Counted from the first letter of the stretch, positions 1 to 64,000 are shown. The stretch is 64,000 bases of DNA from an uncultured Acidobacteriota bacterium (GCA_963720545.1 OY970399.1:1696001-1760000), one strand, 5' to 3'. The notes: generated by a model from the letters alone, not told the origin. Made by a program: numbers and translations.

Positions 1-1
1 G

Positions 2-403
2 CACGCCACCGCCCATACGGCCGACCTGCTGAAGTTCCTCGCTCGCTCGCAGAAGCTCACCGCGGCCGGCCAGGCACGCATCGTCGAGGGCATCGCCGCC
101 AAGCTCGACACGGCGCCTGTGCCCTTCACCCACGGCGAGCACGAGCGGCTGGCGCGCGCGCTCCTGGCCCTTGTGCTGCGTGCCGATTTCGATCCGCAGC
201 CGCTCTCTGGGTGGATCACGCGGACGCAGGCGGCGAACAAGGCGCTGTGGGCGGCGCCCAAACTCGACCTCGTCCGCTATGACGAGGTCGAGAACACCCG
301 CCTCACCTTGCGCAGCCTCTACGTGCTGGTGACGCTGCAACCCGCCGGCAAGGTGAAGCCAGGCGTTGCCGAACTGCTGCGCAATGTCGTGAGCGACGAG
401 TAG
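2..403 (+). CDS. DUF2785-like protein, C-terminal part (runs off the window start)
   Basis: Frame open from nt 2: HATAHTADLLKFLAR...FTHGEHERLARA, resembling the HAxAHxAD and FxHxExERL motifs of DUF2785. Confidence 0.65.
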   Translation, partial: HATAHTADLLKFLARSQKLTAAGQARIVEGIAAKLDTAPVPFTHGEHERLARALLALVLRADFDPQPLSGWITRTQAANKALWAAPKLDLVRYDEVENTRLTLRSLYVLVTLQPAGKVKPGVAELLRNVVSDE

Positions 404-554
404 CTAGCGAGCGCCAGTCCCGCGATCTTCGACCCTGGATTCGGCTCGATCACACGGTATTCGTCCGGAGCGCGGCGATCCGGGGTTGCGCTCCACCCCC
501 GACTAGGCGCAAGCTCCACCTAAAGAACGCGAATAGCGCATGCCCAGGAAAGAC

Positions 555-986
555 ATGACGCGCCCAGAGAACCGGATCACGCCGCCCGCAGAAACGCCAA
601 CAGGGCCGCTCCAGGTGGCGCCCGGTTCCCAACGAGACGACCCGCGCGCGCCGCGGCGCGCCGAGAACCTGTCTGTCCCCATCACCTGCGTCCTGCTCGA
701 AGGCACCGGTTACAAGTTCAAGATCACGACGCCCGGCGAGCATCTCGTCGGCCGCGGCAACGACGCGCAGCTGCGGCTCATGAGCCCGATGGTCTCGCGC
801 CGCCAGGCGCTGATCGTCCTCACGCCCGACCGCCTGCTCGCCACCATCGAGGATCTCGGCGGGGCCAACACCACGATGCTGAACGGACGGCCGATGGAGA
901 AGGCGACGCTGCTCGACGGCGACGAGCTCGCGATGGGCGACATCCGGCTGGGGGTCGGCGTGGACCGCGAAGGCGAGACGAGCTAG
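555..986 (+). CDS. Stand-alone FHA-domain protein
   Basis: LVGRGNDAQLRL..VSRRQA..IEDLGGANTTMLNG..LLDGDELAMG is an FHA pattern; AGGA RBS before ATG 555 (alternative start 540). Confidence 0.8.
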   Translation: MTRPENRITPPAETPTGPLQVAPGSQRDDPRAPRRAENLSVPITCVLLEGTGYKFKITTPGEHLVGRGNDAQLRLMSPMVSRRQALIVLTPDRLLATIEDLGGANTTMLNGRPMEKATLLDGDELAMGDIRLGVGVDREGETS

Positions 987-2467
987 GCCCTTTCGTCGGC
1001 GGCGAACGTCGTCATCGCGCGCGCCAGCAGCACCGCCCCCACCGCGTAGCCGGCGAGACCGAGGCTGATTCCCACCCGCAAGTCGCCGCACGCAACGCTC
1101 AGCCGGCCCATGACGTAAGGGCCGAGCGCGAGGCCGACGAGGGTGTTGAGCAGCAGGAACGCCGCGGTGGCGACACCGCGCATGCGCGGCAGGACCAGGT
1201 CCTGGATGGTCGCGAGGCCGGGGCCGAGCCAGAGCGACGCCGTGAAGTTCAGGAGCAATGCGAAGAAGAGCGCAGCGCCGCGGCCCGGCACCCAGAGCAT
1301 CGCGAGGCACGCCGGGATCGACAACAGGCAGTTGAGGAGGGCGACGCGCAAGCGGCCGGTGGGCACGGTGTGCCGCCAGCGATCCGCGCAGAGGCCGCCC
1401 AGCGTGACGCCCAGCCAACCGCCCGCAGCAGCGGCGCCGCCGACATACAGGCCGGCGTGCGCTGCGTCGAGCCCGTGGACCCGCACGAAAAAAGGCGCTG
1501 TCCAGAAGCCGAAGCCGTAGCCAGAGAAGGAAGTGAACGCGAGGCCGAGCGCCGTCATCCGCAGCGAGCGCGTCGCGAACAGCACACGAAACGCAGCGGC
1601 GTCGCGCAGCGCGAGTGACTGGCACCACGAGGCGGCCGCGTAAGCGCCCACGGCCAGCGACCACCACTGCCCCGGATTGCCGAACGCGCGGGCGGCGATC
1701 CACGCCGTGCCGGCGAACGCCGCCGCGACTCCAAGGTTGAGGAGGCTGTCGCGCATTCGGCCGCCAAGTTCCGCCAGCCGGAAGAAGCTGAACGGCGGCA
1801 GCACGGCGCGCAACTCATTCCAGAAAACCGCGAGCGGCGATTCCTGGCCGGTTCCCTGCTGCTGCGCCGCCGCGGCACCGTCGCCGGCGCCGCGCGCCGG
1901 CTCGCGCAAGCGGCGGATCCCGAATGCGAGCGCGAGGCCGGGCAGGCCGGCAACGAGGAAAGCCACGCGCCACCCCCAGCGGTCGGCAACCAGCCCGCCG
2001 AGGCCGAGGCCGAGCCCCGTGCCGATGTAGATGCCGGTCGAATAGAACGCGAGCGCCGTCGCCCGCCGCGCCCGCGGATACAGGTCGCACAGCATCGAAT
2101 AGGCTGCCGGGTTCGCCGACGCCTCGCCGATGCCGACCCCCATGCGCGCGAGCGCCAGCTGCGGGAAGGTGCGCGCGAATGCGGACAGGGCCGTCATCGC
2201 GCTCCAGAAGCCGAGGCCAAGCGCAAGTAGACGGCGGCGATCCCATACGTCGGCGAGACGGCCCAGGGGGATGCCGAAGACCGCGTAGAAGACCGCGAAC
2301 ACGGTGCCGTAGAGATAGCCGAGCTGGGCGTCATCGACGCCCAGCTCCAGCTTGATGTGCTCCGCCAGGATCGAGACGATCTGGCGGTCGACGTAGTTGA
2401 GGACGTAAGCGCCGGTCAGCAGCCCGAGGGCATAGCGGGCGTAGCGATCGGCCGGGGGTGCCGCCAT
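983..2467 (-). CDS. MFS transporter (spinster-like)
   Basis: NYVDRQIVSIL, GRLADVWDRR (MFS motif A), GIGEAS; about 12 hydrophobic segments. Confidence 0.9.
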   Translation of the reverse strand: MAAPPADRYARYALGLLTGAYVLNYVDRQIVSILAEHIKLELGVDDAQLGYLYGTVFAVFYAVFGIPLGRLADVWDRRRLLALGLGFWSAMTALSAFARTFPQLALARMGVGIGEASANPAAYSMLCDLYPRARRATALAFYSTGIYIGTGLGLGLGGLVADRWGWRVAFLVAGLPGLALAFGIRRLREPARGAGDGAAAAQQQGTGQESPLAVFWNELRAVLPPFSFFRLAELGGRMRDSLLNLGVAAAFAGTAWIAARAFGNPGQWWSLAVGAYAAASWCQSLALRDAAAFRVLFATRSLRMTALGLAFTSFSGYGFGFWTAPFFVRVHGLDAAHAGLYVGGAAAAGGWLGVTLGGLCADRWRHTVPTGRLRVALLNCLLSIPACLAMLWVPGRGAALFFALLLNFTASLWLGPGLATIQDLVLPRMRGVATAAFLLLNTLVGLALGPYVMGRLSVACGDLRVGISLGLAGYAVGAVLLARAMTTFAADERA

Positions 2468-2505
2468 TCGGCGGCCATTGTCCTATGGCTTCGCGGCTTT
2501 GCCGC

Positions 2506-2919
2506 TCACTCGCAGTACTGGCCGGTGCAAGGCGGCGCCGGGTTGCCGTTCTGCGCGTTCACGCGCCCGACCATGGTGGGATGGATCTGGCAGTGGTAGT
2601 TGGTGCCGCCGCTCGGCATCTGCACCGAGCGACTCGAGGTACCCGCCGCGATGTCGCCGGTGTCGATGGTGCCGTCGTTCAGTACCACGCGGTGCGTGAT
2701 GCTGTCGCTGTTGCGGAAGACGACGCTCCTGCCACCCGCGCTGGCCGGGTTGGGGCTGAACGACATCGACCCGTTCTGGCCGACGACCGTGACGATGAAG
2801 TCGCTCGACGCGGGTGGATTGGCGGGAGTGACCGGCGTCGAACCACCGCCTCCGCCACCGCACGAGGGAAGGGCAAGGACCGTGGCTAGCGCGGCCGATC
2901 TCGTGAACAGAGATCGCAT
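2506..2919 (-). CDS. Cupredoxin (plastocyanin-like) lipoprotein
   Basis: AAGGAGG RBS; signal ending LPSC then a Gly/Ser/Pro linker; type-1 Cu ligand pattern H(RVV)...YHCQIHPTM. Confidence 0.8.
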   Translation of the reverse strand: MRSLFTRSAALATVLALPSCGGGGGGSTPVTPANPPASSDFIVTVVGQNGSMSFSPNPASAGGRSVVFRNSDSITHRVVLNDGTIDTGDIAAGTSSRSVQMPSGGTNYHCQIHPTMVGRVNAQNGNPAPPCTGQYCE

Positions 2920-2976
2920 GAAACCTCCTTGTTTACGCAACAGCTGGACAGCTGTCTTGTCGTAAATCGTCAAGGA

Positions 2977-2991
2977 GCAATGCATGTGCCA
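2977..2991 (-). promoter_or_regulatory. Sigma54 (-24/-12) promoter for the cupredoxin gene
   Basis: Minus strand TGGCAC-ATGCA-TTGC, a consensus match about 60 nt upstream of the start. Confidence 0.7.
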
Positions 2992-3088
2992 CGCTCAAAT
3001 CTCTGAAACAGTCCACTTTCATGGCTTTCGTCCAAGGTCGGCAGGGCCAATCGCTACGGGAATCCGGGCCCCGAACCAATAAAGTGAT

Positions 3089-4849
3089 TCAGCGCAGCAC
3101 GGGCACGACCAGCCGCGAGGGGTGCGCGTTGTCGTGGTGCACCGTGATTGTGGCGGTGCGCGCCGCGGCGGACGTCGTTTCCAGTTCGCCCGTGTGCAGG
3201 TTGCGCGAGAAGTGTGGGAAGAACGACGGTGTCAACACCGCGCGCAGCCGATGGCCTTTCTTGAACTGGTTGCCGGTGACGAGGTCGGCGAATCGCAGCT
3301 CATAGATATCGCCGGGCTTCAGCAGCTTGCGCTCCGGGCCGCCGTCGCGATAGCTGGCGCGCAACACGTCGAGGCCAGGGCTCATCAGGTTCCACGCGGT
3401 GCCGTCGGGCGCGACGTCGAAGAGCTTCACCCACAGGTCGAGATCCGGAGCGTCACTCGAGACGAAGATGCGCGCGTCGATGGGGCCGACGACGCGCGTT
3501 TCGGCCGCGAACGGTTCGGTCTCGAAGACCAGGAGATCGCTGCGCTTCACCAGGTCGCGATAGTCGTGCGCGCCGGATTCCAGGGCGAACGGATCGGCGA
3601 CCGGGTTCATCGGATCGGACACGAACTTGCTCGCGGGCGAACCGGCCACGCGCGTCGGCGCAAGCCTGCCACTGCGCTCCCCTTTGGGAGCGCCGGAGAG
3701 GAAGAGCTGCAGCGGTTCCGCCGAGGATGGCGGCGGCCACGACGGCGCGTCGCGCCAGGCGTTTTCCCCCATCACGAACACCCGCACCGGCGCCGGCGCC
3801 GGTGCGGCAATGGATGGCGCGGGCTTGAGATAGCGGTCCATGAAGTCGAGCACCAGCGCGTCGTAATCGATCGCAGCCGCGGGTCCGAAGCTGCGATCGC
3901 CCGAAGACTCCTGCCGCTTCGAATCGCGGCTCATGGGGCCGCCGTGAATCCACGGCCCGAGCACGAGCGTGGTACGCGGGTCCTGGCCGCGGCGCGACTG
4001 CAGCAGCCCGAGGTAGTTGGTGATGGCACCCTCTGGGCCGTATGCCTCGTCGTGCCAGCCGGAAATGTTGAGCACAGCCGCCTTGACCTTGTCGTACTTG
4101 CCGCGGATCTCCATCCAGTCCCAGCGCGCATCGCCCGGCGGCACCAGCATCCATTGCGTGAGCCACGGGGCAACATCCTTGAACTCTGGCAGGTTGGTGA
4201 GCGGCAGCCGCTTCTGCACCGAATCGCGTTGCTCGTCCCAGGCGGCGCGCGCGGCCTCGCCGGTGCACGGACCGGGCAGGTTCTTGCGCACGCGCACGTC
4301 GGGCGCGATGTTGTTCCAGGTCCAGGTGGTCCACGAGCCGTCGAAGACGCCGCCGGAGTAGATGAAGTTGCGCGAGGTCGAAAAGGTCATCGCCGGCACC
4401 ATGGCGGCCAGATGCGGCGGCGACTCGACCGCCGCGAGCCACTGGACGGCGCCCGGATAGGACAAGCCGAAGGTGCCCACCTTGCCGTTCGACCAGGACT
4501 GGGCAGCCGCCCATTCGATGGTGTCGTAGCCGTCCTTGCCCTCGTTTACGTACGGCACGAACTCGCCGGCCGAGCCGTAGCGTCCCCGCACGTCCTGCAC
4601 CACCACCGCATAACCGCGGCCCACGGCGGCGCGCACCGTGCCGCCTTCGAAGGTGCCGCGGCGGCTGTAAGGCGTGCGGTAGACGAGCGTCGGAAAAGGC
4701 CCCGCGCCCGCGGGCCGAATCACATCGGCGGCGAGCTTCACTCCGTCGCGCGTGACGATCGCCACGTCGCGCTCGATGACCTGAGCCGGGACGGCGCCCG
4801 GGATGGTGACTTCCAGCACAAAAACGAGGGCCGCGAGGTGTCTCTTCAT
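3089..4849 (-). CDS. CocE/NonD family hydrolase (S15), exported
   Basis: RTPY, QDVRGRYGS, GLSYPG nucleophile motif, GWHD, GPWIH; signal-like N-terminus. Confidence 0.92.
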   Translation of the reverse strand: MKRHLAALVFVLEVTIPGAVPAQVIERDVAIVTRDGVKLAADVIRPAGAGPFPTLVYRTPYSRRGTFEGGTVRAAVGRGYAVVVQDVRGRYGSAGEFVPYVNEGKDGYDTIEWAAAQSWSNGKVGTFGLSYPGAVQWLAAVESPPHLAAMVPAMTFSTSRNFIYSGGVFDGSWTTWTWNNIAPDVRVRKNLPGPCTGEAARAAWDEQRDSVQKRLPLTNLPEFKDVAPWLTQWMLVPPGDARWDWMEIRGKYDKVKAAVLNISGWHDEAYGPEGAITNYLGLLQSRRGQDPRTTLVLGPWIHGGPMSRDSKRQESSGDRSFGPAAAIDYDALVLDFMDRYLKPAPSIAAPAPAPVRVFVMGENAWRDAPSWPPPSSAEPLQLFLSGAPKGERSGRLAPTRVAGSPASKFVSDPMNPVADPFALESGAHDYRDLVKRSDLLVFETEPFAAETRVVGPIDARIFVSSDAPDLDLWVKLFDVAPDGTAWNLMSPGLDVLRASYRDGGPERKLLKPGDIYELRFADLVTGNQFKKGHRLRAVLTPSFFPHFSRNLHTGELETTSAAARTATITVHHDNAHPSRLVVPVLR

Positions 4850-4972
4850 GGTGAACGAGAACCTAGCGCAAGTCGTTGGGTGTGAGGCACATCCCAACGA
4901 GGGAATTCGCACAATTGCGCGACAAACGCAAGTGCTACCATTCGCATACTAAATTCACGGAGAAGGAGCGGG

Positions 4973-7900
4973 TTGCGCCCCGAAGCCCCACTAGAAGAGT
5001 CGACGCTCGGCCAGATGAAGCGCGTTCCGGGCGCTCAGGCCACTGCGCCGCTTCTCATGCACGGCGTGCGCCGTTTTGCGGCCATCGCCCTCACCGGGGT
5101 GGTCGCCCTGATCGCGCTCGACTTCTTCGTGTACGCAGCGCCATGGCTGCGCAACCTCAACCTCGCGTCGATGGCGCTGTTCGCCTGCGTCTGCACCTGG
5201 GTGGTGATGAGCCCGTCGGCCGGCACCGGTGCCGGCGCTCGCCTGCTCTCGCTATCCTTCGTCGCCGCCAGCTGGATCGCCGAGTACCGCTTCGGCCTGC
5301 TGTCGGCGCTGCCGTTCTTCGTCGCGCTCGGCACCGCCCTCATCGCGCGCTGGGTGAAGGGCCGCGTCGAGTTGATCCCGGCGGTGGCCGGCATCGGCTG
5401 GGCAGTGGTCACCTTCCTCACGATCCGCAGGACGCTGCCCGACGCCGGCGCCGTCTCGGTGTTCGAGGCGGGCCCGGCGATGGAGCTGACGCTCGGCATC
5501 GCCATCTCGGTCGCGTTCTTCTTCGCGTTCCTGGTGGCGCGCGCCGACCGCCGCGCCGAGACCGAGAGCGAGCGGCGCTTCGGCAGCGCCTTCTCCAGCC
5601 TCAGCCAGTTCAACGAGCTGGTCCTCAACTCCGCGGGCGACGGCATCTACGTCGTCGACCTCGACGGCATCATCTCCTTCGCCAACCCTTCGGTCACCTC
5701 GCTCACCGGGTACGAGATGCGCGAGCTCGCCGGAAACAGCGCCCACGAGCTGCTGCACGCCGGCAACCTGCGCACCGGCCGCGACGAGTGCAAGGTGTGC
5801 GGCGCCATCGGCGGCAGCGGCGGCAGCGCGCCGCGCTCGGCCGATGAGCTCTTCTGGCGCAAGGACGGCGCCACCTTTCCGGTGGAGTGCGTCGTCAGCC
5901 CGATCCGCACCGACGAGCAGGTGCTCGGCCATGTGGTCGCCTTCAAGGACCTCAGCGAGCGCCGCGCTCTGTTCCGCGTGGTGCACGACACCGCTGTCGC
6001 CAAGAGCCTGCTGGAGGTCTACTCGCGCATCCATGCGGTCGCGGCCGACATCATGCCGGCGAAGAATTTCTACCTGGCGCTCTACGACGATGCCACCAGC
6101 ATCCTGAGCTTCCCCTACTTCGTCGACGAGCACGATCCACAGCCGGACGACACGCCGATGGGCCGCGGCCTCACGGAATACGTGCTGCGCACCGGCAAGC
6201 CGCTGCTCGTCGACCCGGAGCGGTTCGAGGGTCTAGTCGCCGCCAAGGATGTCGACCCGGTCGGCTCGCCGTCGGTCGTGTGGCTGGGCGTGCCGCTCAC
6301 CTCGGGTGGCAAGACTTTCGGCGTGGTGGCGGTGCAAAGTTATGAGGAGCGCGTGCGCTACGGCCAGCGCGACCTCGAGCTGCTCACGGTCGTCTCGCAG
6401 CCGATCGCCGACGCCATCGTCCGCAAGCGCTCCGAGGAAGAGACGCGCGCCACCGTTTCGGTGCTGCAGGCGACCCTCGAAGCGACGGGCGACGGCCTGC
6501 TGGTGGTCGACAATTCCGGACGTGTGGTTTCGTTCAACACCGCGTTCGCCCAGATCTGGGGCCTGCCGAAGGCGCTGCTCGACTCGCGCAGCGACCGCCT
6601 GCTGACCGCGGCGACGCAGCAGCTGGTGCGCGATCCGCAGGAGTTCGTCGAGAAGATCGCGACCATCTACGCCGACGTCGAGGGCGACTCGTTCGACGTC
6701 GTGGAACTGAGCGACGGGCGGGTCATCGAGCGCGAGTCGCGGCCGCAGCGGCTCGACGGGGCCGCCATCGGCCGCGTCTGGAGCTACCGCGACGTCACCG
6801 AGACCCGCCAGGTGGCGGCGCGCGTCGAGTACCAGGCGTTCCACGATTCGCTCACCGGCCTGCCCAACCGCCTGCTGTTCCGCGACCGCCTCGAGATGGC
6901 CCTGCGCCAGGCGCAGCGCAAGAACGAACGCATCGCGCTGCTGTTCCTCGACGTCGACCGCTTCAAGGGCGTCAACGACAGCCTGGGCCACGCCGGCGGC
7001 GACAAGCTGCTGCAGGCGCTGTCCGAGCGGATCCGCGGTCAGTTGCGCGAACAGGACACGGTGGCGCGGCTCGGCGGCGACGAGTTCGCGATCCTGCTGC
7101 TGGGGGTGCCGACGCCGGAAGTGGCCGCACGCATGGCGGAGAAGATCCAGGCGAGCCTCGCTCCGCCGATCACCATCGAGCAGCGCGACCTCGAAGTGTC
7201 GGCGAGCATCGGCGTCGCCATCTATCCCGACGACGGCGCCGACGGCGAGGCGCTGCTGCGCAGCGCCGACATCGCGATGTACCGCGCCAAGGAACTCGGC
7301 GGCAACAGCTTCCAGTTGTGCACGCACGCGATGAACACGCGCGCGCTGGAGCGCGTCAACCTCGAGGCGATGCTGCGCCATGCCGTGGACCGCGGCGAGT
7401 TCCTGCTGGAGTACCAGCCTATGATCGACGTCGCCTCGGGCCGCATCGTCGGCTGCGAGGCGCTCCTCCGCTGGCAACACCCGCAGCTTGGCCTCATCTC
7501 GCCCAGCCACTTCATCCCGCTCGCGGAGGAGACGCGGCTCATCGTCCCCATGGGCGAATGGGTGCTGCACACCGCCTGCCGGCAGCTCGAGATCTGGCAC
7601 CGGGCGGGCCACACCGACCTGAAGATGACCGTGAACCTGTCGGGCCGTCACGTGCAGCAGCCGAACATCCTCGAGGTGGTGGAAGCCGCGATGGCCAGCG
7701 CTGGCCTCGGGCCGGGCGGGCTCGAGCTGGAGATCACCGAGACGGTGGCGATGAACAACGTGGAATGGACGCGCTCCGTGCTCGACGGCTTCCACCGCAT
7801 GGGCGTGCCCATCTCGATCGACGACTTCGGCACCGGCCAGTCGTCGCTCAGCTACCTGCGTCTCTTCCCGCTGAGCACGCTCAAGATCGACCGCTCGTTC

Positions 7901-8206
7901 GTGAGCGACGTCGTCACCCACCCCGAGAACCAGGCGATCGTGCGCGCCATCGTCGCGCTCGCGAAGGCGCTGAACCTCAAGGTCGTGGCGGAAGGCGTCG
8001 AGACCCGCGAGCAGCTCGAGTTCATCCGCGGCGTCGGCTGCGACCAGTTCCAGGGCTTCCTGGTGGGCCGCAGCATGACGGCGTCGCATTTCGAGGACGC
8101 GCTGCGCGCGCACAGCCCCGAAGAGTGGATGACGGCGGTTGAAGAACCCGCGGTCTCGCGCGCCGGCTCTAGTCGGTCAGTACGATCCGCAGCGCCTCAG
8201 CCGTGA
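4973..8206 (+). CDS. Membrane-anchored PAS/GAF/PAS GGDEF-EAL c-di-GMP enzyme
   Basis: N-terminal TM helices; HDSLTGLPNR; REQD I-site; RLGGDEF; EALLRW; DDFGTG; AEGVET; AAGGAG before the TTG start. Confidence 0.93.
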   Translation: MRPEAPLEESTLGQMKRVPGAQATAPLLMHGVRRFAAIALTGVVALIALDFFVYAAPWLRNLNLASMALFACVCTWVVMSPSAGTGAGARLLSLSFVAASWIAEYRFGLLSALPFFVALGTALIARWVKGRVELIPAVAGIGWAVVTFLTIRRTLPDAGAVSVFEAGPAMELTLGIAISVAFFFAFLVARADRRAETESERRFGSAFSSLSQFNELVLNSAGDGIYVVDLDGIISFANPSVTSLTGYEMRELAGNSAHELLHAGNLRTGRDECKVCGAIGGSGGSAPRSADELFWRKDGATFPVECVVSPIRTDEQVLGHVVAFKDLSERRALFRVVHDTAVAKSLLEVYSRIHAVAADIMPAKNFYLALYDDATSILSFPYFVDEHDPQPDDTPMGRGLTEYVLRTGKPLLVDPERFEGLVAAKDVDPVGSPSVVWLGVPLTSGGKTFGVVAVQSYEERVRYGQRDLELLTVVSQPIADAIVRKRSEEETRATVSVLQATLEATGDGLLVVDNSGRVVSFNTAFAQIWGLPKALLDSRSDRLLTAATQQLVRDPQEFVEKIATIYADVEGDSFDVVELSDGRVIERESRPQRLDGAAIGRVWSYRDVTETRQVAARVEYQAFHDSLTGLPNRLLFRDRLEMALRQAQRKNERIALLFLDVDRFKGVNDSLGHAGGDKLLQALSERIRGQLREQDTVARLGGDEFAILLLGVPTPEVAARMAEKIQASLAPPITIEQRDLEVSASIGVAIYPDDGADGEALLRSADIAMYRAKELGGNSFQLCTHAMNTRALERVNLEAMLRHAVDRGEFLLEYQPMIDVASGRIVGCEALLRWQHPQLGLISPSHFIPLAEETRLIVPMGEWVLHTACRQLEIWHRAGHTDLKMTVNLSGRHVQQPNILEVVEAAMASAGLGPGGLELEITETVAMNNVEWTRSVLDGFHRMGVPISIDDFGTGQSSLSYLRLFPLSTLKIDRSFVSDVVTHPENQAIVRAIVALAKALNLKVVAEGVETREQLEFIRGVGCDQFQGFLVGRSMTASHFEDALRAHSPEEWMTAVEEPAVSRAGSSRSVRSAAPQP

Positions 8207-9221
8207 GCCGATGGCCGGCGTCGTTCAGATGGCCGATGTCGTCGAGAGTGAACTTCCCGAAACCCAGTTCGTCCTGGTGATACGCGTGGTCGAGGTAGAC
8301 CACGTCCAGCCCCTGCGCCTCGGGAGCCTCCAGCAGGCTGGTGACCCAGCGCGAGCCATGCCGGTAGCCGAACTTGTTCGGATGAATGCTCAGCACCAGG
8401 CGGCCGCCATCGGCCTCGACAGTCGAGCGTAGCCGGCCAACCAGAGCCGCAACCAGGCTGACCGCGGCATCCTCATCGCTGGTGGCGCTCGCCTTCCGTG
8501 CCGACCAGTGCCTGGTCTTGTCCACCTCGAACACGGGACGGCCGCGGCGAGTGAGCTTCCTGACGAGCGCCGAGTTCTTCTGCAGCCAGTTCCCCAGCCG
8601 CATGCGCGGCCGCAGCCGCACGTGGCGATCCTGCAGCTGCAGGTCGTCGTCCTGCAGGAAGAACTGCGGCTTTGGATGCCGGCCGTCGTAGAGCGACACC
8701 GGCAGCATGACGTCGGCAAGGTCGTTGTCCACGCACAGGCTGAGGACCACCACGCCTGGATGCCACGATCGCCCCTCGCTCTCGTAGCGCAGCAGCGATT
8801 GATCGATACCGTACCCGGGAACCGCGAGGTTCACCACCTCCACCGCATCGTTCTCGGCATCGAGGCGCTGGGCGAACGTCTTGTCGTCGGCGACACCGTA
8901 CCCGAACGCAACCGAATCTCCGAGCAGCACGACCCGCGTGACACCGGGCGCCGGCAGCCGCGTCTTCGGCACCTCGCCGCGCCAGCCGTGTGCATTGATC
9001 GTAGTGACAGCGCCAAGAACCGTCGCCCGCGCGTCCGGCCGCAGCTCCCAGCCCAGCGTCTCGGAGTAGTCGAACAGTTCGTCTACATCGGCCGCAGGAT
9101 TGGCCGCCGAGCTGCGATGCGCAAGCACACGAGCGCCCACCTCGAGACCGGCAATGAGGGCAACGCCAACGATGATGCTGGCGGCGGCGCTCACCAGATC
9201 GCCGCGCTTGATCGAAACCAC
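8169..9221 (-). CDS. SGNH/GDSL hydrolase with N-terminal membrane anchor
   Basis: LGDSVAFG, NLAVPGYG, DND, DDIGH catalytic blocks. Confidence 0.85.
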   Translation of the reverse strand: MVSIKRGDLVSAAASIIVGVALIAGLEVGARVLAHRSSAANPAADVDELFDYSETLGWELRPDARATVLGAVTTINAHGWRGEVPKTRLPAPGVTRVVLLGDSVAFGYGVADDKTFAQRLDAENDAVEVVNLAVPGYGIDQSLLRYESEGRSWHPGVVVLSLCVDNDLADVMLPVSLYDGRHPKPQFFLQDDDLQLQDRHVRLRPRMRLGNWLQKNSALVRKLTRRGRPVFEVDKTRHWSARKASATSDEDAAVSLVAALVGRLRSTVEADGGRLVLSIHPNKFGYRHGSRWVTSLLEAPEAQGLDVVYLDHAYHQDELGFGKFTLDDIGHLNDAGHRLTAEALRIVLTD

Positions 9222-9293
9222 TGAAAACAGGGTACCAAGAAAAGACGCCGCGAAGCGCTATCCTCTCCGTTTCCATCAGGAATTACGGAGGAC

Positions 9294-9953
9294 ATGATGA
9301 GCACCCCCGGCACTGCCCCTCTCGACATGAAGCTCGAGGCCGTCGTGATTCCGGTTGCCGACCCTGATCGAGCCAAGGCCTTCTACGCGGGCCTGGGCTG
9401 GCGGCTCGATGCCGACTTCCCGGGAGTCGGGGACTTCAGAGCCATCCAGTTCACGCCTCCCGGCTCGCAATGCTCCATACATTTCGGCAAGGGAGTGACG
9501 ACAGCAGCGCCGGGGTCGATCCAGAATCTCTATCTCGTCGTCTCCGACATGGAGGCGGCTCGAGCGGAACTGATCTCACACGGTGTCGATGTGAGCGAGG
9601 CGTTCCACTTCGCCGGCTTCGGCGGAGAAAAAGTGCCGGGTCCCGAGCCGTCGGGTCACTCGTACGCCACACTCGCAACCTTCAAGGACCCGGACGGTAA
9701 TGGCTGGCTGCTCCAGGAGATCAAGACGCGGCTCCCCGGCCGCGGCTTTAGTTGGGACGTCCCCACACTGACCGACCTCCTGCGCGAGGCCGAGCAGAAT
9801 CACGGCAAGTTCGAAGCGGTCGCCCCGAAGCACCACTGGTCTGGTTTCTACTCCGCGTTCATCGTTGCGCGCGTGGCGGGAAAGACCGCCGATGAGGCCT
9901 TCGAGGCTGGCAAGCTCGAAGTGGAACGGACACTTGGCGCATCCAAGGTCTGA
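9294..9953 (+). CDS. VOC/glyoxalase family protein with a C-terminal extension
   Basis: LEAVVIPVADPDRAKAFY...FKDPDGNGWLLQE. Confidence 0.88.
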   Translation: MMSTPGTAPLDMKLEAVVIPVADPDRAKAFYAGLGWRLDADFPGVGDFRAIQFTPPGSQCSIHFGKGVTTAAPGSIQNLYLVVSDMEAARAELISHGVDVSEAFHFAGFGGEKVPGPEPSGHSYATLATFKDPDGNGWLLQEIKTRLPGRGFSWDVPTLTDLLREAEQNHGKFEAVAPKHHWSGFYSAFIVARVAGKTADEAFEAGKLEVERTLGASKV

Positions 9954-9984
9954 CCGAACTCCGTAGCGACTAGCAATACACCGC

Positions 9985-10033
9985 TTGACGATAGTCGATA
10001 TATCTGATATTAATATTCGATATCGAATGTCAA
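9985..10033 (+). promoter_or_regulatory. Sigma70-like promoter with palindromic operator
   Basis: TTGACG (9985), AT-rich -10 region, perfect palindrome ATTCGATATCGAAT (10015-10028), TTGAC...GTCAA flanks. Confidence 0.55.
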
Positions 10034-10047
10034 CAAGGTGGTGAATC

Positions 10048-10575
10048 ATGTCGAGTCCGGCTCGGGAATCGAAAGCGCTGCCCATCGCCTATGTGGCGCT
10101 TCGGATCCTCGTCGTCCTGAACTGGCTGGGAGGCGCTGCGATCTTCGCCCTCCTGGTCGCAATGCCCACGAGGCGATGGATCTTGAGTTCTTTCGCGATG
10201 TCTCCGGGACCTGAAGCGGATCGCGTGGTCTTTGGCTTGCGCTCGATCGCGGCGCTCGGCCTTGCTGCGATTCCGATCAACCACGTCGTCCTCAAGCGGC
10301 TGCTTTCGATCGTCGAGACGGTCCGCTCGGGCGACCCGTTCGTCGGCGCGAACGCAGCCCGTTTGCAGACGGTCGGCTGGGCGCTGCTCGCGCTGCAGCT
10401 TCTCAGCATCGTCATCGGCTCGATCGCCAGCTCCGTCTCCAGCCCGGCGCACCCGCTCCACATCGATGCCGGCTTCTCGATCGACGGTTGGCTTGCCGTG
10501 CTCCTGACGTTCCTGCTGGCGCGCGTGTTCGCGGAAGGCGCGCTCATGCGCGAAGACCTCGCGGGAACGGTCTGA
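10048..10575 (+). CDS. DUF2975 membrane protein
   Basis: About 4 TM segments, GDPF..NA.RL and ARVF.EG..MREDL.GTV; typical pairing with a small HTH gene. Confidence 0.85.
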   Translation: MSSPARESKALPIAYVALRILVVLNWLGGAAIFALLVAMPTRRWILSSFAMSPGPEADRVVFGLRSIAALGLAAIPINHVVLKRLLSIVETVRSGDPFVGANAARLQTVGWALLALQLLSIVIGSIASSVSSPAHPLHIDAGFSIDGWLAVLLTFLLARVFAEGALMREDLAGTV

Positions 10576-10576
10576 C

Positions 10577-10792
10577 GTGGCAATCACCGTCAAGCTCGAC
10601 GACCTTCTCCACGAGAGGCGAATGACCTTGACCGAACTCGCGGATCAGGTCGGAATGGCTTTGGCCAACCTCTCGATCCTGAAGACCGGGAAAGCGCGAG
10701 CGATCCGCTTCTCAACGCTCGAAGCCATCTGCAAGGCGCTGTCATGCCAGCCCGGCGACATGCTCCGCTTCGAGCCGGAGGAGAACCAATGA
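10577..10792 (+). CDS. XRE/Cro HTH regulator (YozG-like)
   Basis: LTELADQVGMALANLSILKTGKARAIRFSTLEAIC..L.CQPGD. Confidence 0.92.
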   Translation: MAITVKLDDLLHERRMTLTELADQVGMALANLSILKTGKARAIRFSTLEAICKALSCQPGDMLRFEPEENQ

Positions 10793-10814
10793 AGACTCCA
10801 CTCGCAGCCTGACG

Positions 10815-12224
10815 TTACTGCGCTGCCACCTTCCAGTGGCCGGTCGCCTGATCGATCGTGATGCGGGTCGAGAAGCGCTGGGAAGCCTTCGCGACCTGAT
10901 TCAGGATCGCCTGGCCTCGTGCCCCGACCGCCACGCGCGGGGTTCCGCGTTGGGCCCGTCCGTCTCCGGACAGGAACGGGCCCGTATTGCCGAGCTCAAT
11001 GGGCAGGATCTCGATCGACTCGACGTCGTGACCCCGGAAGTGAGACAGGACGACCGCGCCATCCCACCAGTGGGCATTCTCGGGCAACAGGCTGTAGTCC
11101 GCGCCCTGTCCTTTCGGGTCGTACAAATCGCCCTCGAGCGCCAGCGGTGAGCCAACGCCGAACTCATCGTAGATGTCCTGGCTCTGGGGCGTCGTCGTCT
11201 CATATTGGAAGACGAAGTCGCCGAGGCTGTAGAAGATGGGCTTGCCCTTGTAGATCTCTATGCCGCGGAGCCGGTGGGGTCCGTGCACGATGAAGCTGGT
11301 GGCGCCCGCGTCCACGATCCGGTGTGCGACGTCGATCAGCCAGTCGGGAGGATCGTCGACCGTGGCCCCGCCCTCGTGGGAGTGGGTGGTGACGAGGACG
11401 AAGTCGGCCTGGCGTGCCGCGCTCCGCACGTTGCGCAGGATCCGCTCCACATCTTCATCGCGGGGCTGTTCGCGACGGCGCGTCTTGTCGGCCGGCACGA
11501 AGGTCTGGCCGAAAGCGCGCACGGAACTCGGTGGCTTCCCTGCCTCCTCCTTGGTGTGGAGGCTCGTGAGCAGTTCCCGCAGACTCTTCATGCCCTTGGC
11601 GTCCAGCTCGTAGCTCACATCCAGGCGCAAGGGGTTGAGCCCGGGCCGCCCTTGTACCTCGCCGCGCACTGAACCGGCGCGCAGAAAATCGTTGAACGTG
11701 CTGGCGAAGCTGATGAGCGCGACCCGGCCATTCCTGGTTTCGAAATACCTGGGCTGGCTCGCCATGCCCAGGTTGCGATCGACGCCGGCGTGCACGAGCC
11801 CGATCTCGTCCAGCGTCGCGTTGGTCGCCAGCATGCCCTCGATTCCGTAATCGCCCGAGTGGTTGTTGGCCCGCGACACCACGTCGAAACCCGCCCACTT
11901 CAAGGACAGCGCCACCTCCGGTTCGCCGCGCTCGTAGCCACCGCCGCTGCTGGCGGCCGGCCAGCCCTTGAACTCGGAGAAGCGGAACACCTGGCACTCC
12001 AGGTTGGTGAACGCCACGTCGGCGCCGCGCACCGCTTCGACCCAGCGAAGGAAGAGCGGATCGTCGAAGATGCGAAGGTCGCGGGTGATGAGCGAGTCGC
12101 CCGTGGCCGCGAGGGTCCATTCGTGCTTCGGGTCCATCTGCGCGACGGCCGGCGAGGCGATGAGAAGGATGAAGGCCGCGTGGGCGACGGCGCCGAGCGT
12201 GGTTTGTCCGGGCCGCCGCGTCAC
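10815..12224 (-). CDS. CapA/PGA_cap family metalloenzyme, exported
   Basis: TGD, FTNLE, ANNHSGDYG, HSHE, HGPH..GIEIY.GKPIFYSLG; signal peptide; GTGA overlap with the upstream stop. Confidence 0.88.
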   Translation of the reverse strand: MTRRPGQTTLGAVAHAAFILLIASPAVAQMDPKHEWTLAATGDSLITRDLRIFDDPLFLRWVEAVRGADVAFTNLECQVFRFSEFKGWPAASSGGGYERGEPEVALSLKWAGFDVVSRANNHSGDYGIEGMLATNATLDEIGLVHAGVDRNLGMASQPRYFETRNGRVALISFASTFNDFLRAGSVRGEVQGRPGLNPLRLDVSYELDAKGMKSLRELLTSLHTKEEAGKPPSSVRAFGQTFVPADKTRRREQPRDEDVERILRNVRSAARQADFVLVTTHSHEGGATVDDPPDWLIDVAHRIVDAGATSFIVHGPHRLRGIEIYKGKPIFYSLGDFVFQYETTTPQSQDIYDEFGVGSPLALEGDLYDPKGQGADYSLLPENAHWWDGAVVLSHFRGHDVESIEILPIELGNTGPFLSGDGRAQRGTPRVAVGARGQAILNQVAKASQRFSTRITIDQATGHWKVAAQ

Positions 12225-13957
12225 GGCTTCGCCGCCGCTGCGGCCGGGCTGGGCCGCGCCCGGTAGCCGGGTCCTCTCACCACCATCCCCGGCCGTGCCG
12301 CGGTGATCTTGCCGTCGTCCACGACCACCTTGCCATTCACCAGCACGTACGGGATCCCCGCTGCGAATTGATGCGGCTTCTCATAGGTGGATCGCTCCGC
12401 GATCGTCGCCGGGTCGAAGATCACGACGTCGGCATAAAAGCCCGGGTACAGAAGGCCGCGATCCCGAATCCCCAGGCGTTCTGCGGACAGCGAGGTCGCC
12501 TTGCGCACCGCGTCCTCCAGCGTCAGCAGGCCGAGCTTGCGAACGTACTCCTCGAAAATCCGAGGAAAGCTGCCGTACGCCCGCGGGTGGACTAGGCCGT
12601 TCGACAAGGGACCATCCGGCGCGACGCTCTGCCCGTCGGTCCCGAACCCGACCCATGGCCGGGGCATCGCGTAGCGCAGGTCGTCCTCGTTCGTGATGAG
12701 CACCGTATCGCCGGCGTCGCCGGCGAGGATGATGTCGAGCACCAGGTCGCGCGGGTCCTTTTTCTCGGCTTCCGCCGCCTCGGCCAGGGTCTTGCCCTGG
12801 TATTTCTCCGCGACGGCGTTGCCTCGGGCGTCGGTGATCGAGAAGCCCGCGGGCCCACCGCCGGCGCCCAGGTACTCGTTCTCCCATTCTGCTCCGGGCG
12901 TCGCGAACTCGGTCTTGATGCGCTCGCGTGTCGCCGGATCCTTCAGCCGCCCGACAATTGCCTCGCGGCCGCCTTCCTGCGCCCAGGGCGGCAGCAACGG
13001 CGTGAACGACCCGCCGGCCCGCACGTAGGGGTAGAGGTCCGCTGTGATGTCGAGGCCCTCCTTCCGAGCAGCCTCGATCCTGGCGACGATCTGAGGCATC
13101 CGGCCCCAGTTCTGCTGGTAGGTCACCTTGAAATGCGTCACGTGCGCCGGGATGTGCGCCTCGCGCGCAATGCGGAACACCTCTTCAATGGCGCTCTCGA
13201 CGTGATCGCTTTCGCTGCGGATGTGCGACTGGTAGTAGCCCCCGTACTCGGACGCTACCTTGGCCATCTCTATCAGCTCTTCGGTCCGGTTGTAGCGATC
13301 CGGTGAGTACATGAGCGCCGAGTACAGCCCCATAGCGCCGTCCTGCATCGCCCCGCGGACGATGGCCTTCATCTGCTCGAGCTCGTTTTTGCTCGCCGGC
13401 CGGTCGGCGTGGCCGATCACCATCTCGCGCGGATTCAGGGTGCCGATGTGGGTGGCGAAATTGACGGTGGGGGGCGTGCGCTCGAGGCGGCGGAAGTAGT
13501 CGCCGAGGGTGCGCCAGTCGGGTTTGATGCCGAGGCGCTCGTACTCGTCGCGACGAGCGGCGAGAAAAGCTTCGTTCACCGGCGCGATCGACTCGCCCTC
13601 ACCCTCGACCTCAAGGGTGATGCCTTGGGTCACCTTGCTGGCCGCACGGCCGTCGACAAGGAGCTTCCAGGAGGCGTGGCTGTGCATGTCGACGAAGCCT
13701 GGACACACCACCCGGCTGGCGGCGTCGATCCGGCGCGCTGCCTTCGCCTTCGAGAGGTCGCCGATCGCGGCGATGCGCTTGCCGCGGATGCCCACGTCGC
13801 CCCGGAACCAGGGATTGCCGGTGCCGTCGACGATATGGCCTCCCGAAATCACGAGATCGAACGGCGGGTCCACAGGCGCCGGCGTGGCAGCCGCTACCGC
13901 CGTCAGCGACAGGGCGAGTAGGGATAGACGTCCGTTACGGGTCCAGCCTCTCGACAT
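12221..13957 (-). CDS. N-acyl-D-amino-acid deacylase (D-aminoacylase), exported
   Basis: GGHIVDGTG, PGFVDMHSH, SHIRSE, THFK, DLYPY, GTDG, HPRAYGSFPR; GGAGG RBS; signal peptide. Confidence 0.9.
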   Translation of the reverse strand: MSRGWTRNGRLSLLALSLTAVAAATPAPVDPPFDLVISGGHIVDGTGNPWFRGDVGIRGKRIAAIGDLSKAKAARRIDAASRVVCPGFVDMHSHASWKLLVDGRAASKVTQGITLEVEGEGESIAPVNEAFLAARRDEYERLGIKPDWRTLGDYFRRLERTPPTVNFATHIGTLNPREMVIGHADRPASKNELEQMKAIVRGAMQDGAMGLYSALMYSPDRYNRTEELIEMAKVASEYGGYYQSHIRSESDHVESAIEEVFRIAREAHIPAHVTHFKVTYQQNWGRMPQIVARIEAARKEGLDITADLYPYVRAGGSFTPLLPPWAQEGGREAIVGRLKDPATRERIKTEFATPGAEWENEYLGAGGGPAGFSITDARGNAVAEKYQGKTLAEAAEAEKKDPRDLVLDIILAGDAGDTVLITNEDDLRYAMPRPWVGFGTDGQSVAPDGPLSNGLVHPRAYGSFPRIFEEYVRKLGLLTLEDAVRKATSLSAERLGIRDRGLLYPGFYADVVIFDPATIAERSTYEKPHQFAAGIPYVLVNGKVVVDDGKITAARPGMVVRGPGYRARPSPAAAAAKP

Positions 13958-13983
13958 CGAAACCTCCGTATCGCGTGCGGGCC

Positions 13984-16752
13984 CTAGTAGTCGACCTTGG
14001 CTCCCAGCATCAAGCGGCGAGGCGCGAGCACGTCTTTCGGCGCATGGTAGATATCGGATGTGGCCAGGTCGCTGCGGAAGGCGGTCGCAACGTTGCCGTT
14101 GAACACGTTCAGGAGGTTCGCGATCAACGAAAGACGGGCATCGCCCTTCCCCAGGTTGAAGTCCTTCTGCAGCCTCAGGTTCAGGACGTCGATGTTCTCG
14201 AAGCGCCGGTCGCTGGCTCGCGGCAGTGTCTGGACGGTGCTGTTGAGTCCGGTCTCCTCGATGCGCACCTGCCGCTGCGTCGGGTAGCCCGTGAGATAGG
14301 ACCAGTCGGCAGCCAGGGTCATGCCCAACGGAAGTCCCGCGTAGAGGAACTGGGTCTTGGCCAGTATCCGGCGGTCGCGAAAGGCCAGGCCGTCCGAGTT
14401 GATGTAGTTGTTCGGATCGCGGCCGTACTCGCGGAAGTTGAGCTGGGCGGTGCTGCCGAAGATGTGGTCGCTCGTCGCCTTCTGCACGGTGAGGGCGGTG
14501 GTGAGCTGCCACTTCGAGGCCATCCGCTTGGTGGCGGTCACGGTGAACGCATTCACGTCCGCTTTCGTGTCGCGGCCAGTGGTCAGCAGGAACCGGCGCG
14601 CGCCGCGATCGTTCTGGAGCTGCAATACGTTGAAGGTGCGCCCGGACGCGTCGACTCCAACGTCGTCCACATAGGGCACCGGCGCATAGATGCCCCCCAC
14701 GTCTTCCCAGTTGCTGAGGTGGCGGCCGCGTTTCATCACGAACGTGGCGGCGACGTTCAGTGTCTTGAAAAGCTCGTGTTCGAGGCTGAGAGTGAACTGA
14801 TCGGTCCGCGCCGGTTTCAGGTCCGGATCGACGGCGGCGTTCGACGGCGTGCTGTTCACCACGATGTTTTCAAACTGGCCGGTCACGAAGTTCCAATCGC
14901 CGAGCAGGCTCTGCACGCGGGTCGGCGAGGTGGCGGCGCTCCACTCTCCGGTGTTCCCGGCGCGGTAATAACGCCCGTAGTGTCCCTTGAGGACGGTCTT
15001 CCCATCGCGGGAGAGCTTGAGGTTGAAGCCGATCCGCGGCGCCACGGTGTTCCAGTTGTAGACGTCGGAACCCTTGACGATCTCGCTCGTTGCGTTGCCG
15101 AGCTCGTCCGACACGGGCTGGTCGGTGAACCTCGCCTTGGTGTTGTCGTAGCGCAGCCCGGCGTTGAGTTGGAGGCGCTCACCCACCTGCACGGAGTCGT
15201 CGGCGAATGCGCCCACCGTCTTCACGGTGCCACCGTAGAAGTAGGGCTGGTAGTCGTAGCCGTACCCGGTGATGGAATCGGAGCTGTAAACACGATCGTT
15301 TACGCCATAAATGCCGTCGACCGGTGCGTTCGAATACTGGATGCCGAACTTGAAGTCGTGGCCCGCGCCAAGGAACTCGTCGGCGTGATGCGACAGCTTC
15401 GCGTTTATCGAAGTGCGACTCGTTTCGTACTCATACCAGCCGAAGATCGCGCCGCTGGCGTCGCCCGTCTCGAGGTTCTCGAAGCGGGTTCCCACCACCC
15501 GCTTGCCGCCGCCAGCGCCGCAGCACTTGTGGTCGACGTAGTAGCCCGCGTACTGCGCTTCGAGCAGCGTGTTGCTGTTGAGGGCGCCGCTGTAGGCAAC
15601 GCTCGTCGTCGTCGTATGGCGGCCGGTTCCCTCGGCGGTCTCGGGGGCCTGTCCCGGGAAGCGCCCCTCGTCGTGCTGGGCCACGTCGTAGTTAACGACG
15701 CCGGTCAGCTGGTGCCCCGGCTGCAACTGGAAGTTGAGTTTTCCGAGGTAGTGATCGAGTTGATCGTTGCCCGCCTGGTCGGCGGGCACCGTGGGCTGGG
15801 CAGACGAGTCGCGGAGCCGTTCGTACGACGTGAAGAACCACATCCTGTCCTTGATGATCGGACCTCCGAGCTGCGCCGTGAAGTTGCGATAGTGCAGCCG
15901 GGTGAAAGGATTGCCGTCGTCGATGTCCTGGGTCGTGTTGCGGGAAGTCAGGCCGTCACTTTGATAGTAGAAGGCGGCGCCGCCGCGAAAGCGATTCGTG
16001 CCCTGGCGCGTGACGACGTTGAAGACGGCGCCCTCATGGTCACCGTACTCCGCGGGCGCGCCGAGCGACAGGACCTCGATCTGCTCGATCGTGTCGATGC
16101 TGGGCTGGACCAGTGTTGTCGCGTTGCCGTTGAAATGGTCCGTGACGTTGACGCCGTCCAGCTGATAGAGGTTCTGGTCCACGTTGCTGCCGAACGATGC
16201 CGGCTGCAGTCGCGTCCCGTCCGGCGCCGGATCGACGCCGGGCGCGTTGGCCAGGATGTCCATGTAGCTCTTGCGTTCGTTCGGAGCGCCGGCGATCCAG
16301 TCGCGGTCGTAGGTCGTCTCGACCTTGGCCGAGGTGGTGTCCACCACTTCCTCGCTGGCTTTCACCGTGATCGCCTCGACCTGGCCCGCGAGCTTCAGGG
16401 TCACATCCTCGGTAATCGTGGCGCCGACACGAACCCGGACGTCCGTGCGCTTCGTCGTGCCGAAGCTGGCCAGGGTGAAGGTCAGCTCGTAAGTCCCCGG
16501 CGGCAGGGAATTGAAGCGGTACTGGCCGCGCTCGTCGGTGGTGAAAGTGTGAACACCCATCACGCGGTCGCCGGCAAGCTCGACCCGGACACCGGGGAGC
16601 GTGGCACCCGATTCGTCCTTCACGGCGCCGACGACCCGGCCGGTGGATGCGACCTGGGAGCGGGCCGGAGCTGCCGTCACCGTGATGAGGGCGAGGGCGA
16701 CGAGCGTTGCCGTCCTCGAGCTGCTCCAACGGGCCTGCTGACTTCTCGACAT
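13984..16752 (-). CDS. TonB-dependent receptor (Oar-like, with N-terminal carboxypeptidase-regulatory-like domain)
   Basis: G.V.DESGA.LPGV, N.YQLDG, AEYG..GAVFNVVTRQGTN, LGGPIIKDRMWFF, APRIGF, C-terminal aromatic beta-strand. Confidence 0.92.
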   Translation of the reverse strand: MSRSQQARWSSSRTATLVALALITVTAAPARSQVASTGRVVGAVKDESGATLPGVRVELAGDRVMGVHTFTTDERGQYRFNSLPPGTYELTFTLASFGTTKRTDVRVRVGATITEDVTLKLAGQVEAITVKASEEVVDTTSAKVETTYDRDWIAGAPNERKSYMDILANAPGVDPAPDGTRLQPASFGSNVDQNLYQLDGVNVTDHFNGNATTLVQPSIDTIEQIEVLSLGAPAEYGDHEGAVFNVVTRQGTNRFRGGAAFYYQSDGLTSRNTTQDIDDGNPFTRLHYRNFTAQLGGPIIKDRMWFFTSYERLRDSSAQPTVPADQAGNDQLDHYLGKLNFQLQPGHQLTGVVNYDVAQHDEGRFPGQAPETAEGTGRHTTTTSVAYSGALNSNTLLEAQYAGYYVDHKCCGAGGGKRVVGTRFENLETGDASGAIFGWYEYETSRTSINAKLSHHADEFLGAGHDFKFGIQYSNAPVDGIYGVNDRVYSSDSITGYGYDYQPYFYGGTVKTVGAFADDSVQVGERLQLNAGLRYDNTKARFTDQPVSDELGNATSEIVKGSDVYNWNTVAPRIGFNLKLSRDGKTVLKGHYGRYYRAGNTGEWSAATSPTRVQSLLGDWNFVTGQFENIVVNSTPSNAAVDPDLKPARTDQFTLSLEHELFKTLNVAATFVMKRGRHLSNWEDVGGIYAPVPYVDDVGVDASGRTFNVLQLQNDRGARRFLLTTGRDTKADVNAFTVTATKRMASKWQLTTALTVQKATSDHIFGSTAQLNFREYGRDPNNYINSDGLAFRDRRILAKTQFLYAGLPLGMTLAADWSYLTGYPTQRQVRIEETGLNSTVQTLPRASDRRFENIDVLNLRLQKDFNLGKGDARLSLIANLLNVFNGNVATAFRSDLATSDIYHAPKDVLAPRRLMLGAKVDY

Positions 16753-16811
16753 GACACCCTCCTAGGCAAGGGAAGGAACGAGCGGGCCGCACGGCGAGTC
16801 CTTGTTCGGAT

Positions 16812-16947
16812 GAACACGTGAACAATAATCTGTGAGAGCAATCGCTGTCAAGCACTGTGAACACGCCTACAAACTCTGCCGGACCCTGGTCCTGCCGAGC
16901 GAAAGGCGTTGACAGGAAATGGTGTTCACGCTATTGTTCACATGTTC
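16812..16947. promoter_or_regulatory. Divergent sigma70 promoters with mirrored operators
   Basis: Plus strand TTGACA(16909)-17-TATTGT; minus strand TTGACA(16851)-18-TATTGT; GAACAYGTGAACAATA inverted copies at 16812-16827 and 16932-16947. Confidence 0.7.
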
Positions 16948-16985
16948 TCGTTCATTGCAGCCGAGCAGTCGCCTCGAGGAGATCG

Positions 16986-17018
16986 ATGCTCATGACGGCC
17001 CATCGGGCAGAGCAGTGA
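16986..17018 (+). CDS. Putative 10-aa leader ORF (MLMTAHRAEQ)
   Basis: GAGGAG RBS at 16976-16981; its TGA overlaps the GTG (17015) of the next gene. Confidence 0.35.
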   Translation: MLMTAHRAEQ

Positions 17019-18169
17019 CGACCACGACCGCCGCGGCGAAGGGCTCGATCTTCGAACGCCTGGGCGTCAAGCCGGTGATCAACGCCTGCGGCGTCTACAC
17101 CGACCTCGGCGGCTCGGTGCTCTCCCCGGGCGCCTGGGCGGCCATGGCCGAGGTCAATGGCTCCTTCGTCAGCATGATCGAGCTGCTCGACCGCACCGGC
17201 GCGATCCTCGCCGCGAAGGTCGGCGCCCAGGCGGCGCGGGTCACCCCGGGCGCGTCGGCCGCCATCGCCCTGGGAACGGCCGCCTGCCTCACCGGCACCG
17301 ATGGCGAGCTGGGCCAGCAGCTGCCGGATACCACCGGCCTCAGCAGGACCGAGGTGCTGATCCAGCACGGCCATCGTTATAAATACGATCGCTGCGCACG
17401 GCTTGCGGGCGCGAAGCTCCGCGCCGTGAGTGCCGAGACCCTCGACCAGCTGAGCTCCGCCATCAGACCGGAGACTGCCGCCATCCTGCATCCGGCTCAT
17501 CTGGACGGGCGGCCGGGCACGGTGCGCCTCGCGGATGTGTCTCGCATCGCCCGCTCCAAAGGCGTGCCAGTGTTCGTGGACGCTGCCTATGCGAACGACC
17601 CTCCCGAGCGCATGCGGACCTTCGTCGCCGACGGGGCCGACCTCGTGTGCTTCAGCGCCAAATATTTCGGCGGTCCCAACGCGGGAGGCTTCATCGCGGG
17701 CCGCGCCGACCTCATTGCCGCGGTCACCAGCGCCGACTTCACGCGTTACGAATCGGGGAAGTACCTGAAATTCGGCCGCGCCTTCAAGCTCGATCGCCAG
17801 ATCGTGGTGGCAGTGGTGGCCACTCTCGAGGAGTGGTTTGCCATGGACCACGCGGCGCGCTGGGCGGGCTACAGGAAAAAAGCCGAATTCCTGGTCGCGA
17901 ACCTCGCCGGGGTCCCGGGGATCAAGGCGTCGGCCGAATGGTTCACGATGGATGAGCGGCTCGTGACCGAGCGCGCGAACTGCGCCGCGATCCGCTTCCT
18001 GCCCGGCTCCCGGCACACGGCCGCCTCGGCTTCCGCCGCGCTGCTGGCGGGCGATCCGAAGATCGCCACGGTGGTGCTGGGTGACGTGCTCGTCGCCGGC
18101 GTGGATTCGGTCCTCGACGGACAGGAGGAATTCCTGGGGCGCGAACTGCGGCGCGTCCTGTCGAACTGA
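17015..18169 (+). CDS. SelA-like/DgaE-like PLP-dependent enzyme
   Basis: LGVKPVINACG.YT.LGGS, VTPGASAAI, VDAA, FSAKYFGGP (PLP lysine); start is uncertain. Confidence 0.82.
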   Translation: MTTTTAAAKGSIFERLGVKPVINACGVYTDLGGSVLSPGAWAAMAEVNGSFVSMIELLDRTGAILAAKVGAQAARVTPGASAAIALGTAACLTGTDGELGQQLPDTTGLSRTEVLIQHGHRYKYDRCARLAGAKLRAVSAETLDQLSSAIRPETAAILHPAHLDGRPGTVRLADVSRIARSKGVPVFVDAAYANDPPERMRTFVADGADLVCFSAKYFGGPNAGGFIAGRADLIAAVTSADFTRYESGKYLKFGRAFKLDRQIVVAVVATLEEWFAMDHAARWAGYRKKAEFLVANLAGVPGIKASAEWFTMDERLVTERANCAAIRFLPGSRHTAASASAALLAGDPKIATVVLGDVLVAGVDSVLDGQEEFLGRELRRVLSN

Positions 18170-18193
18170 CAGCTACATTCGAAGAGGTGGCGA

Positions 18194-19306
18194 ATGGCGA
18201 TGATGGGTCGGCTGCTTTGTCTACTGGTTGCGTCCTCGGCAGCTGCTTCGGCCGCGCCGCTTCCCGACCTGCACACGGTCGTGGTGAAGCCCGGCGCGGG
18301 CGTGCGGCTCGACCAATACATGAACGCCCTCACCGCGGCGGGCTTCAGCGGCACGCTGCTGGTGGCGAAGGACGGCGAGATCCTGATCCACAAGGGCTAC
18401 GGAATGGCCGATCGCGAGCGCAAGATCCCGTGCGGCCCTGACACGGTCTTCGACATCGGCTCGATCACCAAGCAGTTCACGTCCGCCGCCATCCTGCGGC
18501 TCGAGATGGCCGGGAAACTCAGCACCACCGATCGTCTCGACAAGTACTTCCCCGACGCCCCGAAGGACAAGGCCGGCATCACCCTCCATCAGTTGCTGAC
18601 CCACACCTCCGGCCTGGACCATGGCTATGGTGAGGACACCGACTACGCGCCGCGCGACCTTGCGATCAGCGTGTTCATGAAGATGCCGCTGATGACGCCG
18701 CCGGGGAAACAGTACCGCTACTCGAACTCGGGCTTCAGCATCCTGACCGCGATCATCGAGAAGGTCACAGGCGGCAGCTACGAGAAATACCTCGCCGACA
18801 CCTTCTTCGCTCCTGCCGGGATGACGCAGACCGGCTACGTGCTGCCCGCCTGGAACATGGACCACATGACGCGCAACTACAGCGGCGAGAAGGACAACGG
18901 ATTCACCTTCAACCGCAGCTGGGGGCCCGAGGGTCCGTACTGGCACTGCTACGGCAACGGCTGCATCTTGAGCACCACCGGCGACATCTACCGCTGGGAG
19001 CAGTCGCTGCAGAACAACGTCGCGCTGTCGGCCGAGGCGCGCCGCAAGCTGTGGACACCGTACGTGGCGGTCGATGGAGAAGGCAAGGGCTCGTACGCCT
19101 ACGGCTGGCGCGTCGGCAAGACCGATCGCGGCACGTCCTACATCGGCCACGGCGGCGGCTCGGACTTCGGGGTGTGGTGCCTCTTCTTCCGCTTCCCGGA
19201 AGACCACCTGCTCGTGGTGTTGTTCTCCAACCAGAGCCCGGTCCCTGGTGGCGACAGTCAGGCGGATTTCGCCGCCCGGCTCTCGGCCGTGGCGGTCGGG
19301 CAGTAA
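18194..19306 (+). CDS. Beta-lactamase-family serine hydrolase (S12), exported
   Basis: SITK, LLTHTSGL, YSN, HGG; signal peptide. Confidence 0.9.
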   Translation: MAMMGRLLCLLVASSAAASAAPLPDLHTVVVKPGAGVRLDQYMNALTAAGFSGTLLVAKDGEILIHKGYGMADRERKIPCGPDTVFDIGSITKQFTSAAILRLEMAGKLSTTDRLDKYFPDAPKDKAGITLHQLLTHTSGLDHGYGEDTDYAPRDLAISVFMKMPLMTPPGKQYRYSNSGFSILTAIIEKVTGGSYEKYLADTFFAPAGMTQTGYVLPAWNMDHMTRNYSGEKDNGFTFNRSWGPEGPYWHCYGNGCILSTTGDIYRWEQSLQNNVALSAEARRKLWTPYVAVDGEGKGSYAYGWRVGKTDRGTSYIGHGGGSDFGVWCLFFRFPEDHLLVVLFSNQSPVPGGDSQADFAARLSAVAVGQ

Positions 19307-19322
19307 CGACGGCGCGCGCCGG

Positions 19323-20213
19323 CTAGTCGACGTGGAAGGTGTTGATGCCGTCAATCGCCGAGAAGAAGCGCGCCGCTTCGATCATGTCCTTGGCTGTGAA
19401 CACGACGGTGTTGCCGTTGATGCGTTCGGTGCCCGGCAGGTAGGACATCAACTCGGCGTCCACGACGTTCTTGAAGCGGATCTCCATCTTCACGGGACGT
19501 GTGAGGCGCCAGGGCTTGATCTCGGCGCGGCGCTCGACCCCCCGCCGCACGCCTGCAGCGATCCGGCGTTGTGCCTCTTCGGGGTGAATCGTGCGGACTG
19601 CGAAAAAGCCGAGCGCCTTCTTGACGACCGCCGTCTCGATGGGGCCCAGCAGCTTCTGCGTGTGCGCCGTGACGGTCTGATCGCCGGAGATGAAGACGAC
19701 CGGCACGCCGAACTCCCCCGCTATGGCCGCGTTGAACCCGGACTCCGCGACCGCCGTCCCGTTGAGCTTGATCTCGACCATCCCGTTCATGGTGTGGGCC
19801 AGGGTGCCGTCGCGCTCGCCCTCGGCGGCGTGATAGCCGATGAAGACGACGGCCGCGAAGCTCTCGTCGATGCCGTCCATCATGCTGAGTGGCCGCGGCC
19901 CGCCACGGACCAGCTCCACGCGTTTGTCGAGCTGCTCGATGTCGAGGTTCTGGGAGTCGCCGTGGGAGTCGCTCACGAGCACGCTGGTCGCCCCGGCGTC
20001 ATAGGCGGCAGCGATCGCTACGTTCACTTCCTTGGTCATGAGCTGGCGGAACTTCTCGTACTCGCGTCCCTTGGAGCCGGCCTGGACGGCCCAGGTCGCC
20101 ACCCCCTCGACGCCTTCCATGTCTGCCGAGATGTAGACCTTCACCGGCTTCGCCGGGGGTTGGGCGGCTCCCGCAGCGAGCGCCGCAACGAGCGCTGAAA
20201 CAAGGACCATCAT
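19323..20213 (-). CDS. dppA: M55 family D-aminopeptidase with signal-like N-terminus
   Basis: VYISADMEG, DSHG, FIGYHA, LAHT, E.GFNA, ISGD; GGGAG RBS. Confidence 0.9.
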   Translation of the reverse strand: MMVLVSALVAALAAGAAQPPAKPVKVYISADMEGVEGVATWAVQAGSKGREYEKFRQLMTKEVNVAIAAAYDAGATSVLVSDSHGDSQNLDIEQLDKRVELVRGGPRPLSMMDGIDESFAAVVFIGYHAAEGERDGTLAHTMNGMVEIKLNGTAVAESGFNAAIAGEFGVPVVFISGDQTVTAHTQKLLGPIETAVVKKALGFFAVRTIHPEEAQRRIAAGVRRGVERRAEIKPWRLTRPVKMEIRFKNVVDAELMSYLPGTERINGNTVVFTAKDMIEAARFFSAIDGINTFHVD

Positions 20214-20239
20214 GTTTCCCTCCCGCTTGCTGGTATGTT

Positions 20240-20261
20240 TGTTGACTTGTTCTACAATACG
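20240..20261. promoter_or_regulatory. GntR-type operator candidate
   Basis: TGTTGACTTGTTCTACAATACG; 18/22 identical to 23118-23139; lies between divergent genes. Confidence 0.6.
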
Positions 20262-20301
20262 ACATAATGCTGCACGAGAGGCAAGTTTCGGGGAGGATGC
20301 G

Positions 20302-22065
20302 GTGAAAAACTTCATGGTGCGGGCGACACTGGTCGGCCTGCTGCTCTGCTTCAACCTGGCACCGTGCGCCATGGCAGCCGACGACGGGCCGGTCGTCGCC
20401 GGCGAGCTCGGCGCCAGGCTCGACGCATACCTGACGCGTCTCGAGAGCCTGGGTTTTTCAGGAGTGGCTCTCGTCCAGAAACATTCAGACGTCGTCTTGC
20501 GCAAGGGATATGGCTGGGCCGACAAGAAGAACGGCCTCAAGATGACGACCGGGAACGTCTTCGATCTCGGCTCGATCACGAAGCAGTTCACCGCGGCCGC
20601 GATCCTGCGACTGGAGGCCGACGGCAAGCTCAGCACCACCGACAAGATCACCAGGTTCTTCAAGGACGTGCCACCCGACAAGCAAGGCATCACGCTGCAC
20701 CACCTGCTGACGCACTCGGCGGGCCTCGAATCGGATTTCGCGGACTCGGACTACGCACCGGTGGGCCGCGACGAGTACGTCCGGCTGGCTCTCGCCTCGA
20801 AGCTGATGACGCCTCCCGGCGAGCACTACGAATACTCGAACGCCGGTTACTCGCTGCTCGCCGCGATCGTCGAGCTCACCTCGGGCATGAGCTACGAGGC
20901 GTTCCTCGCCGAACGCCTCTTCAAGCCGGCCGGGATGGTCGAGACCGGCTACAAGCTGCCGCATTGGCCCGAAGCGCGGATCGCGCGCGGCTCGCAGGAC
21001 GGCAAGGACTGGGGGACGATCATCGCCCGGATCAGCCCGCCCGATGCGCCTTACTGGGTGCTGCGTGGCAACGGCGGTATCCATACGACGCTCCACGACG
21101 TGGCGCGCTGGAACGAGGCGCTGTACGACGATCGCGTGCTGCCCGCAGCGGAACGCGTCAAGCTGATGTCGCCGTACATAGACGAGGACGACAGCGGCAA
21201 GACCCGGTACGCCTACGGCTGGGTGGTCGAAAAGACCGCGCGCGGGACGCGCGATATCTGGCATAACGGCGGCAACGACATCTATTCCGCCGAACTGCAC
21301 CGGTATGTGGACGAGAGCGTGCTCATCTGCGTGGGCACGACCGTCGCCGAGCTCAAGTCGACGCCCGTCTTCGCCACGGTCGAGAAGATCGTCTTCGGCC
21401 AGCCTTACGATCTCCCGCCCGCAGCCGTGCAGCTCCCGGCCGCGAGTCTCGCGGCGCCGGCGGGCCGTTACAAGCTCGCGACCGGCGGCGAACTGGCCTT
21501 GAAGGTCGAGGGCGAACGGCTCGCGCTCTCGATGCGCGGCCCCGATGCCTATGCGGCCTGGTATGGAGCGGCGGGCGACGCCCTGGCGCACCTGCGCGCG
21601 CTCGACAAGAAAGCGGAAGGCATCCTCAGCCGCAGCGTCACAGGCGACTACGCTCCGCTCGTCGCGGCAGCGACAGGCGACGCCGGGCGCGGGCGCGACC
21701 CCGAAGAGGTCCGGAAGGCCGAGGCCGAGCTGATGGCGGACCGCCGCTCCCGCCTCGGTGCTTTCCAGCGGTTCGAGATGCTGGGAACGATGCCCGTCCG
21801 CGGCGACATCGCCGTGACGGAGGCCGAGCTCGTCTTCGAGAAGGGCACGGTGTTCAATCGTTACGTCTGGCGCGGCGAGCACCTGCTCGAGGTGCGCGGC
21901 GTGCCGAGCCTGCCCACCTACCGGCTCGTGCCGCAGTCGGAGAGCGAGTTCGTCGCTTTCGACGTGCGGCTTGGCACGGGACCGCGGCTCAGGCTGGAGG
22001 CCGGTGGCACCTCGCTCGTGCTCGTCACTCCCGCGGCGGAGCTCAAAGCGGAACGCGTGCGCTAG
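20302..22065 (+). CDS. Beta-lactamase-family serine hydrolase with long C-terminal extension, exported
   Basis: SITK, LLTHSAGL, YSN, HNGG; GGAGG RBS before GTG; signal peptide. Confidence 0.9.
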   Translation: MKNFMVRATLVGLLLCFNLAPCAMAADDGPVVAGELGARLDAYLTRLESLGFSGVALVQKHSDVVLRKGYGWADKKNGLKMTTGNVFDLGSITKQFTAAAILRLEADGKLSTTDKITRFFKDVPPDKQGITLHHLLTHSAGLESDFADSDYAPVGRDEYVRLALASKLMTPPGEHYEYSNAGYSLLAAIVELTSGMSYEAFLAERLFKPAGMVETGYKLPHWPEARIARGSQDGKDWGTIIARISPPDAPYWVLRGNGGIHTTLHDVARWNEALYDDRVLPAAERVKLMSPYIDEDDSGKTRYAYGWVVEKTARGTRDIWHNGGNDIYSAELHRYVDESVLICVGTTVAELKSTPVFATVEKIVFGQPYDLPPAAVQLPAASLAAPAGRYKLATGGELALKVEGERLALSMRGPDAYAAWYGAAGDALAHLRALDKKAEGILSRSVTGDYAPLVAAATGDAGRGRDPEEVRKAEAELMADRRSRLGAFQRFEMLGTMPVRGDIAVTEAELVFEKGTVFNRYVWRGEHLLEVRGVPSLPTYRLVPQSESEFVAFDVRLGTGPRLRLEAGGTSLVLVTPAAELKAERVR

Positions 22066-23075
22066 AGAGTCGGCTGGAGCTTGCTAGGCGTGCCCAGGCC
22101 TTTGGCTCGGGCACGTTCGAGGGCGAAGCAGGCAATCGCCGTGTCCTGGACCCCGACGCCCGTCAGGTCGCAGACCGTGACCTCGGCGTCGCTCTTGCGC
22201 CCCGGATGCTTGCCGGCGGCGAGGGCGCCAAGCTCCACCACCGGTGTCGCGCTCGTGACGGTTCCCGCCGCAACCGCGTGCTGCAATTCGCCGAGGCGCT
22301 CGCACTGCGAGCGGAGGTCGCACACGATGAGATCGGCTCTCTGGAAGATGCGTGGATCGAGCTCCTGCTTGCCCGGGCCGTCCGAGCCCAGGGCTGTGAT
22401 GTGCAGCCGCTCGTGGAGGTCGGCGAAGTCGAGGAGCGCCTCGTGCGCAGGCGTCGCGGTGACCACGATCTCGCAGCGCCGCGCCACCTCGGCCGGGTTC
22501 CGTGCCGGCACGACCTCGACCTGCAGTTCCTGAGACATCTCGGCCATGAACTTCCGCACCGCCTCCGGTTTGCGGCCGTAGACCACGACCTTGCGGAAGT
22601 CGCGGACGAGCTTCAGGGCGCGAAGCTGGAAACGCGCCTGCATGCCGACACCGACGACGCCCGCCGTGTGGACCGCAACGGGGGCGAGGTATTTCGCGGC
22701 GATCGCTCCCGCCAGCGCCGTCCTTACCTCGGTGAGGTAGGAGTTGTCGAGCAGCAGCGCCAGCGGCCAGCCGGTCTCGGCGGAGAGCAGGACCATGAGG
22801 CCGCTCGACACCGGCAGGCCGACCTTCGCGTTGGCGTAGAACCCCGAGGCGATCTTCACCGCGAACCCGGCAAGGCCGCGCACGTAGGCCGACTTCACGT
22901 GCACCTCGGCCTCGCGCTCGGCGATGTCGATTCCGATCGGCGGCGGCACCGTCACCTCGCCGCGCCCGAGGCGAGCGAAGCCGTCCTCGACGGCGGCCAA
23001 CGCCGCGGCGTCGAGACCGACGCAGGAACGGATCTCGGCCTCGTTGAGCTGCAGGAAGGGGGCGGGCGTAGGCAC
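22062..23075 (-). CDS. Ornithine cyclodeaminase/mu-crystallin family protein (EutC-like)
   Basis: HVKSAY, VKIASGF, YLTEVRTALAG, GVGMQA, GSDGPGKQEL, DLTGVGVQD. Confidence 0.9.
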   Translation of the reverse strand: MPTPAPFLQLNEAEIRSCVGLDAAALAAVEDGFARLGRGEVTVPPPIGIDIAEREAEVHVKSAYVRGLAGFAVKIASGFYANAKVGLPVSSGLMVLLSAETGWPLALLLDNSYLTEVRTALAGAIAAKYLAPVAVHTAGVVGVGMQARFQLRALKLVRDFRKVVVYGRKPEAVRKFMAEMSQELQVEVVPARNPAEVARRCEIVVTATPAHEALLDFADLHERLHITALGSDGPGKQELDPRIFQRADLIVCDLRSQCERLGELQHAVAAGTVTSATPVVELGALAAGKHPGRKSDAEVTVCDLTGVGVQDTAIACFALERARAKGLGTPSKLQPTL

Positions 23076-23117
23076 CTTTGGTCAACCTCCGGAAGGAACG
23101 GCTCGAGTCTAACATGC

Positions 23118-23154
23118 TGTTGAGATGTTGAACAATACGGCAGATTGTTCTACA
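23118..23154. promoter_or_regulatory. GntR-type operator candidates
   Basis: TGTTGAGATGTTGAACAATACG followed by TTGTTCTACA, between divergent genes. Confidence 0.6.
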
Positions 23155-23201
23155 GTTCGGGCTTCGACCCTGGGGGTTCCTTGTCGCTGACGCCGGGCAC
23201 C

Positions 23202-24578
23202 GTGCGAGACACAGAGGCCCCCGGGCTTCGCCGCGAGCTGGGGCTCGTCGACTCGGCCCTGATGCTCGTCGGCGTCGTGCTCGGCTCGGGCATCTTCATG
23301 ACGACCGGCCTCATGGCGTCGGCCCTTCCCTCGCCCGGTCTGATCATGCTGGCCTGGGCAGTGGGCGGGCTCCTGACCCTCGCCGGGGCGGCCGTGTTCG
23401 CGGAGCTCGGCGCCGCCCTGCCGGAGGCCGGCGGCGGCTACGTCTACCTGCGCGAGGCGTACGGTCCGCTCGTCTCGTTCCTGTTCGCGTGGGTGACGCT
23501 GCTCGTGTACCAGCCGGGAGCGATCTCGGCGGTGGCCGTTGGCTTCGCTGAGCATCTCGGCTACCTGGTGCCTGTGCTGGGCGCGGACGTGGTGGCCGTG
23601 CGCGTGCCCCTGGGCAGCTACACGCACTCGATCTCGGCCGCCCAGCTCGTGGCGTCGGCCACCATTCTCGGCCTGACGGCCGTGAACATCATCGGGCTTC
23701 GCGTCGGCAGCAACATCGCGAACGTGGTGACGACGCTGAAGGTCGCGGCACTCATCGCCTTTGCTTTTCTCGGGATGCTCGTCGGGCGGCCGCCGGCCGC
23801 GGCCGCCGCGACAACGGCGGCGAGCCTCGGAACGTCCGATCTCCTGACCGGCTTCGGTCTCGCCCTGGTCGCGGCGCTCTGGACCTACGACGGCTGGATC
23901 AACCTGAGCTTCTCTGGCGGTGAGGTGAAGGACCCGGGGCGTACGATCCCGCGCGCGCTCATGCTGGGCACCAGCGCACTGACGGCGCTCTTCCTGCTGG
24001 TCAACGCGGTGTACCTGTACGCGCTGTCGATTCCGCAGATGCAAGGCGTCACCCGGGTCGCCGAGCGAGCGACCACCGCGCTCTTCGGTGCAGGAGCCGG
24101 GATCTTCATGGTGGCGGTCGTGGCGCTCTCTTCGTTTGGCGGCACGCACGGCACTGTCCTCACCGGTGCCCGGCTCTACTACGCGGTGGCGAAGGACGGG
24201 TTCTTCTTTCGGTCGATGGCCCACGTGAATCGCAAACACCACACCCCGGACGTCGCGCTCTGGGTCCAGGGGGTGCTCTCGGCTGCCCTCGCGCTCTCCG
24301 GCCGCTTCGACCAGCTCTTCACCTATTGCATGTTTGCGGCGCTCCTCATGTACGGGATGACGACCGCTTCGGTCATGACGCTGCGCCGCACGCGCCCGGA
24401 CCTGGCGCGTCCCTACCGGGTCTGGCCCTACCCCGCCCTGCCCCTGATCTACATCGCGGCGTTGGCGGTGCTGTGCGTGAACACGCTGCTGACCCGGCCG
24501 CTCGAATCCTTCTCAGGGCTGCTGATCGTGGCCGCCGGGGTTCCCGCCTTCTTCGTCTGGCGTCGCCGCGCTGCCTGA
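23202..24578 (+). CDS. APC family amino acid permease
   Basis: GSGIF, AELGAALPEAGGGYVYL, YDGW, GGEVKDP, RPYRVWPYP; about 12 TM; start is uncertain. Confidence 0.92.
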   Translation: MRDTEAPGLRRELGLVDSALMLVGVVLGSGIFMTTGLMASALPSPGLIMLAWAVGGLLTLAGAAVFAELGAALPEAGGGYVYLREAYGPLVSFLFAWVTLLVYQPGAISAVAVGFAEHLGYLVPVLGADVVAVRVPLGSYTHSISAAQLVASATILGLTAVNIIGLRVGSNIANVVTTLKVAALIAFAFLGMLVGRPPAAAAATTAASLGTSDLLTGFGLALVAALWTYDGWINLSFSGGEVKDPGRTIPRALMLGTSALTALFLLVNAVYLYALSIPQMQGVTRVAERATTALFGAGAGIFMVAVVALSSFGGTHGTVLTGARLYYAVAKDGFFFRSMAHVNRKHHTPDVALWVQGVLSAALALSGRFDQLFTYCMFAALLMYGMTTASVMTLRRTRPDLARPYRVWPYPALPLIYIAALAVLCVNTLLTRPLESFSGLLIVAAGVPAFFVWRRRAA

Positions 24579-24581
24579 TTT

Positions 24582-24609
24582 TTGTTCAACAATCCGACTG
24601 TGGTACATT
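24582..24609 (+). promoter_or_regulatory. Palindromic operator plus extended -10 element
   Basis: TTGTTCAACAA (24582-24592); TGgTACATT (24601-24609) ends 5 nt before GTG 24615. Confidence 0.55.
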
Positions 24610-24614
24610 CAATC

Positions 24615-26240
24615 GTGGGCTTCGATCTGCTCGTCACGGGGGGCGTTGTCGTCGACGGCACAGGATCGCCCGGCTTCCCCGCTGACGTCGGAATCCGTGA
24701 CGGTCGGATCGCCGCCGTTGGCCGGCTTGGCGCCGCCTCGGCGCAACGCCGGCTCGAGGCCAACGGGCGCGTGGTGGCGCCCGGCTTCATCGACCTCATG
24801 GGCACCAGCGATTGGACGCTCCTCGCCGACCGCCGCGCAGCGTCGAAGATCAGCCAGGGCATCACGCTGATGGTCGCCGGCGAGCGCTTCTCGGCGGCGC
24901 CCCAGAGTGAAGAGCGGCGTCGCGAGCTGCAGCCCGAAATGGCGCGCCTCAGCGTCGCCCCGGATTGGACCTCCCTCGCGGACTTCTTCGCGCGCCTCGA
25001 GGCCTCGCCGCCAGCAGTGAACTTCGCCACCTTCGTGGCCGCGGGAAGCCTGCGGGACGCCGTGATGGCCCGCGAGGATCGAAGAGCGTCGGCTTCCGAG
25101 CTTGCCGCCATGGAGCGCCTCGCCGGCGCCGCCATGGAGGACGGGGCCCTGGGCGTCGCGAGCGCCCTCATTTACGTTCCGCACCGCTACGCTCCGACCG
25201 AGGAGCTCGTCGCCCTTGCCCGCGTGGCCGGCAGTTACGGCGGAATATACGCGACCCACCAGCGCAGCGAGGGCGACGAGATCGACGCCTCGCTCGACGA
25301 GGTGTTCGAGATTGCCGCCGAAGCTCGCGTGCCCGCCCACATCTTTCACCTCAAGACGACATTCCAGAGGAATGCCGGACGCATGAGTGCCGTGACGAAA
25401 CGTATCGATGCGGCGCGGCAACGCGGCCTCGTCATCACCGCCGATGTCTACCCGTACACGGCGGCGTGCGGGAACCTGCGCGCGCTGCTCCCGCCCTGGG
25501 CCCGCGAGGGTGGCCTCGACGCGACATTGGCAAGGCTGCGCGACGCATCGACTCGCGAGCGGATCATGACCGAGCTCGCCGCGCTGGGCGCCGGTTGGGA
25601 CAACGAGTATCTCGGGGCCGGCGCCGAGCGCATCGCGATCGCGGAGACGTCGGCGCCGTCTCTCGCGCCGCTGCTCGGCCGCTCGCTCTCGGACATCGCT
25701 CACGAGAGGAACCAGGACCCGCGCGCGTCGCTGCTCGATTTGCTCCTCGAGGACGAGGGCCGCACCCGCATGCTCTGCTGCATCATGGATGAAAGAGACG
25801 TCGCGCTCGCGCTGCAACAGCCGTGGACGGCGTTCTGCACCGACTCGGAGCAGCGCGCCGTCGATGGACCGCTGGCGACGGGCCGGCCGCATCCCCGGGC
25901 ATTCGGTGCATTTCCGCGCGTCCTGGGCCGTTACGTCCGCGAGTCCTCGCTGCTCTCTCTCGAGACGGCGGTGCACAAGGCCACGTCGCTGCCCGCGCGC
26001 ATCCTCGGGCTGCGCGAGCGCGGCCACGTCCATGAGGGCTTTCACGCCGACCTCGTGGTGTTCGACCCCGAGAAGGTCATCGACCGAGCAAGCTACGAAG
26101 CGCCGTACCAATACTCGGCGGGAATAGACTACGTCGTCGTCAATGGTCAGGTGGTCGTAGATCAGGGACGGATCACCACCGCGCGTCCGGGGCGGGTCAT
26201 CCGCGGTGCGGGATGTCGCGGTCAAGGAGAGAGGCAATGA
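24615..26240 (+). CDS. D-aminoacylase family amidohydrolase, cytoplasmic, lacking HxH
   Basis: GGVVVDGTG, PGFIDLMGTS, THQRSE, FHLK, DVYPY, CTDS, HPRAFGAFPR; no signal peptide. Confidence 0.88.
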   Translation: MGFDLLVTGGVVVDGTGSPGFPADVGIRDGRIAAVGRLGAASAQRRLEANGRVVAPGFIDLMGTSDWTLLADRRAASKISQGITLMVAGERFSAAPQSEERRRELQPEMARLSVAPDWTSLADFFARLEASPPAVNFATFVAAGSLRDAVMAREDRRASASELAAMERLAGAAMEDGALGVASALIYVPHRYAPTEELVALARVAGSYGGIYATHQRSEGDEIDASLDEVFEIAAEARVPAHIFHLKTTFQRNAGRMSAVTKRIDAARQRGLVITADVYPYTAACGNLRALLPPWAREGGLDATLARLRDASTRERIMTELAALGAGWDNEYLGAGAERIAIAETSAPSLAPLLGRSLSDIAHERNQDPRASLLDLLLEDEGRTRMLCCIMDERDVALALQQPWTAFCTDSEQRAVDGPLATGRPHPRAFGAFPRVLGRYVRESSLLSLETAVHKATSLPARILGLRERGHVHEGFHADLVVFDPEKVIDRASYEAPYQYSAGIDYVVVNGQVVVDQGRITTARPGRVIRGAGCRGQGERQ

Positions 26241-26968
26241 TGCCCAATACGTCGAAGGCCGCTTCCAGGGCAGCGGCCCAGGCCGTGGCCAAGGCCAACT
26301 TCGCCGGTCTCACGATCCAGAAGACGAGCACGGCCGATCAGGTGGCGGGGCTGCTCCGCGAGCGGATCCTCGGCGGCCAGCTGCGTCCCGGGATGCCGCT
26401 GCGCGAGGTGCTGTTGGCGGGATCCATCGGCGTTTCACGCAACACGCTGCGCGAGGCGCTCCGCATCCTGATCCAGGAGGGTCTCGTCCTGCACACGGTC
26501 CACCGCGGAATCACCGTCACGCAGCTGACCAAACAGGCGGTCGCCGACATCTACCAGGTGCGCCGCATGCTGGAGCTGCGTGCGGTCGAGACGGGCAAAC
26601 CGGACAAGTCGCAGATCGCGGGCCTCTACGAAGCCACGGACCGGCTCGAGGAGGCCGCGAAGACCCAGGATTGGCCCGGTGTCTTCGAAAGCGACATGCT
26701 CTTCCACGGGCGCCTGGTCGCGCTCCTCGGGAGCGAGCGGCTGGACGTGTTCTACGGAAACCTGCTGAGCGAGCTGCGACTGGGTCTCGTGGAAGTGGAC
26801 CGCCAATCGCGCGATGTGAAGCGCAGCCGGGCTGCACATCGGCGTGTCGCCGACCTGCTGGCGGCCGGCAAACGGCGCGAGTGCGCGCGCTTCCTTGCCG
26901 AGCACCTGGCGGAGGCCGAGCGCCTCGTCACGGCGGTCGTGGCTGGGGAAGCGGTCGCCGCGAGCTGA
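26237..26968 (+). CDS. GntR family regulator (FadR/FCD type)
   Basis: LRPGMPLREV.LA..IGVSRNTLREALR.L..EGL; IYQVRRMLE; D..FH; ATGA overlap. Confidence 0.92.
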   Translation: MMPNTSKAASRAAAQAVAKANFAGLTIQKTSTADQVAGLLRERILGGQLRPGMPLREVLLAGSIGVSRNTLREALRILIQEGLVLHTVHRGITVTQLTKQAVADIYQVRRMLELRAVETGKPDKSQIAGLYEATDRLEEAAKTQDWPGVFESDMLFHGRLVALLGSERLDVFYGNLLSELRLGLVEVDRQSRDVKRSRAAHRRVADLLAAGKRRECARFLAEHLAEAERLVTAVVAGEAVAAS

Positions 26969-27005
26969 CGTCGCCGCACTAGACCTTTCATCGGAGTCAT
27001 CGCGC

Positions 27006-28115
27006 ATGCAAATCGAACCGTTCGCGCTGGAACGCTGGCAGTCCGAGTGGGAAAACCTGGTCAAGCACAACCTCTCCGAGAGCGGCGTGCATCGGATGAG
27101 CGTCCAGGAGCTGCTCGGCCCGGGCGAGGCTGACGAGGTTCTCTCCCAGGGGCTCTCCTACGGCTATTCGAACGGCAGCGACGCGCTGCGGGCCGCGATC
27201 ACCGCGCAATACCCCGGCGCAAGGCCGGAGCAGGTCGTTGTCACCAATGGCTCGGCCGAGGCAAACTTCATCTCGGCCTGGCGTGTGGTCGAGCCCGGGG
27301 ACGAGGTCGTGATGGTGCTGCCGAACTACATGCAGCTCCACGGCCTGTTCCACGCATTCGGCGCGAAGGTGGTCGGCGTCCAGCTGCACGAGGCAAACGG
27401 ATGGGCCCTCGACGTGGACGAGCTGCGCCGCGCGGTGAACCCGAAAACGCGGCTCATCTCGGTCTGCAATCCCAACAACCCGACCGGCGCGATCCTCAGC
27501 GAGGCCGAGATGCAGGGCGTCGTCGCGGCCGCCGCGCGCCACGGCTCGTGGCTCCTGGCGGACGAGGTGTACCGCGGCGCCGAGCGCGAAGGCCCCGAGA
27601 CCCCGACGTTCTGGGGTCGCTACGAGCGCCTCTTCGCCACCTGCGGTCTCAGCAAGGCGTACGGCCTGCCCGGACTGCGGATCGGCTGGGCGGTGAGTCC
27701 TCTCGAGACCGCGGGCGAGCTGTGGGCGCGGAAGGACTACACGAGCATCTTCCCGAGCATCCTCTCCGACCTGCTCGCGCAGAAGGCGCTCGGAATGCGT
27801 GACCGCATCCTCGAGCGCACCCGCGGCATCCTGCGCGCCAACTGGCCCGGCATGGAGACGTGGCTCGCGCGGAATCGCCACGTGCTCACCGTCGTTCCCT
27901 CGAAGGCGGGCGCCATCGTGTACGCGCGCTACAACCTGAAGATGCCGTCCACAGAGCTGATCGCGCTCCTCAAGGACGAGGAAGACGTCCTCATCGTCTC
28001 GGGCACTCACTTCGGCATGGACGGCTTCGTCCGCATCGGGTACGGCAACGAGCCGGCAGATCTGCAGGCCGCCCTCGCCAGGCTGACGGCGTTCCTCGAA
28101 CGACACGCGAGCTGA
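27006..28115 (+). CDS. Class I/II PLP-dependent aminotransferase
   Basis: NPNNPTG, DEVY, LSKAYGLPGLRIGW. Confidence 0.92.
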   Translation: MQIEPFALERWQSEWENLVKHNLSESGVHRMSVQELLGPGEADEVLSQGLSYGYSNGSDALRAAITAQYPGARPEQVVVTNGSAEANFISAWRVVEPGDEVVMVLPNYMQLHGLFHAFGAKVVGVQLHEANGWALDVDELRRAVNPKTRLISVCNPNNPTGAILSEAEMQGVVAAAARHGSWLLADEVYRGAEREGPETPTFWGRYERLFATCGLSKAYGLPGLRIGWAVSPLETAGELWARKDYTSIFPSILSDLLAQKALGMRDRILERTRGILRANWPGMETWLARNRHVLTVVPSKAGAIVYARYNLKMPSTELIALLKDEEDVLIVSGTHFGMDGFVRIGYGNEPADLQAALARLTAFLERHAS

Positions 28116-28121
28116 CCGCGG

Positions 28122-30086
28122 TCAGGCCCGAGGCGATGGCGTTCCCGTTGCCTTCAAGTACTTGTCGATCCAGTCGAACTCCCGTTGCATCTTGTCGCGC
28201 TGATAGCTCGGGACGCCGATGCCGTGGGGTTGATCCGGGTAGATGATGAGCTTCGTCGGCACCTTGTAGTGCTTGAGAGCCGCGTAGAACTCCTGGCTCT
28301 GCCCGATCGGGACGATCTGGTCTTTCTCCCCCTGGAAGATCAGGCACGGCGTCTTGACGTGCGGTGCCGCGGTGAGGGGTGAGCGCTCGGTCCAGCGCTC
28401 GAACTTCCCGTACGGATCTTCGTTCATCATGTCGAAGCCCGGGTTGATGATCGCCGTGCCGTAGTAGCTGATCAGGTTGGTATCGCCGGCGCCGTACGCC
28501 GCGACCTTGAACCGGTCCGTATGGCCGATGACCCACGACGTGGAATACCCACCGTAGCTCCAGCCCTTCACGGCCAGACGCTCCGGGTCCGCGATGCCGC
28601 GCGCCACGAGGCTGTCGAGGCCAGTCATCAGGTCCGCGAAGACACCGTCTTCGAGCGCCGCGGAATTGGAGCCCGCGCCGTGGGCGAAGCGCGCGCCGTA
28701 GTTCGCGGACGTCCTGAAGTTGGGAAGGAACGTGACGTATCCCGCCGCGGCGTAGACCTGCGGGTCGCTCGACCAGTTCGCGGTGTAGCTGCGGGTGTGG
28801 GCGCTCTCCGGGCCCCCGTGAATGTCGAGGACGGTGGGATAACGGCGCCCCTCCTGGTAGTCCGTCGGATAGACAATGAGCCCCTCGATCTCGATGCCGT
28901 CCGCCGACTTCCATCGCACCGTCTCCATCTTGCCCAGGGCCAGGCCCTCGAGCTCTGCGTTGAGGTGCGACACCTGCCGCATCGGCTCCTTGCCGTCGCT
29001 GCGGAGCCACAATTCGAGCGGCCGCTGCGGCGTTTCGTGGAGCAGGACCATCTGCGTGCCCGAGCGGTTCATGGCGAAGGGGCCGAAGTCTCCCTCCCCT
29101 TTGGTGAGGGGCGCCAGCTTCTCGTCGGCGCTCGAGAGCTTGAACAGACGCGTGTTGACGTGCAGGCCAGCCGCGACGATGAAGTCGGCGTCGTCCAGCC
29201 ATTCGTGCTGAGCGATGTAGCCCTCGAACTGCCGGGCAAGGATACGAACCGGCCCTCCGCTCGCGGCCACGACGTTGACGCGCGGCGGACCGACGCCAAG
29301 TGGATTGTCGTCCGAGGGAGCCAGGAAACTGACGCGAGACCCGTCCGGGCTCCAGCGGACGTCGAACTCCGCGTCCTGGTTCGTCGTGAGCCGTTGCGAC
29401 GGCCCACCCGCCAACGGCATCACGTAAAGCTCGCGCTTGAACGACTCCAGGAACCGCGGGGAAGGCTCGGCGAGGTACGCCACCGTGCGCGAGTCGGGTG
29501 AGACGACCGCCTCGACGACGTAAGGAGCCGGCTCGGTCAGCGGCTTGACGGTTCCATCGCCCGCTTGCCATCGCCAGGCGCGGCTCGAGAGCGGCTCCTC
29601 GTCCACGACGATCACCGGTTTCGTGATCGACGGCTCCGGGTCCGAATCGGCCGCGAGGAAGACGATGGCCTTCCCGTCAGGCGACCATTCGAACCCGCTG
29701 ATCGCGGCCGGGTGCTTGAAGAGCCGGCGCGGCTCGCTGCCGGTCGCCGCCAACGCGTACACGGCGGCACTTCCGTCGCGATCCGAGAGGAAGGCGAGCG
29801 TGCCGTCGGCGCTAAACCGGGCCTGCCACTCCGATCCGGCGCCAGAGACAGCCCGTCCAAAGGACCCGGCGCGCAAACCCGCGACGTAGACGTGCTTGTC
29901 GAAGCGGTCTTTCTCGCGGTTCCACTCGGTCGCCTCGAACGCCGCCCGCGAGCCGTCGGGCGACAGCTGCGGGTCGGAGGCGCGGCGCACGCCCAGCACG
30001 TCCTCGATGCGCATCGGCCGACCGCCGGCTGCCGCGCTCCCCCAAAAGAACGACCAGGCGGCGAGCACGAACAAGGTTCTCTTCAT
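28122..30086 (-). CDS. S9 family peptidase, exported
   Basis: PD40-like WSPDG repeats, HGGP, GWSYGG, D(QIVP), H(GI); GGAGG RBS; signal peptide. Confidence 0.92.
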   Translation of the reverse strand: MKRTLFVLAAWSFFWGSAAAGGRPMRIEDVLGVRRASDPQLSPDGSRAAFEATEWNREKDRFDKHVYVAGLRAGSFGRAVSGAGSEWQARFSADGTLAFLSDRDGSAAVYALAATGSEPRRLFKHPAAISGFEWSPDGKAIVFLAADSDPEPSITKPVIVVDEEPLSSRAWRWQAGDGTVKPLTEPAPYVVEAVVSPDSRTVAYLAEPSPRFLESFKRELYVMPLAGGPSQRLTTNQDAEFDVRWSPDGSRVSFLAPSDDNPLGVGPPRVNVVAASGGPVRILARQFEGYIAQHEWLDDADFIVAAGLHVNTRLFKLSSADEKLAPLTKGEGDFGPFAMNRSGTQMVLLHETPQRPLELWLRSDGKEPMRQVSHLNAELEGLALGKMETVRWKSADGIEIEGLIVYPTDYQEGRRYPTVLDIHGGPESAHTRSYTANWSSDPQVYAAAGYVTFLPNFRTSANYGARFAHGAGSNSAALEDGVFADLMTGLDSLVARGIADPERLAVKGWSYGGYSTSWVIGHTDRFKVAAYGAGDTNLISYYGTAIINPGFDMMNEDPYGKFERWTERSPLTAAPHVKTPCLIFQGEKDQIVPIGQSQEFYAALKHYKVPTKLIIYPDQPHGIGVPSYQRDKMQREFDWIDKYLKATGTPSPRA

Positions 30087-30104
30087 GTGGATCCTCCGCG
30101 TGCT

Positions 30105-30117
30105 GAACATGTGAACA
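30105..30117. promoter_or_regulatory. Operator candidate shared with the TonB/SelA-like promoter
   Basis: GAACATGTGAACA matches the 16812 and 16932 motifs. Confidence 0.6.
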
Positions 30118-30196
30118 GATTGTCACGGGAGCGCCCCGGCCGTCAACGAGGGAAACTTCTGGAAACAGCGCGTCCCCTGAGCGAGGCGACAAGACG

Positions 30197-31036
30197 ATGA
30201 CTCGACCGCGTCACGTTGATCCGGCGATCGCCGACTTTTATGAGAAGACGCCGGAGGAAGATCGGCTGGAACGAGGACCGTTTCTTCTCGAAGCGCTTCG
30301 CACGCGCGAACTGATCGAACGATATGCGCCGCCAGCACCGGCCACGGTGATGGACATCGGTGGCGGAGCTGGAGCCTATTCGCTGTGGCTGTCGGAGGCG
30401 GGCTATACCGTCCATCTGCTCGACGCAGCCCCACGTCTCATCGCCCAGGCGCAGGGCCGAAGCGAGACGAGTTCGCGACCGCTCGCGTCGTGCAGTGTCG
30501 GCGACGCCCGCGCCACGAATTTTGAGACTGGTTCGGCCGATATCGTCCTTCTCCTGGGACCGCTCTACCACCTGACGGAGGCGGCGGACCGCAATGCCGC
30601 CCTCGTGGAGGCGGCACGCATCCTCAAGCCCGCCGGACGACTGTTCGCCGCCGCCATATCGCGCTGGGCTTCAGCCCTGGACGGTCTCTCCCGAGACCTG
30701 TTCGAAGACCCCGAGTTTGCGGAGATCGTCGAGCGCGACGTACGGGACGGCCAGCACAGAAACCCCACCGAGCGCCTCGACTACTTCACCACCGCCTACT
30801 TCCACCGTCCCGAAAACCTGCGCGCAGAGGCCGACGCCGCCGGCCTGGCCGTCGATGGAATCTTTGGCCTGGAGGGCCCAGGCTGGTTGCTCGCGGACGT
30901 AAACGCGCGACTCGCGGACCCAAGACGCCGCGAAGACCTGCTGCGGATCGCTCGCACCTTCGAAGCGGAGCCTGTCGCTGCTCGGCATCAGCGCCCACCT
31001 GCTGTTAGTGGCGCACCGCACCTGACGGCTCCTTAA
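30197..31036 (+). CDS. Class I SAM-dependent methyltransferase, probable frameshift near the 3' end
   Basis: DIGGGAG, GDAR, LLLGPLYHL; a protein-like tail SLLGISAHLLLVA lies in the +1 frame from 30975. Confidence 0.85.
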   Translation: MTRPRHVDPAIADFYEKTPEEDRLERGPFLLEALRTRELIERYAPPAPATVMDIGGGAGAYSLWLSEAGYTVHLLDAAPRLIAQAQGRSETSSRPLASCSVGDARATNFETGSADIVLLLGPLYHLTEAADRNAALVEAARILKPAGRLFAAAISRWASALDGLSRDLFEDPEFAEIVERDVRDGQHRNPTERLDYFTTAYFHRPENLRAEADAAGLAVDGIFGLEGPGWLLADVNARLADPRRREDLLRIARTFEAEPVAARHQRPPAVSGAPHLTAP

Positions 31037-31620
31037 GACGAAGTCACGACGATTGCCGTACAAGGGCGCGCGCTGCCACGGCGATAGGTGTGCGCGACGC
31101 TCGAGTCGAAATAGATCGAGTCGCCGGTAGCCAGGGTGTGCTCGTCGCCCCCGATCTGCAGGCAAAGCGTACCGCCCAGCACGTAGATGAGCTCGGCGCC
31201 CGGATGCGTGTGCGGCCGCGCGGCGTCCTTCGCGGTTGCAGGGAACTCGGCAAAATAGGAGTTGAAGCGACGCTCCGGTGCGGGAAAGTCGAGCGACTCG
31301 AATCGGTACGCGGGTTGACGCTCGCCAGCGCGCTCGGGCAGCCGCACCCTCTGGGCCTTGCGCACCACTGCCGCCACCGGCTTCTCACGTGCGCCGGCGA
31401 AGAAGAACTCGAGGCCGACGCTGAAGACGAGAGCAATGCGCAGCAGTGTCGGCAATGTCGGGAACAGGCGCGAGCGCTCGATCTTCGACAGGAGCGCGGG
31501 CGAGAGGCCTGTGTGCCGGCCCAGCTCGACGAGCCCCATCTTCTTCTTCAGCCGCAGCGCGCGCACCTTCGCACCGATTCCGTAGCCACTCAGCCCGCTC
31601 GTCAAGGTTGCCGACAGCAT
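31033..31620 (-). CDS. XRE-family regulator with cupin domain
   Basis: IGAKVRALR..LSPALLSKIER..PTLPTL; HTHPGAELIYVL.G; GDSIYFDSSVAH. Confidence 0.92.
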   Translation of the reverse strand: MLSATLTSGLSGYGIGAKVRALRLKKKMGLVELGRHTGLSPALLSKIERSRLFPTLPTLLRIALVFSVGLEFFFAGAREKPVAAVVRKAQRVRLPERAGERQPAYRFESLDFPAPERRFNSYFAEFPATAKDAARPHTHPGAELIYVLGGTLCLQIGGDEHTLATGDSIYFDSSVAHTYRRGSARPCTAIVVTSS

Positions 31621-31706
31621 CGCGACTCTCCGGTTTCTTTCCTGACACTCAAGTTTCGCGATGACTTTGTCGTGCTGTTCACACGACTTGTCGTCGCCGA
31701 CACCGT

Positions 31707-31721
31707 TTGACTGATAGTCAA
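31707..31721. promoter_or_regulatory. Palindromic operator candidate
   Basis: TTGACT-GAT-AGTCAA between the divergent XRE-cupin and fasciclin genes. Confidence 0.5.
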
Positions 31722-31788
31722 TTTGAAGTGCACTAAGGTCAAGAGCATAACGAACGGATGTGCCGTTCGCCATGCAGGAGACAACCAA

Positions 31789-32283
31789 ATGTTGAGACAT
31801 CTCGCAACCGGTGCTGTGGCTTTGATGCTCGCCGCATCGACCCAGGTGCAAACCGCCGCCGCCGCTGACAAGGACATCGTCGATACGGCGGTCGCGGCCG
31901 GCTCGTTCAATACGCTCGCCAAGGCGCTGACCGCCGCCGGCCTCGTGGACACCCTCAAGGGTCCCGGTCCATTCACCGTCTTCGCACCCACGGACGAGGC
32001 GTTCGCGAAGCTGCCCGCGGGCACGCTCGACTCACTGCTGAAGCCGGAGAACAAGGCCAAGCTGCAAGAGATCCTGACCTACCACGTGGTGGCAGGAAAG
32101 GTGATGGCGGCAGACGTGATGAAGATGAGCTCGGCCAAGACCGTCAGCGGCGACACGCTGGCCATTTCCTCCGCCGGCGGTGCGGTCATGGTTGGCAACG
32201 CGCGCGTCGTCAAGGCCGATATCGCCGCTAGCAACGGCGTCATTCATGTCATCGACACCGTGCTGCTGCCGAGGGACAGATAA
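31789..32283 (+). CDS. Fasciclin (FAS1) domain protein, exported
   Basis: [37 protein letters not shown]; signal peptide. Confidence 0.95.
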
Positions 32284-32292
32284 CAAGCGGCC

Positions 32293-33678
32293 GTGGCAGC
32301 AAGCATTCTCCTCACCGGCGCAACCGGATACGTGGGCGGCCGCCTTCTTCGCAGCCTGGAGGAAGGCGGCCATCGCGTTCGCTGCCTGGCGCGTGAGCCG
32401 CGCGAGCTTGGAGCGCATGCACCGACGACCGAGGTGATGCGCGGCGACTGTCTCGACACCACCTCGCTCGACCGCGCGCTCGCCTCCGTGCACACCGCCT
32501 ATTACCTGGTGCACTCGATGGCCGGTGACGCGGAGTTCGCCGCGGTCGACCGTACCGCCGCGCTCAACTTCGGCCGCGCTGCAGCAGCCGCAGGCGTGCG
32601 CCGCATCGTCTATCTTGGCGGCCTCACCAGTTCAGGCCGCGCAGCCTCGGAGCATCTCAAGAGCCGGGCCGAGACTGGCGAACACTTGCGTGCGGGCGGC
32701 GTGCCGGTGGTCGAGTTTCGCGCGGCGATCGTCATCGGGGCCGGCAGCTTGTCCTACGAAATGCTCGCGGCGCTCGTCGAGCGCTTGCCCGTCATGGTGT
32801 GCCCTCGCTGGGTGGCGACCCTGACCCAGCCGATCGCGATTGCCGACGTCGTGGCGTACCTGATGGCGGCGCTGGACCTGCCCGATGGCAAGGACCGCGT
32901 CTTTGAGATCGGCGGTCCGGACCAGGTTTCGTACGGCGACATGCTGCGCCTGTATGCGCGCCTGCGTGGGCTGCGCCGCCTGCTGCTGCCGGTGCCGTTC
33001 CTGACGCCGCGCCTCTCCGGGCTGTGGCTCGCTCTGGTAGCGCCGGCGCAGGCACGGGTGGGACGGGCCCTCGTCGAGGGCCTGAGAAGTCCGACGGTGG
33101 TCCGCTCCAGTGCCGCGCACGACACGTTCGCAATCACACCGATGCCGCTCATCAACGCAATGATGGCTGCCATCGCCGAAGGCACGCGCGCGCGTGTGCT
33201 CACCGACACGCGCACCATCACGGTCGACGTGACGCCGGCCCGGGCGTTTGCACCGATCCGGCGCATCGGTGGCGCAGCCGGCTGGTACTTCCTGAACATG
33301 CTCTGGGGCGTGCGCGGCAAGCTCGACGGCTGGCTTGGCGGCGTCGGCCTGGGACGCGGGCGACGCGACCCGGACGCGTGCACGGTGGGCGACGCGATCG
33401 ACGGCTGGACAGTCGAGGCCTACGAGCCGGACACCCTGTTGCGGCTTTCTTCCGACTGGCGTCTGCCCGGCCGCGCGTGGCTCGAGTTCCAGGTTACGGC
33501 GTTGAGCGGCGGCCGGCGGTCGTTCGTCCGCCAGACCGCGACCTTCGATCCGCGCGGCCTGGTCGGCCGCGCCTATTGGTATGCACTCGTACCCGTCCAC
33601 AGTCTGCTGTTCCACGGCATGTTGCAGAGGATCGGCAAGCGCGCCACCACGGACGTGACAGCCTTCATGACCCGATGA
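32293..33678 (+). CDS. NAD(P)-binding SDR with DUF2867-like C-terminus (YbjT-like)
   Basis: TGATGYVG, YYLVHSM, HLKSR, LPGRAWLEF, G..G.AYWY...PVH. Confidence 0.88.
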   Translation: MAASILLTGATGYVGGRLLRSLEEGGHRVRCLAREPRELGAHAPTTEVMRGDCLDTTSLDRALASVHTAYYLVHSMAGDAEFAAVDRTAALNFGRAAAAAGVRRIVYLGGLTSSGRAASEHLKSRAETGEHLRAGGVPVVEFRAAIVIGAGSLSYEMLAALVERLPVMVCPRWVATLTQPIAIADVVAYLMAALDLPDGKDRVFEIGGPDQVSYGDMLRLYARLRGLRRLLLPVPFLTPRLSGLWLALVAPAQARVGRALVEGLRSPTVVRSSAAHDTFAITPMPLINAMMAAIAEGTRARVLTDTRTITVDVTPARAFAPIRRIGGAAGWYFLNMLWGVRGKLDGWLGGVGLGRGRRDPDACTVGDAIDGWTVEAYEPDTLLRLSSDWRLPGRAWLEFQVTALSGGRRSFVRQTATFDPRGLVGRAYWYALVPVHSLLFHGMLQRIGKRATTDVTAFMTR

Positions 33679-33747
33679 CAGCGGCGCGGCCCACGCGCCG
33701 GTGCACGGGGCACGGCGAAGTGGAGGCGCGCCACCGGGCGCCGTTGG

Positions 33748-36168
33748 TCAATACGCCCTCAATGTCTCAGCCGGATCGATGCGCGCGGCACGTCGTGCCG
33801 GGAGGTACGTCGCACACGCGGCCGTCAGTGCGAGTACCAACACCGCGCCCGCGAGCGTCGCCGCGTCGGTCGGCGTCACTCCAAACAGCAAAGCCGCGAC
33901 CCATCTCCCTCCGGCGAGTGCGCCGGTCAGTCCTGCGGTTACGCCAACCAGGATCAGGACCGCGCCTTCGCGAGCGAACAACCACACGACATCCGAGGGC
34001 GAGGCTCCGACCGCAAGCCGCAGACCGATCTCTCGTGTCCGCTGGCCGACCAGCGAAGCAAGCACGCCATAGACTCCAACAGCCGCCATGGCGACTGCGA
34101 TCGCGCCGAACACCAGGAAAGTCAGGAGGGTAAATTGGCGGCCGGCGATGGAGGCGTCGACGAGCTCCGTCAGGCGCTTGACGTTCGCGAGAGGCAGCAG
34201 CGGATCGAGCGCCGCGACCTCACGGCGCAAAGCAGGAACCAGCGTGGCGGCATCTCCGCCGGTTCGCACGGCCACCGTGAAGGCATCCACCGGATGCTGG
34301 TCGAAAGGGAGATAGATTTCCGCAGGCGTTTCCTCATCCAGGCCGCCGTATTTCACGTTGCCGACAACTCCGACGATTGTTTTCGGTACGTTGCGCGCCT
34401 GGCGCGCGAGGTCCGCGCTCACCCAGATCCGTTCTCCGATCGGATTCAGTCCGGCAAAGAATCGCCGCGCCGCTTGCTCATTGATGACGGCGACTTCGAG
34501 GCCCGCAACCGTGTCAGCGCCCGTGAAGAAGCGCCCACTGCGCAGCGGGATCCGCATCGTCTTGAAGTAGTTGGCGGTGATGATCCGCAACGACGCTGAC
34601 GGCATCGAGGCCGAGTCCGGCTCGGGCACCCCATCGCGCCGAAAGCCCGTCACGACATCGAGATCGCTCGTGAACGGCAAGCCCATCGCCACCGTCGCCG
34701 AATCCACTCCTGGTTCGCTCTGGACCTGCGACAGAAGCGCCGACACGAACGCCTTCAGGTCGACCGGGTCGGAATACTTGGCGGCGGGTAGCGACAGGCT
34801 GAATGTCACGACGCCGCCAGGATCGAATCCGGGGGCGACACGCTGGAGCTGGACGTAACTGCGAATGAGAAGGCCGGAGCCCGCCAGGAGCATGACCGCC
34901 AAGGCCAACTCGGAAATCACCAGGAGGCGTCGCGGGCTGGCATTGCTTGCGCCGACGACGCCGCGGCTCAGCGCAAGACCGTCGCCGCTGGAACGCCCGG
35001 ACGCCGCAATGGCCGGTGTCAAGCCGAAGACGAGGCTCGTCACGATTGCAGCCCCCGCCGCAAACGCCAGGACATGCGCATCGACGGCAACCTCTGACAG
35101 TCGCGGAATCGATGACGGCCCCAGGATCACGAGCGCCCGCACAGACAGGAAGGCCAGACTCGCGCCCGCGACCGTCCCCATCGCCCCGAGGATGAGGCTC
35201 TCGATGAGAAGCTGCCTGATCAGCCGTGAACGACCCGCGCCAAGCGCGGCGCGAACGGCCATTTCGCGGGCGCGTCCCTGGTTGCGGGTGAGCAGGAGGT
35301 TCGCGACGTTGGCACAGGCAATTAGCATGACGAGCGTAGCCGCACCGAGCAGCGCCATCAGGGTCGGTCCGCTATCCCGAGCAACGCGCTCCTGCAAGGA
35401 AATGACCATCGGCGTCGCGTCATTCTCGGTGTCTGGAAATACCTGCGCGAGGCGCCTCGAAACAGTCTCGAGAGCCGTGGTCGCCTGCCGCACCGACACG
35501 CCTTCGTTCAAGCGGGCCAGTACCTGGACCCATTGCTTACCTCGCGCCTCAGCCGCGAAATCCTTCGGGGCGAACATCAGCGGTTGCCAGAACTCGGCTG
35601 TCGCCGGAAAGTCGACATCGGGCGAGGCGACGCCGACGATCGTCGTGGCGTGGCCGTCGACGCTCGTCGTGGTGCCAATGATCTCGGGACGGGCACCAAA
35701 TCGTCGCTGCCAGAGTCCATAGCTGAGAACCATTCGATTGCCGTCGCCCTGATTGTCGGCCTCGGTGAAGGCACGGCCGCGCGCCATCGATGCGCCCAGG
35801 ACGGTGAAGTAATTGCTGGAGACTCGCGCGCCCGACACCCGTTCGGGGTCGCCGAAGCCCGTCATGTTCGCGGTGATCGGCTCGAGCGCGGCCGCACCGG
35901 CGAAGACGTCGCTTTGCGCAACATAGTCGCGAAGGTTCGAGGGCGACAGCCAGGGCGACACCTGGCCTCGATGTCCGTAAAACAGCGTGACCAATCGAGC
36001 GGGGTCGCGATACGGCAACGGCCGCAGCAACACGCCGTAAACGAGCGCGAATGCGGCCGTTGTCACGCCGATCCCAAGCGCCAGGGTCAGGATGGCGACG
36101 CCGCTGAACGCGGGTTGACTTCGGAGCAGGCGGCAGGCGTAGCGAAAATCGTGAAGCCAAGGAATCAT
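33748..36168 (-). CDS. Duplicated orphan ABC permease (ADOP/MacB-like)
   Basis: D.RY..R.L, LIACANVANLLL, RE.AVR.ALGA, RTREIG.R.A.GA, PARRAA.IDP. Confidence 0.92.
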   Translation of the reverse strand: MIPWLHDFRYACRLLRSQPAFSGVAILTLALGIGVTTAAFALVYGVLLRPLPYRDPARLVTLFYGHRGQVSPWLSPSNLRDYVAQSDVFAGAAALEPITANMTGFGDPERVSGARVSSNYFTVLGASMARGRAFTEADNQGDGNRMVLSYGLWQRRFGARPEIIGTTTSVDGHATTIVGVASPDVDFPATAEFWQPLMFAPKDFAAEARGKQWVQVLARLNEGVSVRQATTALETVSRRLAQVFPDTENDATPMVISLQERVARDSGPTLMALLGAATLVMLIACANVANLLLTRNQGRAREMAVRAALGAGRSRLIRQLLIESLILGAMGTVAGASLAFLSVRALVILGPSSIPRLSEVAVDAHVLAFAAGAAIVTSLVFGLTPAIAASGRSSGDGLALSRGVVGASNASPRRLLVISELALAVMLLAGSGLLIRSYVQLQRVAPGFDPGGVVTFSLSLPAAKYSDPVDLKAFVSALLSQVQSEPGVDSATVAMGLPFTSDLDVVTGFRRDGVPEPDSASMPSASLRIITANYFKTMRIPLRSGRFFTGADTVAGLEVAVINEQAARRFFAGLNPIGERIWVSADLARQARNVPKTIVGVVGNVKYGGLDEETPAEIYLPFDQHPVDAFTVAVRTGGDAATLVPALRREVAALDPLLPLANVKRLTELVDASIAGRQFTLLTFLVFGAIAVAMAAVGVYGVLASLVGQRTREIGLRLAVGASPSDVVWLFAREGAVLILVGVTAGLTGALAGGRWVAALLFGVTPTDAATLAGAVLVLALTAACATYLPARRAARIDPAETLRAY

Positions 36169-36208
36169 CGGCACCCTCGCTATGTGTCGTCTAAAACCGC
36201 GCAGTCAT

Positions 36209-36233
36209 TAGACGTCAGGGCCCGCAAAGGGTT
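36209..36233 (-). promoter_or_regulatory. ECF (SigW-like) promoter
   Basis: Minus strand AAC-N16-CGTCTA upstream of the permease. Confidence 0.55.
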
Positions 36234-36312
36234 GGAACCGAGCTTGACCTTCGCCAACTTCGCCAGCAGCGGTTGCTCAAACGTTCGTCCCGGCGAAGAC
36301 GTCACAAACGGC

Positions 36313-37040
36313 GTGAGGCGACTTGTTCCGACTTTTCTATTTTGCTTCGCTGCGACCGCAGTACAGGGCGCCACGTGCCCATCGACACCAGCGCAATCGT
36401 CCGTTGCTGAACTGACCATACGCAGCAAAGTCTTTGGCAACACGAGGAAACTACGCATCCTCACGCCACCAGGCTACGACGACCCCAAGCGTCGAACCGT
36501 ACGTTATCCCGTGTTCTATTTCCTTGACGGCATAGCGGCCTTTGACGCGTGGGGGTTGCCGGAGACCGCGGCGGAGTTGTGGGCCACGCGCGCCATCCCG
36601 CCAATGCTATTTGTAGGGATCGTAATGCCCACTACCGCACCAACACAGACCCCGCTACGACCGGGCTGGCCGGTGACTCCTTCGCCGGCGCCGCCGCCTT
36701 GTACATAGCGATGAAGTACCCGGACCGCATTGGTGTGCTTTTGGTGGAAAGCCCTTCTCTGCACATTGGCAACGGGCGCTTGTTGTTGGAAGCAGCGAAC
36801 GCCAAATCGTGGCCGCGTGTGGTGTATCTCGGGGTTGGCACTGAGGAGGGCGACACGCGCGCGACCCAAGCCGAAATGCTGGCAAATGTGAGGAAACTCT
36901 GGTCTTCTCTCCGCGAGCGCCAGCCGAAGACTCGGGTCCACCTCGAGATCACGGCCGGAGGTGTTCACAGCTACGACGCATGGCACGAGCGACTCCCCGG
37001 CGCGCTGCGTTGGCTGCTGACATCCACCCGTCGCCGTTGA
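36313..37040 (+). pseudogene. Exported esterase (alpha/beta hydrolase) split by a frameshift or deletion
   Basis: Frame A: signal, PPGY, YPVFYFLDG, MLFVGI. Frame B from about 36622: GDSFAG, GVGT.E, H...AW..RLP. Confidence 0.7.
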
Positions 37041-37123
37041 CGGCCGCCGGCTTCGACACCGACAATCACTCTCTTCTGGTGGAGATCAGCGGCGATAGGC
37101 GGCGACCGAGCCGTGCGAGTGAA

Positions 37124-38248
37124 CTATTGGCACCGCCGGTCGGCGATTTGCCTGACCTTGGCCTGGAACGTCTGGACCCACGGGGTTACGTTGGCGGCCG
37201 GCTCCTGGCCGGTGACGGGATCAGGGAACCGTGCGGCGGTGAACATCGCTTCGATCTGCTTGGATGAGAGCTGCGTGAGTCGGGCGGCGAGCAGCGCCCG
37301 GCCCGCTTCAGAAATCACGGTCGGCGGAAATCGATTGCCGTCGTAGGGCAACGACTTCATGCTCACCAGGCAGCTGTGCTCGTCCTCCCAAATGGGCAGC
37401 GCCGTCCACGCGTTGTAGTTGACCCGTCTGGGGCCGAAGGTGGCGCCGAGATCCTGCAGCATGAGCAGTGGCTGGCGGCACGAGGATTGGTCGGCCGTCG
37501 CGCCGGTTTCACCCAGGCACACCAGCCGGTGGTTTGTCGACTTGTTGTCCCAGTGCGCCAGGAACACGGAGATCAGGCGCAGGCCATCGAGCTCGGCCCG
37601 CGCCGCCCCGCCCTTTGAGGCGTCAATGAGCGTGAGCTCCTGGAAGTCCCAGCCCTCGAAGGTGTCCACTTCCACAGCCTTGCCCGTGAACTTCCGTTCC
37701 ACAGACACCGCGTCGAAATCGCGAGGAGTGTTGTAGTCGATCATCAGATCCAGCAGTTTCGTCGCCAGGAACTGCTCTGCGACCTTGCGCATTTCGAACG
37801 GTGAGGCGGGACAGCCGAAGCATCGCACGCGATTCACGAAGGTCACACTGTCGGCCTCGAATCCCAGGGCGGCAAGTAGCCGCGTCGCCGCTATCTCGGC
37901 CTGACGCTCGAGGCTGCGGCCGTATTTGACCTTGACGATCTCACCGTTCTCGAGCCGGCAGTCGAACTTGGACGTCGTGCCGCTCGTCGGTTTCGGGACA
38001 TACTGGCAGGACACGGTGCCGTTGGGATCAAACGGCAACGTCTCGCCCGAGACCCTGGAAAGGTCCAACGAATCGATCGCCGGGGGATCGCCCACAAGCA
38101 CTCGCGCCCGCGAGAGGATTTCCTCCCGGGCTCGCCATCGCGGCGTCGTGTGATCGACCTCGTGCGCCGTGGCGCGAAGCACGGCAAATCTGGCCGGCGG
38201 TATGCACAGGACCACCGCCAATACGAGAAGCAAGGCTCTCCGATGCAC
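37124..38248 (-). CDS. Exported hypothetical protein with atypical kinase-like motifs
   Basis: Hydrophobic N-terminus; SGTTSKF, VKVKY, E, WDNKSTN, QDLGATFG. Confidence 0.65.
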   Translation of the reverse strand: MHRRALLLVLAVVLCIPPARFAVLRATAHEVDHTTPRWRAREEILSRARVLVGDPPAIDSLDLSRVSGETLPFDPNGTVSCQYVPKPTSGTTSKFDCRLENGEIVKVKYGRSLERQAEIAATRLLAALGFEADSVTFVNRVRCFGCPASPFEMRKVAEQFLATKLLDLMIDYNTPRDFDAVSVERKFTGKAVEVDTFEGWDFQELTLIDASKGGAARAELDGLRLISVFLAHWDNKSTNHRLVCLGETGATADQSSCRQPLLMLQDLGATFGPRRVNYNAWTALPIWEDEHSCLVSMKSLPYDGNRFPPTVISEAGRALLAARLTQLSSKQIEAMFTAARFPDPVTGQEPAANVTPWVQTFQAKVRQIADRRCQ

Positions 38249-38343
38249 GTTCGTCGCCTTTCGTGGGCCCGTCTCCCGTTGATGGTGAGGCGACCATGAA
38301 GCCACACATGGCCTTCGCAACGTCGGACCGGCGTCGGGTGTAA

Positions 38344-39797
38344 CTACGGTGTCGGCGCGTCCATCCACACGTGCAGCGCGTCGAAGAAGGCTTGTCCGGT
38401 CTGGTCGACGTAGTCGATTCGGTAGCTCAAGCGGGAAAAGGGCTTAGCCGCCACCACCCTCCCGAACTGCCGCTCCCAGTCGTGGGTTCCCCGGCTGAAC
38501 TGACGGTGGACCGTGCGCTGGGTGCCGTCGTCGTAGTAGACATTGAACACGATGGCGTACGGACCGCCCGTCTCTGAAGCACCAACTGCCTTGCTAAACC
38601 CCTCGAAATGGAGCACCGCTCCCGCCGGACCGCTGACAAAAATGTCCTGAGCAATTCGCTTGCTGACCCCGCCGGCGCCTGTGATGTGGAACGACAAGCC
38701 GCCTTCGAACGGATCGAACATGCGGCTGTCGCCTGAGAGCGCGTCGAGATTCGCCGTCCGCCAGCTGCGGGGAAAGCTGTCGCTCGCCGCCGAGGGCTCT
38801 TCGAGCGACGCGTTGAGGAGCAGTTCTTTGTCGAGGATCACAGCCAGGTTGCCAGAGTCACCAGTACTAAGCGGCACGTAGATCCGCCCAAGGCGCTGGT
38901 CGACACTGATCCCAGTACCCAAGGCACCGCTGAACTGGAACCGCCGCGTGATCTGGCGGGTGAGCCCGTCGATTTCCACTAGCGGCGACACCCCGAAGTC
39001 GCCGATGCCGGCGTTACAGTACACCTTGTTCGTCCGCTCGTTCACGGCCACGACGTAGGGCCTGAAGAAGGACAACCCGAGGGTGTTTGCGTCGATCGTC
39101 GCCACGACCTTGTTGGTCCGGCCGCTGATCACGGACATGGAATTGCTCCCGGGGTTGGCAACGTAGATGAGGTTCGTGGTCCGGTTGACCGCAACTTGAG
39201 AAGGGCTGTCGCCGACGCGTATGGTCTTGATCACGGAATTGGTCGTGGTATCTACCACGACGAGCTTGCCGTGTTGTCGGAGGCCTCGGGTAACGTAGAG
39301 GCGATGCGCCAGGGCAAGCCCATGCGCATTCGACACGACACCGATCGTCACGCTGCTGACGAGGGTATTGCTCGCATCGAGGATGTCCACGCGGGTGAGG
39401 TCGCCATAGCCGACGTAGACGCGGCCAGTCATGGCATCCACGGCCAGACTGGCCGGTTTGCCGGCGAGCGCGACGCTCGCAACAACCGTGTTCGAGACGC
39501 CGTCGATGATTGACAGCGATTATCGAGGAAGCTGGCGACGTAGACACGATTCGTCGCGGTGTTCACGGCGATCGCTCCGGGCTCGGTGCCGACTGGAACC
39601 GTGGCGAGCACGGTGCTCGACGCGCCGTCGATCACCGTGACCGAGTCGGCGCCACTGTTGGCGACATAGACCCGTCCCGTCATCGGATTGAAAGCGGAAC
39701 CGGCCGGCAACCGCCCGGTGATGACCGCACTGGCGTTTGCGGCAGCGAGGAAAACAAAAATAACGGCGGGAACGGCGATCTTCAACGAACGGTGCAT
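38344..39797 (-). pseudogene. YVTN/YncE beta-propeller with C-terminal CBM-like domain, frameshift at about 39518
   Basis: VYVAN..VTVID repeats continue in another frame after FLDN; C-terminal NASLE...GTHDW..AFFD. Confidence 0.75.
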
Positions 39798-40021
39798 GGC
39801 AGCCCTCCCTCGCGACGACAAGGAGGACCAGAACACACTGCGTGCCTTCGAGTCAACGTTCCCCAGGCTGCGAGCAACAACGACGTGAAGTGGTTGGATC
39901 TACAACGTGTGGAACGCGGCCTCGGCCGCGCAGGTGGTCGAAATCCAGCTCCGGAGGTACCAAGGAGGCACCAGAGATTTCCAGCAGCCTAGTGGTCGAC
40001 TCGTATCTTATTGACTCGATA

Positions 40022-40098
40022 TGGTGCACCCCGGGTGACTCGAACACCCAACCTACAGATTCGTAGTCTGTTGCTCTATCCAATTGAGCTAGGGGTGC
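40022..40098 (-). tRNA. tRNA-Arg (anticodon ACG)
   Basis: GCACCCC acceptor stem, ACAGA-CTACGAA-TCTGT anticodon arm, GTTCGAGTC T-loop, encoded CCA, 77 nt. Confidence 0.97.
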
Positions 40099-40122
40099 GT
40101 GGCGCGAAGCGGTAATTATAGA

Positions 40123-40830
40123 TCAGGAGGCCGCTTTCCAGGCGGCTACGCCGAGCACGAAGACGAGCCAGGGGATGGCTACGCCCCATATCGCGGATGA
40201 GGTTGGCTTGCGGATGGCGGCGCCGTAGCAGATGGCCAGGAGGAACATCGACCACAGGGTGAAGAGGTCGATGCTCTTGGCCAGGTGGTAGGCCACTTTC
40301 GAGGCGGTGCCGCGGTCGAGGAGCACGCCGAGATTGGCGCCGATCACTTCGGTTGGATTGAGGTTCCAGTCCCCCTTCAGGTACATGATGAGAAGCATCA
40401 GCGGAATCGTTATCGCGCCGATGGCCATGACGTTGTGGCCGACGATGCCGGCCGACTGCTTGAAGGTGAGGTCAGGCGCCGAGTAGGCGAAGCGGTAGAT
40501 CAGCCAGTTGAGAAGACCCAGGCCGAGGACGAGGGCCGGGACGAAGACGAACGGACCCGCCCAAGCAATGATCGTGAAGAACTTTGCCTGGACCTCCAGG
40601 GCTTGCGGACGGTTCGCCGGCTCCACCTTGTCGAGCGTGCCATTCTCCTCGTTCTGGATCTTCATGAACTCGACCGGGTTCACCTTCTGCATCCAGAAGA
40701 TCGTGAACGCCAGGTTCATCAGCACCACGCAGAGTAGCGCCGTCCAAGGCTTCGGGTCCGCTGCGATTTCCTTCGCGGTGTCTTTCGGCGAGAACCAAAG
40801 GCCCGGAATCCGTGCGAGCACGCCCATCAC
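40123..40830 (-). CDS. Yip1-domain membrane protein
   Basis: FSPKDT....P.PW, about 5 TM, IDLFTLW; last gene of the ABC operon. Confidence 0.78.
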   Translation of the reverse strand: MMGVLARIPGLWFSPKDTAKEIAADPKPWTALLCVVLMNLAFTIFWMQKVNPVEFMKIQNEENGTLDKVEPANRPQALEVQAKFFTIIAWAGPFVFVPALVLGLGLLNWLIYRFAYSAPDLTFKQSAGIVGHNVMAIGAITIPLMLLIMYLKGDWNLNPTEVIGANLGVLLDRGTASKVAYHLAKSIDLFTLWSMFLLAICYGAAIRKPTSSAIWGVAIPWLVFVLGVAAWKAAS

Positions 40831-40869
40831 AGCCTCCCCCGGCCCAGGCCAACGGGAGGGCCGGCCTCC

Positions 40870-42125
<1,256 letters not shown>

Positions 42126-42129
<4 letters not shown>

Positions 42130-43367
42130 TCGTTCCTCAGCGCTTCCACCGGGTCGAGCGCCGCAGCGCGTCCGGCGGGATAGATGCCGGCCACGAGACC
42201 CACCGTGCTGGCGACGCCGATGGCGACGGCCACGGCCCACAGGCGCACCGGCGCCGTGAAGTCGGCGGACATGATCCCGCCGAGCACCTTCGACAACACG
42301 AACGAGAAGGCCGCCGCCCCGAGTATGCCGAGCATGCCGCCCACCATCGAGAGCACCACCGACTCCACCAGGAACTGGCGCAGGATGTCGCGGCGGCGCG
42401 CGCCCAGCGCCTTGCGCACGCCGATCTCGCGGATCCGCTCGGTCACCGACACCAGCATGATGTTCATCACGACGATACCGCCGATGAGCAGGCTCATGCC
42501 GGTGACCACGATGGTGACGACGTAGAGCCCCTGGGTGATGCTGTTCCACAGGTCCATCACCGACTGCCCGGTTTCCACGGCGAAGTCGTCGGGTTCGTTG
42601 AAGCTGAGGTGGCGGCGGATGCGGGTGGCGACGCGCGCCTCGTCCTGCGCGCGCTCGAAGTCGTCCATGGAGCGCGCCTCGATCTGGATGATGATCGAGC
42701 GGCGATTGCCGAAGAACTTCTCGAAGGTGGAGATGGGAATCCAGGCGAAGTTGTCCTGGCTCTCACCGAAGACGCTGCCCTTCTTCTCGGCGACGCCCAC
42801 CACCAGCACCGGCCGGCTGGCGATGGCGATGGTCTTGCCGAGCGGCTCGGTCTGCCCGAACAGCGCCTCGGCGACGTCGGTGCCGATGACCGCCACCGGG
42901 CGCGCGCTGTCGATGTCGTCGGGAATCAGCAAACGTCCCGCCTCGACGTCGCGCGGGCTGCCGATGCGCGGAACGTTCTCGGTGATGCCCATGATCTGCA
43001 CGCCGCGCTGCGTGGTGCGCCCGAACTTCGCCTCCTGCGCGGTGTTCACCTGCGCGCCGATCTCGGCGCACGAGGGGCAGGTGCGCTTCACGAACTCGAG
43101 GTCGCCGACGTGGATGTCCTTGCGCTTCTGCATCTCCAGCCACTGCTCGCGGCTGGTGATGATGTCGGGCATCTTCTGGATGTAGAAACTCTTGCTGCCG
43201 AGCGCCAGCACCTTCTCGCTCATGTAGCCGTCGAGCCCCTCGGTGATCGCGACGACCGCCACCACCGAAGCGACGCCGATGAGGATGCCCAGCACCGTCA
43301 GGAACGAGCGCAGCTTGTTGGAGCGGAGCGAGGTGAGCGCGATGCGCACCGCTTCGAAGAACGGCAT
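42126..43367 (-). CDS. MacB/FtsX-type ABC permease
   Basis: RSFLTVLGILIG, VMNIMLVSVTERIREIG, DPVEALR. Confidence 0.93.
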
Positions 43368-44120
43368 CTAGGCCTTGACGACGGCGGGGTTCTTCTCGTC
43401 GCTCTCGACCTTGCCGTCGCGGATGTGGATGACGCGGTGGGCGTGGTCGGCGATGTCGCGCTCATGGGTGACGACGATGATGGTGTTGCCCTTCGAGTGC
43501 AGCGTCTCGAACAGGCGCATGATCTCTTCGCCGGTGGCGCTGTCGAGGTTGCCGGTGGGCTCGTCCGCGAGCAGGATCGACGGCCCCATGACGAGCGCGC
43601 GGGCGATGGCGACGCGCTGGCGCTGGCCGCCGGACAGCTCGGACGGCTTGTGGCTCATGCGCTGCGACAGGTCGACCATGTCGAGCGCCTGCTTCGCCTT
43701 CTCGATGCGCTTGTCTTTGGGAATGCCGGCGTAGACGAGAGGCAGCTCGACGTTTTGCAGCGCCGAGGCGCGCGGCAGCAGGTTGAAGGTCTGGAAGACG
43801 AAGCCGATTTCCTTGTTGCGCACCGCCGCCAGTTCGTCGTCGTCCATCTGCGACACCACCTTGCCCTGCAGCACGTAGGTGCCGCGCGACGGCGTGTCGA
43901 GGCAGCCGATGAGGTTCATGAGCGTCGACTTGCCCGAGCCGGACGGCCCCATGATGGCGACGTACTCGTTGGGCTTGATGTCGAAGCTGACGCCGCGCAA
44001 GGCGTGGATCTCTTCCGAGCCCATCTGGTAGGTGCGCCAGAGGTCTTCGGTGTGTATGACCGCGCCGTTTGCGTTCTTGAGGGCCTGGGCGTTCGTGCTG
44101 GCGCTGGCGCTGCTGCTCAT
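43368..44120 (-). CDS. ABC transporter ATP-binding protein (LolD/MacB-type)
   Basis: [31 protein letters not shown]. Confidence 0.95.
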
Positions 44121-45421
44121 GCCTGGCCGCCCTTGCGGACTTCGGGCTTCACCTTGGCGTCCTCCTTGAGGGTGCGCAGCGCCTTGTACGAGCCGGTGAC
44201 GATGTCGTCGCCGCTCTTCAGGCCGTCGGTGATCTCGATGTCGGTGTCGCCGATGATGCCGGTCTTCACCGAGCGGAACGCCGCCTTGCCGGCGTTCACC
44301 ACGAACACGCCTTCCTTCTCCTCCACCTTGGTTTTGATGGTGGTGACGGTGTTTACGTTGCCGGTGTCGTTCGGCACCGCCTCGTCGCCCGGGTTCACCA
44401 CCTTGCCGTTCGCGTCCACGGTGCGCGCCACCACCGCCTGGATGGGCACCGCGAGCACCTTCTCCTTGCGCGCCGTGGTGATGTCGGCGGTGGCGTTCAG
44501 GCCCGGGCGGATGGTGGACGGCGGATCCGCGAGCGTGATGGTGACCTTGAAGTCCTTCGCCTGGTTTGCGGTGCTCTGGTTGGCGCTTGCCGCCGCCACA
44601 GTGCCGCCGCGCGCGACTGCCGACGAGCCGATCTCGGTGACCGAACCCTTGATCTTCAGGTCCTGCAGCGCGTCGACGCGGATCTCGGCGGACTGCCCGA
44701 GCGCCAGGTTGCGGATGTCGGTCTCGTCCACCATCACCTCGCACTCCATCACCGAAAGGTCGGCGACGGTCATGATGACGGTGGGCTGAAAGCTCTGCGC
44801 GCCGATCACCACTTCGCCCTCTTCCTTCACCAGGCTCGTGACGTAGCCGTCCATGGGTGAGGCGACAGTGGTCTTGTCGAGGTTGTCCTTGACGCTAACG
44901 TAGCCGGCCTGGGTCTGGGAGACGCGGCGCTTCAGCGCATCGACGTTCGCCAGCTGCATGTTGATCTGCGCGGCCGACTCGTCGTACTGCTGGTCGGAGA
45001 CGAGCTGCTCGACGTGCATCTTCTTCATTCTTTCGAATGCCAGGCGGTTCATCGCGAGTTCGGCCTCGGCGCGGTTCAGCTCGGCGCGCTGCGCCTGCAC
45101 CGCGGCGCGCGACTGGTCGGCGTCGGCGACGAACCGCGCCGAGTCGATGCGCACCAGCACCTGGCCCTTCTTCACCCTATCCCCTTCCTTCACAAGGAGT
45201 TCGGTGATTCGGCCGGAGACGTTGGCGCTGATGTCCACGAACTTCTGGGGCTTCACCTCGCCGGAGGCCGATACGATGGACGTGAGGTCTTTCAGGCCGG
45301 CCTTCTGGATCTGGACCTCGACGGTCTTGCGGCTCTCGCGATTGATGCTGATCGCCACGACCGCGCCCAGGATTGCGACTCCGACAACGGATCCCAGGAT
45401 GATCCGGCTCTTTTTGGTCAA
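44117..45421 (-). CDS. Membrane fusion (periplasmic adaptor) protein
   Basis: N-terminal [13 protein letters not shown] lipoyl-like motif, coiled coil, SPMDG, VDETD, RPGL. Confidence 0.92.
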
Positions 45422-45467
45422 GGGGGCCTACCTCCAGGCACACGACGAAGCGGGGTGTCACCTCAAG

Positions 45468-45492
45468 TACGCACGGACACCCCAAAGGTTCC
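45468..45492 (-). promoter_or_regulatory. ECF (SigW-like) promoter for the ABC/MFP operon
   Basis: Minus strand GGAAC-N16-CGTA. Confidence 0.6.
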
Positions 45493-45531
45493 TCAAACCA
45501 GATGATATTCGATTGGCCTGGCGCGCCGTTT

Positions 45532-46938
45532 TCAGAGCTTGAGGAAGCTCCATTCCCGGCTGAAAGGCACGCGGCTCATGAGCACGGAATGGTCTTTCAG
45601 CACCACTAAACGGTCGCTCGGGTTGACGCCGACTCCGAGTTTCGCGTCGTAGAGGCCCGGCTCCACCGAAAACGTCATGCCTTCCTCGATGGGGGTGTCG
45701 TCGCCGAGGGCCAGGTAGGGCGGCTGGTGGCCTTCGTAGTTCTGGCCCTGCCCATGGCCGGGCCGGTGATAGATCCGCTCCTGCATGCCGTTCTTGATCT
45801 GGTGCTCGTGAACCTTTTGCGCGACTTCGGAGCAGAGGCGTCCGGGGCGAGTCTCCTCCACCATGATCTGCACGGTCTCGGCCACCACCAGCCACATCTT
45901 TTCGTGTGTCGGGTCGTTGGGGGCGATGAGGTAGTTGCGGTAGCACTCGCCGCCGTAGCCGCCGAGCAGGATGTCGCAGTTGACGTAGAGCGGCCCGCCG
46001 CGCGCGATCTTCGTGTGAAAGAACTGGTTGGGATGCGGGAACGCGGTGGCGACGCCGGCGCGCACGTATTGCCAGGTGACGTCGATGCCGACGGCGCTGT
46101 GCGGCTTGCCGTCGCGCTTCACGTCTTTCATCATCAGGTTGATGCCGTAGGCCGAGAGCGCCTGGCCCACCTCGAAGTCGGTCGCCCGCAGGCCGCGCTC
46201 GAGGATGTAGTCGCGCGCGAACGCGTGCACCTTGTCGAAGTAGCGGTAGGCGCGCTGCGTGAGGGCGATCTCTTCCGGTGTCTTGAGGATCCGCATCTTC
46301 AGGCAGTCGTCGCCGATGCCGATGACTCGCGCCTTCGGCAGCACGCGCTTCAAAGTCTCGCGGCGCGCGTCGCTCAGCTCGACGTCGAGGGCGATCGTCT
46401 TCTCGGCGAAGCCGCGCTTCGCGAGGCCGGTCAACACCCACTCCCACAGGTCCACGCGCTGGCCGCGCGCCGCGGTGCCGCGGTTGGGGAACGAGCCTGC
46501 CACGTGCGGGTAGCAGAAGTAGTACTCGTTCTCGGTGCACCACCACGACGAGATGAGGTCGCGGTCGATGCCGGGCGAATACCAGTAGACGGTGTCCTTT
46601 TCCTTGACCGGGAAGAGCGCCCAGGTGGTGCGCTCGCCGCTCTGGTGGAAGCAGCCCGTGTAGTAGACGATGTTGTCGTCGTCCTGCAGGAGCACCACGT
46701 CGGCGCCCGCGGCCGCCGCCTTGTCCTTCAGGCGCTGCGCGGTTGCCTGGTACCAGGCGAGCGGCAGCCGGTCGTAGCCGAGCGGCGCTGGTTCGGGCTG
46801 CACGCGGTCCTTGACGAGGAGCGCTTCCGAACCGCCCCCGGCCGCGGTTCCGGCGAAAGCCATGTCGGCGGCGACGGTGTTGGCGGCGGCCAGCCCGAGG
46901 CCCATCTCTCGAATGAAACGGCGGCGCGGTTGGTCCAT
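45532..46938 (-). CDS. M24 (Xaa-Pro peptidase/creatinase fold) protein with Tat-like signal
   Basis: RRRF signal; R.LKTPEEI; HRPGHGQG; GMTFSVEPGLY. Confidence 0.85.
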   Translation of the reverse strand: MDQPRRRFIREMGLGLAAANTVAADMAFAGTAAGGGSEALLVKDRVQPEPAPLGYDRLPLAWYQATAQRLKDKAAAAGADVVLLQDDDNIVYYTGCFHQSGERTTWALFPVKEKDTVYWYSPGIDRDLISSWWCTENEYYFCYPHVAGSFPNRGTAARGQRVDLWEWVLTGLAKRGFAEKTIALDVELSDARRETLKRVLPKARVIGIGDDCLKMRILKTPEEIALTQRAYRYFDKVHAFARDYILERGLRATDFEVGQALSAYGINLMMKDVKRDGKPHSAVGIDVTWQYVRAGVATAFPHPNQFFHTKIARGGPLYVNCDILLGGYGGECYRNYLIAPNDPTHEKMWLVVAETVQIMVEETRPGRLCSEVAQKVHEHQIKNGMQERIYHRPGHGQGQNYEGHQPPYLALGDDTPIEEGMTFSVEPGLYDAKLGVGVNPSDRLVVLKDHSVLMSRVPFSREWSFLKL

Positions 46939-46947
46939 GAGCGGATG

Positions 46948-47829
46948 CTAGCCGAGCCCGCGCGCCAGCTCTCCGGCGACCCGTGCGTTGCTGCGCAGGA
47001 GGGCGCGGTTGGCGTCGACGCTGCGGCCGCCGCTCGCCTGGCGCATCGCTTCGAGGAGCGCCGGCGTCGCGTCACGGCCCGTCGCCTCGGGCGCACGCAG
47101 GGCAGCAGCGAGCGCGTGGTCGTAGACATCCGCGCGCAACTCGTCCTTCTCGGGAATCGGGTTGCCGATGACGATGCCGGTGCCGATGCCGAGCTTGAAG
47201 TGCGCGCCCACAGCGCGCGCCAGGCTCTCGATGTCGTCGAAGCGCGCATCGACGGGAAGTCCGCTCGCGCGGCGATAGAACGCCGGCAGCTCGCCCGTGC
47301 CAAAGCCGTAAACCGGCACGCCCAGCGTCTCGAGCATCTCGCGCGTGCGCGGCAGGTCGAGGATCGCCTTGGCGCCGGCGCACACGACCGCGACCGGGAA
47401 GCGCTTCAGGGCGAACAGGTCGCCGGAGATGTCGCCCGTCTCCGCGGCGCCGCGATGCACGCCGCCGATGCCCCCGGTCGCGAACACGGCGATGCCAGAG
47501 TGGTGCGCGGCGAACATCGTCGCCGCCACTGTCAAAGAACCGTTGGCATGCGCGGCGAGATTGGCGAGGTTGAGCTTGGCCACGTTCGGGATGGCGGCGA
47601 GCCGGCGCAGTTGTGCTTCGTCGAGACCAACGATGAGCCTGCCGTCGAGGACGCCGCTCGTCGCGGGGATGGCACCGGCGCCGCGCACCTCCGCCTCCAT
47701 CTCTAGCGCCGTGTCGACGCCTTGGGGATGTGGCAGGCCATGGGTGACGACTGTCGTCTCGAGCGCCACCACGGGACGGCCGCTCGCGATCGCGGCCGCA
47801 ACATCCGCGCTCACGACGATGGCGGTCAT
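46948..47829 (-). CDS. psuG: Pseudouridine-5'-phosphate glycosidase
   Basis: VALETTVVTHG, TVAATM, FATGGIGGVHRG..DISGDL, AGAKAILD. Confidence 0.93.
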   Translation of the reverse strand: MTAIVVSADVAAAIASGRPVVALETTVVTHGLPHPQGVDTALEMEAEVRGAGAIPATSGVLDGRLIVGLDEAQLRRLAAIPNVAKLNLANLAAHANGSLTVAATMFAAHHSGIAVFATGGIGGVHRGAAETGDISGDLFALKRFPVAVVCAGAKAILDLPRTREMLETLGVPVYGFGTGELPAFYRRASGLPVDARFDDIESLARAVGAHFKLGIGTGIVIGNPIPEKDELRADVYDHALAAALRAPEATGRDATPALLEAMRQASGGRSVDANRALLRSNARVAGELARGLG

Positions 47830-48725
47830 GCCGGAAACCAGTCGCCCAGGCGCTTCTCGGCGCGCTCCGGCGTCGCCGCCAGCAAGCCGCCGATACCCCA
47901 TCCCGCGATCGCGAAGCTGGCCGTGACGATGCCGCGCTGGACGCAGCGCTCGGCAGTGTCGCCGGCGAGCCAGCCGGCGAGGTAGCCGGCCGCGAACGCA
48001 TCGCCGCCGCCGGTGGTATCGACGACGCCGTCGTGTCGCGGCGGCCAGCGGTGCCAGCCGTCCGCATCGCGCCAGCAGCCGCCGTCCCGCCCCTGCTTCA
48101 GCGCCAGCACCGAAGTGCGGCCGCCCCACAGCCGATCGAGTGTCGAGCGCGGGTCGCCGCGGTCGTGCGGGACCAGCAGTTCGTCGGCGCTCAGGAAGAA
48201 GAGGTCGCCGGCGCCCGCGAGCCGCTGGCCAATCTCCCATGTTTCTTCGGTCAACAGCAGGTACGGGTCGAGCGACAACTGCGCCTGCGTGATCTTCGCC
48301 AGGTCGCCGGCGATCTCCAGCTGGATCTCGTACGGCATCGGCGCCACGTGAAAGGCGCGCGCGCCCAGCCAGTGCGGTGGCAGGTCGGTGACGCGCGGCG
48401 TCACCGCGGCAAGCGGCGGCGAGGCGAGATGGTGGACGAGGTGGCGGATGGGCCCTTCGTAGAGGAGCCAGTTGCGCACGCCAGGCCCGTCGATGGTGCG
48501 CACGCCTTCGAGTGCCACGCCGCGCTGCGCCAGCAGCTCGAGCGCCGCGCGTGGATAGTCGCGGTCGCGCAGCGTGACGATGCCGACCTGCACCCGCCAG
48601 AGCGCCGCCGCCAGGCCGAAGTACAAGGCGGCACCCCCGGGTTCGCCAAAACGGGTGCGGCCATCCTCGAAAACGACGTCGTCGGTGAGCAGGTGGCCGA
48701 AGACGACGAGGTCGGGCGCGCTCAC
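47826..48725 (-). CDS. PfkB family carbohydrate/nucleoside kinase
   Basis: PGGAALY, LDP, KQGRDG, VDTTGGGDAFAAG; overlaps both neighbours. Confidence 0.88.
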   Translation of the reverse strand: MSAPDLVVFGHLLTDDVVFEDGRTRFGEPGGAALYFGLAAALWRVQVGIVTLRDRDYPRAALELLAQRGVALEGVRTIDGPGVRNWLLYEGPIRHLVHHLASPPLAAVTPRVTDLPPHWLGARAFHVAPMPYEIQLEIAGDLAKITQAQLSLDPYLLLTEETWEIGQRLAGAGDLFFLSADELLVPHDRGDPRSTLDRLWGGRTSVLALKQGRDGGCWRDADGWHRWPPRHDGVVDTTGGGDAFAAGYLAGWLAGDTAERCVQRGIVTASFAIAGWGIGGLLAATPERAEKRLGDWFPA

Positions 48726-49531
48726 CGTCGGCGCACCGCCATCGCGCGCACCAGCGCCGTCGCTCGCGCGAGGTCGAGTGGCTGGTCCCAGCTTCCCTTC
48801 CTCTTCACCGAGGAGCCCACGATGAGTCCAGCGGCGCGGTGGTAGTCGCGGATATTGTCCACGTTGATGCCGGAGCCAACGAACACCGGGATGTGGACCG
48901 CATCGGCTGCCTGCGCCACTTCGGAAGCATCGGTCGGCGAGCCGGTCGCCGCACCGGTGACGACGACGCCGTCGGCGAGGAAGAACTCCGCCGCGTGCGC
49001 GGTCTCTGCCAGGCTCACGTCGGCGGTTGCGGCGTGCGCCGAATGCTTTTTCTTGATGTCGGCGACGATGCGCACCGAGGTGGCGCCGATCGCCTTGCGG
49101 TAACGCGTGATCGCGGCGGCGGACGATTCGATCCAGCCTTCGTCCGCGACGTGGCCAAACACGAACCCCTCGACGCGCACGAACGCGGCACCGGCAGCAT
49201 GCGCCACTGCGATGGCCTCGCGGTTGGCGCCCGCCAGCACCTGCACCCCGAGCGGCAGGTTCACCGCGCGTCGCACTTCCCGGGCAACGACGGTCATCCC
49301 CGCGACGATCTCCGGCGCGGCCTGCCCCTTCACATAAGGCCGATCGTGCATGTTCTCCACCATCAGCACGGGGAACCCGGCCTTCGCGTAGATCCGGGCT
49401 TCCGCCACCGCAGTGGCGACGATCTGGTCGAGCGAGTAGCGATGCTTCGGTGTCCCCGGCAACGCGCCCACATGAATCACTCCAATGAGCGCCCGCGGCA
49501 CACCGAACACGTCCTCGAACCACCCGGCCAT
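48722..49531 (-). CDS. BtpA/SgcQ family TIM-barrel protein
   Basis: IGVIH..ALPGTP, VENMHDRPY, ADEG, ADIKKKHS, ADGVVVTG..TG, VGSG, IVGS. Confidence 0.92.
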   Translation of the reverse strand: MAGWFEDVFGVPRALIGVIHVGALPGTPKHRYSLDQIVATAVAEARIYAKAGFPVLMVENMHDRPYVKGQAAPEIVAGMTVVAREVRRAVNLPLGVQVLAGANREAIAVAHAAGAAFVRVEGFVFGHVADEGWIESSAAAITRYRKAIGATSVRIVADIKKKHSAHAATADVSLAETAHAAEFFLADGVVVTGAATGSPTDASEVAQAADAVHIPVFVGSGINVDNIRDYHRAAGLIVGSSVKRKGSWDQPLDLARATALVRAMAVRRR

Positions 49532-49611
49532 GGCGCGGAGGCTACCACCCACGTTCTACAAAGCGACCCTTGCCCGCGCCTGTTTCTGCACCGGTTCGGC
49601 CATACCGCGGG

Positions 49612-49626
49612 TGGCGCGAAACATGC
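49612..49626 (+). promoter_or_regulatory. Sigma54-type promoter candidate
   Basis: TGGCGC-GAAAC-ATGC (GG-N10-GC). Confidence 0.45.
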
Positions 49627-49655
49627 ACTGTCGCGGGGCCAACTGGAGGTGGGGT

Positions 49656-49784
49656 TTGAGCAAGTTGCTGCGCGGCGCCGTTGCGGGCTGGGGAGCCACC
49701 AAGCTTGGCGGCGGCTGCTTCACGACGATCCTGTTCTTCGTGCTGCTCTGGTGGGCGCTCGGACATTTCCAGATCTTCCGCTGA
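49656..49784 (+). CDS. Small (42 aa) membrane protein
   Basis: GGAGG RBS at 49645; TTG start; MSKLLRGAVAGWGATKLGGGCFTTILFFVLLWWALGHFQIFR. Confidence 0.6.
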   Translation: MSKLLRGAVAGWGATKLGGGCFTTILFFVLLWWALGHFQIFR

Positions 49785-49822
49785 GTGCGGGCCGCCCGAG
49801 GGCCCGGGCGTATCATTGATTA

Positions 49823-51247
<1,425 letters not shown>

Positions 51248-51255
51248 CCCACGCG

Positions 51256-52470
51256 CTAGGCGAGTTCGGAGCCTTTGGTTTCCGGCAGGAAGAGCCACAT
51301 CGACGCCGCAAAGACATAGGCGAGGGCGGTGACGCTGAACGCGTTGCCGAAGCCGTGGGTTTGGGCCAGGCCCCCGACGAGCATGGGGGCGACAGCGCCC
51401 CCGAGCCGTCCGGTGTTGTAGATGAGGCCCTGTGCGGTCGCGCGAACCCGCGTCGGGAAAATCTCGGCCGTGACCACACCGATGCCCGAGAAATGTCCCG
51501 TACAGAAAAATGCCACGAACGGGCCGAGGCAGAGGAGCAGCGTCGGATTGCGGCTCAGGCCGTAGAGCGGCAGCAGGATTGCGGCGAGGACCAGGTAGGA
51601 GACGTAGGTCTTCTTGCGGCCGACCCGGTCGCTGATGAAACCAAAGCTCACGTAGCCGAACCACGTGCCCACCTGCATTGCGACGATGAAGAGCGACATG
51701 CTGGTGGTGTTCAAGCCAACTCCGCCTTCACGCACCGGCAGCGACAGGTAGGCGGGCACCCACAGGTTGAACCCCCACCAGGCGAACATGGCCCCGACCT
51801 GCAACAGCGTCAACGCCAGCGTGCGGCGGCCCAGGGTGCCGGACAGGATCGTCGAGAACCGTCCGCCCGTTTCGGCTGTTCGCGACTTCGTCCAGATCTC
51901 CGGTTCGGGCACCGCCTTGCGAATCCACAACGTGACAAGCGCGGGGATCACGCCGACGAAGAAGACCACGCGCCAGCCAAGGGTGGGCAGCACCACTGCG
52001 GTGATCAGGGCGGCGAGGGCGTAGCCCACCGCCCAGGCGCTCTGCACGACGGCGAGCGCCTTGCCGCGGTCTTTCGCCGACCAGGTTTCCGCCACCAGCG
52101 ACGCTCCGGTTGCCCATTCGCCGCCCATGCCGAGGCCAAGAAAGAAGCGGAAGATCGCGAGCTCCCACGGCGTGCGCGCGAATCCGCACGCGGCGGTGAA
52201 GATCGAGTAGATAAGGATGCTGCCCATGAGGGCGCGGGTGCGGCCGATGCGGTCGGCCAGCACGCCGAACGCGAGGCCGCCGATTGCGGACGCCACGAGG
52301 GTGACGGAGCCCAGCGCTCCGGCCAGGCTCTTGTCCATCCCAAGGTCGCCCATCATGTGGGCCAGCACCAGCGAGTACAGCATCACGTCCATGCTGTCGA
52401 GCATCCAGCCGAGACTCGCGGCAAGCAGTGTGCGCCGCTGGGCAGGTGTAGCCGACCGATACCAATCCAT
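51256..52470 (-). CDS. MFS transporter (SHS/aromatic-acid-like)
   Basis: GWMLDSMD, ADRIGR, GMGGEW, E.FPT.VRATAQG. Confidence 0.92.
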   Translation of the reverse strand: MDWYRSATPAQRRTLLAASLGWMLDSMDVMLYSLVLAHMMGDLGMDKSLAGALGSVTLVASAIGGLAFGVLADRIGRTRALMGSILIYSIFTAACGFARTPWELAIFRFFLGLGMGGEWATGASLVAETWSAKDRGKALAVVQSAWAVGYALAALITAVVLPTLGWRVVFFVGVIPALVTLWIRKAVPEPEIWTKSRTAETGGRFSTILSGTLGRRTLALTLLQVGAMFAWWGFNLWVPAYLSLPVREGGVGLNTTSMSLFIVAMQVGTWFGYVSFGFISDRVGRKKTYVSYLVLAAILLPLYGLSRNPTLLLCLGPFVAFFCTGHFSGIGVVTAEIFPTRVRATAQGLIYNTGRLGGAVAPMLVGGLAQTHGFGNAFSVTALAYVFAASMWLFLPETKGSELA

Positions 52471-52537
52471 CGAGTGAGCCGAAGCTACAGAAACGCCGCC
52501 TTTTGCTCAATTCCCGCGCTCGGGCGCCGCGCAAATA

Positions 52538-52567
52538 TTGACCGCGCACGCGCGCGGCGCATAGCAT
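52538..52567 (+). promoter_or_regulatory. Sigma70-like promoter for the kinase gene
   Basis: TTGACC-N18-TAGCAT. Confidence 0.45.
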
Positions 52568-52592
52568 TCCTCACCGCTTCCCCGGAGGACTA

Positions 52593-54833
52593 TTGATCGG
52601 GCAGTCCATCTCGCACTACAACATCCAGCGGAAGCTTGGATCCGGCGGGATGGGCGTCGTCTACGAGGCGGAGGACACGCTCCTCGGCCGGCAGGTGGCG
52701 CTCAAGTTCCTCTCGCCGGAAATGGCGAAGGATGCCGCTGCGCTGGAGCGCTTCCAGCGCGAGGCGCGCGCCTCCTCGGCGCTCAACCATCCCGGCATCT
52801 GCACCATCCACGCGATCGAGATGCACGAAGGCCAGCACTTCATCGCGATGGAGCTGCTCGAAGGCGAGAGCCTCGCCGATGCGCTGGTGCGCGGGGCACT
52901 GCCGGTGAACCAGGTGCTGGAACTGGCGGCGCAGGCCGCCGACGCGCTCGAGTCGGCGCACGCGCGCGGCATCGTCCATCGCGACCTGAAGCCGGCGAAC
53001 ATCTTCCTCAACACCCGCGGGCAGTTGAAGATCCTCGACTTCGGCCTCGCCAAGATCGAACGGGGCCATGGCAGCGATCCGCGCGACCAGCGCTCGGACA
53101 TCGCCACCGCGGTGAAGGCGCACGACCTCACCAAGGCCGGCACCACGCTCGGCACGGTTGCCTACATGTCGCCAGAGCAAGCTCGCGGGCAGCTCACCGA
53201 TGCGCGCACCGACCTGTTCTCTCTGGGCGCCGTCGTCTACCAGATGGCGACCGCCAACCTGCCATTCCCCGGAGAGACGTCGGCGGTCGTCTTCGACGCC
53301 ATCCTCAACCGCGACCACCAGCCGCTCGGCCGCCTCAACCCGTCGCTGCCGCCCGAGCTCGACCGCATCGTCGGCAAGGCGCTCGAGAAGGACCGCAACT
53401 TCCGCTACCAGACGGCCGGCGACCTGAAGACCGACCTGCTTCGCCTCAAGCGCGACATCTCCTCGGGCAAGCGCAACACCGCGTCGAGCGCGGGCGGCGA
53501 CTCGCGCGAAGCGGCGCGCCCCAGCCGGACGCGCGACCTGACGCGCACCGTGGCAGTGCTCTACTTCGAGAACCTCAGCAAGGTGGCGGAAGACGAGTAC
53601 CTGCGCGATGGCGTCACCGAGGACCTCATCACCGAGCTGTTCAAGATCAAGAGCCTCAAGGTGATTGCGCGGCCGACCGTGCTCACCTATCGCGACAAGC
53701 AAGTGACGGCGCTGCAGATCGGCCAGCAGCTGGGCGCCAACTATGTGCTCACCGGCAGCATCCGCCGCGCCGGCAACCGGCTGCGCATCAACGCGCAGCT
53801 GGTGGACACCGCCACCGACTTCCCGCTGTGGTCGGAGCGCTACGACCGCGAGATGAAGGACGTGTTCGAGCTGCAGGACGAGATCGCGCGCCGAATCGCC
53901 GAGGCGCTGCGCGTCACGCTCTCCTCGCAGGAGCGCGAGGCGCTCGCCGTTCGCCAGACCGACAACCTGCACGCCTACGACCATTTCCTGCGCGGCCGCA
54001 GCTTCATGCGCCGCCGCACGCGCCAGGACTTCGAGTTCGCGCTGCAGATGTTCGAGAACGCGGTGGCGCTCGACCCGAGCTTCGCGCTGGCGCACGCGGC
54101 GATCGCCAACGTCTGCGCGCAGTACCACTTCCACCACGAGAACCTGCCGGCGTGGCTGGAGCGCGCCGAGAAGGCGGCCAACCGCGCCGCGGAGCTCAGC
54201 GACGACCCCGAGATCCTGGTGGCGCAGGGCTGGATCCTGTACGCGAAGGGCGACCACGAGAAAGCCGTGCACCTGGTGGAGACGGCGATCGAGCAGCGGC
54301 CCGACTGCGACGGCGCCTACTACCTGATCCTGCGCGCCATGTTCAGCGCCGGCCGCTACCACGACGTGGCGCGCATCGCCGATGCCGCGATCGAAGGCGC
54401 CGGCAACGACTACAACGTCTACATCCCCATCACCAACGCGCTCGACCGGCTCGGCAAGAAAGAGCGGCTGGATAACCTCCGCCAGCGCGAGATCCTCGCC
54501 CTCGAGAACCACCTGCGCACCGTGCCCGAGGATGGCCGCGCCCACACGCTGCTCGCGGTCGACTACGCAGCGGTCGGCCGGCGCGACGAAGCGACGCACG
54601 AAGTGAAGATCGCCGTGGCGCTGCGCCCGAATGACGGCCACGTCCTCTACAACGCCGCGTGCACGCTGAGCCTCCTCGGCCTCAAGGCCGAGGCGCTCGA
54701 AACCCTGGGCCGAGCCTGGGAAGGCGGCTTCAAGGACGCCACCTGGACCCGCCGCGACCCCGACCTCGCGTCACTCCACGGCGAGCCGGAATTCGAACGG
54801 CTTTACCCGCCGTCGGCCGCATCCGGCGACTAG
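52593..54833 (+). CDS. Ser/Thr protein kinase with TolB-like and TPR domains
   Basis: LGSGGMG, VALK, HRDLKPAN, DFG, YMSPEQ; AVLYFENLS..WSERYDR; TPR tail; GGAGG before TTG. Confidence 0.94.
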   Translation: MIGQSISHYNIQRKLGSGGMGVVYEAEDTLLGRQVALKFLSPEMAKDAAALERFQREARASSALNHPGICTIHAIEMHEGQHFIAMELLEGESLADALVRGALPVNQVLELAAQAADALESAHARGIVHRDLKPANIFLNTRGQLKILDFGLAKIERGHGSDPRDQRSDIATAVKAHDLTKAGTTLGTVAYMSPEQARGQLTDARTDLFSLGAVVYQMATANLPFPGETSAVVFDAILNRDHQPLGRLNPSLPPELDRIVGKALEKDRNFRYQTAGDLKTDLLRLKRDISSGKRNTASSAGGDSREAARPSRTRDLTRTVAVLYFENLSKVAEDEYLRDGVTEDLITELFKIKSLKVIARPTVLTYRDKQVTALQIGQQLGANYVLTGSIRRAGNRLRINAQLVDTATDFPLWSERYDREMKDVFELQDEIARRIAEALRVTLSSQEREALAVRQTDNLHAYDHFLRGRSFMRRRTRQDFEFALQMFENAVALDPSFALAHAAIANVCAQYHFHHENLPAWLERAEKAANRAAELSDDPEILVAQGWILYAKGDHEKAVHLVETAIEQRPDCDGAYYLILRAMFSAGRYHDVARIADAAIEGAGNDYNVYIPITNALDRLGKKERLDNLRQREILALENHLRTVPEDGRAHTLLAVDYAAVGRRDEATHEVKIAVALRPNDGHVLYNAACTLSLLGLKAEALETLGRAWEGGFKDATWTRRDPDLASLHGEPEFERLYPPSAASGD

Positions 54834-54880
54834 AGCGCTTTTTTTCAAACCCGACGCGGGTCGGCCGTCGTCACAAGGGC

Positions 54881-55693
54881 ATGAACAAGATCCTGGTCGC
54901 GACCCCGTGTGCGTTTCTCCTTTCCACTCTTGGCTTTGCGGCCGGCTGGCAGCAGGCGGGTTCCAACGCCTTGTGCCGCGACCAGGGGCACAATGACCGG
55001 CCGTCGCACTGCGAGGTGCGCGAGCTGACGTTCGCCCCCAGCGGCACCGTGTCACTGAACGGCGGGCCCAACGGCGGCATCGAGGTGAAGGGCGAGGCTC
55101 GAAGCGACGTGCGCGTGTTCGCCATCGTCGGCGCGAGCGCCGACAGCATCGAGGAGGCGCGGGCGCTGGCCGCCGAGGTCACGATCTCCACGGGCCCCAG
55201 CATCGTCGCGGACGGCCCCGAGAGCCGCCGGCACGCCAGCTGGTGGGTCAGTTACCGCGCGGCGGTGCCGCGCAAGACCAACCTCACGCTGCGCGCCAAC
55301 AACGGCGGTATCGACATCACCTCGGTGTCGGGCGCGATCGAGTTCGACACGACCAACGGTGGCGTCAGCCTCGAGGACGTGGGCGGCGACGTGAAGGGCC
55401 GGACGACGAACGGCGGCCTCGACATTACCCTCACCGGCACCCGCTGGGACGGCGCCGGCCTCGACGCGGTCACCACCAACGGCGGTGTCAGCCTCAGCGT
55501 TCCCGCGAACTACAACGCGCAGATCGAGAGCGGCACCGTCAACGGCGGCGTCGACACCGACTTCCCCATCACGCTGCCGCCCGGCCACCATAGCAGCCGC
55601 AACCGCAAGGTCTCGATGACCATGGGCGCCGGCGGCCCGACGGTCCGCGCCATCACCACCAACGGCGGGATCTCGATCGAGAAGTCGAACTGA
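54881..55693 (+). CDS. DUF4097 beta-strand repeat protein, exported
   Basis: Repeated TTNGG(I/V) motifs; signal peptide. Confidence 0.85.
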   Translation: MNKILVATPCAFLLSTLGFAAGWQQAGSNALCRDQGHNDRPSHCEVRELTFAPSGTVSLNGGPNGGIEVKGEARSDVRVFAIVGASADSIEEARALAAEVTISTGPSIVADGPESRRHASWWVSYRAAVPRKTNLTLRANNGGIDITSVSGAIEFDTTNGGVSLEDVGGDVKGRTTNGGLDITLTGTRWDGAGLDAVTTNGGVSLSVPANYNAQIESGTVNGGVDTDFPITLPPGHHSSRNRKVSMTMGAGGPTVRAITTNGGISIEKSN

Positions 55694-57427
55694 CTAGTAG
55701 CGCCAGCTGGTGATGTCGGCTCCTTTGGGGGCCGTCTTCAGGATGCGTTCGACGATCTTGGGGGCGTACATCTGGGTGTAGCGCAGGCGTGAGATGGCGT
55801 TTGGCTGCTTGTGGTCGCCGTTCCAGCAGTGCTCGGCGCGGTCGCCGTATTCGATCTCGCCGGTGAACGGCGGGTTCTTCGCGCTGCGCAGGAAGTCTTC
55901 GGCCAGGTACACCGCGTTCGTCAGGTAGTAGTTGTCCATGTCGCCGACGTACAGGTTGACCTTGCCGTCGAGCTTCTTGCCGAGGCCCTTGGCTTCCCAG
56001 TCGCGCTTCATGATGTGGACGAGGTCGAAGTTGTCCTGCCAGTACTTGGCGACGTCCTTGTCGATGACGCCGGTGCGGCGGTCCCAGATGCGCTTCGGAT
56101 AGCCGTCCGTGTCGGTCGGCGAAAACACCGACTCCCATACGTCCAGCTGGCCGCCGGAGCGCACCTTGGTGCCGAGCACCAGCTCGAGGCGGCTGCCCTG
56201 CTCGATCGTCTCGCTGAGGTGGCCGAGGTAGTTGCGGTGCGCCGGCTTCATCACCTTCTTGAACGGGCCTTCCCAGTAGAAGGCGTTCTTGTCGTCGTAC
56301 ACGTTCACAGTCATGTGCGCGTGGAAGTCGATGGGATCGGGGCAGGCGGCGTAGCAGCCGTTGAAGTCGTCCGGGTAGAAGACCTGCGCCGCGAGCGCCT
56401 CCCAGCCGCCGGTCGAGCCGCCGTACATGAAGCGCGACCAGCCGGTGCCGAGGCCGCGGTACTTCTTCTCGACGTACGGGATCAGCTCCTTCACGATCGC
56501 GTCGCCGTACGGCCCGTTGTTGGCGGAGTTCACCGCGTACGAATCGTCGTAGTAGGGCGTCGGGTGCTGGATCTCGATCATCAGGAAGCGCGGGAAAGTC
56601 CTCGCGGTCCAGTCCTTGTAGAACTGGTACGCCTGCTCGTCCTCGATGCGGTTGTAACAGTCGAGGTGGAAGCGTTCGCTGTAAACGCACTTCGCGTTCT
56701 TGTCGGGCGGCTGTTCGCTGAACCCGCCGATGGTGTCGGGGAAATGCCCTTGGTTGATCACCAGCGGGTAATGGGCGTTCGGATGCGCATCGAAGCCCTC
56801 CGGCAGCAGTACGTGCACGCCGATGTACATGTCGCGGCCCCAGAACTTCGACAGCAGCTCGCTGCGGATGCGGTCGTGCTTGATGTACTTCGTGGTCGCC
56901 GGCTCGGGAATCGGCGGGATGGTCTTGTCGAGGACGATCTTCACCGCGTCTGTGCCCTTCGGGTCCCACGCGATCTTGCGCGGCGTGCTGTAGAGATTGC
57001 CGGGCGCGCGGCTCCACTGCTGGCCCTCGCCGCGGTCCATCGGCAGCTTCAGCGTGAAGCCGTCGCTGCGCTTGAACGTTTCGTACTTGTGCAGCAGCGC
57101 CTGGACGTTGTAGGTGCCGGCCGGGATGTCGCGCAGCGATTCCATCGGGTAGCCGAGCACCGCGGCATCGAAGGGCGCTGCATCGCCGGCCTTGAAACCA
57201 TCCACGTTCACGCCGAACACCTGCTGGCTGTTGAGCGACGTGTCGCTGATCTGGAAGCGCGGCTCGCGCGCATCGTCGGTTGAAAAGAGGAGGAGCACGC
57301 GCCCGTCGACGGGCGCCGCGGCGCCGTCCGGCAGCGACACGGTGAAGCGCGCGGCGTCCTGCGCGTGGGCGGAGGGAGCGCCGGCAGTCAGTACGGAAGT
57401 GAGTGCAAGGGCAGAGATCAATCGCAT
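55694..57427 (-). CDS. Exported alpha/beta hydrolase (esterase-like)
   Basis: S.LLSKFWG, LLPEGF, NNGPYG, GGSTGGW nucleophile elbow, D(NY), H(CW); signal peptide. Confidence 0.82.
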   Translation of the reverse strand: MRLISALALTSVLTAGAPSAHAQDAARFTVSLPDGAAAPVDGRVLLLFSTDDAREPRFQISDTSLNSQQVFGVNVDGFKAGDAAPFDAAVLGYPMESLRDIPAGTYNVQALLHKYETFKRSDGFTLKLPMDRGEGQQWSRAPGNLYSTPRKIAWDPKGTDAVKIVLDKTIPPIPEPATTKYIKHDRIRSELLSKFWGRDMYIGVHVLLPEGFDAHPNAHYPLVINQGHFPDTIGGFSEQPPDKNAKCVYSERFHLDCYNRIEDEQAYQFYKDWTARTFPRFLMIEIQHPTPYYDDSYAVNSANNGPYGDAIVKELIPYVEKKYRGLGTGWSRFMYGGSTGGWEALAAQVFYPDDFNGCYAACPDPIDFHAHMTVNVYDDKNAFYWEGPFKKVMKPAHRNYLGHLSETIEQGSRLELVLGTKVRSGGQLDVWESVFSPTDTDGYPKRIWDRRTGVIDKDVAKYWQDNFDLVHIMKRDWEAKGLGKKLDGKVNLYVGDMDNYYLTNAVYLAEDFLRSAKNPPFTGEIEYGDRAEHCWNGDHKQPNAISRLRYTQMYAPKIVERILKTAPKGADITSWRY

Positions 57428-60400
57428 CTAGAACGTGAACTTAGCAGCGATCTGCACGATGCGCTGGGTGTCGCCGAAGTTGATCTGCGTAGCACGGTCG
57501 GCCCCGAAGTTGAGCCGCGGGTTGGAAAGATTGGCCTGCGGCACGAGCACACCACCGGTGAAGTTGTAGAAGACGTTCTGCTGCGAAGTGACGTTGGTGG
57601 TGTTGAACAGGTTGAAGGCTTCGGCGATCAACTCCAGGCCGAGTTTCTTGCCGAGGCCGATGCGGCGCGACAGCCGCATGTCGACGTTGTAGCCGGTTTC
57701 GAGCCGGTGGGAGTTGCGGCTGCCGGGCACGATGTCGTTGCTCGGGTTGCCGTCGCGGTTCAGGTCGCCCGTGACGACTTCCGAATAGGGCAACCCGCTC
57801 TGGACGCTCGCAATCCAGCTGAGCGACCAGCCGCTCGCGAGCGCGTGCACCAGGCCGGTCGCGCCGCGGCCATAAGCCGGAGTCCACAACCCGCTCCAGA
57901 CCACGCGGTGGCGGACGTCGTTGTCGCCGGCAGCCTTGTCGGCGTCGAAATCGGCGGGGTTGGACGCGTACTTGGAGTCGTCGCCGGCGTTGCCGGGCAC
58001 CACCGCGGTCGCATCGGGCTTGTTGTCGGTGACTTTGCCGAGCGTGTAGGAGAGGTTCGACTGGAACGAGCCGCCGAAGCGCTTCTTCAGCTCGAGCGTG
58101 GCACCGTTGTAGTTCGATTCGGCGCTGCTCTGGAACTGGATGACGCGGGCAAAATTGGCGAACGGCCGCACCAGCGGGAATTGCTGCACCGAAAGCGTGC
58201 TGCCGCCTTGCACCGGGATCGCGGTCGCGAGCGGCGCGCCGTTGTTGATGTCGGTCGAGCGCTGCAGGTTGCGGCCGGCGACGAACAGATAGCTGACGCC
58301 GATCGACATGTCGCGCGACAAGGCGCGTTCGATGCCGGCGCTTGCCTGGTGCACCTCGGGGTTCTCGTAGTCCTTGTCGAAGACGAAGATGCTGGGGCGG
58401 GCGGCGGCTACGCCGGTCGGCGGCGCGGCCAGAACGTTCGGATAGGTCGGCACGGCAGTGCCGGTGATGCGCACCGAGATGACGTTGATGCCGTTGTTGG
58501 AGTGTGCCGTGCCCACCATGATCGATGGTGTCCGACCATAGAAGAGGCCGTAGCCGGCGCGGACGACGGTGCGGTCGTCGGGCGTCCACGAGACGCCGAG
58601 CCGCGGCCCGATGTTGTTCTTGTCGGTCTTGAGGAAGCTGGTATCGATGCCGGCTGCCTCGAGTTGCGCGTCGGGATTGCGCACCGGCGGCTGGTTGAAA
58701 GACTGCAAGTCGTAGCGCAATCCGAGCGACACGTTCACGTTCTTGCCGACGCGCCATTCGTCCTGCACGAACGCAGCGAATTCGTTGATGTCGGGGTGGG
58801 TCTCGGCGCCGGTGGTTCCGGCGCCGGCGAAATTCTGCTGGAAAGCCTCGTTGGCGGCGACGTTGCTCGGTACTCCGCCGGCGAAGCTCGCAAGCGACGA
58901 GAACGAATACGAGCCGCCGAAGAAACCGGGGAAGAAATTGAGGATCCTGTCGCGGTTGTAGTCGGCGCCGCCCTTGAAGGTGTGCGCCCCGCGCACCAGC
59001 GTCACAGTGTCGGCCAGCTGGAAGCGCTTGATGGTGGTCTCACGCGGGCTGAAGTTGTTGCGGCCGAAGGTGAGGACGCGCTGGCCGCTCTGGTTGACGA
59101 GCGTTTCCGGGGAGTCGGTGTTGGCAAGCCCGGGTTCGGAGTCCTTCGTCACCTGCACGCGCACCTCGTTGAACGTGGACGCGCTCAGGACCGTCGACAA
59201 CGAAGCGTTCAGCGAGCGGGTGCGCACCAGTGAGTTGCCGCTGTGCTCCTCGGCGTTCGTCGAGCCGCTGGTTTCGCCGTTGCCGCCGGTGTAGTTCTGG
59301 TGGTTGTAGCGCAGCGTCAGCCGGTTGGCAGGACTGAACTGGTAGTCGACCTTCGCCAGGAAGACGTCCTGGTTCTGCGTGCGGTTGTAGTCGCCGGCCC
59401 GGGCGCGCACCGCGGCGAGGCCGGCCTGGGTGGCCGCGTCCGTCGGCAAATTCCCCGGCAGCACCAGGGCGACGGCATTGGGAATGGTCTGCCGTTGGCC
59501 GTCGTACGAGAGGAAGAAAAACGCCTTGTCCTTCTGGATAGGGCCGCCGAGCGAGCCGCCGAACTGGTGAATGCGGAACGGCGCCTTGGGGCGGATCGGC
59601 GTGAGGATCTTGTTCGCGTAGCTGTTGGCGTTCAGGCTCTTGTCGCGATAGAACTCGAATGCCGAGCCGTGCACTTCGTTGCTGCCGGACTTGGTGACCA
59701 CGTTGATCACGGCGCCGCCGGCCCGACCGAACTCGGCCGAATAGGCGTTGCGGTTCACCTGGAATTCCTGCACCGCATCCTGGCTGAACTGGTAGGGCGC
59801 GCGGCCGGAGCCGGTGCGGCCGAGCGTCTGGCCGAAGAAGGTGTTGTTGTTGTCGGCGCCGTCGATCACCAGGCTGTTGAGCGTGCCACGCTGCCCGGCG
59901 AAGCTGATGTCGCCGCCGCGGGTATCGCGCACGACCCCGGGCGTGGTCAGCACGAAGTCGATGAAGTTGCGGCCGTTGACCGGCAGGTTGGCGACCGCGC
60001 GTTCGCCCACCGACGATGCCTGGCTGGTGCGCGCCGCGTCGATGATCGGCGCCTCGGCCGTCACCGTCACCTCTTCCTGCTGCGAAGCGACCTTGAGGGC
60101 AAGCTTGATGTCGAGCGTCTCGCCGATGCCGAGCTTCACCGCCGGCCGCTTGGTCGTGGCGAAGCCGCTGAGCGACGCCGTGATGTCGTAGTTGCCGACC
60201 GGCAGCAGCGGCGCGCGATAGACGCCGTCCGCGTTGGTGGTGGTCTCGCGCATCAGGCCGGTATCGACGCTGCGGATCACCACCGCGGCGCCAGGGAGGA
60301 GCGCGCCCGATTCGTCGCTGACCGAGCCTTCGATGGTGCCGCCCGCCGCCTGCGATTGCGCGCGAGCGAGCATGGGAAGGAGGAGTGAAAACGACAACGC

Positions 60401-60436
60401 GGCACAGGCAGGCATCAAGAGGGATTTGGTCGACAT
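57428..60436 (-). CDS. TonB-dependent receptor (Oar-like)
   Basis: G.V.DESGALLPG, LPVNGRNF, AEFGRAGGAVINVVTKSG.N, GPRLG.SW, C-terminal KFTF. Confidence 0.93.
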   Translation of the reverse strand: MSTKSLLMPACAALSFSLLLPMLARAQSQAAGGTIEGSVSDESGALLPGAAVVIRSVDTGLMRETTTNADGVYRAPLLPVGNYDITASLSGFATTKRPAVKLGIGETLDIKLALKVASQQEEVTVTAEAPIIDAARTSQASSVGERAVANLPVNGRNFIDFVLTTPGVVRDTRGGDISFAGQRGTLNSLVIDGADNNNTFFGQTLGRTGSGRAPYQFSQDAVQEFQVNRNAYSAEFGRAGGAVINVVTKSGSNEVHGSAFEFYRDKSLNANSYANKILTPIRPKAPFRIHQFGGSLGGPIQKDKAFFFLSYDGQRQTIPNAVALVLPGNLPTDAATQAGLAAVRARAGDYNRTQNQDVFLAKVDYQFSPANRLTLRYNHQNYTGGNGETSGSTNAEEHSGNSLVRTRSLNASLSTVLSASTFNEVRVQVTKDSEPGLANTDSPETLVNQSGQRVLTFGRNNFSPRETTIKRFQLADTVTLVRGAHTFKGGADYNRDRILNFFPGFFGGSYSFSSLASFAGGVPSNVAANEAFQQNFAGAGTTGAETHPDINEFAAFVQDEWRVGKNVNVSLGLRYDLQSFNQPPVRNPDAQLEAAGIDTSFLKTDKNNIGPRLGVSWTPDDRTVVRAGYGLFYGRTPSIMVGTAHSNNGINVISVRITGTAVPTYPNVLAAPPTGVAAARPSIFVFDKDYENPEVHQASAGIERALSRDMSIGVSYLFVAGRNLQRSTDINNGAPLATAIPVQGGSTLSVQQFPLVRPFANFARVIQFQSSAESNYNGATLELKKRFGGSFQSNLSYTLGKVTDNKPDATAVVPGNAGDDSKYASNPADFDADKAAGDNDVRHRVVWSGLWTPAYGRGATGLVHALASGWSLSWIASVQSGLPYSEVVTGDLNRDGNPSNDIVPGSRNSHRLETGYNVDMRLSRRIGLGKKLGLELIAEAFNLFNTTNVTSQQNVFYNFTGGVLVPQANLSNPRLNFGADRATQINFGDTQRIVQIAAKFTF

Positions 60437-60653
60437 GGCGAACCTCATCAATTCGCGCCAGCGTAGCACCGCGGCGGGCCGTTTCCGGAGGCGAATGCGA
60501 CGCTCCTGGTTCAACAGGGGTTGACAGGAATGATTCTGAACATGAAACGCATTTTCACAATGTCGTGTTCAAGATAAAAAATGGCCTCGCCGCGGCGGCG
60601 CCTGGTGCACTATGTTGATTCCGCACCGTTTTGGCCTTTGCAGGAGGGCGCCG

Positions 60654-61826
60654 ATGTTGATGACGCGAACCGCCACGCTGTTGTCGATCCTTTCACTCGC
60701 ATCGCTGTCGATCGTTTCGATGGCCGCGCCGGCCGGCGCCGCGTCCGCTGGACTGACCGTGGGCAAGCCTGAGATCCGCTCTATGGCAGCGCTCGCGTTC
60801 GGCCCGGACGGAGTTCTGTTCGTCGGCGATTCGGTGGGCGGCGCCGTGTTCGCGATCGACCTTGGCGACAAGACCGAACGGGCGGTGAAGGATCCGAAGC
60901 GGATTCTCGACGTCGAGGGCAAGCTCGCTGCGCTTCTCGGCGCGACGCCCGCGGACATCCTGGTCCACGACATGGCGGTCAATCCCCTCTCGAAGAACGT
61001 CTACTTCGCGGTTTCGCGCGGCCGCGCTGCGCTGGCCGCGGGGTCGCCGTGGGTACTCCCCAACGACGTTGCCACCGCGACGGCGCTGTTGAGGCTCGAC
61101 TTCGACGGCAAGGTGAGCGTTGTCGACCTCGGCGCGGTGCCGTTCGCGCGCGTGGCACTGCCGAACCCGGTCGACCCGGCGAAGAAGCACGCGTGGAAGG
61201 AGGGCCTGCAGGCGCGCGTCGAGACCATCACCGATCTCGGCTATGCGGACGGCACGTTGTGGATCGCGGGCCTGTCGAACGAGGAGTTCGCTTCCACCAT
61301 GTGGCGGGTCAAGTACCCGTTCGACAGCGCGGTGGCGGCGACCACCATCGAGAACTATCACGGCGCGCACCAGAAGTACGAAACCGAGGCGCCGGTGCGA
61401 GCGTTCGTCCCGTACACCTTGAACGGCACGCCGTCGCTGGTGGCGGCCTACCTGTGCACGCCGCTCGTCACATTTTCGGTCGACACTCTGAAGGACAAGG
61501 CGCACGTCAAGGGCCGCACCATTGGCGAGTTCGGCTCGGGCAACTATCCGCTCGACATGGTCCTTTATAAAGACCGCGGCCGCGACAAGTTTCTGATCGC
61601 GAACAGCAACCTGCCGCTGATGATCGTGGACCCGAAGGACATCGAGTCCTATCAGGGCGAGATCACGAAGGGCGAGGACAAGTACCAGTTCGGCGTGCGC
61701 TTCGAGTCGCGCTCGACGCGCGCGGTGCAGCAGCTCGACAACTTCGGCCCCGACTACGTGGTGGCGCTGGAGCGCCTGATGGGCGGGCGGCTCGACCTCT
61801 CGCCGATGCCCGTCGAGCGGTTCTGA
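60654..61826 (+). CDS. Exported hypothetical protein, probable beta-propeller
   Basis: AGGAGG RBS; signal peptide; LAFGPDGVLFVGD, DMAVNP, LSNEEFAS, AYLCTPL. Confidence 0.8.
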   Translation: MLMTRTATLLSILSLASLSIVSMAAPAGAASAGLTVGKPEIRSMAALAFGPDGVLFVGDSVGGAVFAIDLGDKTERAVKDPKRILDVEGKLAALLGATPADILVHDMAVNPLSKNVYFAVSRGRAALAAGSPWVLPNDVATATALLRLDFDGKVSVVDLGAVPFARVALPNPVDPAKKHAWKEGLQARVETITDLGYADGTLWIAGLSNEEFASTMWRVKYPFDSAVAATTIENYHGAHQKYETEAPVRAFVPYTLNGTPSLVAAYLCTPLVTFSVDTLKDKAHVKGRTIGEFGSGNYPLDMVLYKDRGRDKFLIANSNLPLMIVDPKDIESYQGEITKGEDKYQFGVRFESRSTRAVQQLDNFGPDYVVALERLMGGRLDLSPMPVERF

Positions 61827-62926
61827 GCGCGGCCTTTCTCCTCCTCGCGGCGGCACTGACGCTTGAGACGCCGTCCACGGGATCGGGACCGGTCACGCTC
61901 GTGGGGTTGAGCGAGGCGCAGCGCGCTCGGCTCGGGGGGTTGAGTAGCGCGGAACTGGCAGAAATGCTGGCGGTTTACACCGGTGCATTGAACGCGCGGC
62001 CGGGGCCGGCCAGTGACCAGCCCGCAATCGCCGGGAGCGTTTCGCTTGCAGACGCCGGCCTGCGGTTCACGGCGCGGTTCCCGTTCGTTTCCGGGCTCGA
62101 CTACACCGTTTTCGCTGCGCTCGACGGCGTCTCGCTGCGTAGTTCGTTCCGGGTGGCACCCCCGGCCGGAGACGCGCCCCGTGTTGTCGCGGTCTTTCCT
62201 TCGGGCACCGAGCTGCCGGCGAACACGCTGCGGATGTATGTGCATTTCTCGCAAGCCATGAACGCACGCCAGGTTCACGACCACGTGCGGCTTCTGGATG
62301 CACTGGGCGCGGTCGTGCCGCTCGCCTTCGTCGAAGTGGCCCATGGCCTGTGGAATGCTCCTGCGACACGGCTCACGCTCTTCTTCCATCCGGGCCGCGT
62401 GAAGCGCGGGGTTGCACCGGGTGACGACCTTGGGCCGGTGCTCACGCCCGGCCGGTCTTACCGGCTCCTTGTCGATGGCTCCCTCACCGATGCCGCCGGG
62501 CGGCCGCTTGGAGCCGACTTCTCGCACGCTTTCACCGCGGCCGATGACGATCGCGTGTCGCCCGACGCCGCGCGCGTCGGCGTCACTGCGCCGCCCGACG
62601 CCGGCAGCGCGCTGTCGGTTGCGCTGCCGGAACCGCTCGACGAGGCGCTGCTGCGGCGCTTCGTCTGGGTCGAAGATGCGTCCGGCTCCGCCCTCGCCGG
62701 CGAAGTCACGATTGGCGAAGGGGAGACTCGCTGGCGGTTCCAGCCGCGCGAACCCTGGAAGAGCGGCGCCTATTCGCTGCGCATCTTGCCGGCACTCGAG
62801 GATCGCGCCGGCAACCGCTTCGACCGCCTGTTCGATCGCAGCACGGTTGAAGGTGACGAAGAGGGTACCGCTGGCGCGGCCACGTCGCCGCTGGTCCCGT
62901 TGTCCTTCCCTTTCCGTTTCCCGTGA
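61823..62926 (+). CDS. Exported hypothetical protein with Ig-like (Big_5/SbsA-type) repeats
   Basis: P.VVAVFPS..LPAN.LRMYVHFS..M, HPGRVKRG, L.D.AG..L, LEDRAGN; signal-like stretch upstream of GTG 61901 suggests a CTG start at 61823. Confidence 0.7.
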   Translation: MSAAFLLLAAALTLETPSTGSGPVTLVGLSEAQRARLGGLSSAELAEMLAVYTGALNARPGPASDQPAIAGSVSLADAGLRFTARFPFVSGLDYTVFAALDGVSLRSSFRVAPPAGDAPRVVAVFPSGTELPANTLRMYVHFSQAMNARQVHDHVRLLDALGAVVPLAFVEVAHGLWNAPATRLTLFFHPGRVKRGVAPGDDLGPVLTPGRSYRLLVDGSLTDAAGRPLGADFSHAFTAADDDRVSPDAARVGVTAPPDAGSALSVALPEPLDEALLRRFVWVEDASGSALAGEVTIGEGETRWRFQPREPWKSGAYSLRILPALEDRAGNRFDRLFDRSTVEGDEEGTAGAATSPLVPLSFPFRFP

Positions 62927-62938
62927 CTATGAGGCGAC

Positions 62939-63796
62939 TCAGCGAACACGTCGCAGCTCCGCCTCCGAAGCGATGAATCCGAACCCTGGCCAACCGCCAG
63001 ATTGGACCGAACGCTCGAACCACTTGCGCGCTTCCGCCTTGTCGCCGCGCACGAGGTACCAGTTGCCGAGGCCGAAGGCGAGCGTGGCGACCTGAACCTT
63101 GTCGGTGTCCGCGGGGGTGACGACGGCTTCCGGGCCGATCTCGCCACGATAGAGCTGCAGGCGTCGCGTGTAGGCGTTGGTGACCGGCTTGTTGTCCGGA
63201 CGCCGATCGAGCATCGCCTTGGCTTCGTCGCCGCGGCCCGCGCGGCTGAGCGACATCCATAACCAGTCCGTGGAACCCGCCAGCTCCCCGGCATCGGGTG
63301 CGATGGGCTGCGCTTTGGCGAAGGACGACGCCGCCGCGGCAAAGTCGCCGCGCAGGAACTGGACCACACCAAGGTGGTACCAGATGCCGTAGATCGTCGG
63401 GTCGAGGGTGCCGCCGCGCGTGAGGTCGGCGAACGCGCGATCGAGTTCACGCACGGAAAGATATCGATGCCCGCGCCATCGAAGGAGCAGGGCATTGTCC
63501 GGCTCGATTTCGAGCCCGCGCGTGAACGTCGCAATGGCCTCGCGAAACTGCCACGCACCGGACTGCGCAACGCCGAGGTCGATGATGCGCGCAATGTCTG
63601 TTGGCGCGGCGTCGAGAGCGGCTCGCGCGGTCTTGACGGCATCCGTATCGGGGAGCGACCGATACTCCACCCCCTCAGGTGACCGGTATTGCAGTGATGG
63701 CTCGCCTGCCTGCCCTGCGTCGACCACAGGGCAAAGGGTGAGCGCCGTACCGATCGTGAACGTCAGCCCCGCACGCCGCACGTTACTAATCTGCAT
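62939..63796 (-). CDS. TPR-repeat protein, exported
   Basis: A...FT.GL...P, RGHRY, IWYHLG...FL.GDF..A, FGLGNWY. Confidence 0.82.
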   Translation of the reverse strand: MQISNVRRAGLTFTIGTALTLCPVVDAGQAGEPSLQYRSPEGVEYRSLPDTDAVKTARAALDAAPTDIARIIDLGVAQSGAWQFREAIATFTRGLEIEPDNALLLRWRGHRYLSVRELDRAFADLTRGGTLDPTIYGIWYHLGVVQFLRGDFAAAASSFAKAQPIAPDAGELAGSTDWLWMSLSRAGRGDEAKAMLDRRPDNKPVTNAYTRRLQLYRGEIGPEAVVTPADTDKVQVATLAFGLGNWYLVRGDKAEARKWFERSVQSGGWPGFGFIASEAELRRVR

Positions 63797-63852
63797 ACGG
63801 ACAGATTCTAGAGTCGCCCTCGATAGAGTGCCTCTGTTCGATCCTACTCCCC

Positions 63853-63996
63853 CCGTTTTCCCGAGGACGCCCTGCGCTTGCGCTGCGCCCGAGGGATCTC
63901 GGTGTCGAACGCGCAACACTGATGGAGGCGCCGATAGAAGTGGTGGACTGCGTCCGGACGCAGTCCGTTACCAATCACCTCACCGTTTTCCCGAGG
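63853..63996. repeat. 14-bp direct repeats flanking a 22-bp perfect palindrome
   Basis: CCGTTTTCCCGAGG at 63853 and 63983; GGACTGCGTCCGGACGCAGTCC at 63945-63966. Confidence 0.75.
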
Positions 63997-64000
63997 GGCG

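Follow-up and report, generated by a model that had tools for sequence, protein, structure and literature searches.

Between positions 10815 and 30086 of the window, the 64,000-nucleotide stretch of DNA from an uncultured Acidobacteriota bacterium analysed here, lie 13 contiguous genes for a TonB-dependent-receptor-like protein, hydrolases, an amino-acid permease, PLP enzymes and a GntR-family regulator. The first-pass annotation read them as a system for using D-amino-acid peptides, which raises the question of whether these genes belong together and what such a system might feed on. On balance, they probably constitute a conserved but reshuffled module by which the cell would feed on peptides that contain D-residues or are N-blocked, and on N-acyl amides, with the GntR protein as its likely repressor.

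Gene content and encoded proteins

All 13 open reading frames are present with the Pfam families originally assigned to them, and they occupy 18,663 of 19,272 bp with intergenic gaps of -4 to 262 bp; position 30117, earlier taken as the end of the locus, falls within the predicted S9 promoter. Three genes on the minus strand are followed by two on the plus strand, one minus, one plus, one minus, four plus and one minus, giving about seven transcription units of alternating direction. A single operon is rejected because the strands alternate. Hydropathy and inspection reveal hydrophobic N-terminal extensions on the receptor and on all six enzymes said to carry signal peptides (CapA, Dac1, S12a, M55, S12b and S9), and no such extension on the four enzymes said to be without them (SelA-like, OCD, Dac2 and the aminotransferase) or on GntR. 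No tRNA gene lies within or adjoining the locus, Rfam gives 0 matches in the region 9000–32000, and GC3 is 0.83–0.90, like the neighbourhood. Recent horizontal arrival is rejected because there is no flanking tRNA and GC3 resembles the surroundings.

The CapA-family protein (10815–12224, minus strand; 469 aa; PF09587) is predicted to be exported, and its sole relative of solved structure is MslH (E 1.8e-59). Its AF2 model matches MslH with TM 0.81/0.86–0.87 (E 6.5e-44), against ∼0.35 for other calcineurin folds. Residues D43, E76, N121, H122, D125, H281, H283 and H317 correspond to MslH D11, E44, N87, H88, D91, H259, H261 and H295, such that the metal site (E44/N87/H259/H261) and both dyads (H88/D91 and H295/D11) are complete (8/8); seven of the sites are conserved in 27/27 rows of the CapA alignment and D11 in 26/27. 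Compared with MslH as described in the available parts of its reports (PMC10406935, PMC8179263), the protein is thus alike in whole-length fold, insertions included, and in eight catalytic or metal residues, but it is 33% identical, predicted to be exported, set among catabolic neighbours and below the NCBIfam MslH equivalog cut-off (230.8 vs 700 bits). It is a candidate peptide C-terminal epimerase. The locus contains no lasso precursor or cyclase gene. A role in capsule synthesis is rejected, there being no capB or capC neighbours among the 13 genes. When 8,000 candidates were scored for exported MslH/CapA-like proteins, 4,292 matched at E ≤ 1e-40, and 99 of 102 homologues scored bear a hydrophobic N-terminal extension. 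An S12, Dac or M55 gene lies within 6 kb in 12/24 independent MslH-like CapA groups (14/41 at 80% clustering; loci of the module itself are included in two of the 24) vs 4.2% of genes, and the S9 control in 4/24 vs 3.4%, both background rates being drawn from the window's genome only. Separately, a search for CapA fusions among longer proteins gave one match, a single sequence joined to CstA.

The two D-aminoacylase-like amidohydrolases, Dac1 (12221–13957, minus strand; 578 aa, predicted to be exported) and Dac2 (24615–26240, plus strand; 541 aa, signal-less), were compared with D-acylases of described residue roles, among which active enzymes without the bridging Cys exist (PMC12149444). With residue equivalences taken from motifs and alignments, 60/60 aligned rows keep the carboxylate-site Tyr and Arg, the acyl-site Tyr, the base Asp and both beta-site His. 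The position of the bridging Cys, a feature of subtype V D-aminoacylases that neither protein has, is Gly in 55/60 rows (EGEG in Dac1) and Arg in 5/60 beside an invariant Glu, and HxH is present in 22/60 rows, including Dac1 but not Dac2. Relative to solved D-acylases, the proteins share the fold, the YPY motif, the carboxylate-site Arg, the base Asp and two beta-site His, but they have Gly or Arg for the bridging Cys beside that Glu and are ∼60 residues longer; in addition, HxH is lost in Dac2 and Dac1 is predicted to be exported. Such Cys-less D-aminoacylase-like proteins account for 4,754 of 8,000 at E ≤ 1e-100. Decay of the Dac2 gene is rejected because its four nearest relatives are likewise 541 aa long and signal-less.

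The receptor-like outer-membrane protein (13984–16752, minus strand; 922 aa) comprises a signal, CarboxypepD_reg, plug and barrel, with PF13620, PF07715 and PF00593 above cut-off and PF25183 also matched. The SelA/DgaE-like PLP enzyme (17015–18169, plus strand; 384 aa, without signal peptide; PF03841) is encoded by a gene that is single-copy in the genome. It matches PDB 7LC0 (E 9.7e-32) and is closest to D-glucosaminate-6-phosphate ammonia-lyase; DgaE models score best but far below cut-off (142.9 vs 600 and 127.4 vs 385), and the PTS genes of the dga context are absent from the locus. Serine hydrolase S12a (18194–19306, plus strand; 370 aa, predicted to be exported; PF00144) has S90-x-x-K, Y176-x-N and H319-G-G, and its best solved relative is IS11, which we take to be an esterase. 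S12b (20302–22065, plus strand; 587 aa with a C-terminal extension, predicted to be exported; PF00144) has S-x-x-K, Y-x-N and H-N-G, and its best solved relative is the D-specific Pab87 (2QMI, E 2e-29). The SxxK, YxN and HxG motif set (PMC2651629) is thus present in both.

The M55 DppA-like aminopeptidase (19323–20213, minus strand; 296 aa, predicted signal peptide; PF04951, E 1.9e-98) retains DxE, H and HxxE-type zinc motifs; DppA is its only solved match (1HI9, E 4.3e-48), and it falls below the NCBIfam DppA equivalog cut-off (218.6 vs 430). The OCD/mu-crystallin-family enzyme (EutC-like; 22062–23075, minus strand; 337 aa; NF006141 411 vs cut-off 408) had been called a cyclodeaminase, an identity that is not upheld: NF005762 gives 130.7 bits vs a cut-off of 350, and the closest solved relatives are alanine dehydrogenase (E 3e-57) and imine reductases, with solved OCD more distant (3e-26). 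The LAT-like APC permease (23202–24578, plus strand; about 458 aa; PF13520) is given the start indicated by homologues, the longest reading frame beginning at 23145, within the operator. The remaining enzymes are a class I/II PLP enzyme of the PRK07324/GntC/VioD group (labelled the aminotransferase; 27006–28115, plus strand; 369 aa), for which all family models score below cut-off, and an S9C acylaminoacyl-peptidase-like peptidase (28122–30086, minus strand; 654 aa, predicted to be exported; PF00326) with a GWSYG nucleophile motif. D-configured alpha-carbons occur in the substrate or product of the solved relatives of CapA, Dac1, Dac2, M55 and the SelA-like enzyme.

Operator, regulator and related loci

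A FadR-type palindrome with core TGTTSAACA occurs in five intergenic regions of the locus, as had been claimed. A matrix trained on 11 sites, all from other genomes, places four sites in these regions at ranks 1, 2, 3 and 6 of the whole 4.09-Mb genome: the 25-bp palindrome of the M55/S12b divergon (20240–20264; site 20252), the palindrome of the OCD/APC divergon with its second core site at 23146–23154 (23118–23154; site 23130), the overlapping sites in the predicted S9 promoter (30093–30146, minus strand; site 30105) and the site upstream of Dac2 (24575–24599; site 24587). The receptor/SelA divergon is not caught by this matrix (best rank 452); the -10 box there is overlapped by a variant, TATTGTTCAC, whose two copies genome-wide both lie in this divergon: one in the predicted receptor promoter (TTGACA-N18-TATTGT; 16813–16851, minus strand) and one in the predicted SelA-like/S12a promoter (TTGACA-N17-TATTGT; 16909–16947, plus strand). 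This layout upstream of the receptor is repeated in genomes G020 and G541. With a pattern written from the locus sites themselves, 7/23 intergenic matches genome-wide fall in the locus vs 0.09 expected.

The motif agrees with the FadR consensus TKGT-N3-ACMA given in the accessible part of its report (PMC4494728), and the local regulator (26237–26968, plus strand) has the GntR and FCD domains of the FadR subfamily (PF00392 and PF07729). The palindrome also tracks the regulator: perfect sites are present at the GntR-bearing loci of the window's genome, G020, G541, G209 and G478, and number 0 at the G547 and G161 loci, where GntR was not found either. In G541, 4/10 genome-wide WTGTTSAACAW sites lie within its locus, and the orthologues in G209 and G478 have ATTGTTGAACAAT immediately upstream; in G478 the regulator and operator accompany other cargo. 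The GntR protein is therefore likely a repressor that binds the shared operator-like motif, from which we infer co-regulation of the locus genes.

Failure of the genes to co-occur in relatives had been named in advance as a possible refutation; they recur, in reshuffled versions and with the operator conserved, in six further loci (G020, G541, G547, G209, G161 and L054), which come from two more families of this class, from a second class within the phylum and from a metagenome contig of 44% GC. Across the seven loci, counting that of the window, the other six having been found with the locus genes themselves as queries and including two from one genus (G209 and G161), the permease, D-aminoacylase-like and S12 genes are present in 7/7, the SelA-like gene in 6/7, and CapA, M55, OCD, aminotransferase and GntR in 4/7 each. 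A search for related loci with a two-sequence CapA alignment confirmed no relative and was repeated with the 27-sequence alignment. Neither G209 nor G161 has the receptor in its locus, and in G547 it is encoded 1.4 Mb from the locus; receptor and CapA are outside the invariant core. A 488-aa protein in L054 was rejected as SelA, having no Pfam or NCBIfam match, with the Atlas suggesting only a class-V-like PLP protein.

Locus-specific clades are found for the permease (7/8 rows, support 98/95), the receptor (4/4 rows, support 100), S12a (12 rows, support 98) and the acylases, and not in the aminotransferase, OCD and M55 trees (7–9 rows; 154–310 of 500 shuffles as low). Dac1 is fused to S12 in G209 and G161, and CapA to S12 in P0015. 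The G020 island adds ornithine aminotransferase, ornithine carbamoyltransferase, carbamate-kinase-like, indolepyruvate oxidoreductase and D-hydroxy-amino-acid-aldolase-like genes, and G541 a Rid-family gene divergent from OCD over an operator. Outside the module, SelA-like genes occur in G135, G304 and G309; Dac, SelA and GntR are absent from 8/8 neighbourhoods examined of other S12b-type genes; and 15 neighbourhoods of ∼35–43%-identical receptors lack Dac, CapA, SelA, M55, OCD and GntR, so a similar receptor is not by itself a marker of the module. A GntR orthologue is present in 4/401 class genomes and 4/401 phylum genomes searched, counting the window's own; the module is rare, and for that reason it may carry only modest ecological weight.

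Proposed function and competing explanations

In the route that we infer for the module, oligopeptides would enter the periplasm through the TonB-type receptor. There S9 would free N-acyl residues, cleavage beside D-residues would fall to M55 and both S12 hydrolases, and Dac1 would strip acyl groups; inversion of C-terminal D-residues by the MslH-like enzyme would leave products that ordinary peptidases could finish. Amino acids, whether free or acylated, would be taken up by the APC permease. In the cytoplasm Dac2 would carry out deacylation and the two PLP enzymes elimination or deamination, and imines would be reduced to L-amino acids or oxidised to keto acids by the OCD-family enzyme; a pathway product would relieve GntR repression at all seven units. 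The compartmentalised D-peptide route of the first-pass annotation is supported in part, by its co-occurring genes and conserved operator. Its division between periplasm and cytoplasm is not fixed, because signal peptides are present on most Dac2 relatives beyond the five-member clade to which Dac2 belongs.

Muropeptides and poly-gamma-D-glutamate, suggested earlier as substrates, find no support among the 13 genes or among those genes of the related loci that were annotated: neither set includes NlpC/P60, S66, amidase or Ala-Glu epimerase genes, nor gamma-glutamyltransferase, PGA hydrolase or Glu racemase. A narrower version of the proposal is possible but doubtful, namely a dedicated, repressor-controlled D-peptide utilisation system in which an exported MslH-type catabolic epimerase would turn C-terminal D-residues of nonribosomal peptides, lipopeptides or D-containing RiPPs to L, after which Cys-less D-acylases, D-peptidases and a PLP-lyase/imine-reductase pair would finish the D-to-L recycling.

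It is rather unlikely that the locus is instead a general co-regulated island for scavenging amino-acid amides and N-blocked peptides, its D-family labels inherited as names and its organisation not built around stereochemistry. Such an island would accommodate the ordinary peptidases of related loci (M28, M14, M20, S15, S41, tricorn), the S9 acylaminoacyl-peptidase-like enzyme, acylases without the canonical Cys, and the window's genome, which has 14 full-length S12 and 7 Dac-like genes as well as another, similar hydrolase island that lacks the motif. However, S12, Dac and permease genes are invariant whereas the ordinary peptidases vary between loci, it is not evident what an MslH-like epimerase would do in feeding on L-peptides, and the enrichment of S12 and Dac beside CapA exceeds that of S9.

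Catabolism of amino-sugar acids of the N-acetyl-D-glucosaminate type, by an OngB-like deacetylase and then a DgaE-like ammonia-lyase, is very improbable. Although the AF2 model of Dac2 (pLDDT 93) matches PpOngB (TM 0.81/0.92) and D-acylases (0.80/0.91), sequence scores put D-aminoacylases ahead (E 1e-85 vs 1e-56 for OngB); the affinity of the SelA-like enzyme and its company with Dac in 6/7 loci suit this pathway, but the DgaE models are far below cut-off, the loci are dominated by peptidases, and sugar kinase, keto-deoxy-gluconate aldolase and classified glycoside hydrolase are not among the annotated locus genes. There is similarly little probability that the locus serves to detoxify, in the periplasm, peptide antibiotics that contain D-residues, feeding being a by-product. 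D-stereospecific S12 resistance peptidases exist, several exported S12 hydrolases occur per locus (at least 5 in G020, 4 in L054) and the distribution of the GntR orthologue is patchy; against this, an importer-type receptor, a permease and apparently cytoplasmic deaminating enzymes, probably under one repressor, suit catabolism, and no efflux or self-resistance gene is among the 13. Least probable is a receptor that is a loosely attached or export-type barrel like Oar, which exports protein, with small amides entering via porins: the receptor is absent or unlinked in 3/7 loci, has no TonB or SusD-like partner among the 13 genes and is one of many barrels (about 32 related ones in the genome), but its clade is locus-specific, its TATTGTTCAC promoter element is conserved in the window's genome, G020 and G541, and TonB_C domains are encoded elsewhere in the genome.

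If the proposed feeding module is real, it would be a bacterial route for recycling D-amino-acid-containing peptides, a pool left over by ordinary peptidases, and would give a physiological setting to three groups that are large and as yet unassigned, the exported MslH/CapA-like, Cys-less D-aminoacylase-like and SelA-like PLP proteins. The conserved operator makes the question directly testable, and the GntR effector could reveal the inducer without culturing the host.

Comparison with known systems

This combination of genes was not found in the literature searched, which largely leaves out subscription journals and holds only small precedents; similar ideas are already in print for contexts of two to four genes. 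PUL/CUT loci and RagAB peptide import are receptor-based utilisation systems, and the present locus resembles them in its receptor with plug and barrel (PF07715, PF00593), exported hydrolases, inner-membrane permease, cytoplasmic enzymes and local regulator, and in co-located genes conserved across genomes with motif-predicted co-regulation. It differs in having peptidases and amidases, not CAZymes, in divergent units under a FadR-type operator and in a receptor outside the invariant core; no SusD-like gene is among the 13, so the SusC/SusD pair of a strict Bacteroidota PUL is not present. In the dppABCDE-ykfABCD genes of Bacillus subtilis, the M55 peptidase DppA likewise accompanies peptide uptake, together with an epimerase and processing of D-residues, but the locus is without LD-carboxypeptidase, gamma-D-Glu endopeptidase and enolase-family epimerase, and its M55 has a predicted signal peptide.

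In a marine gammaproteobacterium, a TBDT adjoins a D-aminoacylase, and N-acyl-D-amino acids were proposed from gene context as its cargo, according to the portion of that report available (PMC3400609). The Pab87 neighbourhood of Pyrococcus abyssi, as the accessible text describes it (PMC2651629), is archaeal, has an ABC transporter, and is not there said to include an outer-membrane receptor, epimerase, M55 or defined regulon, whereas the locus hydrolases carry predicted signal peptides. That neighbourhood combines Pab87, a D-stereospecific S12 peptidase, with a peptide transporter, a D-aminoacylase and a PLP aminotransferase, and the role proposed for it is feeding on environmental D-peptides.

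Organisation of the locus and its operator-like sites

The window is part of a 4.09-Mb genome in one contig (G000), and all 13 genes that the first-pass annotation had placed in a D-peptide utilisation locus were found at 10815-30086, with families as stated there and a coverage of 18,663 of 19,272 bp. Alternating strands predict about seven transcription units: receptor-Dac1-CapA (Dac, D-aminoacylase-like; CapA, a protein resembling the lasso-peptide epimerase MslH), SelA-S12a (a SelA-like PLP enzyme and an SxxK hydrolase), M55, S12b, OCD (the 'cyclodeaminase'), APC-Dac2-GntR-aminotransferase, and S9. Hydrophobic N-terminal extensions on seven of the locus proteins agree with the proposed signal peptides. 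In tblastn searches of G000 (E <= 1e-8), CapA, the SelA-like gene and GntR are single-copy, and Dac-like (7), S12 (12-13), APC (11) and receptor-like genes (32) are multi-copy, so that co-location by itself called for a test.

A DUF2975 gene with a 71-aa helix-turn-helix-like ORF (10048-10792, + strand) forms the left flank. Further off are tRNA-Arg(ACG) (40022-40098, - strand), ∼10 kb from the locus, and a row of genes for an indigoidine-synthase-A-like protein (pseudouridine glycosidase family), a PfkB kinase and BtpA (46948-49531, - strand). Inside the locus, a 10-codon ORF with the strong ribosome-binding site GAGGAG (16986-17018, + strand), whose stop overlaps the GTG start of the SelA-like gene (GTGA), may provide translational coupling; it is absent from the upstream stretches of the related genomes G547 and G209 inspected. 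Within 24576-24617 (+ strand), an extended -10-like box, TGTGGTACATT, ends 5 bp ahead of the GTG of Dac2; no ribosome-binding site is present, and Dac2 is possibly expressed from a leaderless transcript under the operator-like site.

The shared operator-like motif, a FadR-type palindrome with core TGTTSAACA and the putative target of the local GntR (FCD) regulator, was likewise recovered: seven of 23 intergenic matches genome-wide fall inside the locus versus 0.09 expected, a count for which the search pattern was itself written from locus sites. A less circular test used a 25-bp matrix (consensus TGTTGAMTTGTTSAACAAKTCAACA) trained on 11 sites of G020, G541, G209 and G478, chosen with the same core pattern, and four locus sites occupy ranks 1, 2, 3 and 6 genome-wide. 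The rank-3 site lies in the intergenic region common to S9 and the divergent methyltransferase gene of the right flank (30197-31036, + strand). The receptor/SelA divergon carries, instead of the palindrome, the variant layout TTGACA-N17/18-TATTGTTCAC; both genome-wide occurrences of this 10-mer are in the divergon, and it is found again upstream of receptors in G020 and G541. Each predicted unit therefore begins at one of two motif variants. The odd-spaced core agrees with the FadR consensus TKGT-N3-ACMA, as given in PMC4494728, and ATTGTTGAACAAT is directly upstream of the GntR orthologues in G209 and G478. Perfect sites fall in the related locus in G541 (4 of 10 genome-wide), G020 (2 of 5) and G209 (1 of 7); the loci of G547 (0 of 11) and G161 (0 of 6) have none, and GntR was not found in either genome. 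L054 has neither a perfect site nor GntR within 21 kb of sequence.

Recurrence of the module

Searches with the receptor (61 genomes), CapA (78 genomes plus collections), GntR (401 + 401), the SelA-like gene (401 genomes) and S12a (401 genomes) recovered six related loci in which module genes again occur together, contrary to the refuting outcome named in the first-pass annotation, but reshuffled; query genes are present by construction in the loci found with them. G020, of the same family as the host, has 11 of 11 gene families across ∼70 kb, and G541, of another family, is without CapA and S9 only. In G547, SelA-S12a-Dac1 are consecutive and accompanied by an interrupted permease gene; the receptor (66% identical) is 1.4 Mb distant, next to an S12b-type gene. 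Outside the class, two loci of a single genus (G209 and G161) share SelA, a Dac1-S12 fusion, a permease and S12, to which G209 adds GntR and CapA; neither locus contains a receptor. The L054 locus, at 44% GC, combines a receptor with four S12, CapA, Dac, a permease, an aminotransferase, OCD and M55. With the window counted, Dac, S12 and APC are present in 7/7 loci, SelA in 6/7, a receptor-like gene in 5/7 (counting the unlinked G547 orthologue), CapA, M55, OCD, aminotransferase and GntR in 4/7 each, and S9 in 2/7.

Trees that took in the G000 paralogues resolve locus-specific clades for APC (7/8 rows, support 98/95), Dac (8/8 rows, SH-aLRT 91 in a quick tree), the receptor (4/4 rows, support 100, with the G541 and L054 receptors outside the tree) and the S12a-type group (12 rows, support 98), and none for aminotransferase, OCD or M55. 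Matching fragments occur on short contigs of G032, the SelA-like gene occurs without the module in G135, G304 and G309, and the module is missing from 15 receptor neighbourhoods and 8 S12b-type neighbourhoods examined. Since close relatives of CapA and Dac2 pair up on equal-sized contigs in four cases (57,046, 30,075, 49,678 and 20,829 bp), the data suggest more module loci beyond those found.

In G478, GntR is found with different cargo (C146 7,100-24,700, L045-L046): the same regulator and a perfect operator-like site head a receptor with genes for an LLM-class oxidoreductase, M24-like and M20 hydrolases, a molybdenum hydroxylase and ketopantoate-reductase-like proteins. An alkaline-phosphatase-superfamily protein, absent from the window's locus, adjoins the module in L054 (1-702), G547 (L222 11708-12996), G020 (C72 81,617-83,695) and G541 (∼561-562 kb). 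G020:C72 44,283-47,561 (L012 16284-19562) encodes, behind a motif-like site, a carbamate-kinase-like protein and ornithine carbamoyltransferase; a third protein there (434 aa) matches no family and may resemble the arginine synthetase ArcE. G037, which belongs to the same order, has a more distant island (C2 4,640,000-4,706,000) with two 35-37% receptors, two M55, S12, S9s, Dac-like, OCD and APC genes of other clades, and in G135:C8 (∼103,500-108,000, L134) a SelA-like gene (56%) shares one gene row with those for an alanine-racemase-family protein and an M28 peptidase.

Predicted activities of the encoded enzymes

Sequence and fold place Dac1 and Dac2 in the D-aminoacylase subfamily, and the carboxylate-site Tyr/Arg, acyl-site Tyr, base Asp and two His are kept in 60/60 acylase rows. 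The bridging Cys is missing in both proteins and HxH in Dac2; PMC12149444 lists active D-acylases without the Cys, for which it also considers other activities, and the sugar-acid deacetylase OngB gives a fold match equal to that of D-acylases. The signal-less Dac2 belongs to a five-member clade of 541-aa proteins, and 92 of 117 scored relatives are exported-looking.

The CapA model matches MslH, its only solved relative, over the whole length (TM 0.81/0.86-0.87), and all eight MslH residues important by mutagenesis (according to PMC10406935) are conserved. CapA is predicted to be exported, scores under the MslH equivalog cut-off and has no lasso genes nearby; CapA proteins have been proposed as epimerases (PMC8179263), and the nearest CapA relative bearing a taxon label is from Vicinamibacteria, with related loci assigned to Acidobacteriota. 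Among 159 CapA loci in 34 groups at 70% identity, 10 of which were dropped for flanks < 6 kb, an S12, Dac or M55 gene lies <=6 kb from CapA in 12 of 24 independent groups (14/41 at 80% clustering) versus 4.2% of genes in the single background genome, G000, and the control S9 in 4/24 versus 3.4%. Two natural fusions join an MslH-like domain to an S12 hydrolase (P0015, 802 aa, the one CapA-S12 fusion found) and to a CstA transporter (P0121, 1052 aa, a single sequence).

S12a and S12b have the SxxK/YxN/HxG set, with IS11 and the D-specific Pab87 as respective best solved relatives; M55 matches DppA and S9 is acylaminoacyl-peptidase-like. For the OCD-family enzyme the closest solved relatives are alanine dehydrogenase, pyrroline-2-carboxylate reductase and iminosuccinate reductase; for the SelA-like enzyme the closest is DgaE, a D-glucosaminate-6-phosphate ammonia-lyase. 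Because its nearest models are PRK07324, GntC and VioD, the 'aminotransferase' may by sequence be a lyase.

Proposed route and comparison with known systems

The most economical reading, with every activity predicted, is a repressor-controlled route for peptides or amides beyond the reach of ordinary peptidases. Cleavage, deacylation and epimerisation would take place in the periplasm, followed by amino-acid uptake; PLP enzymes would then eliminate or deaminate, and the imines would be reduced or oxidised. That the products are amino acids is suggested by accessory genes, which in G020 encode ornithine/arginine catabolism, indolepyruvate oxidoreductase and a D-hydroxy-amino-acid-aldolase-like protein, and in G541 a Rid protein. 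A strict D-configuration theme, as put forward earlier, is weakened: ordinary peptidases accompany the related loci and a second island in G000 (1.84-1.89 Mb) has similar families without the motif. Muropeptides and poly-gamma-glutamate, also suggested, fare worse as substrates: none of the diagnostic salvage enzymes was seen among the annotated genes of this and the related loci, and D-residue-bearing or N-acylated secondary-metabolite peptides plus mixed debris are therefore the better guess for the repressor-controlled route.

The second amide/peptide hydrolase island (G000:C1 1,841,900-1,889,600, L239-L241), from which the GntR motif is absent, comprises a receptor, two S12 and two Dac-like genes, an aminotransferase paralogue (56%), an Asp/Glu racemase, two M20, M1, S15, an S51 cyanophycinase-like gene, gamma-glutamyltransferase, asparaginase, APC permeases, IclR and two class-A beta-lactamase-like genes.

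Overall, the first-pass observation is confirmed and its interpretation partly supported. In the literature listings searched we found no description of this gene combination or its regulator, nor of an exported catabolic MslH-like enzyme. Comparable systems are dpp-ykf, the CUT loci and RagAB. In layout the genes correspond to a utilisation locus lacking SusD; small precedents are the Pab87 neighbourhood, as described in PMC2651629, and a receptor adjoining a D-aminoacylase, as described in PMC3400609.
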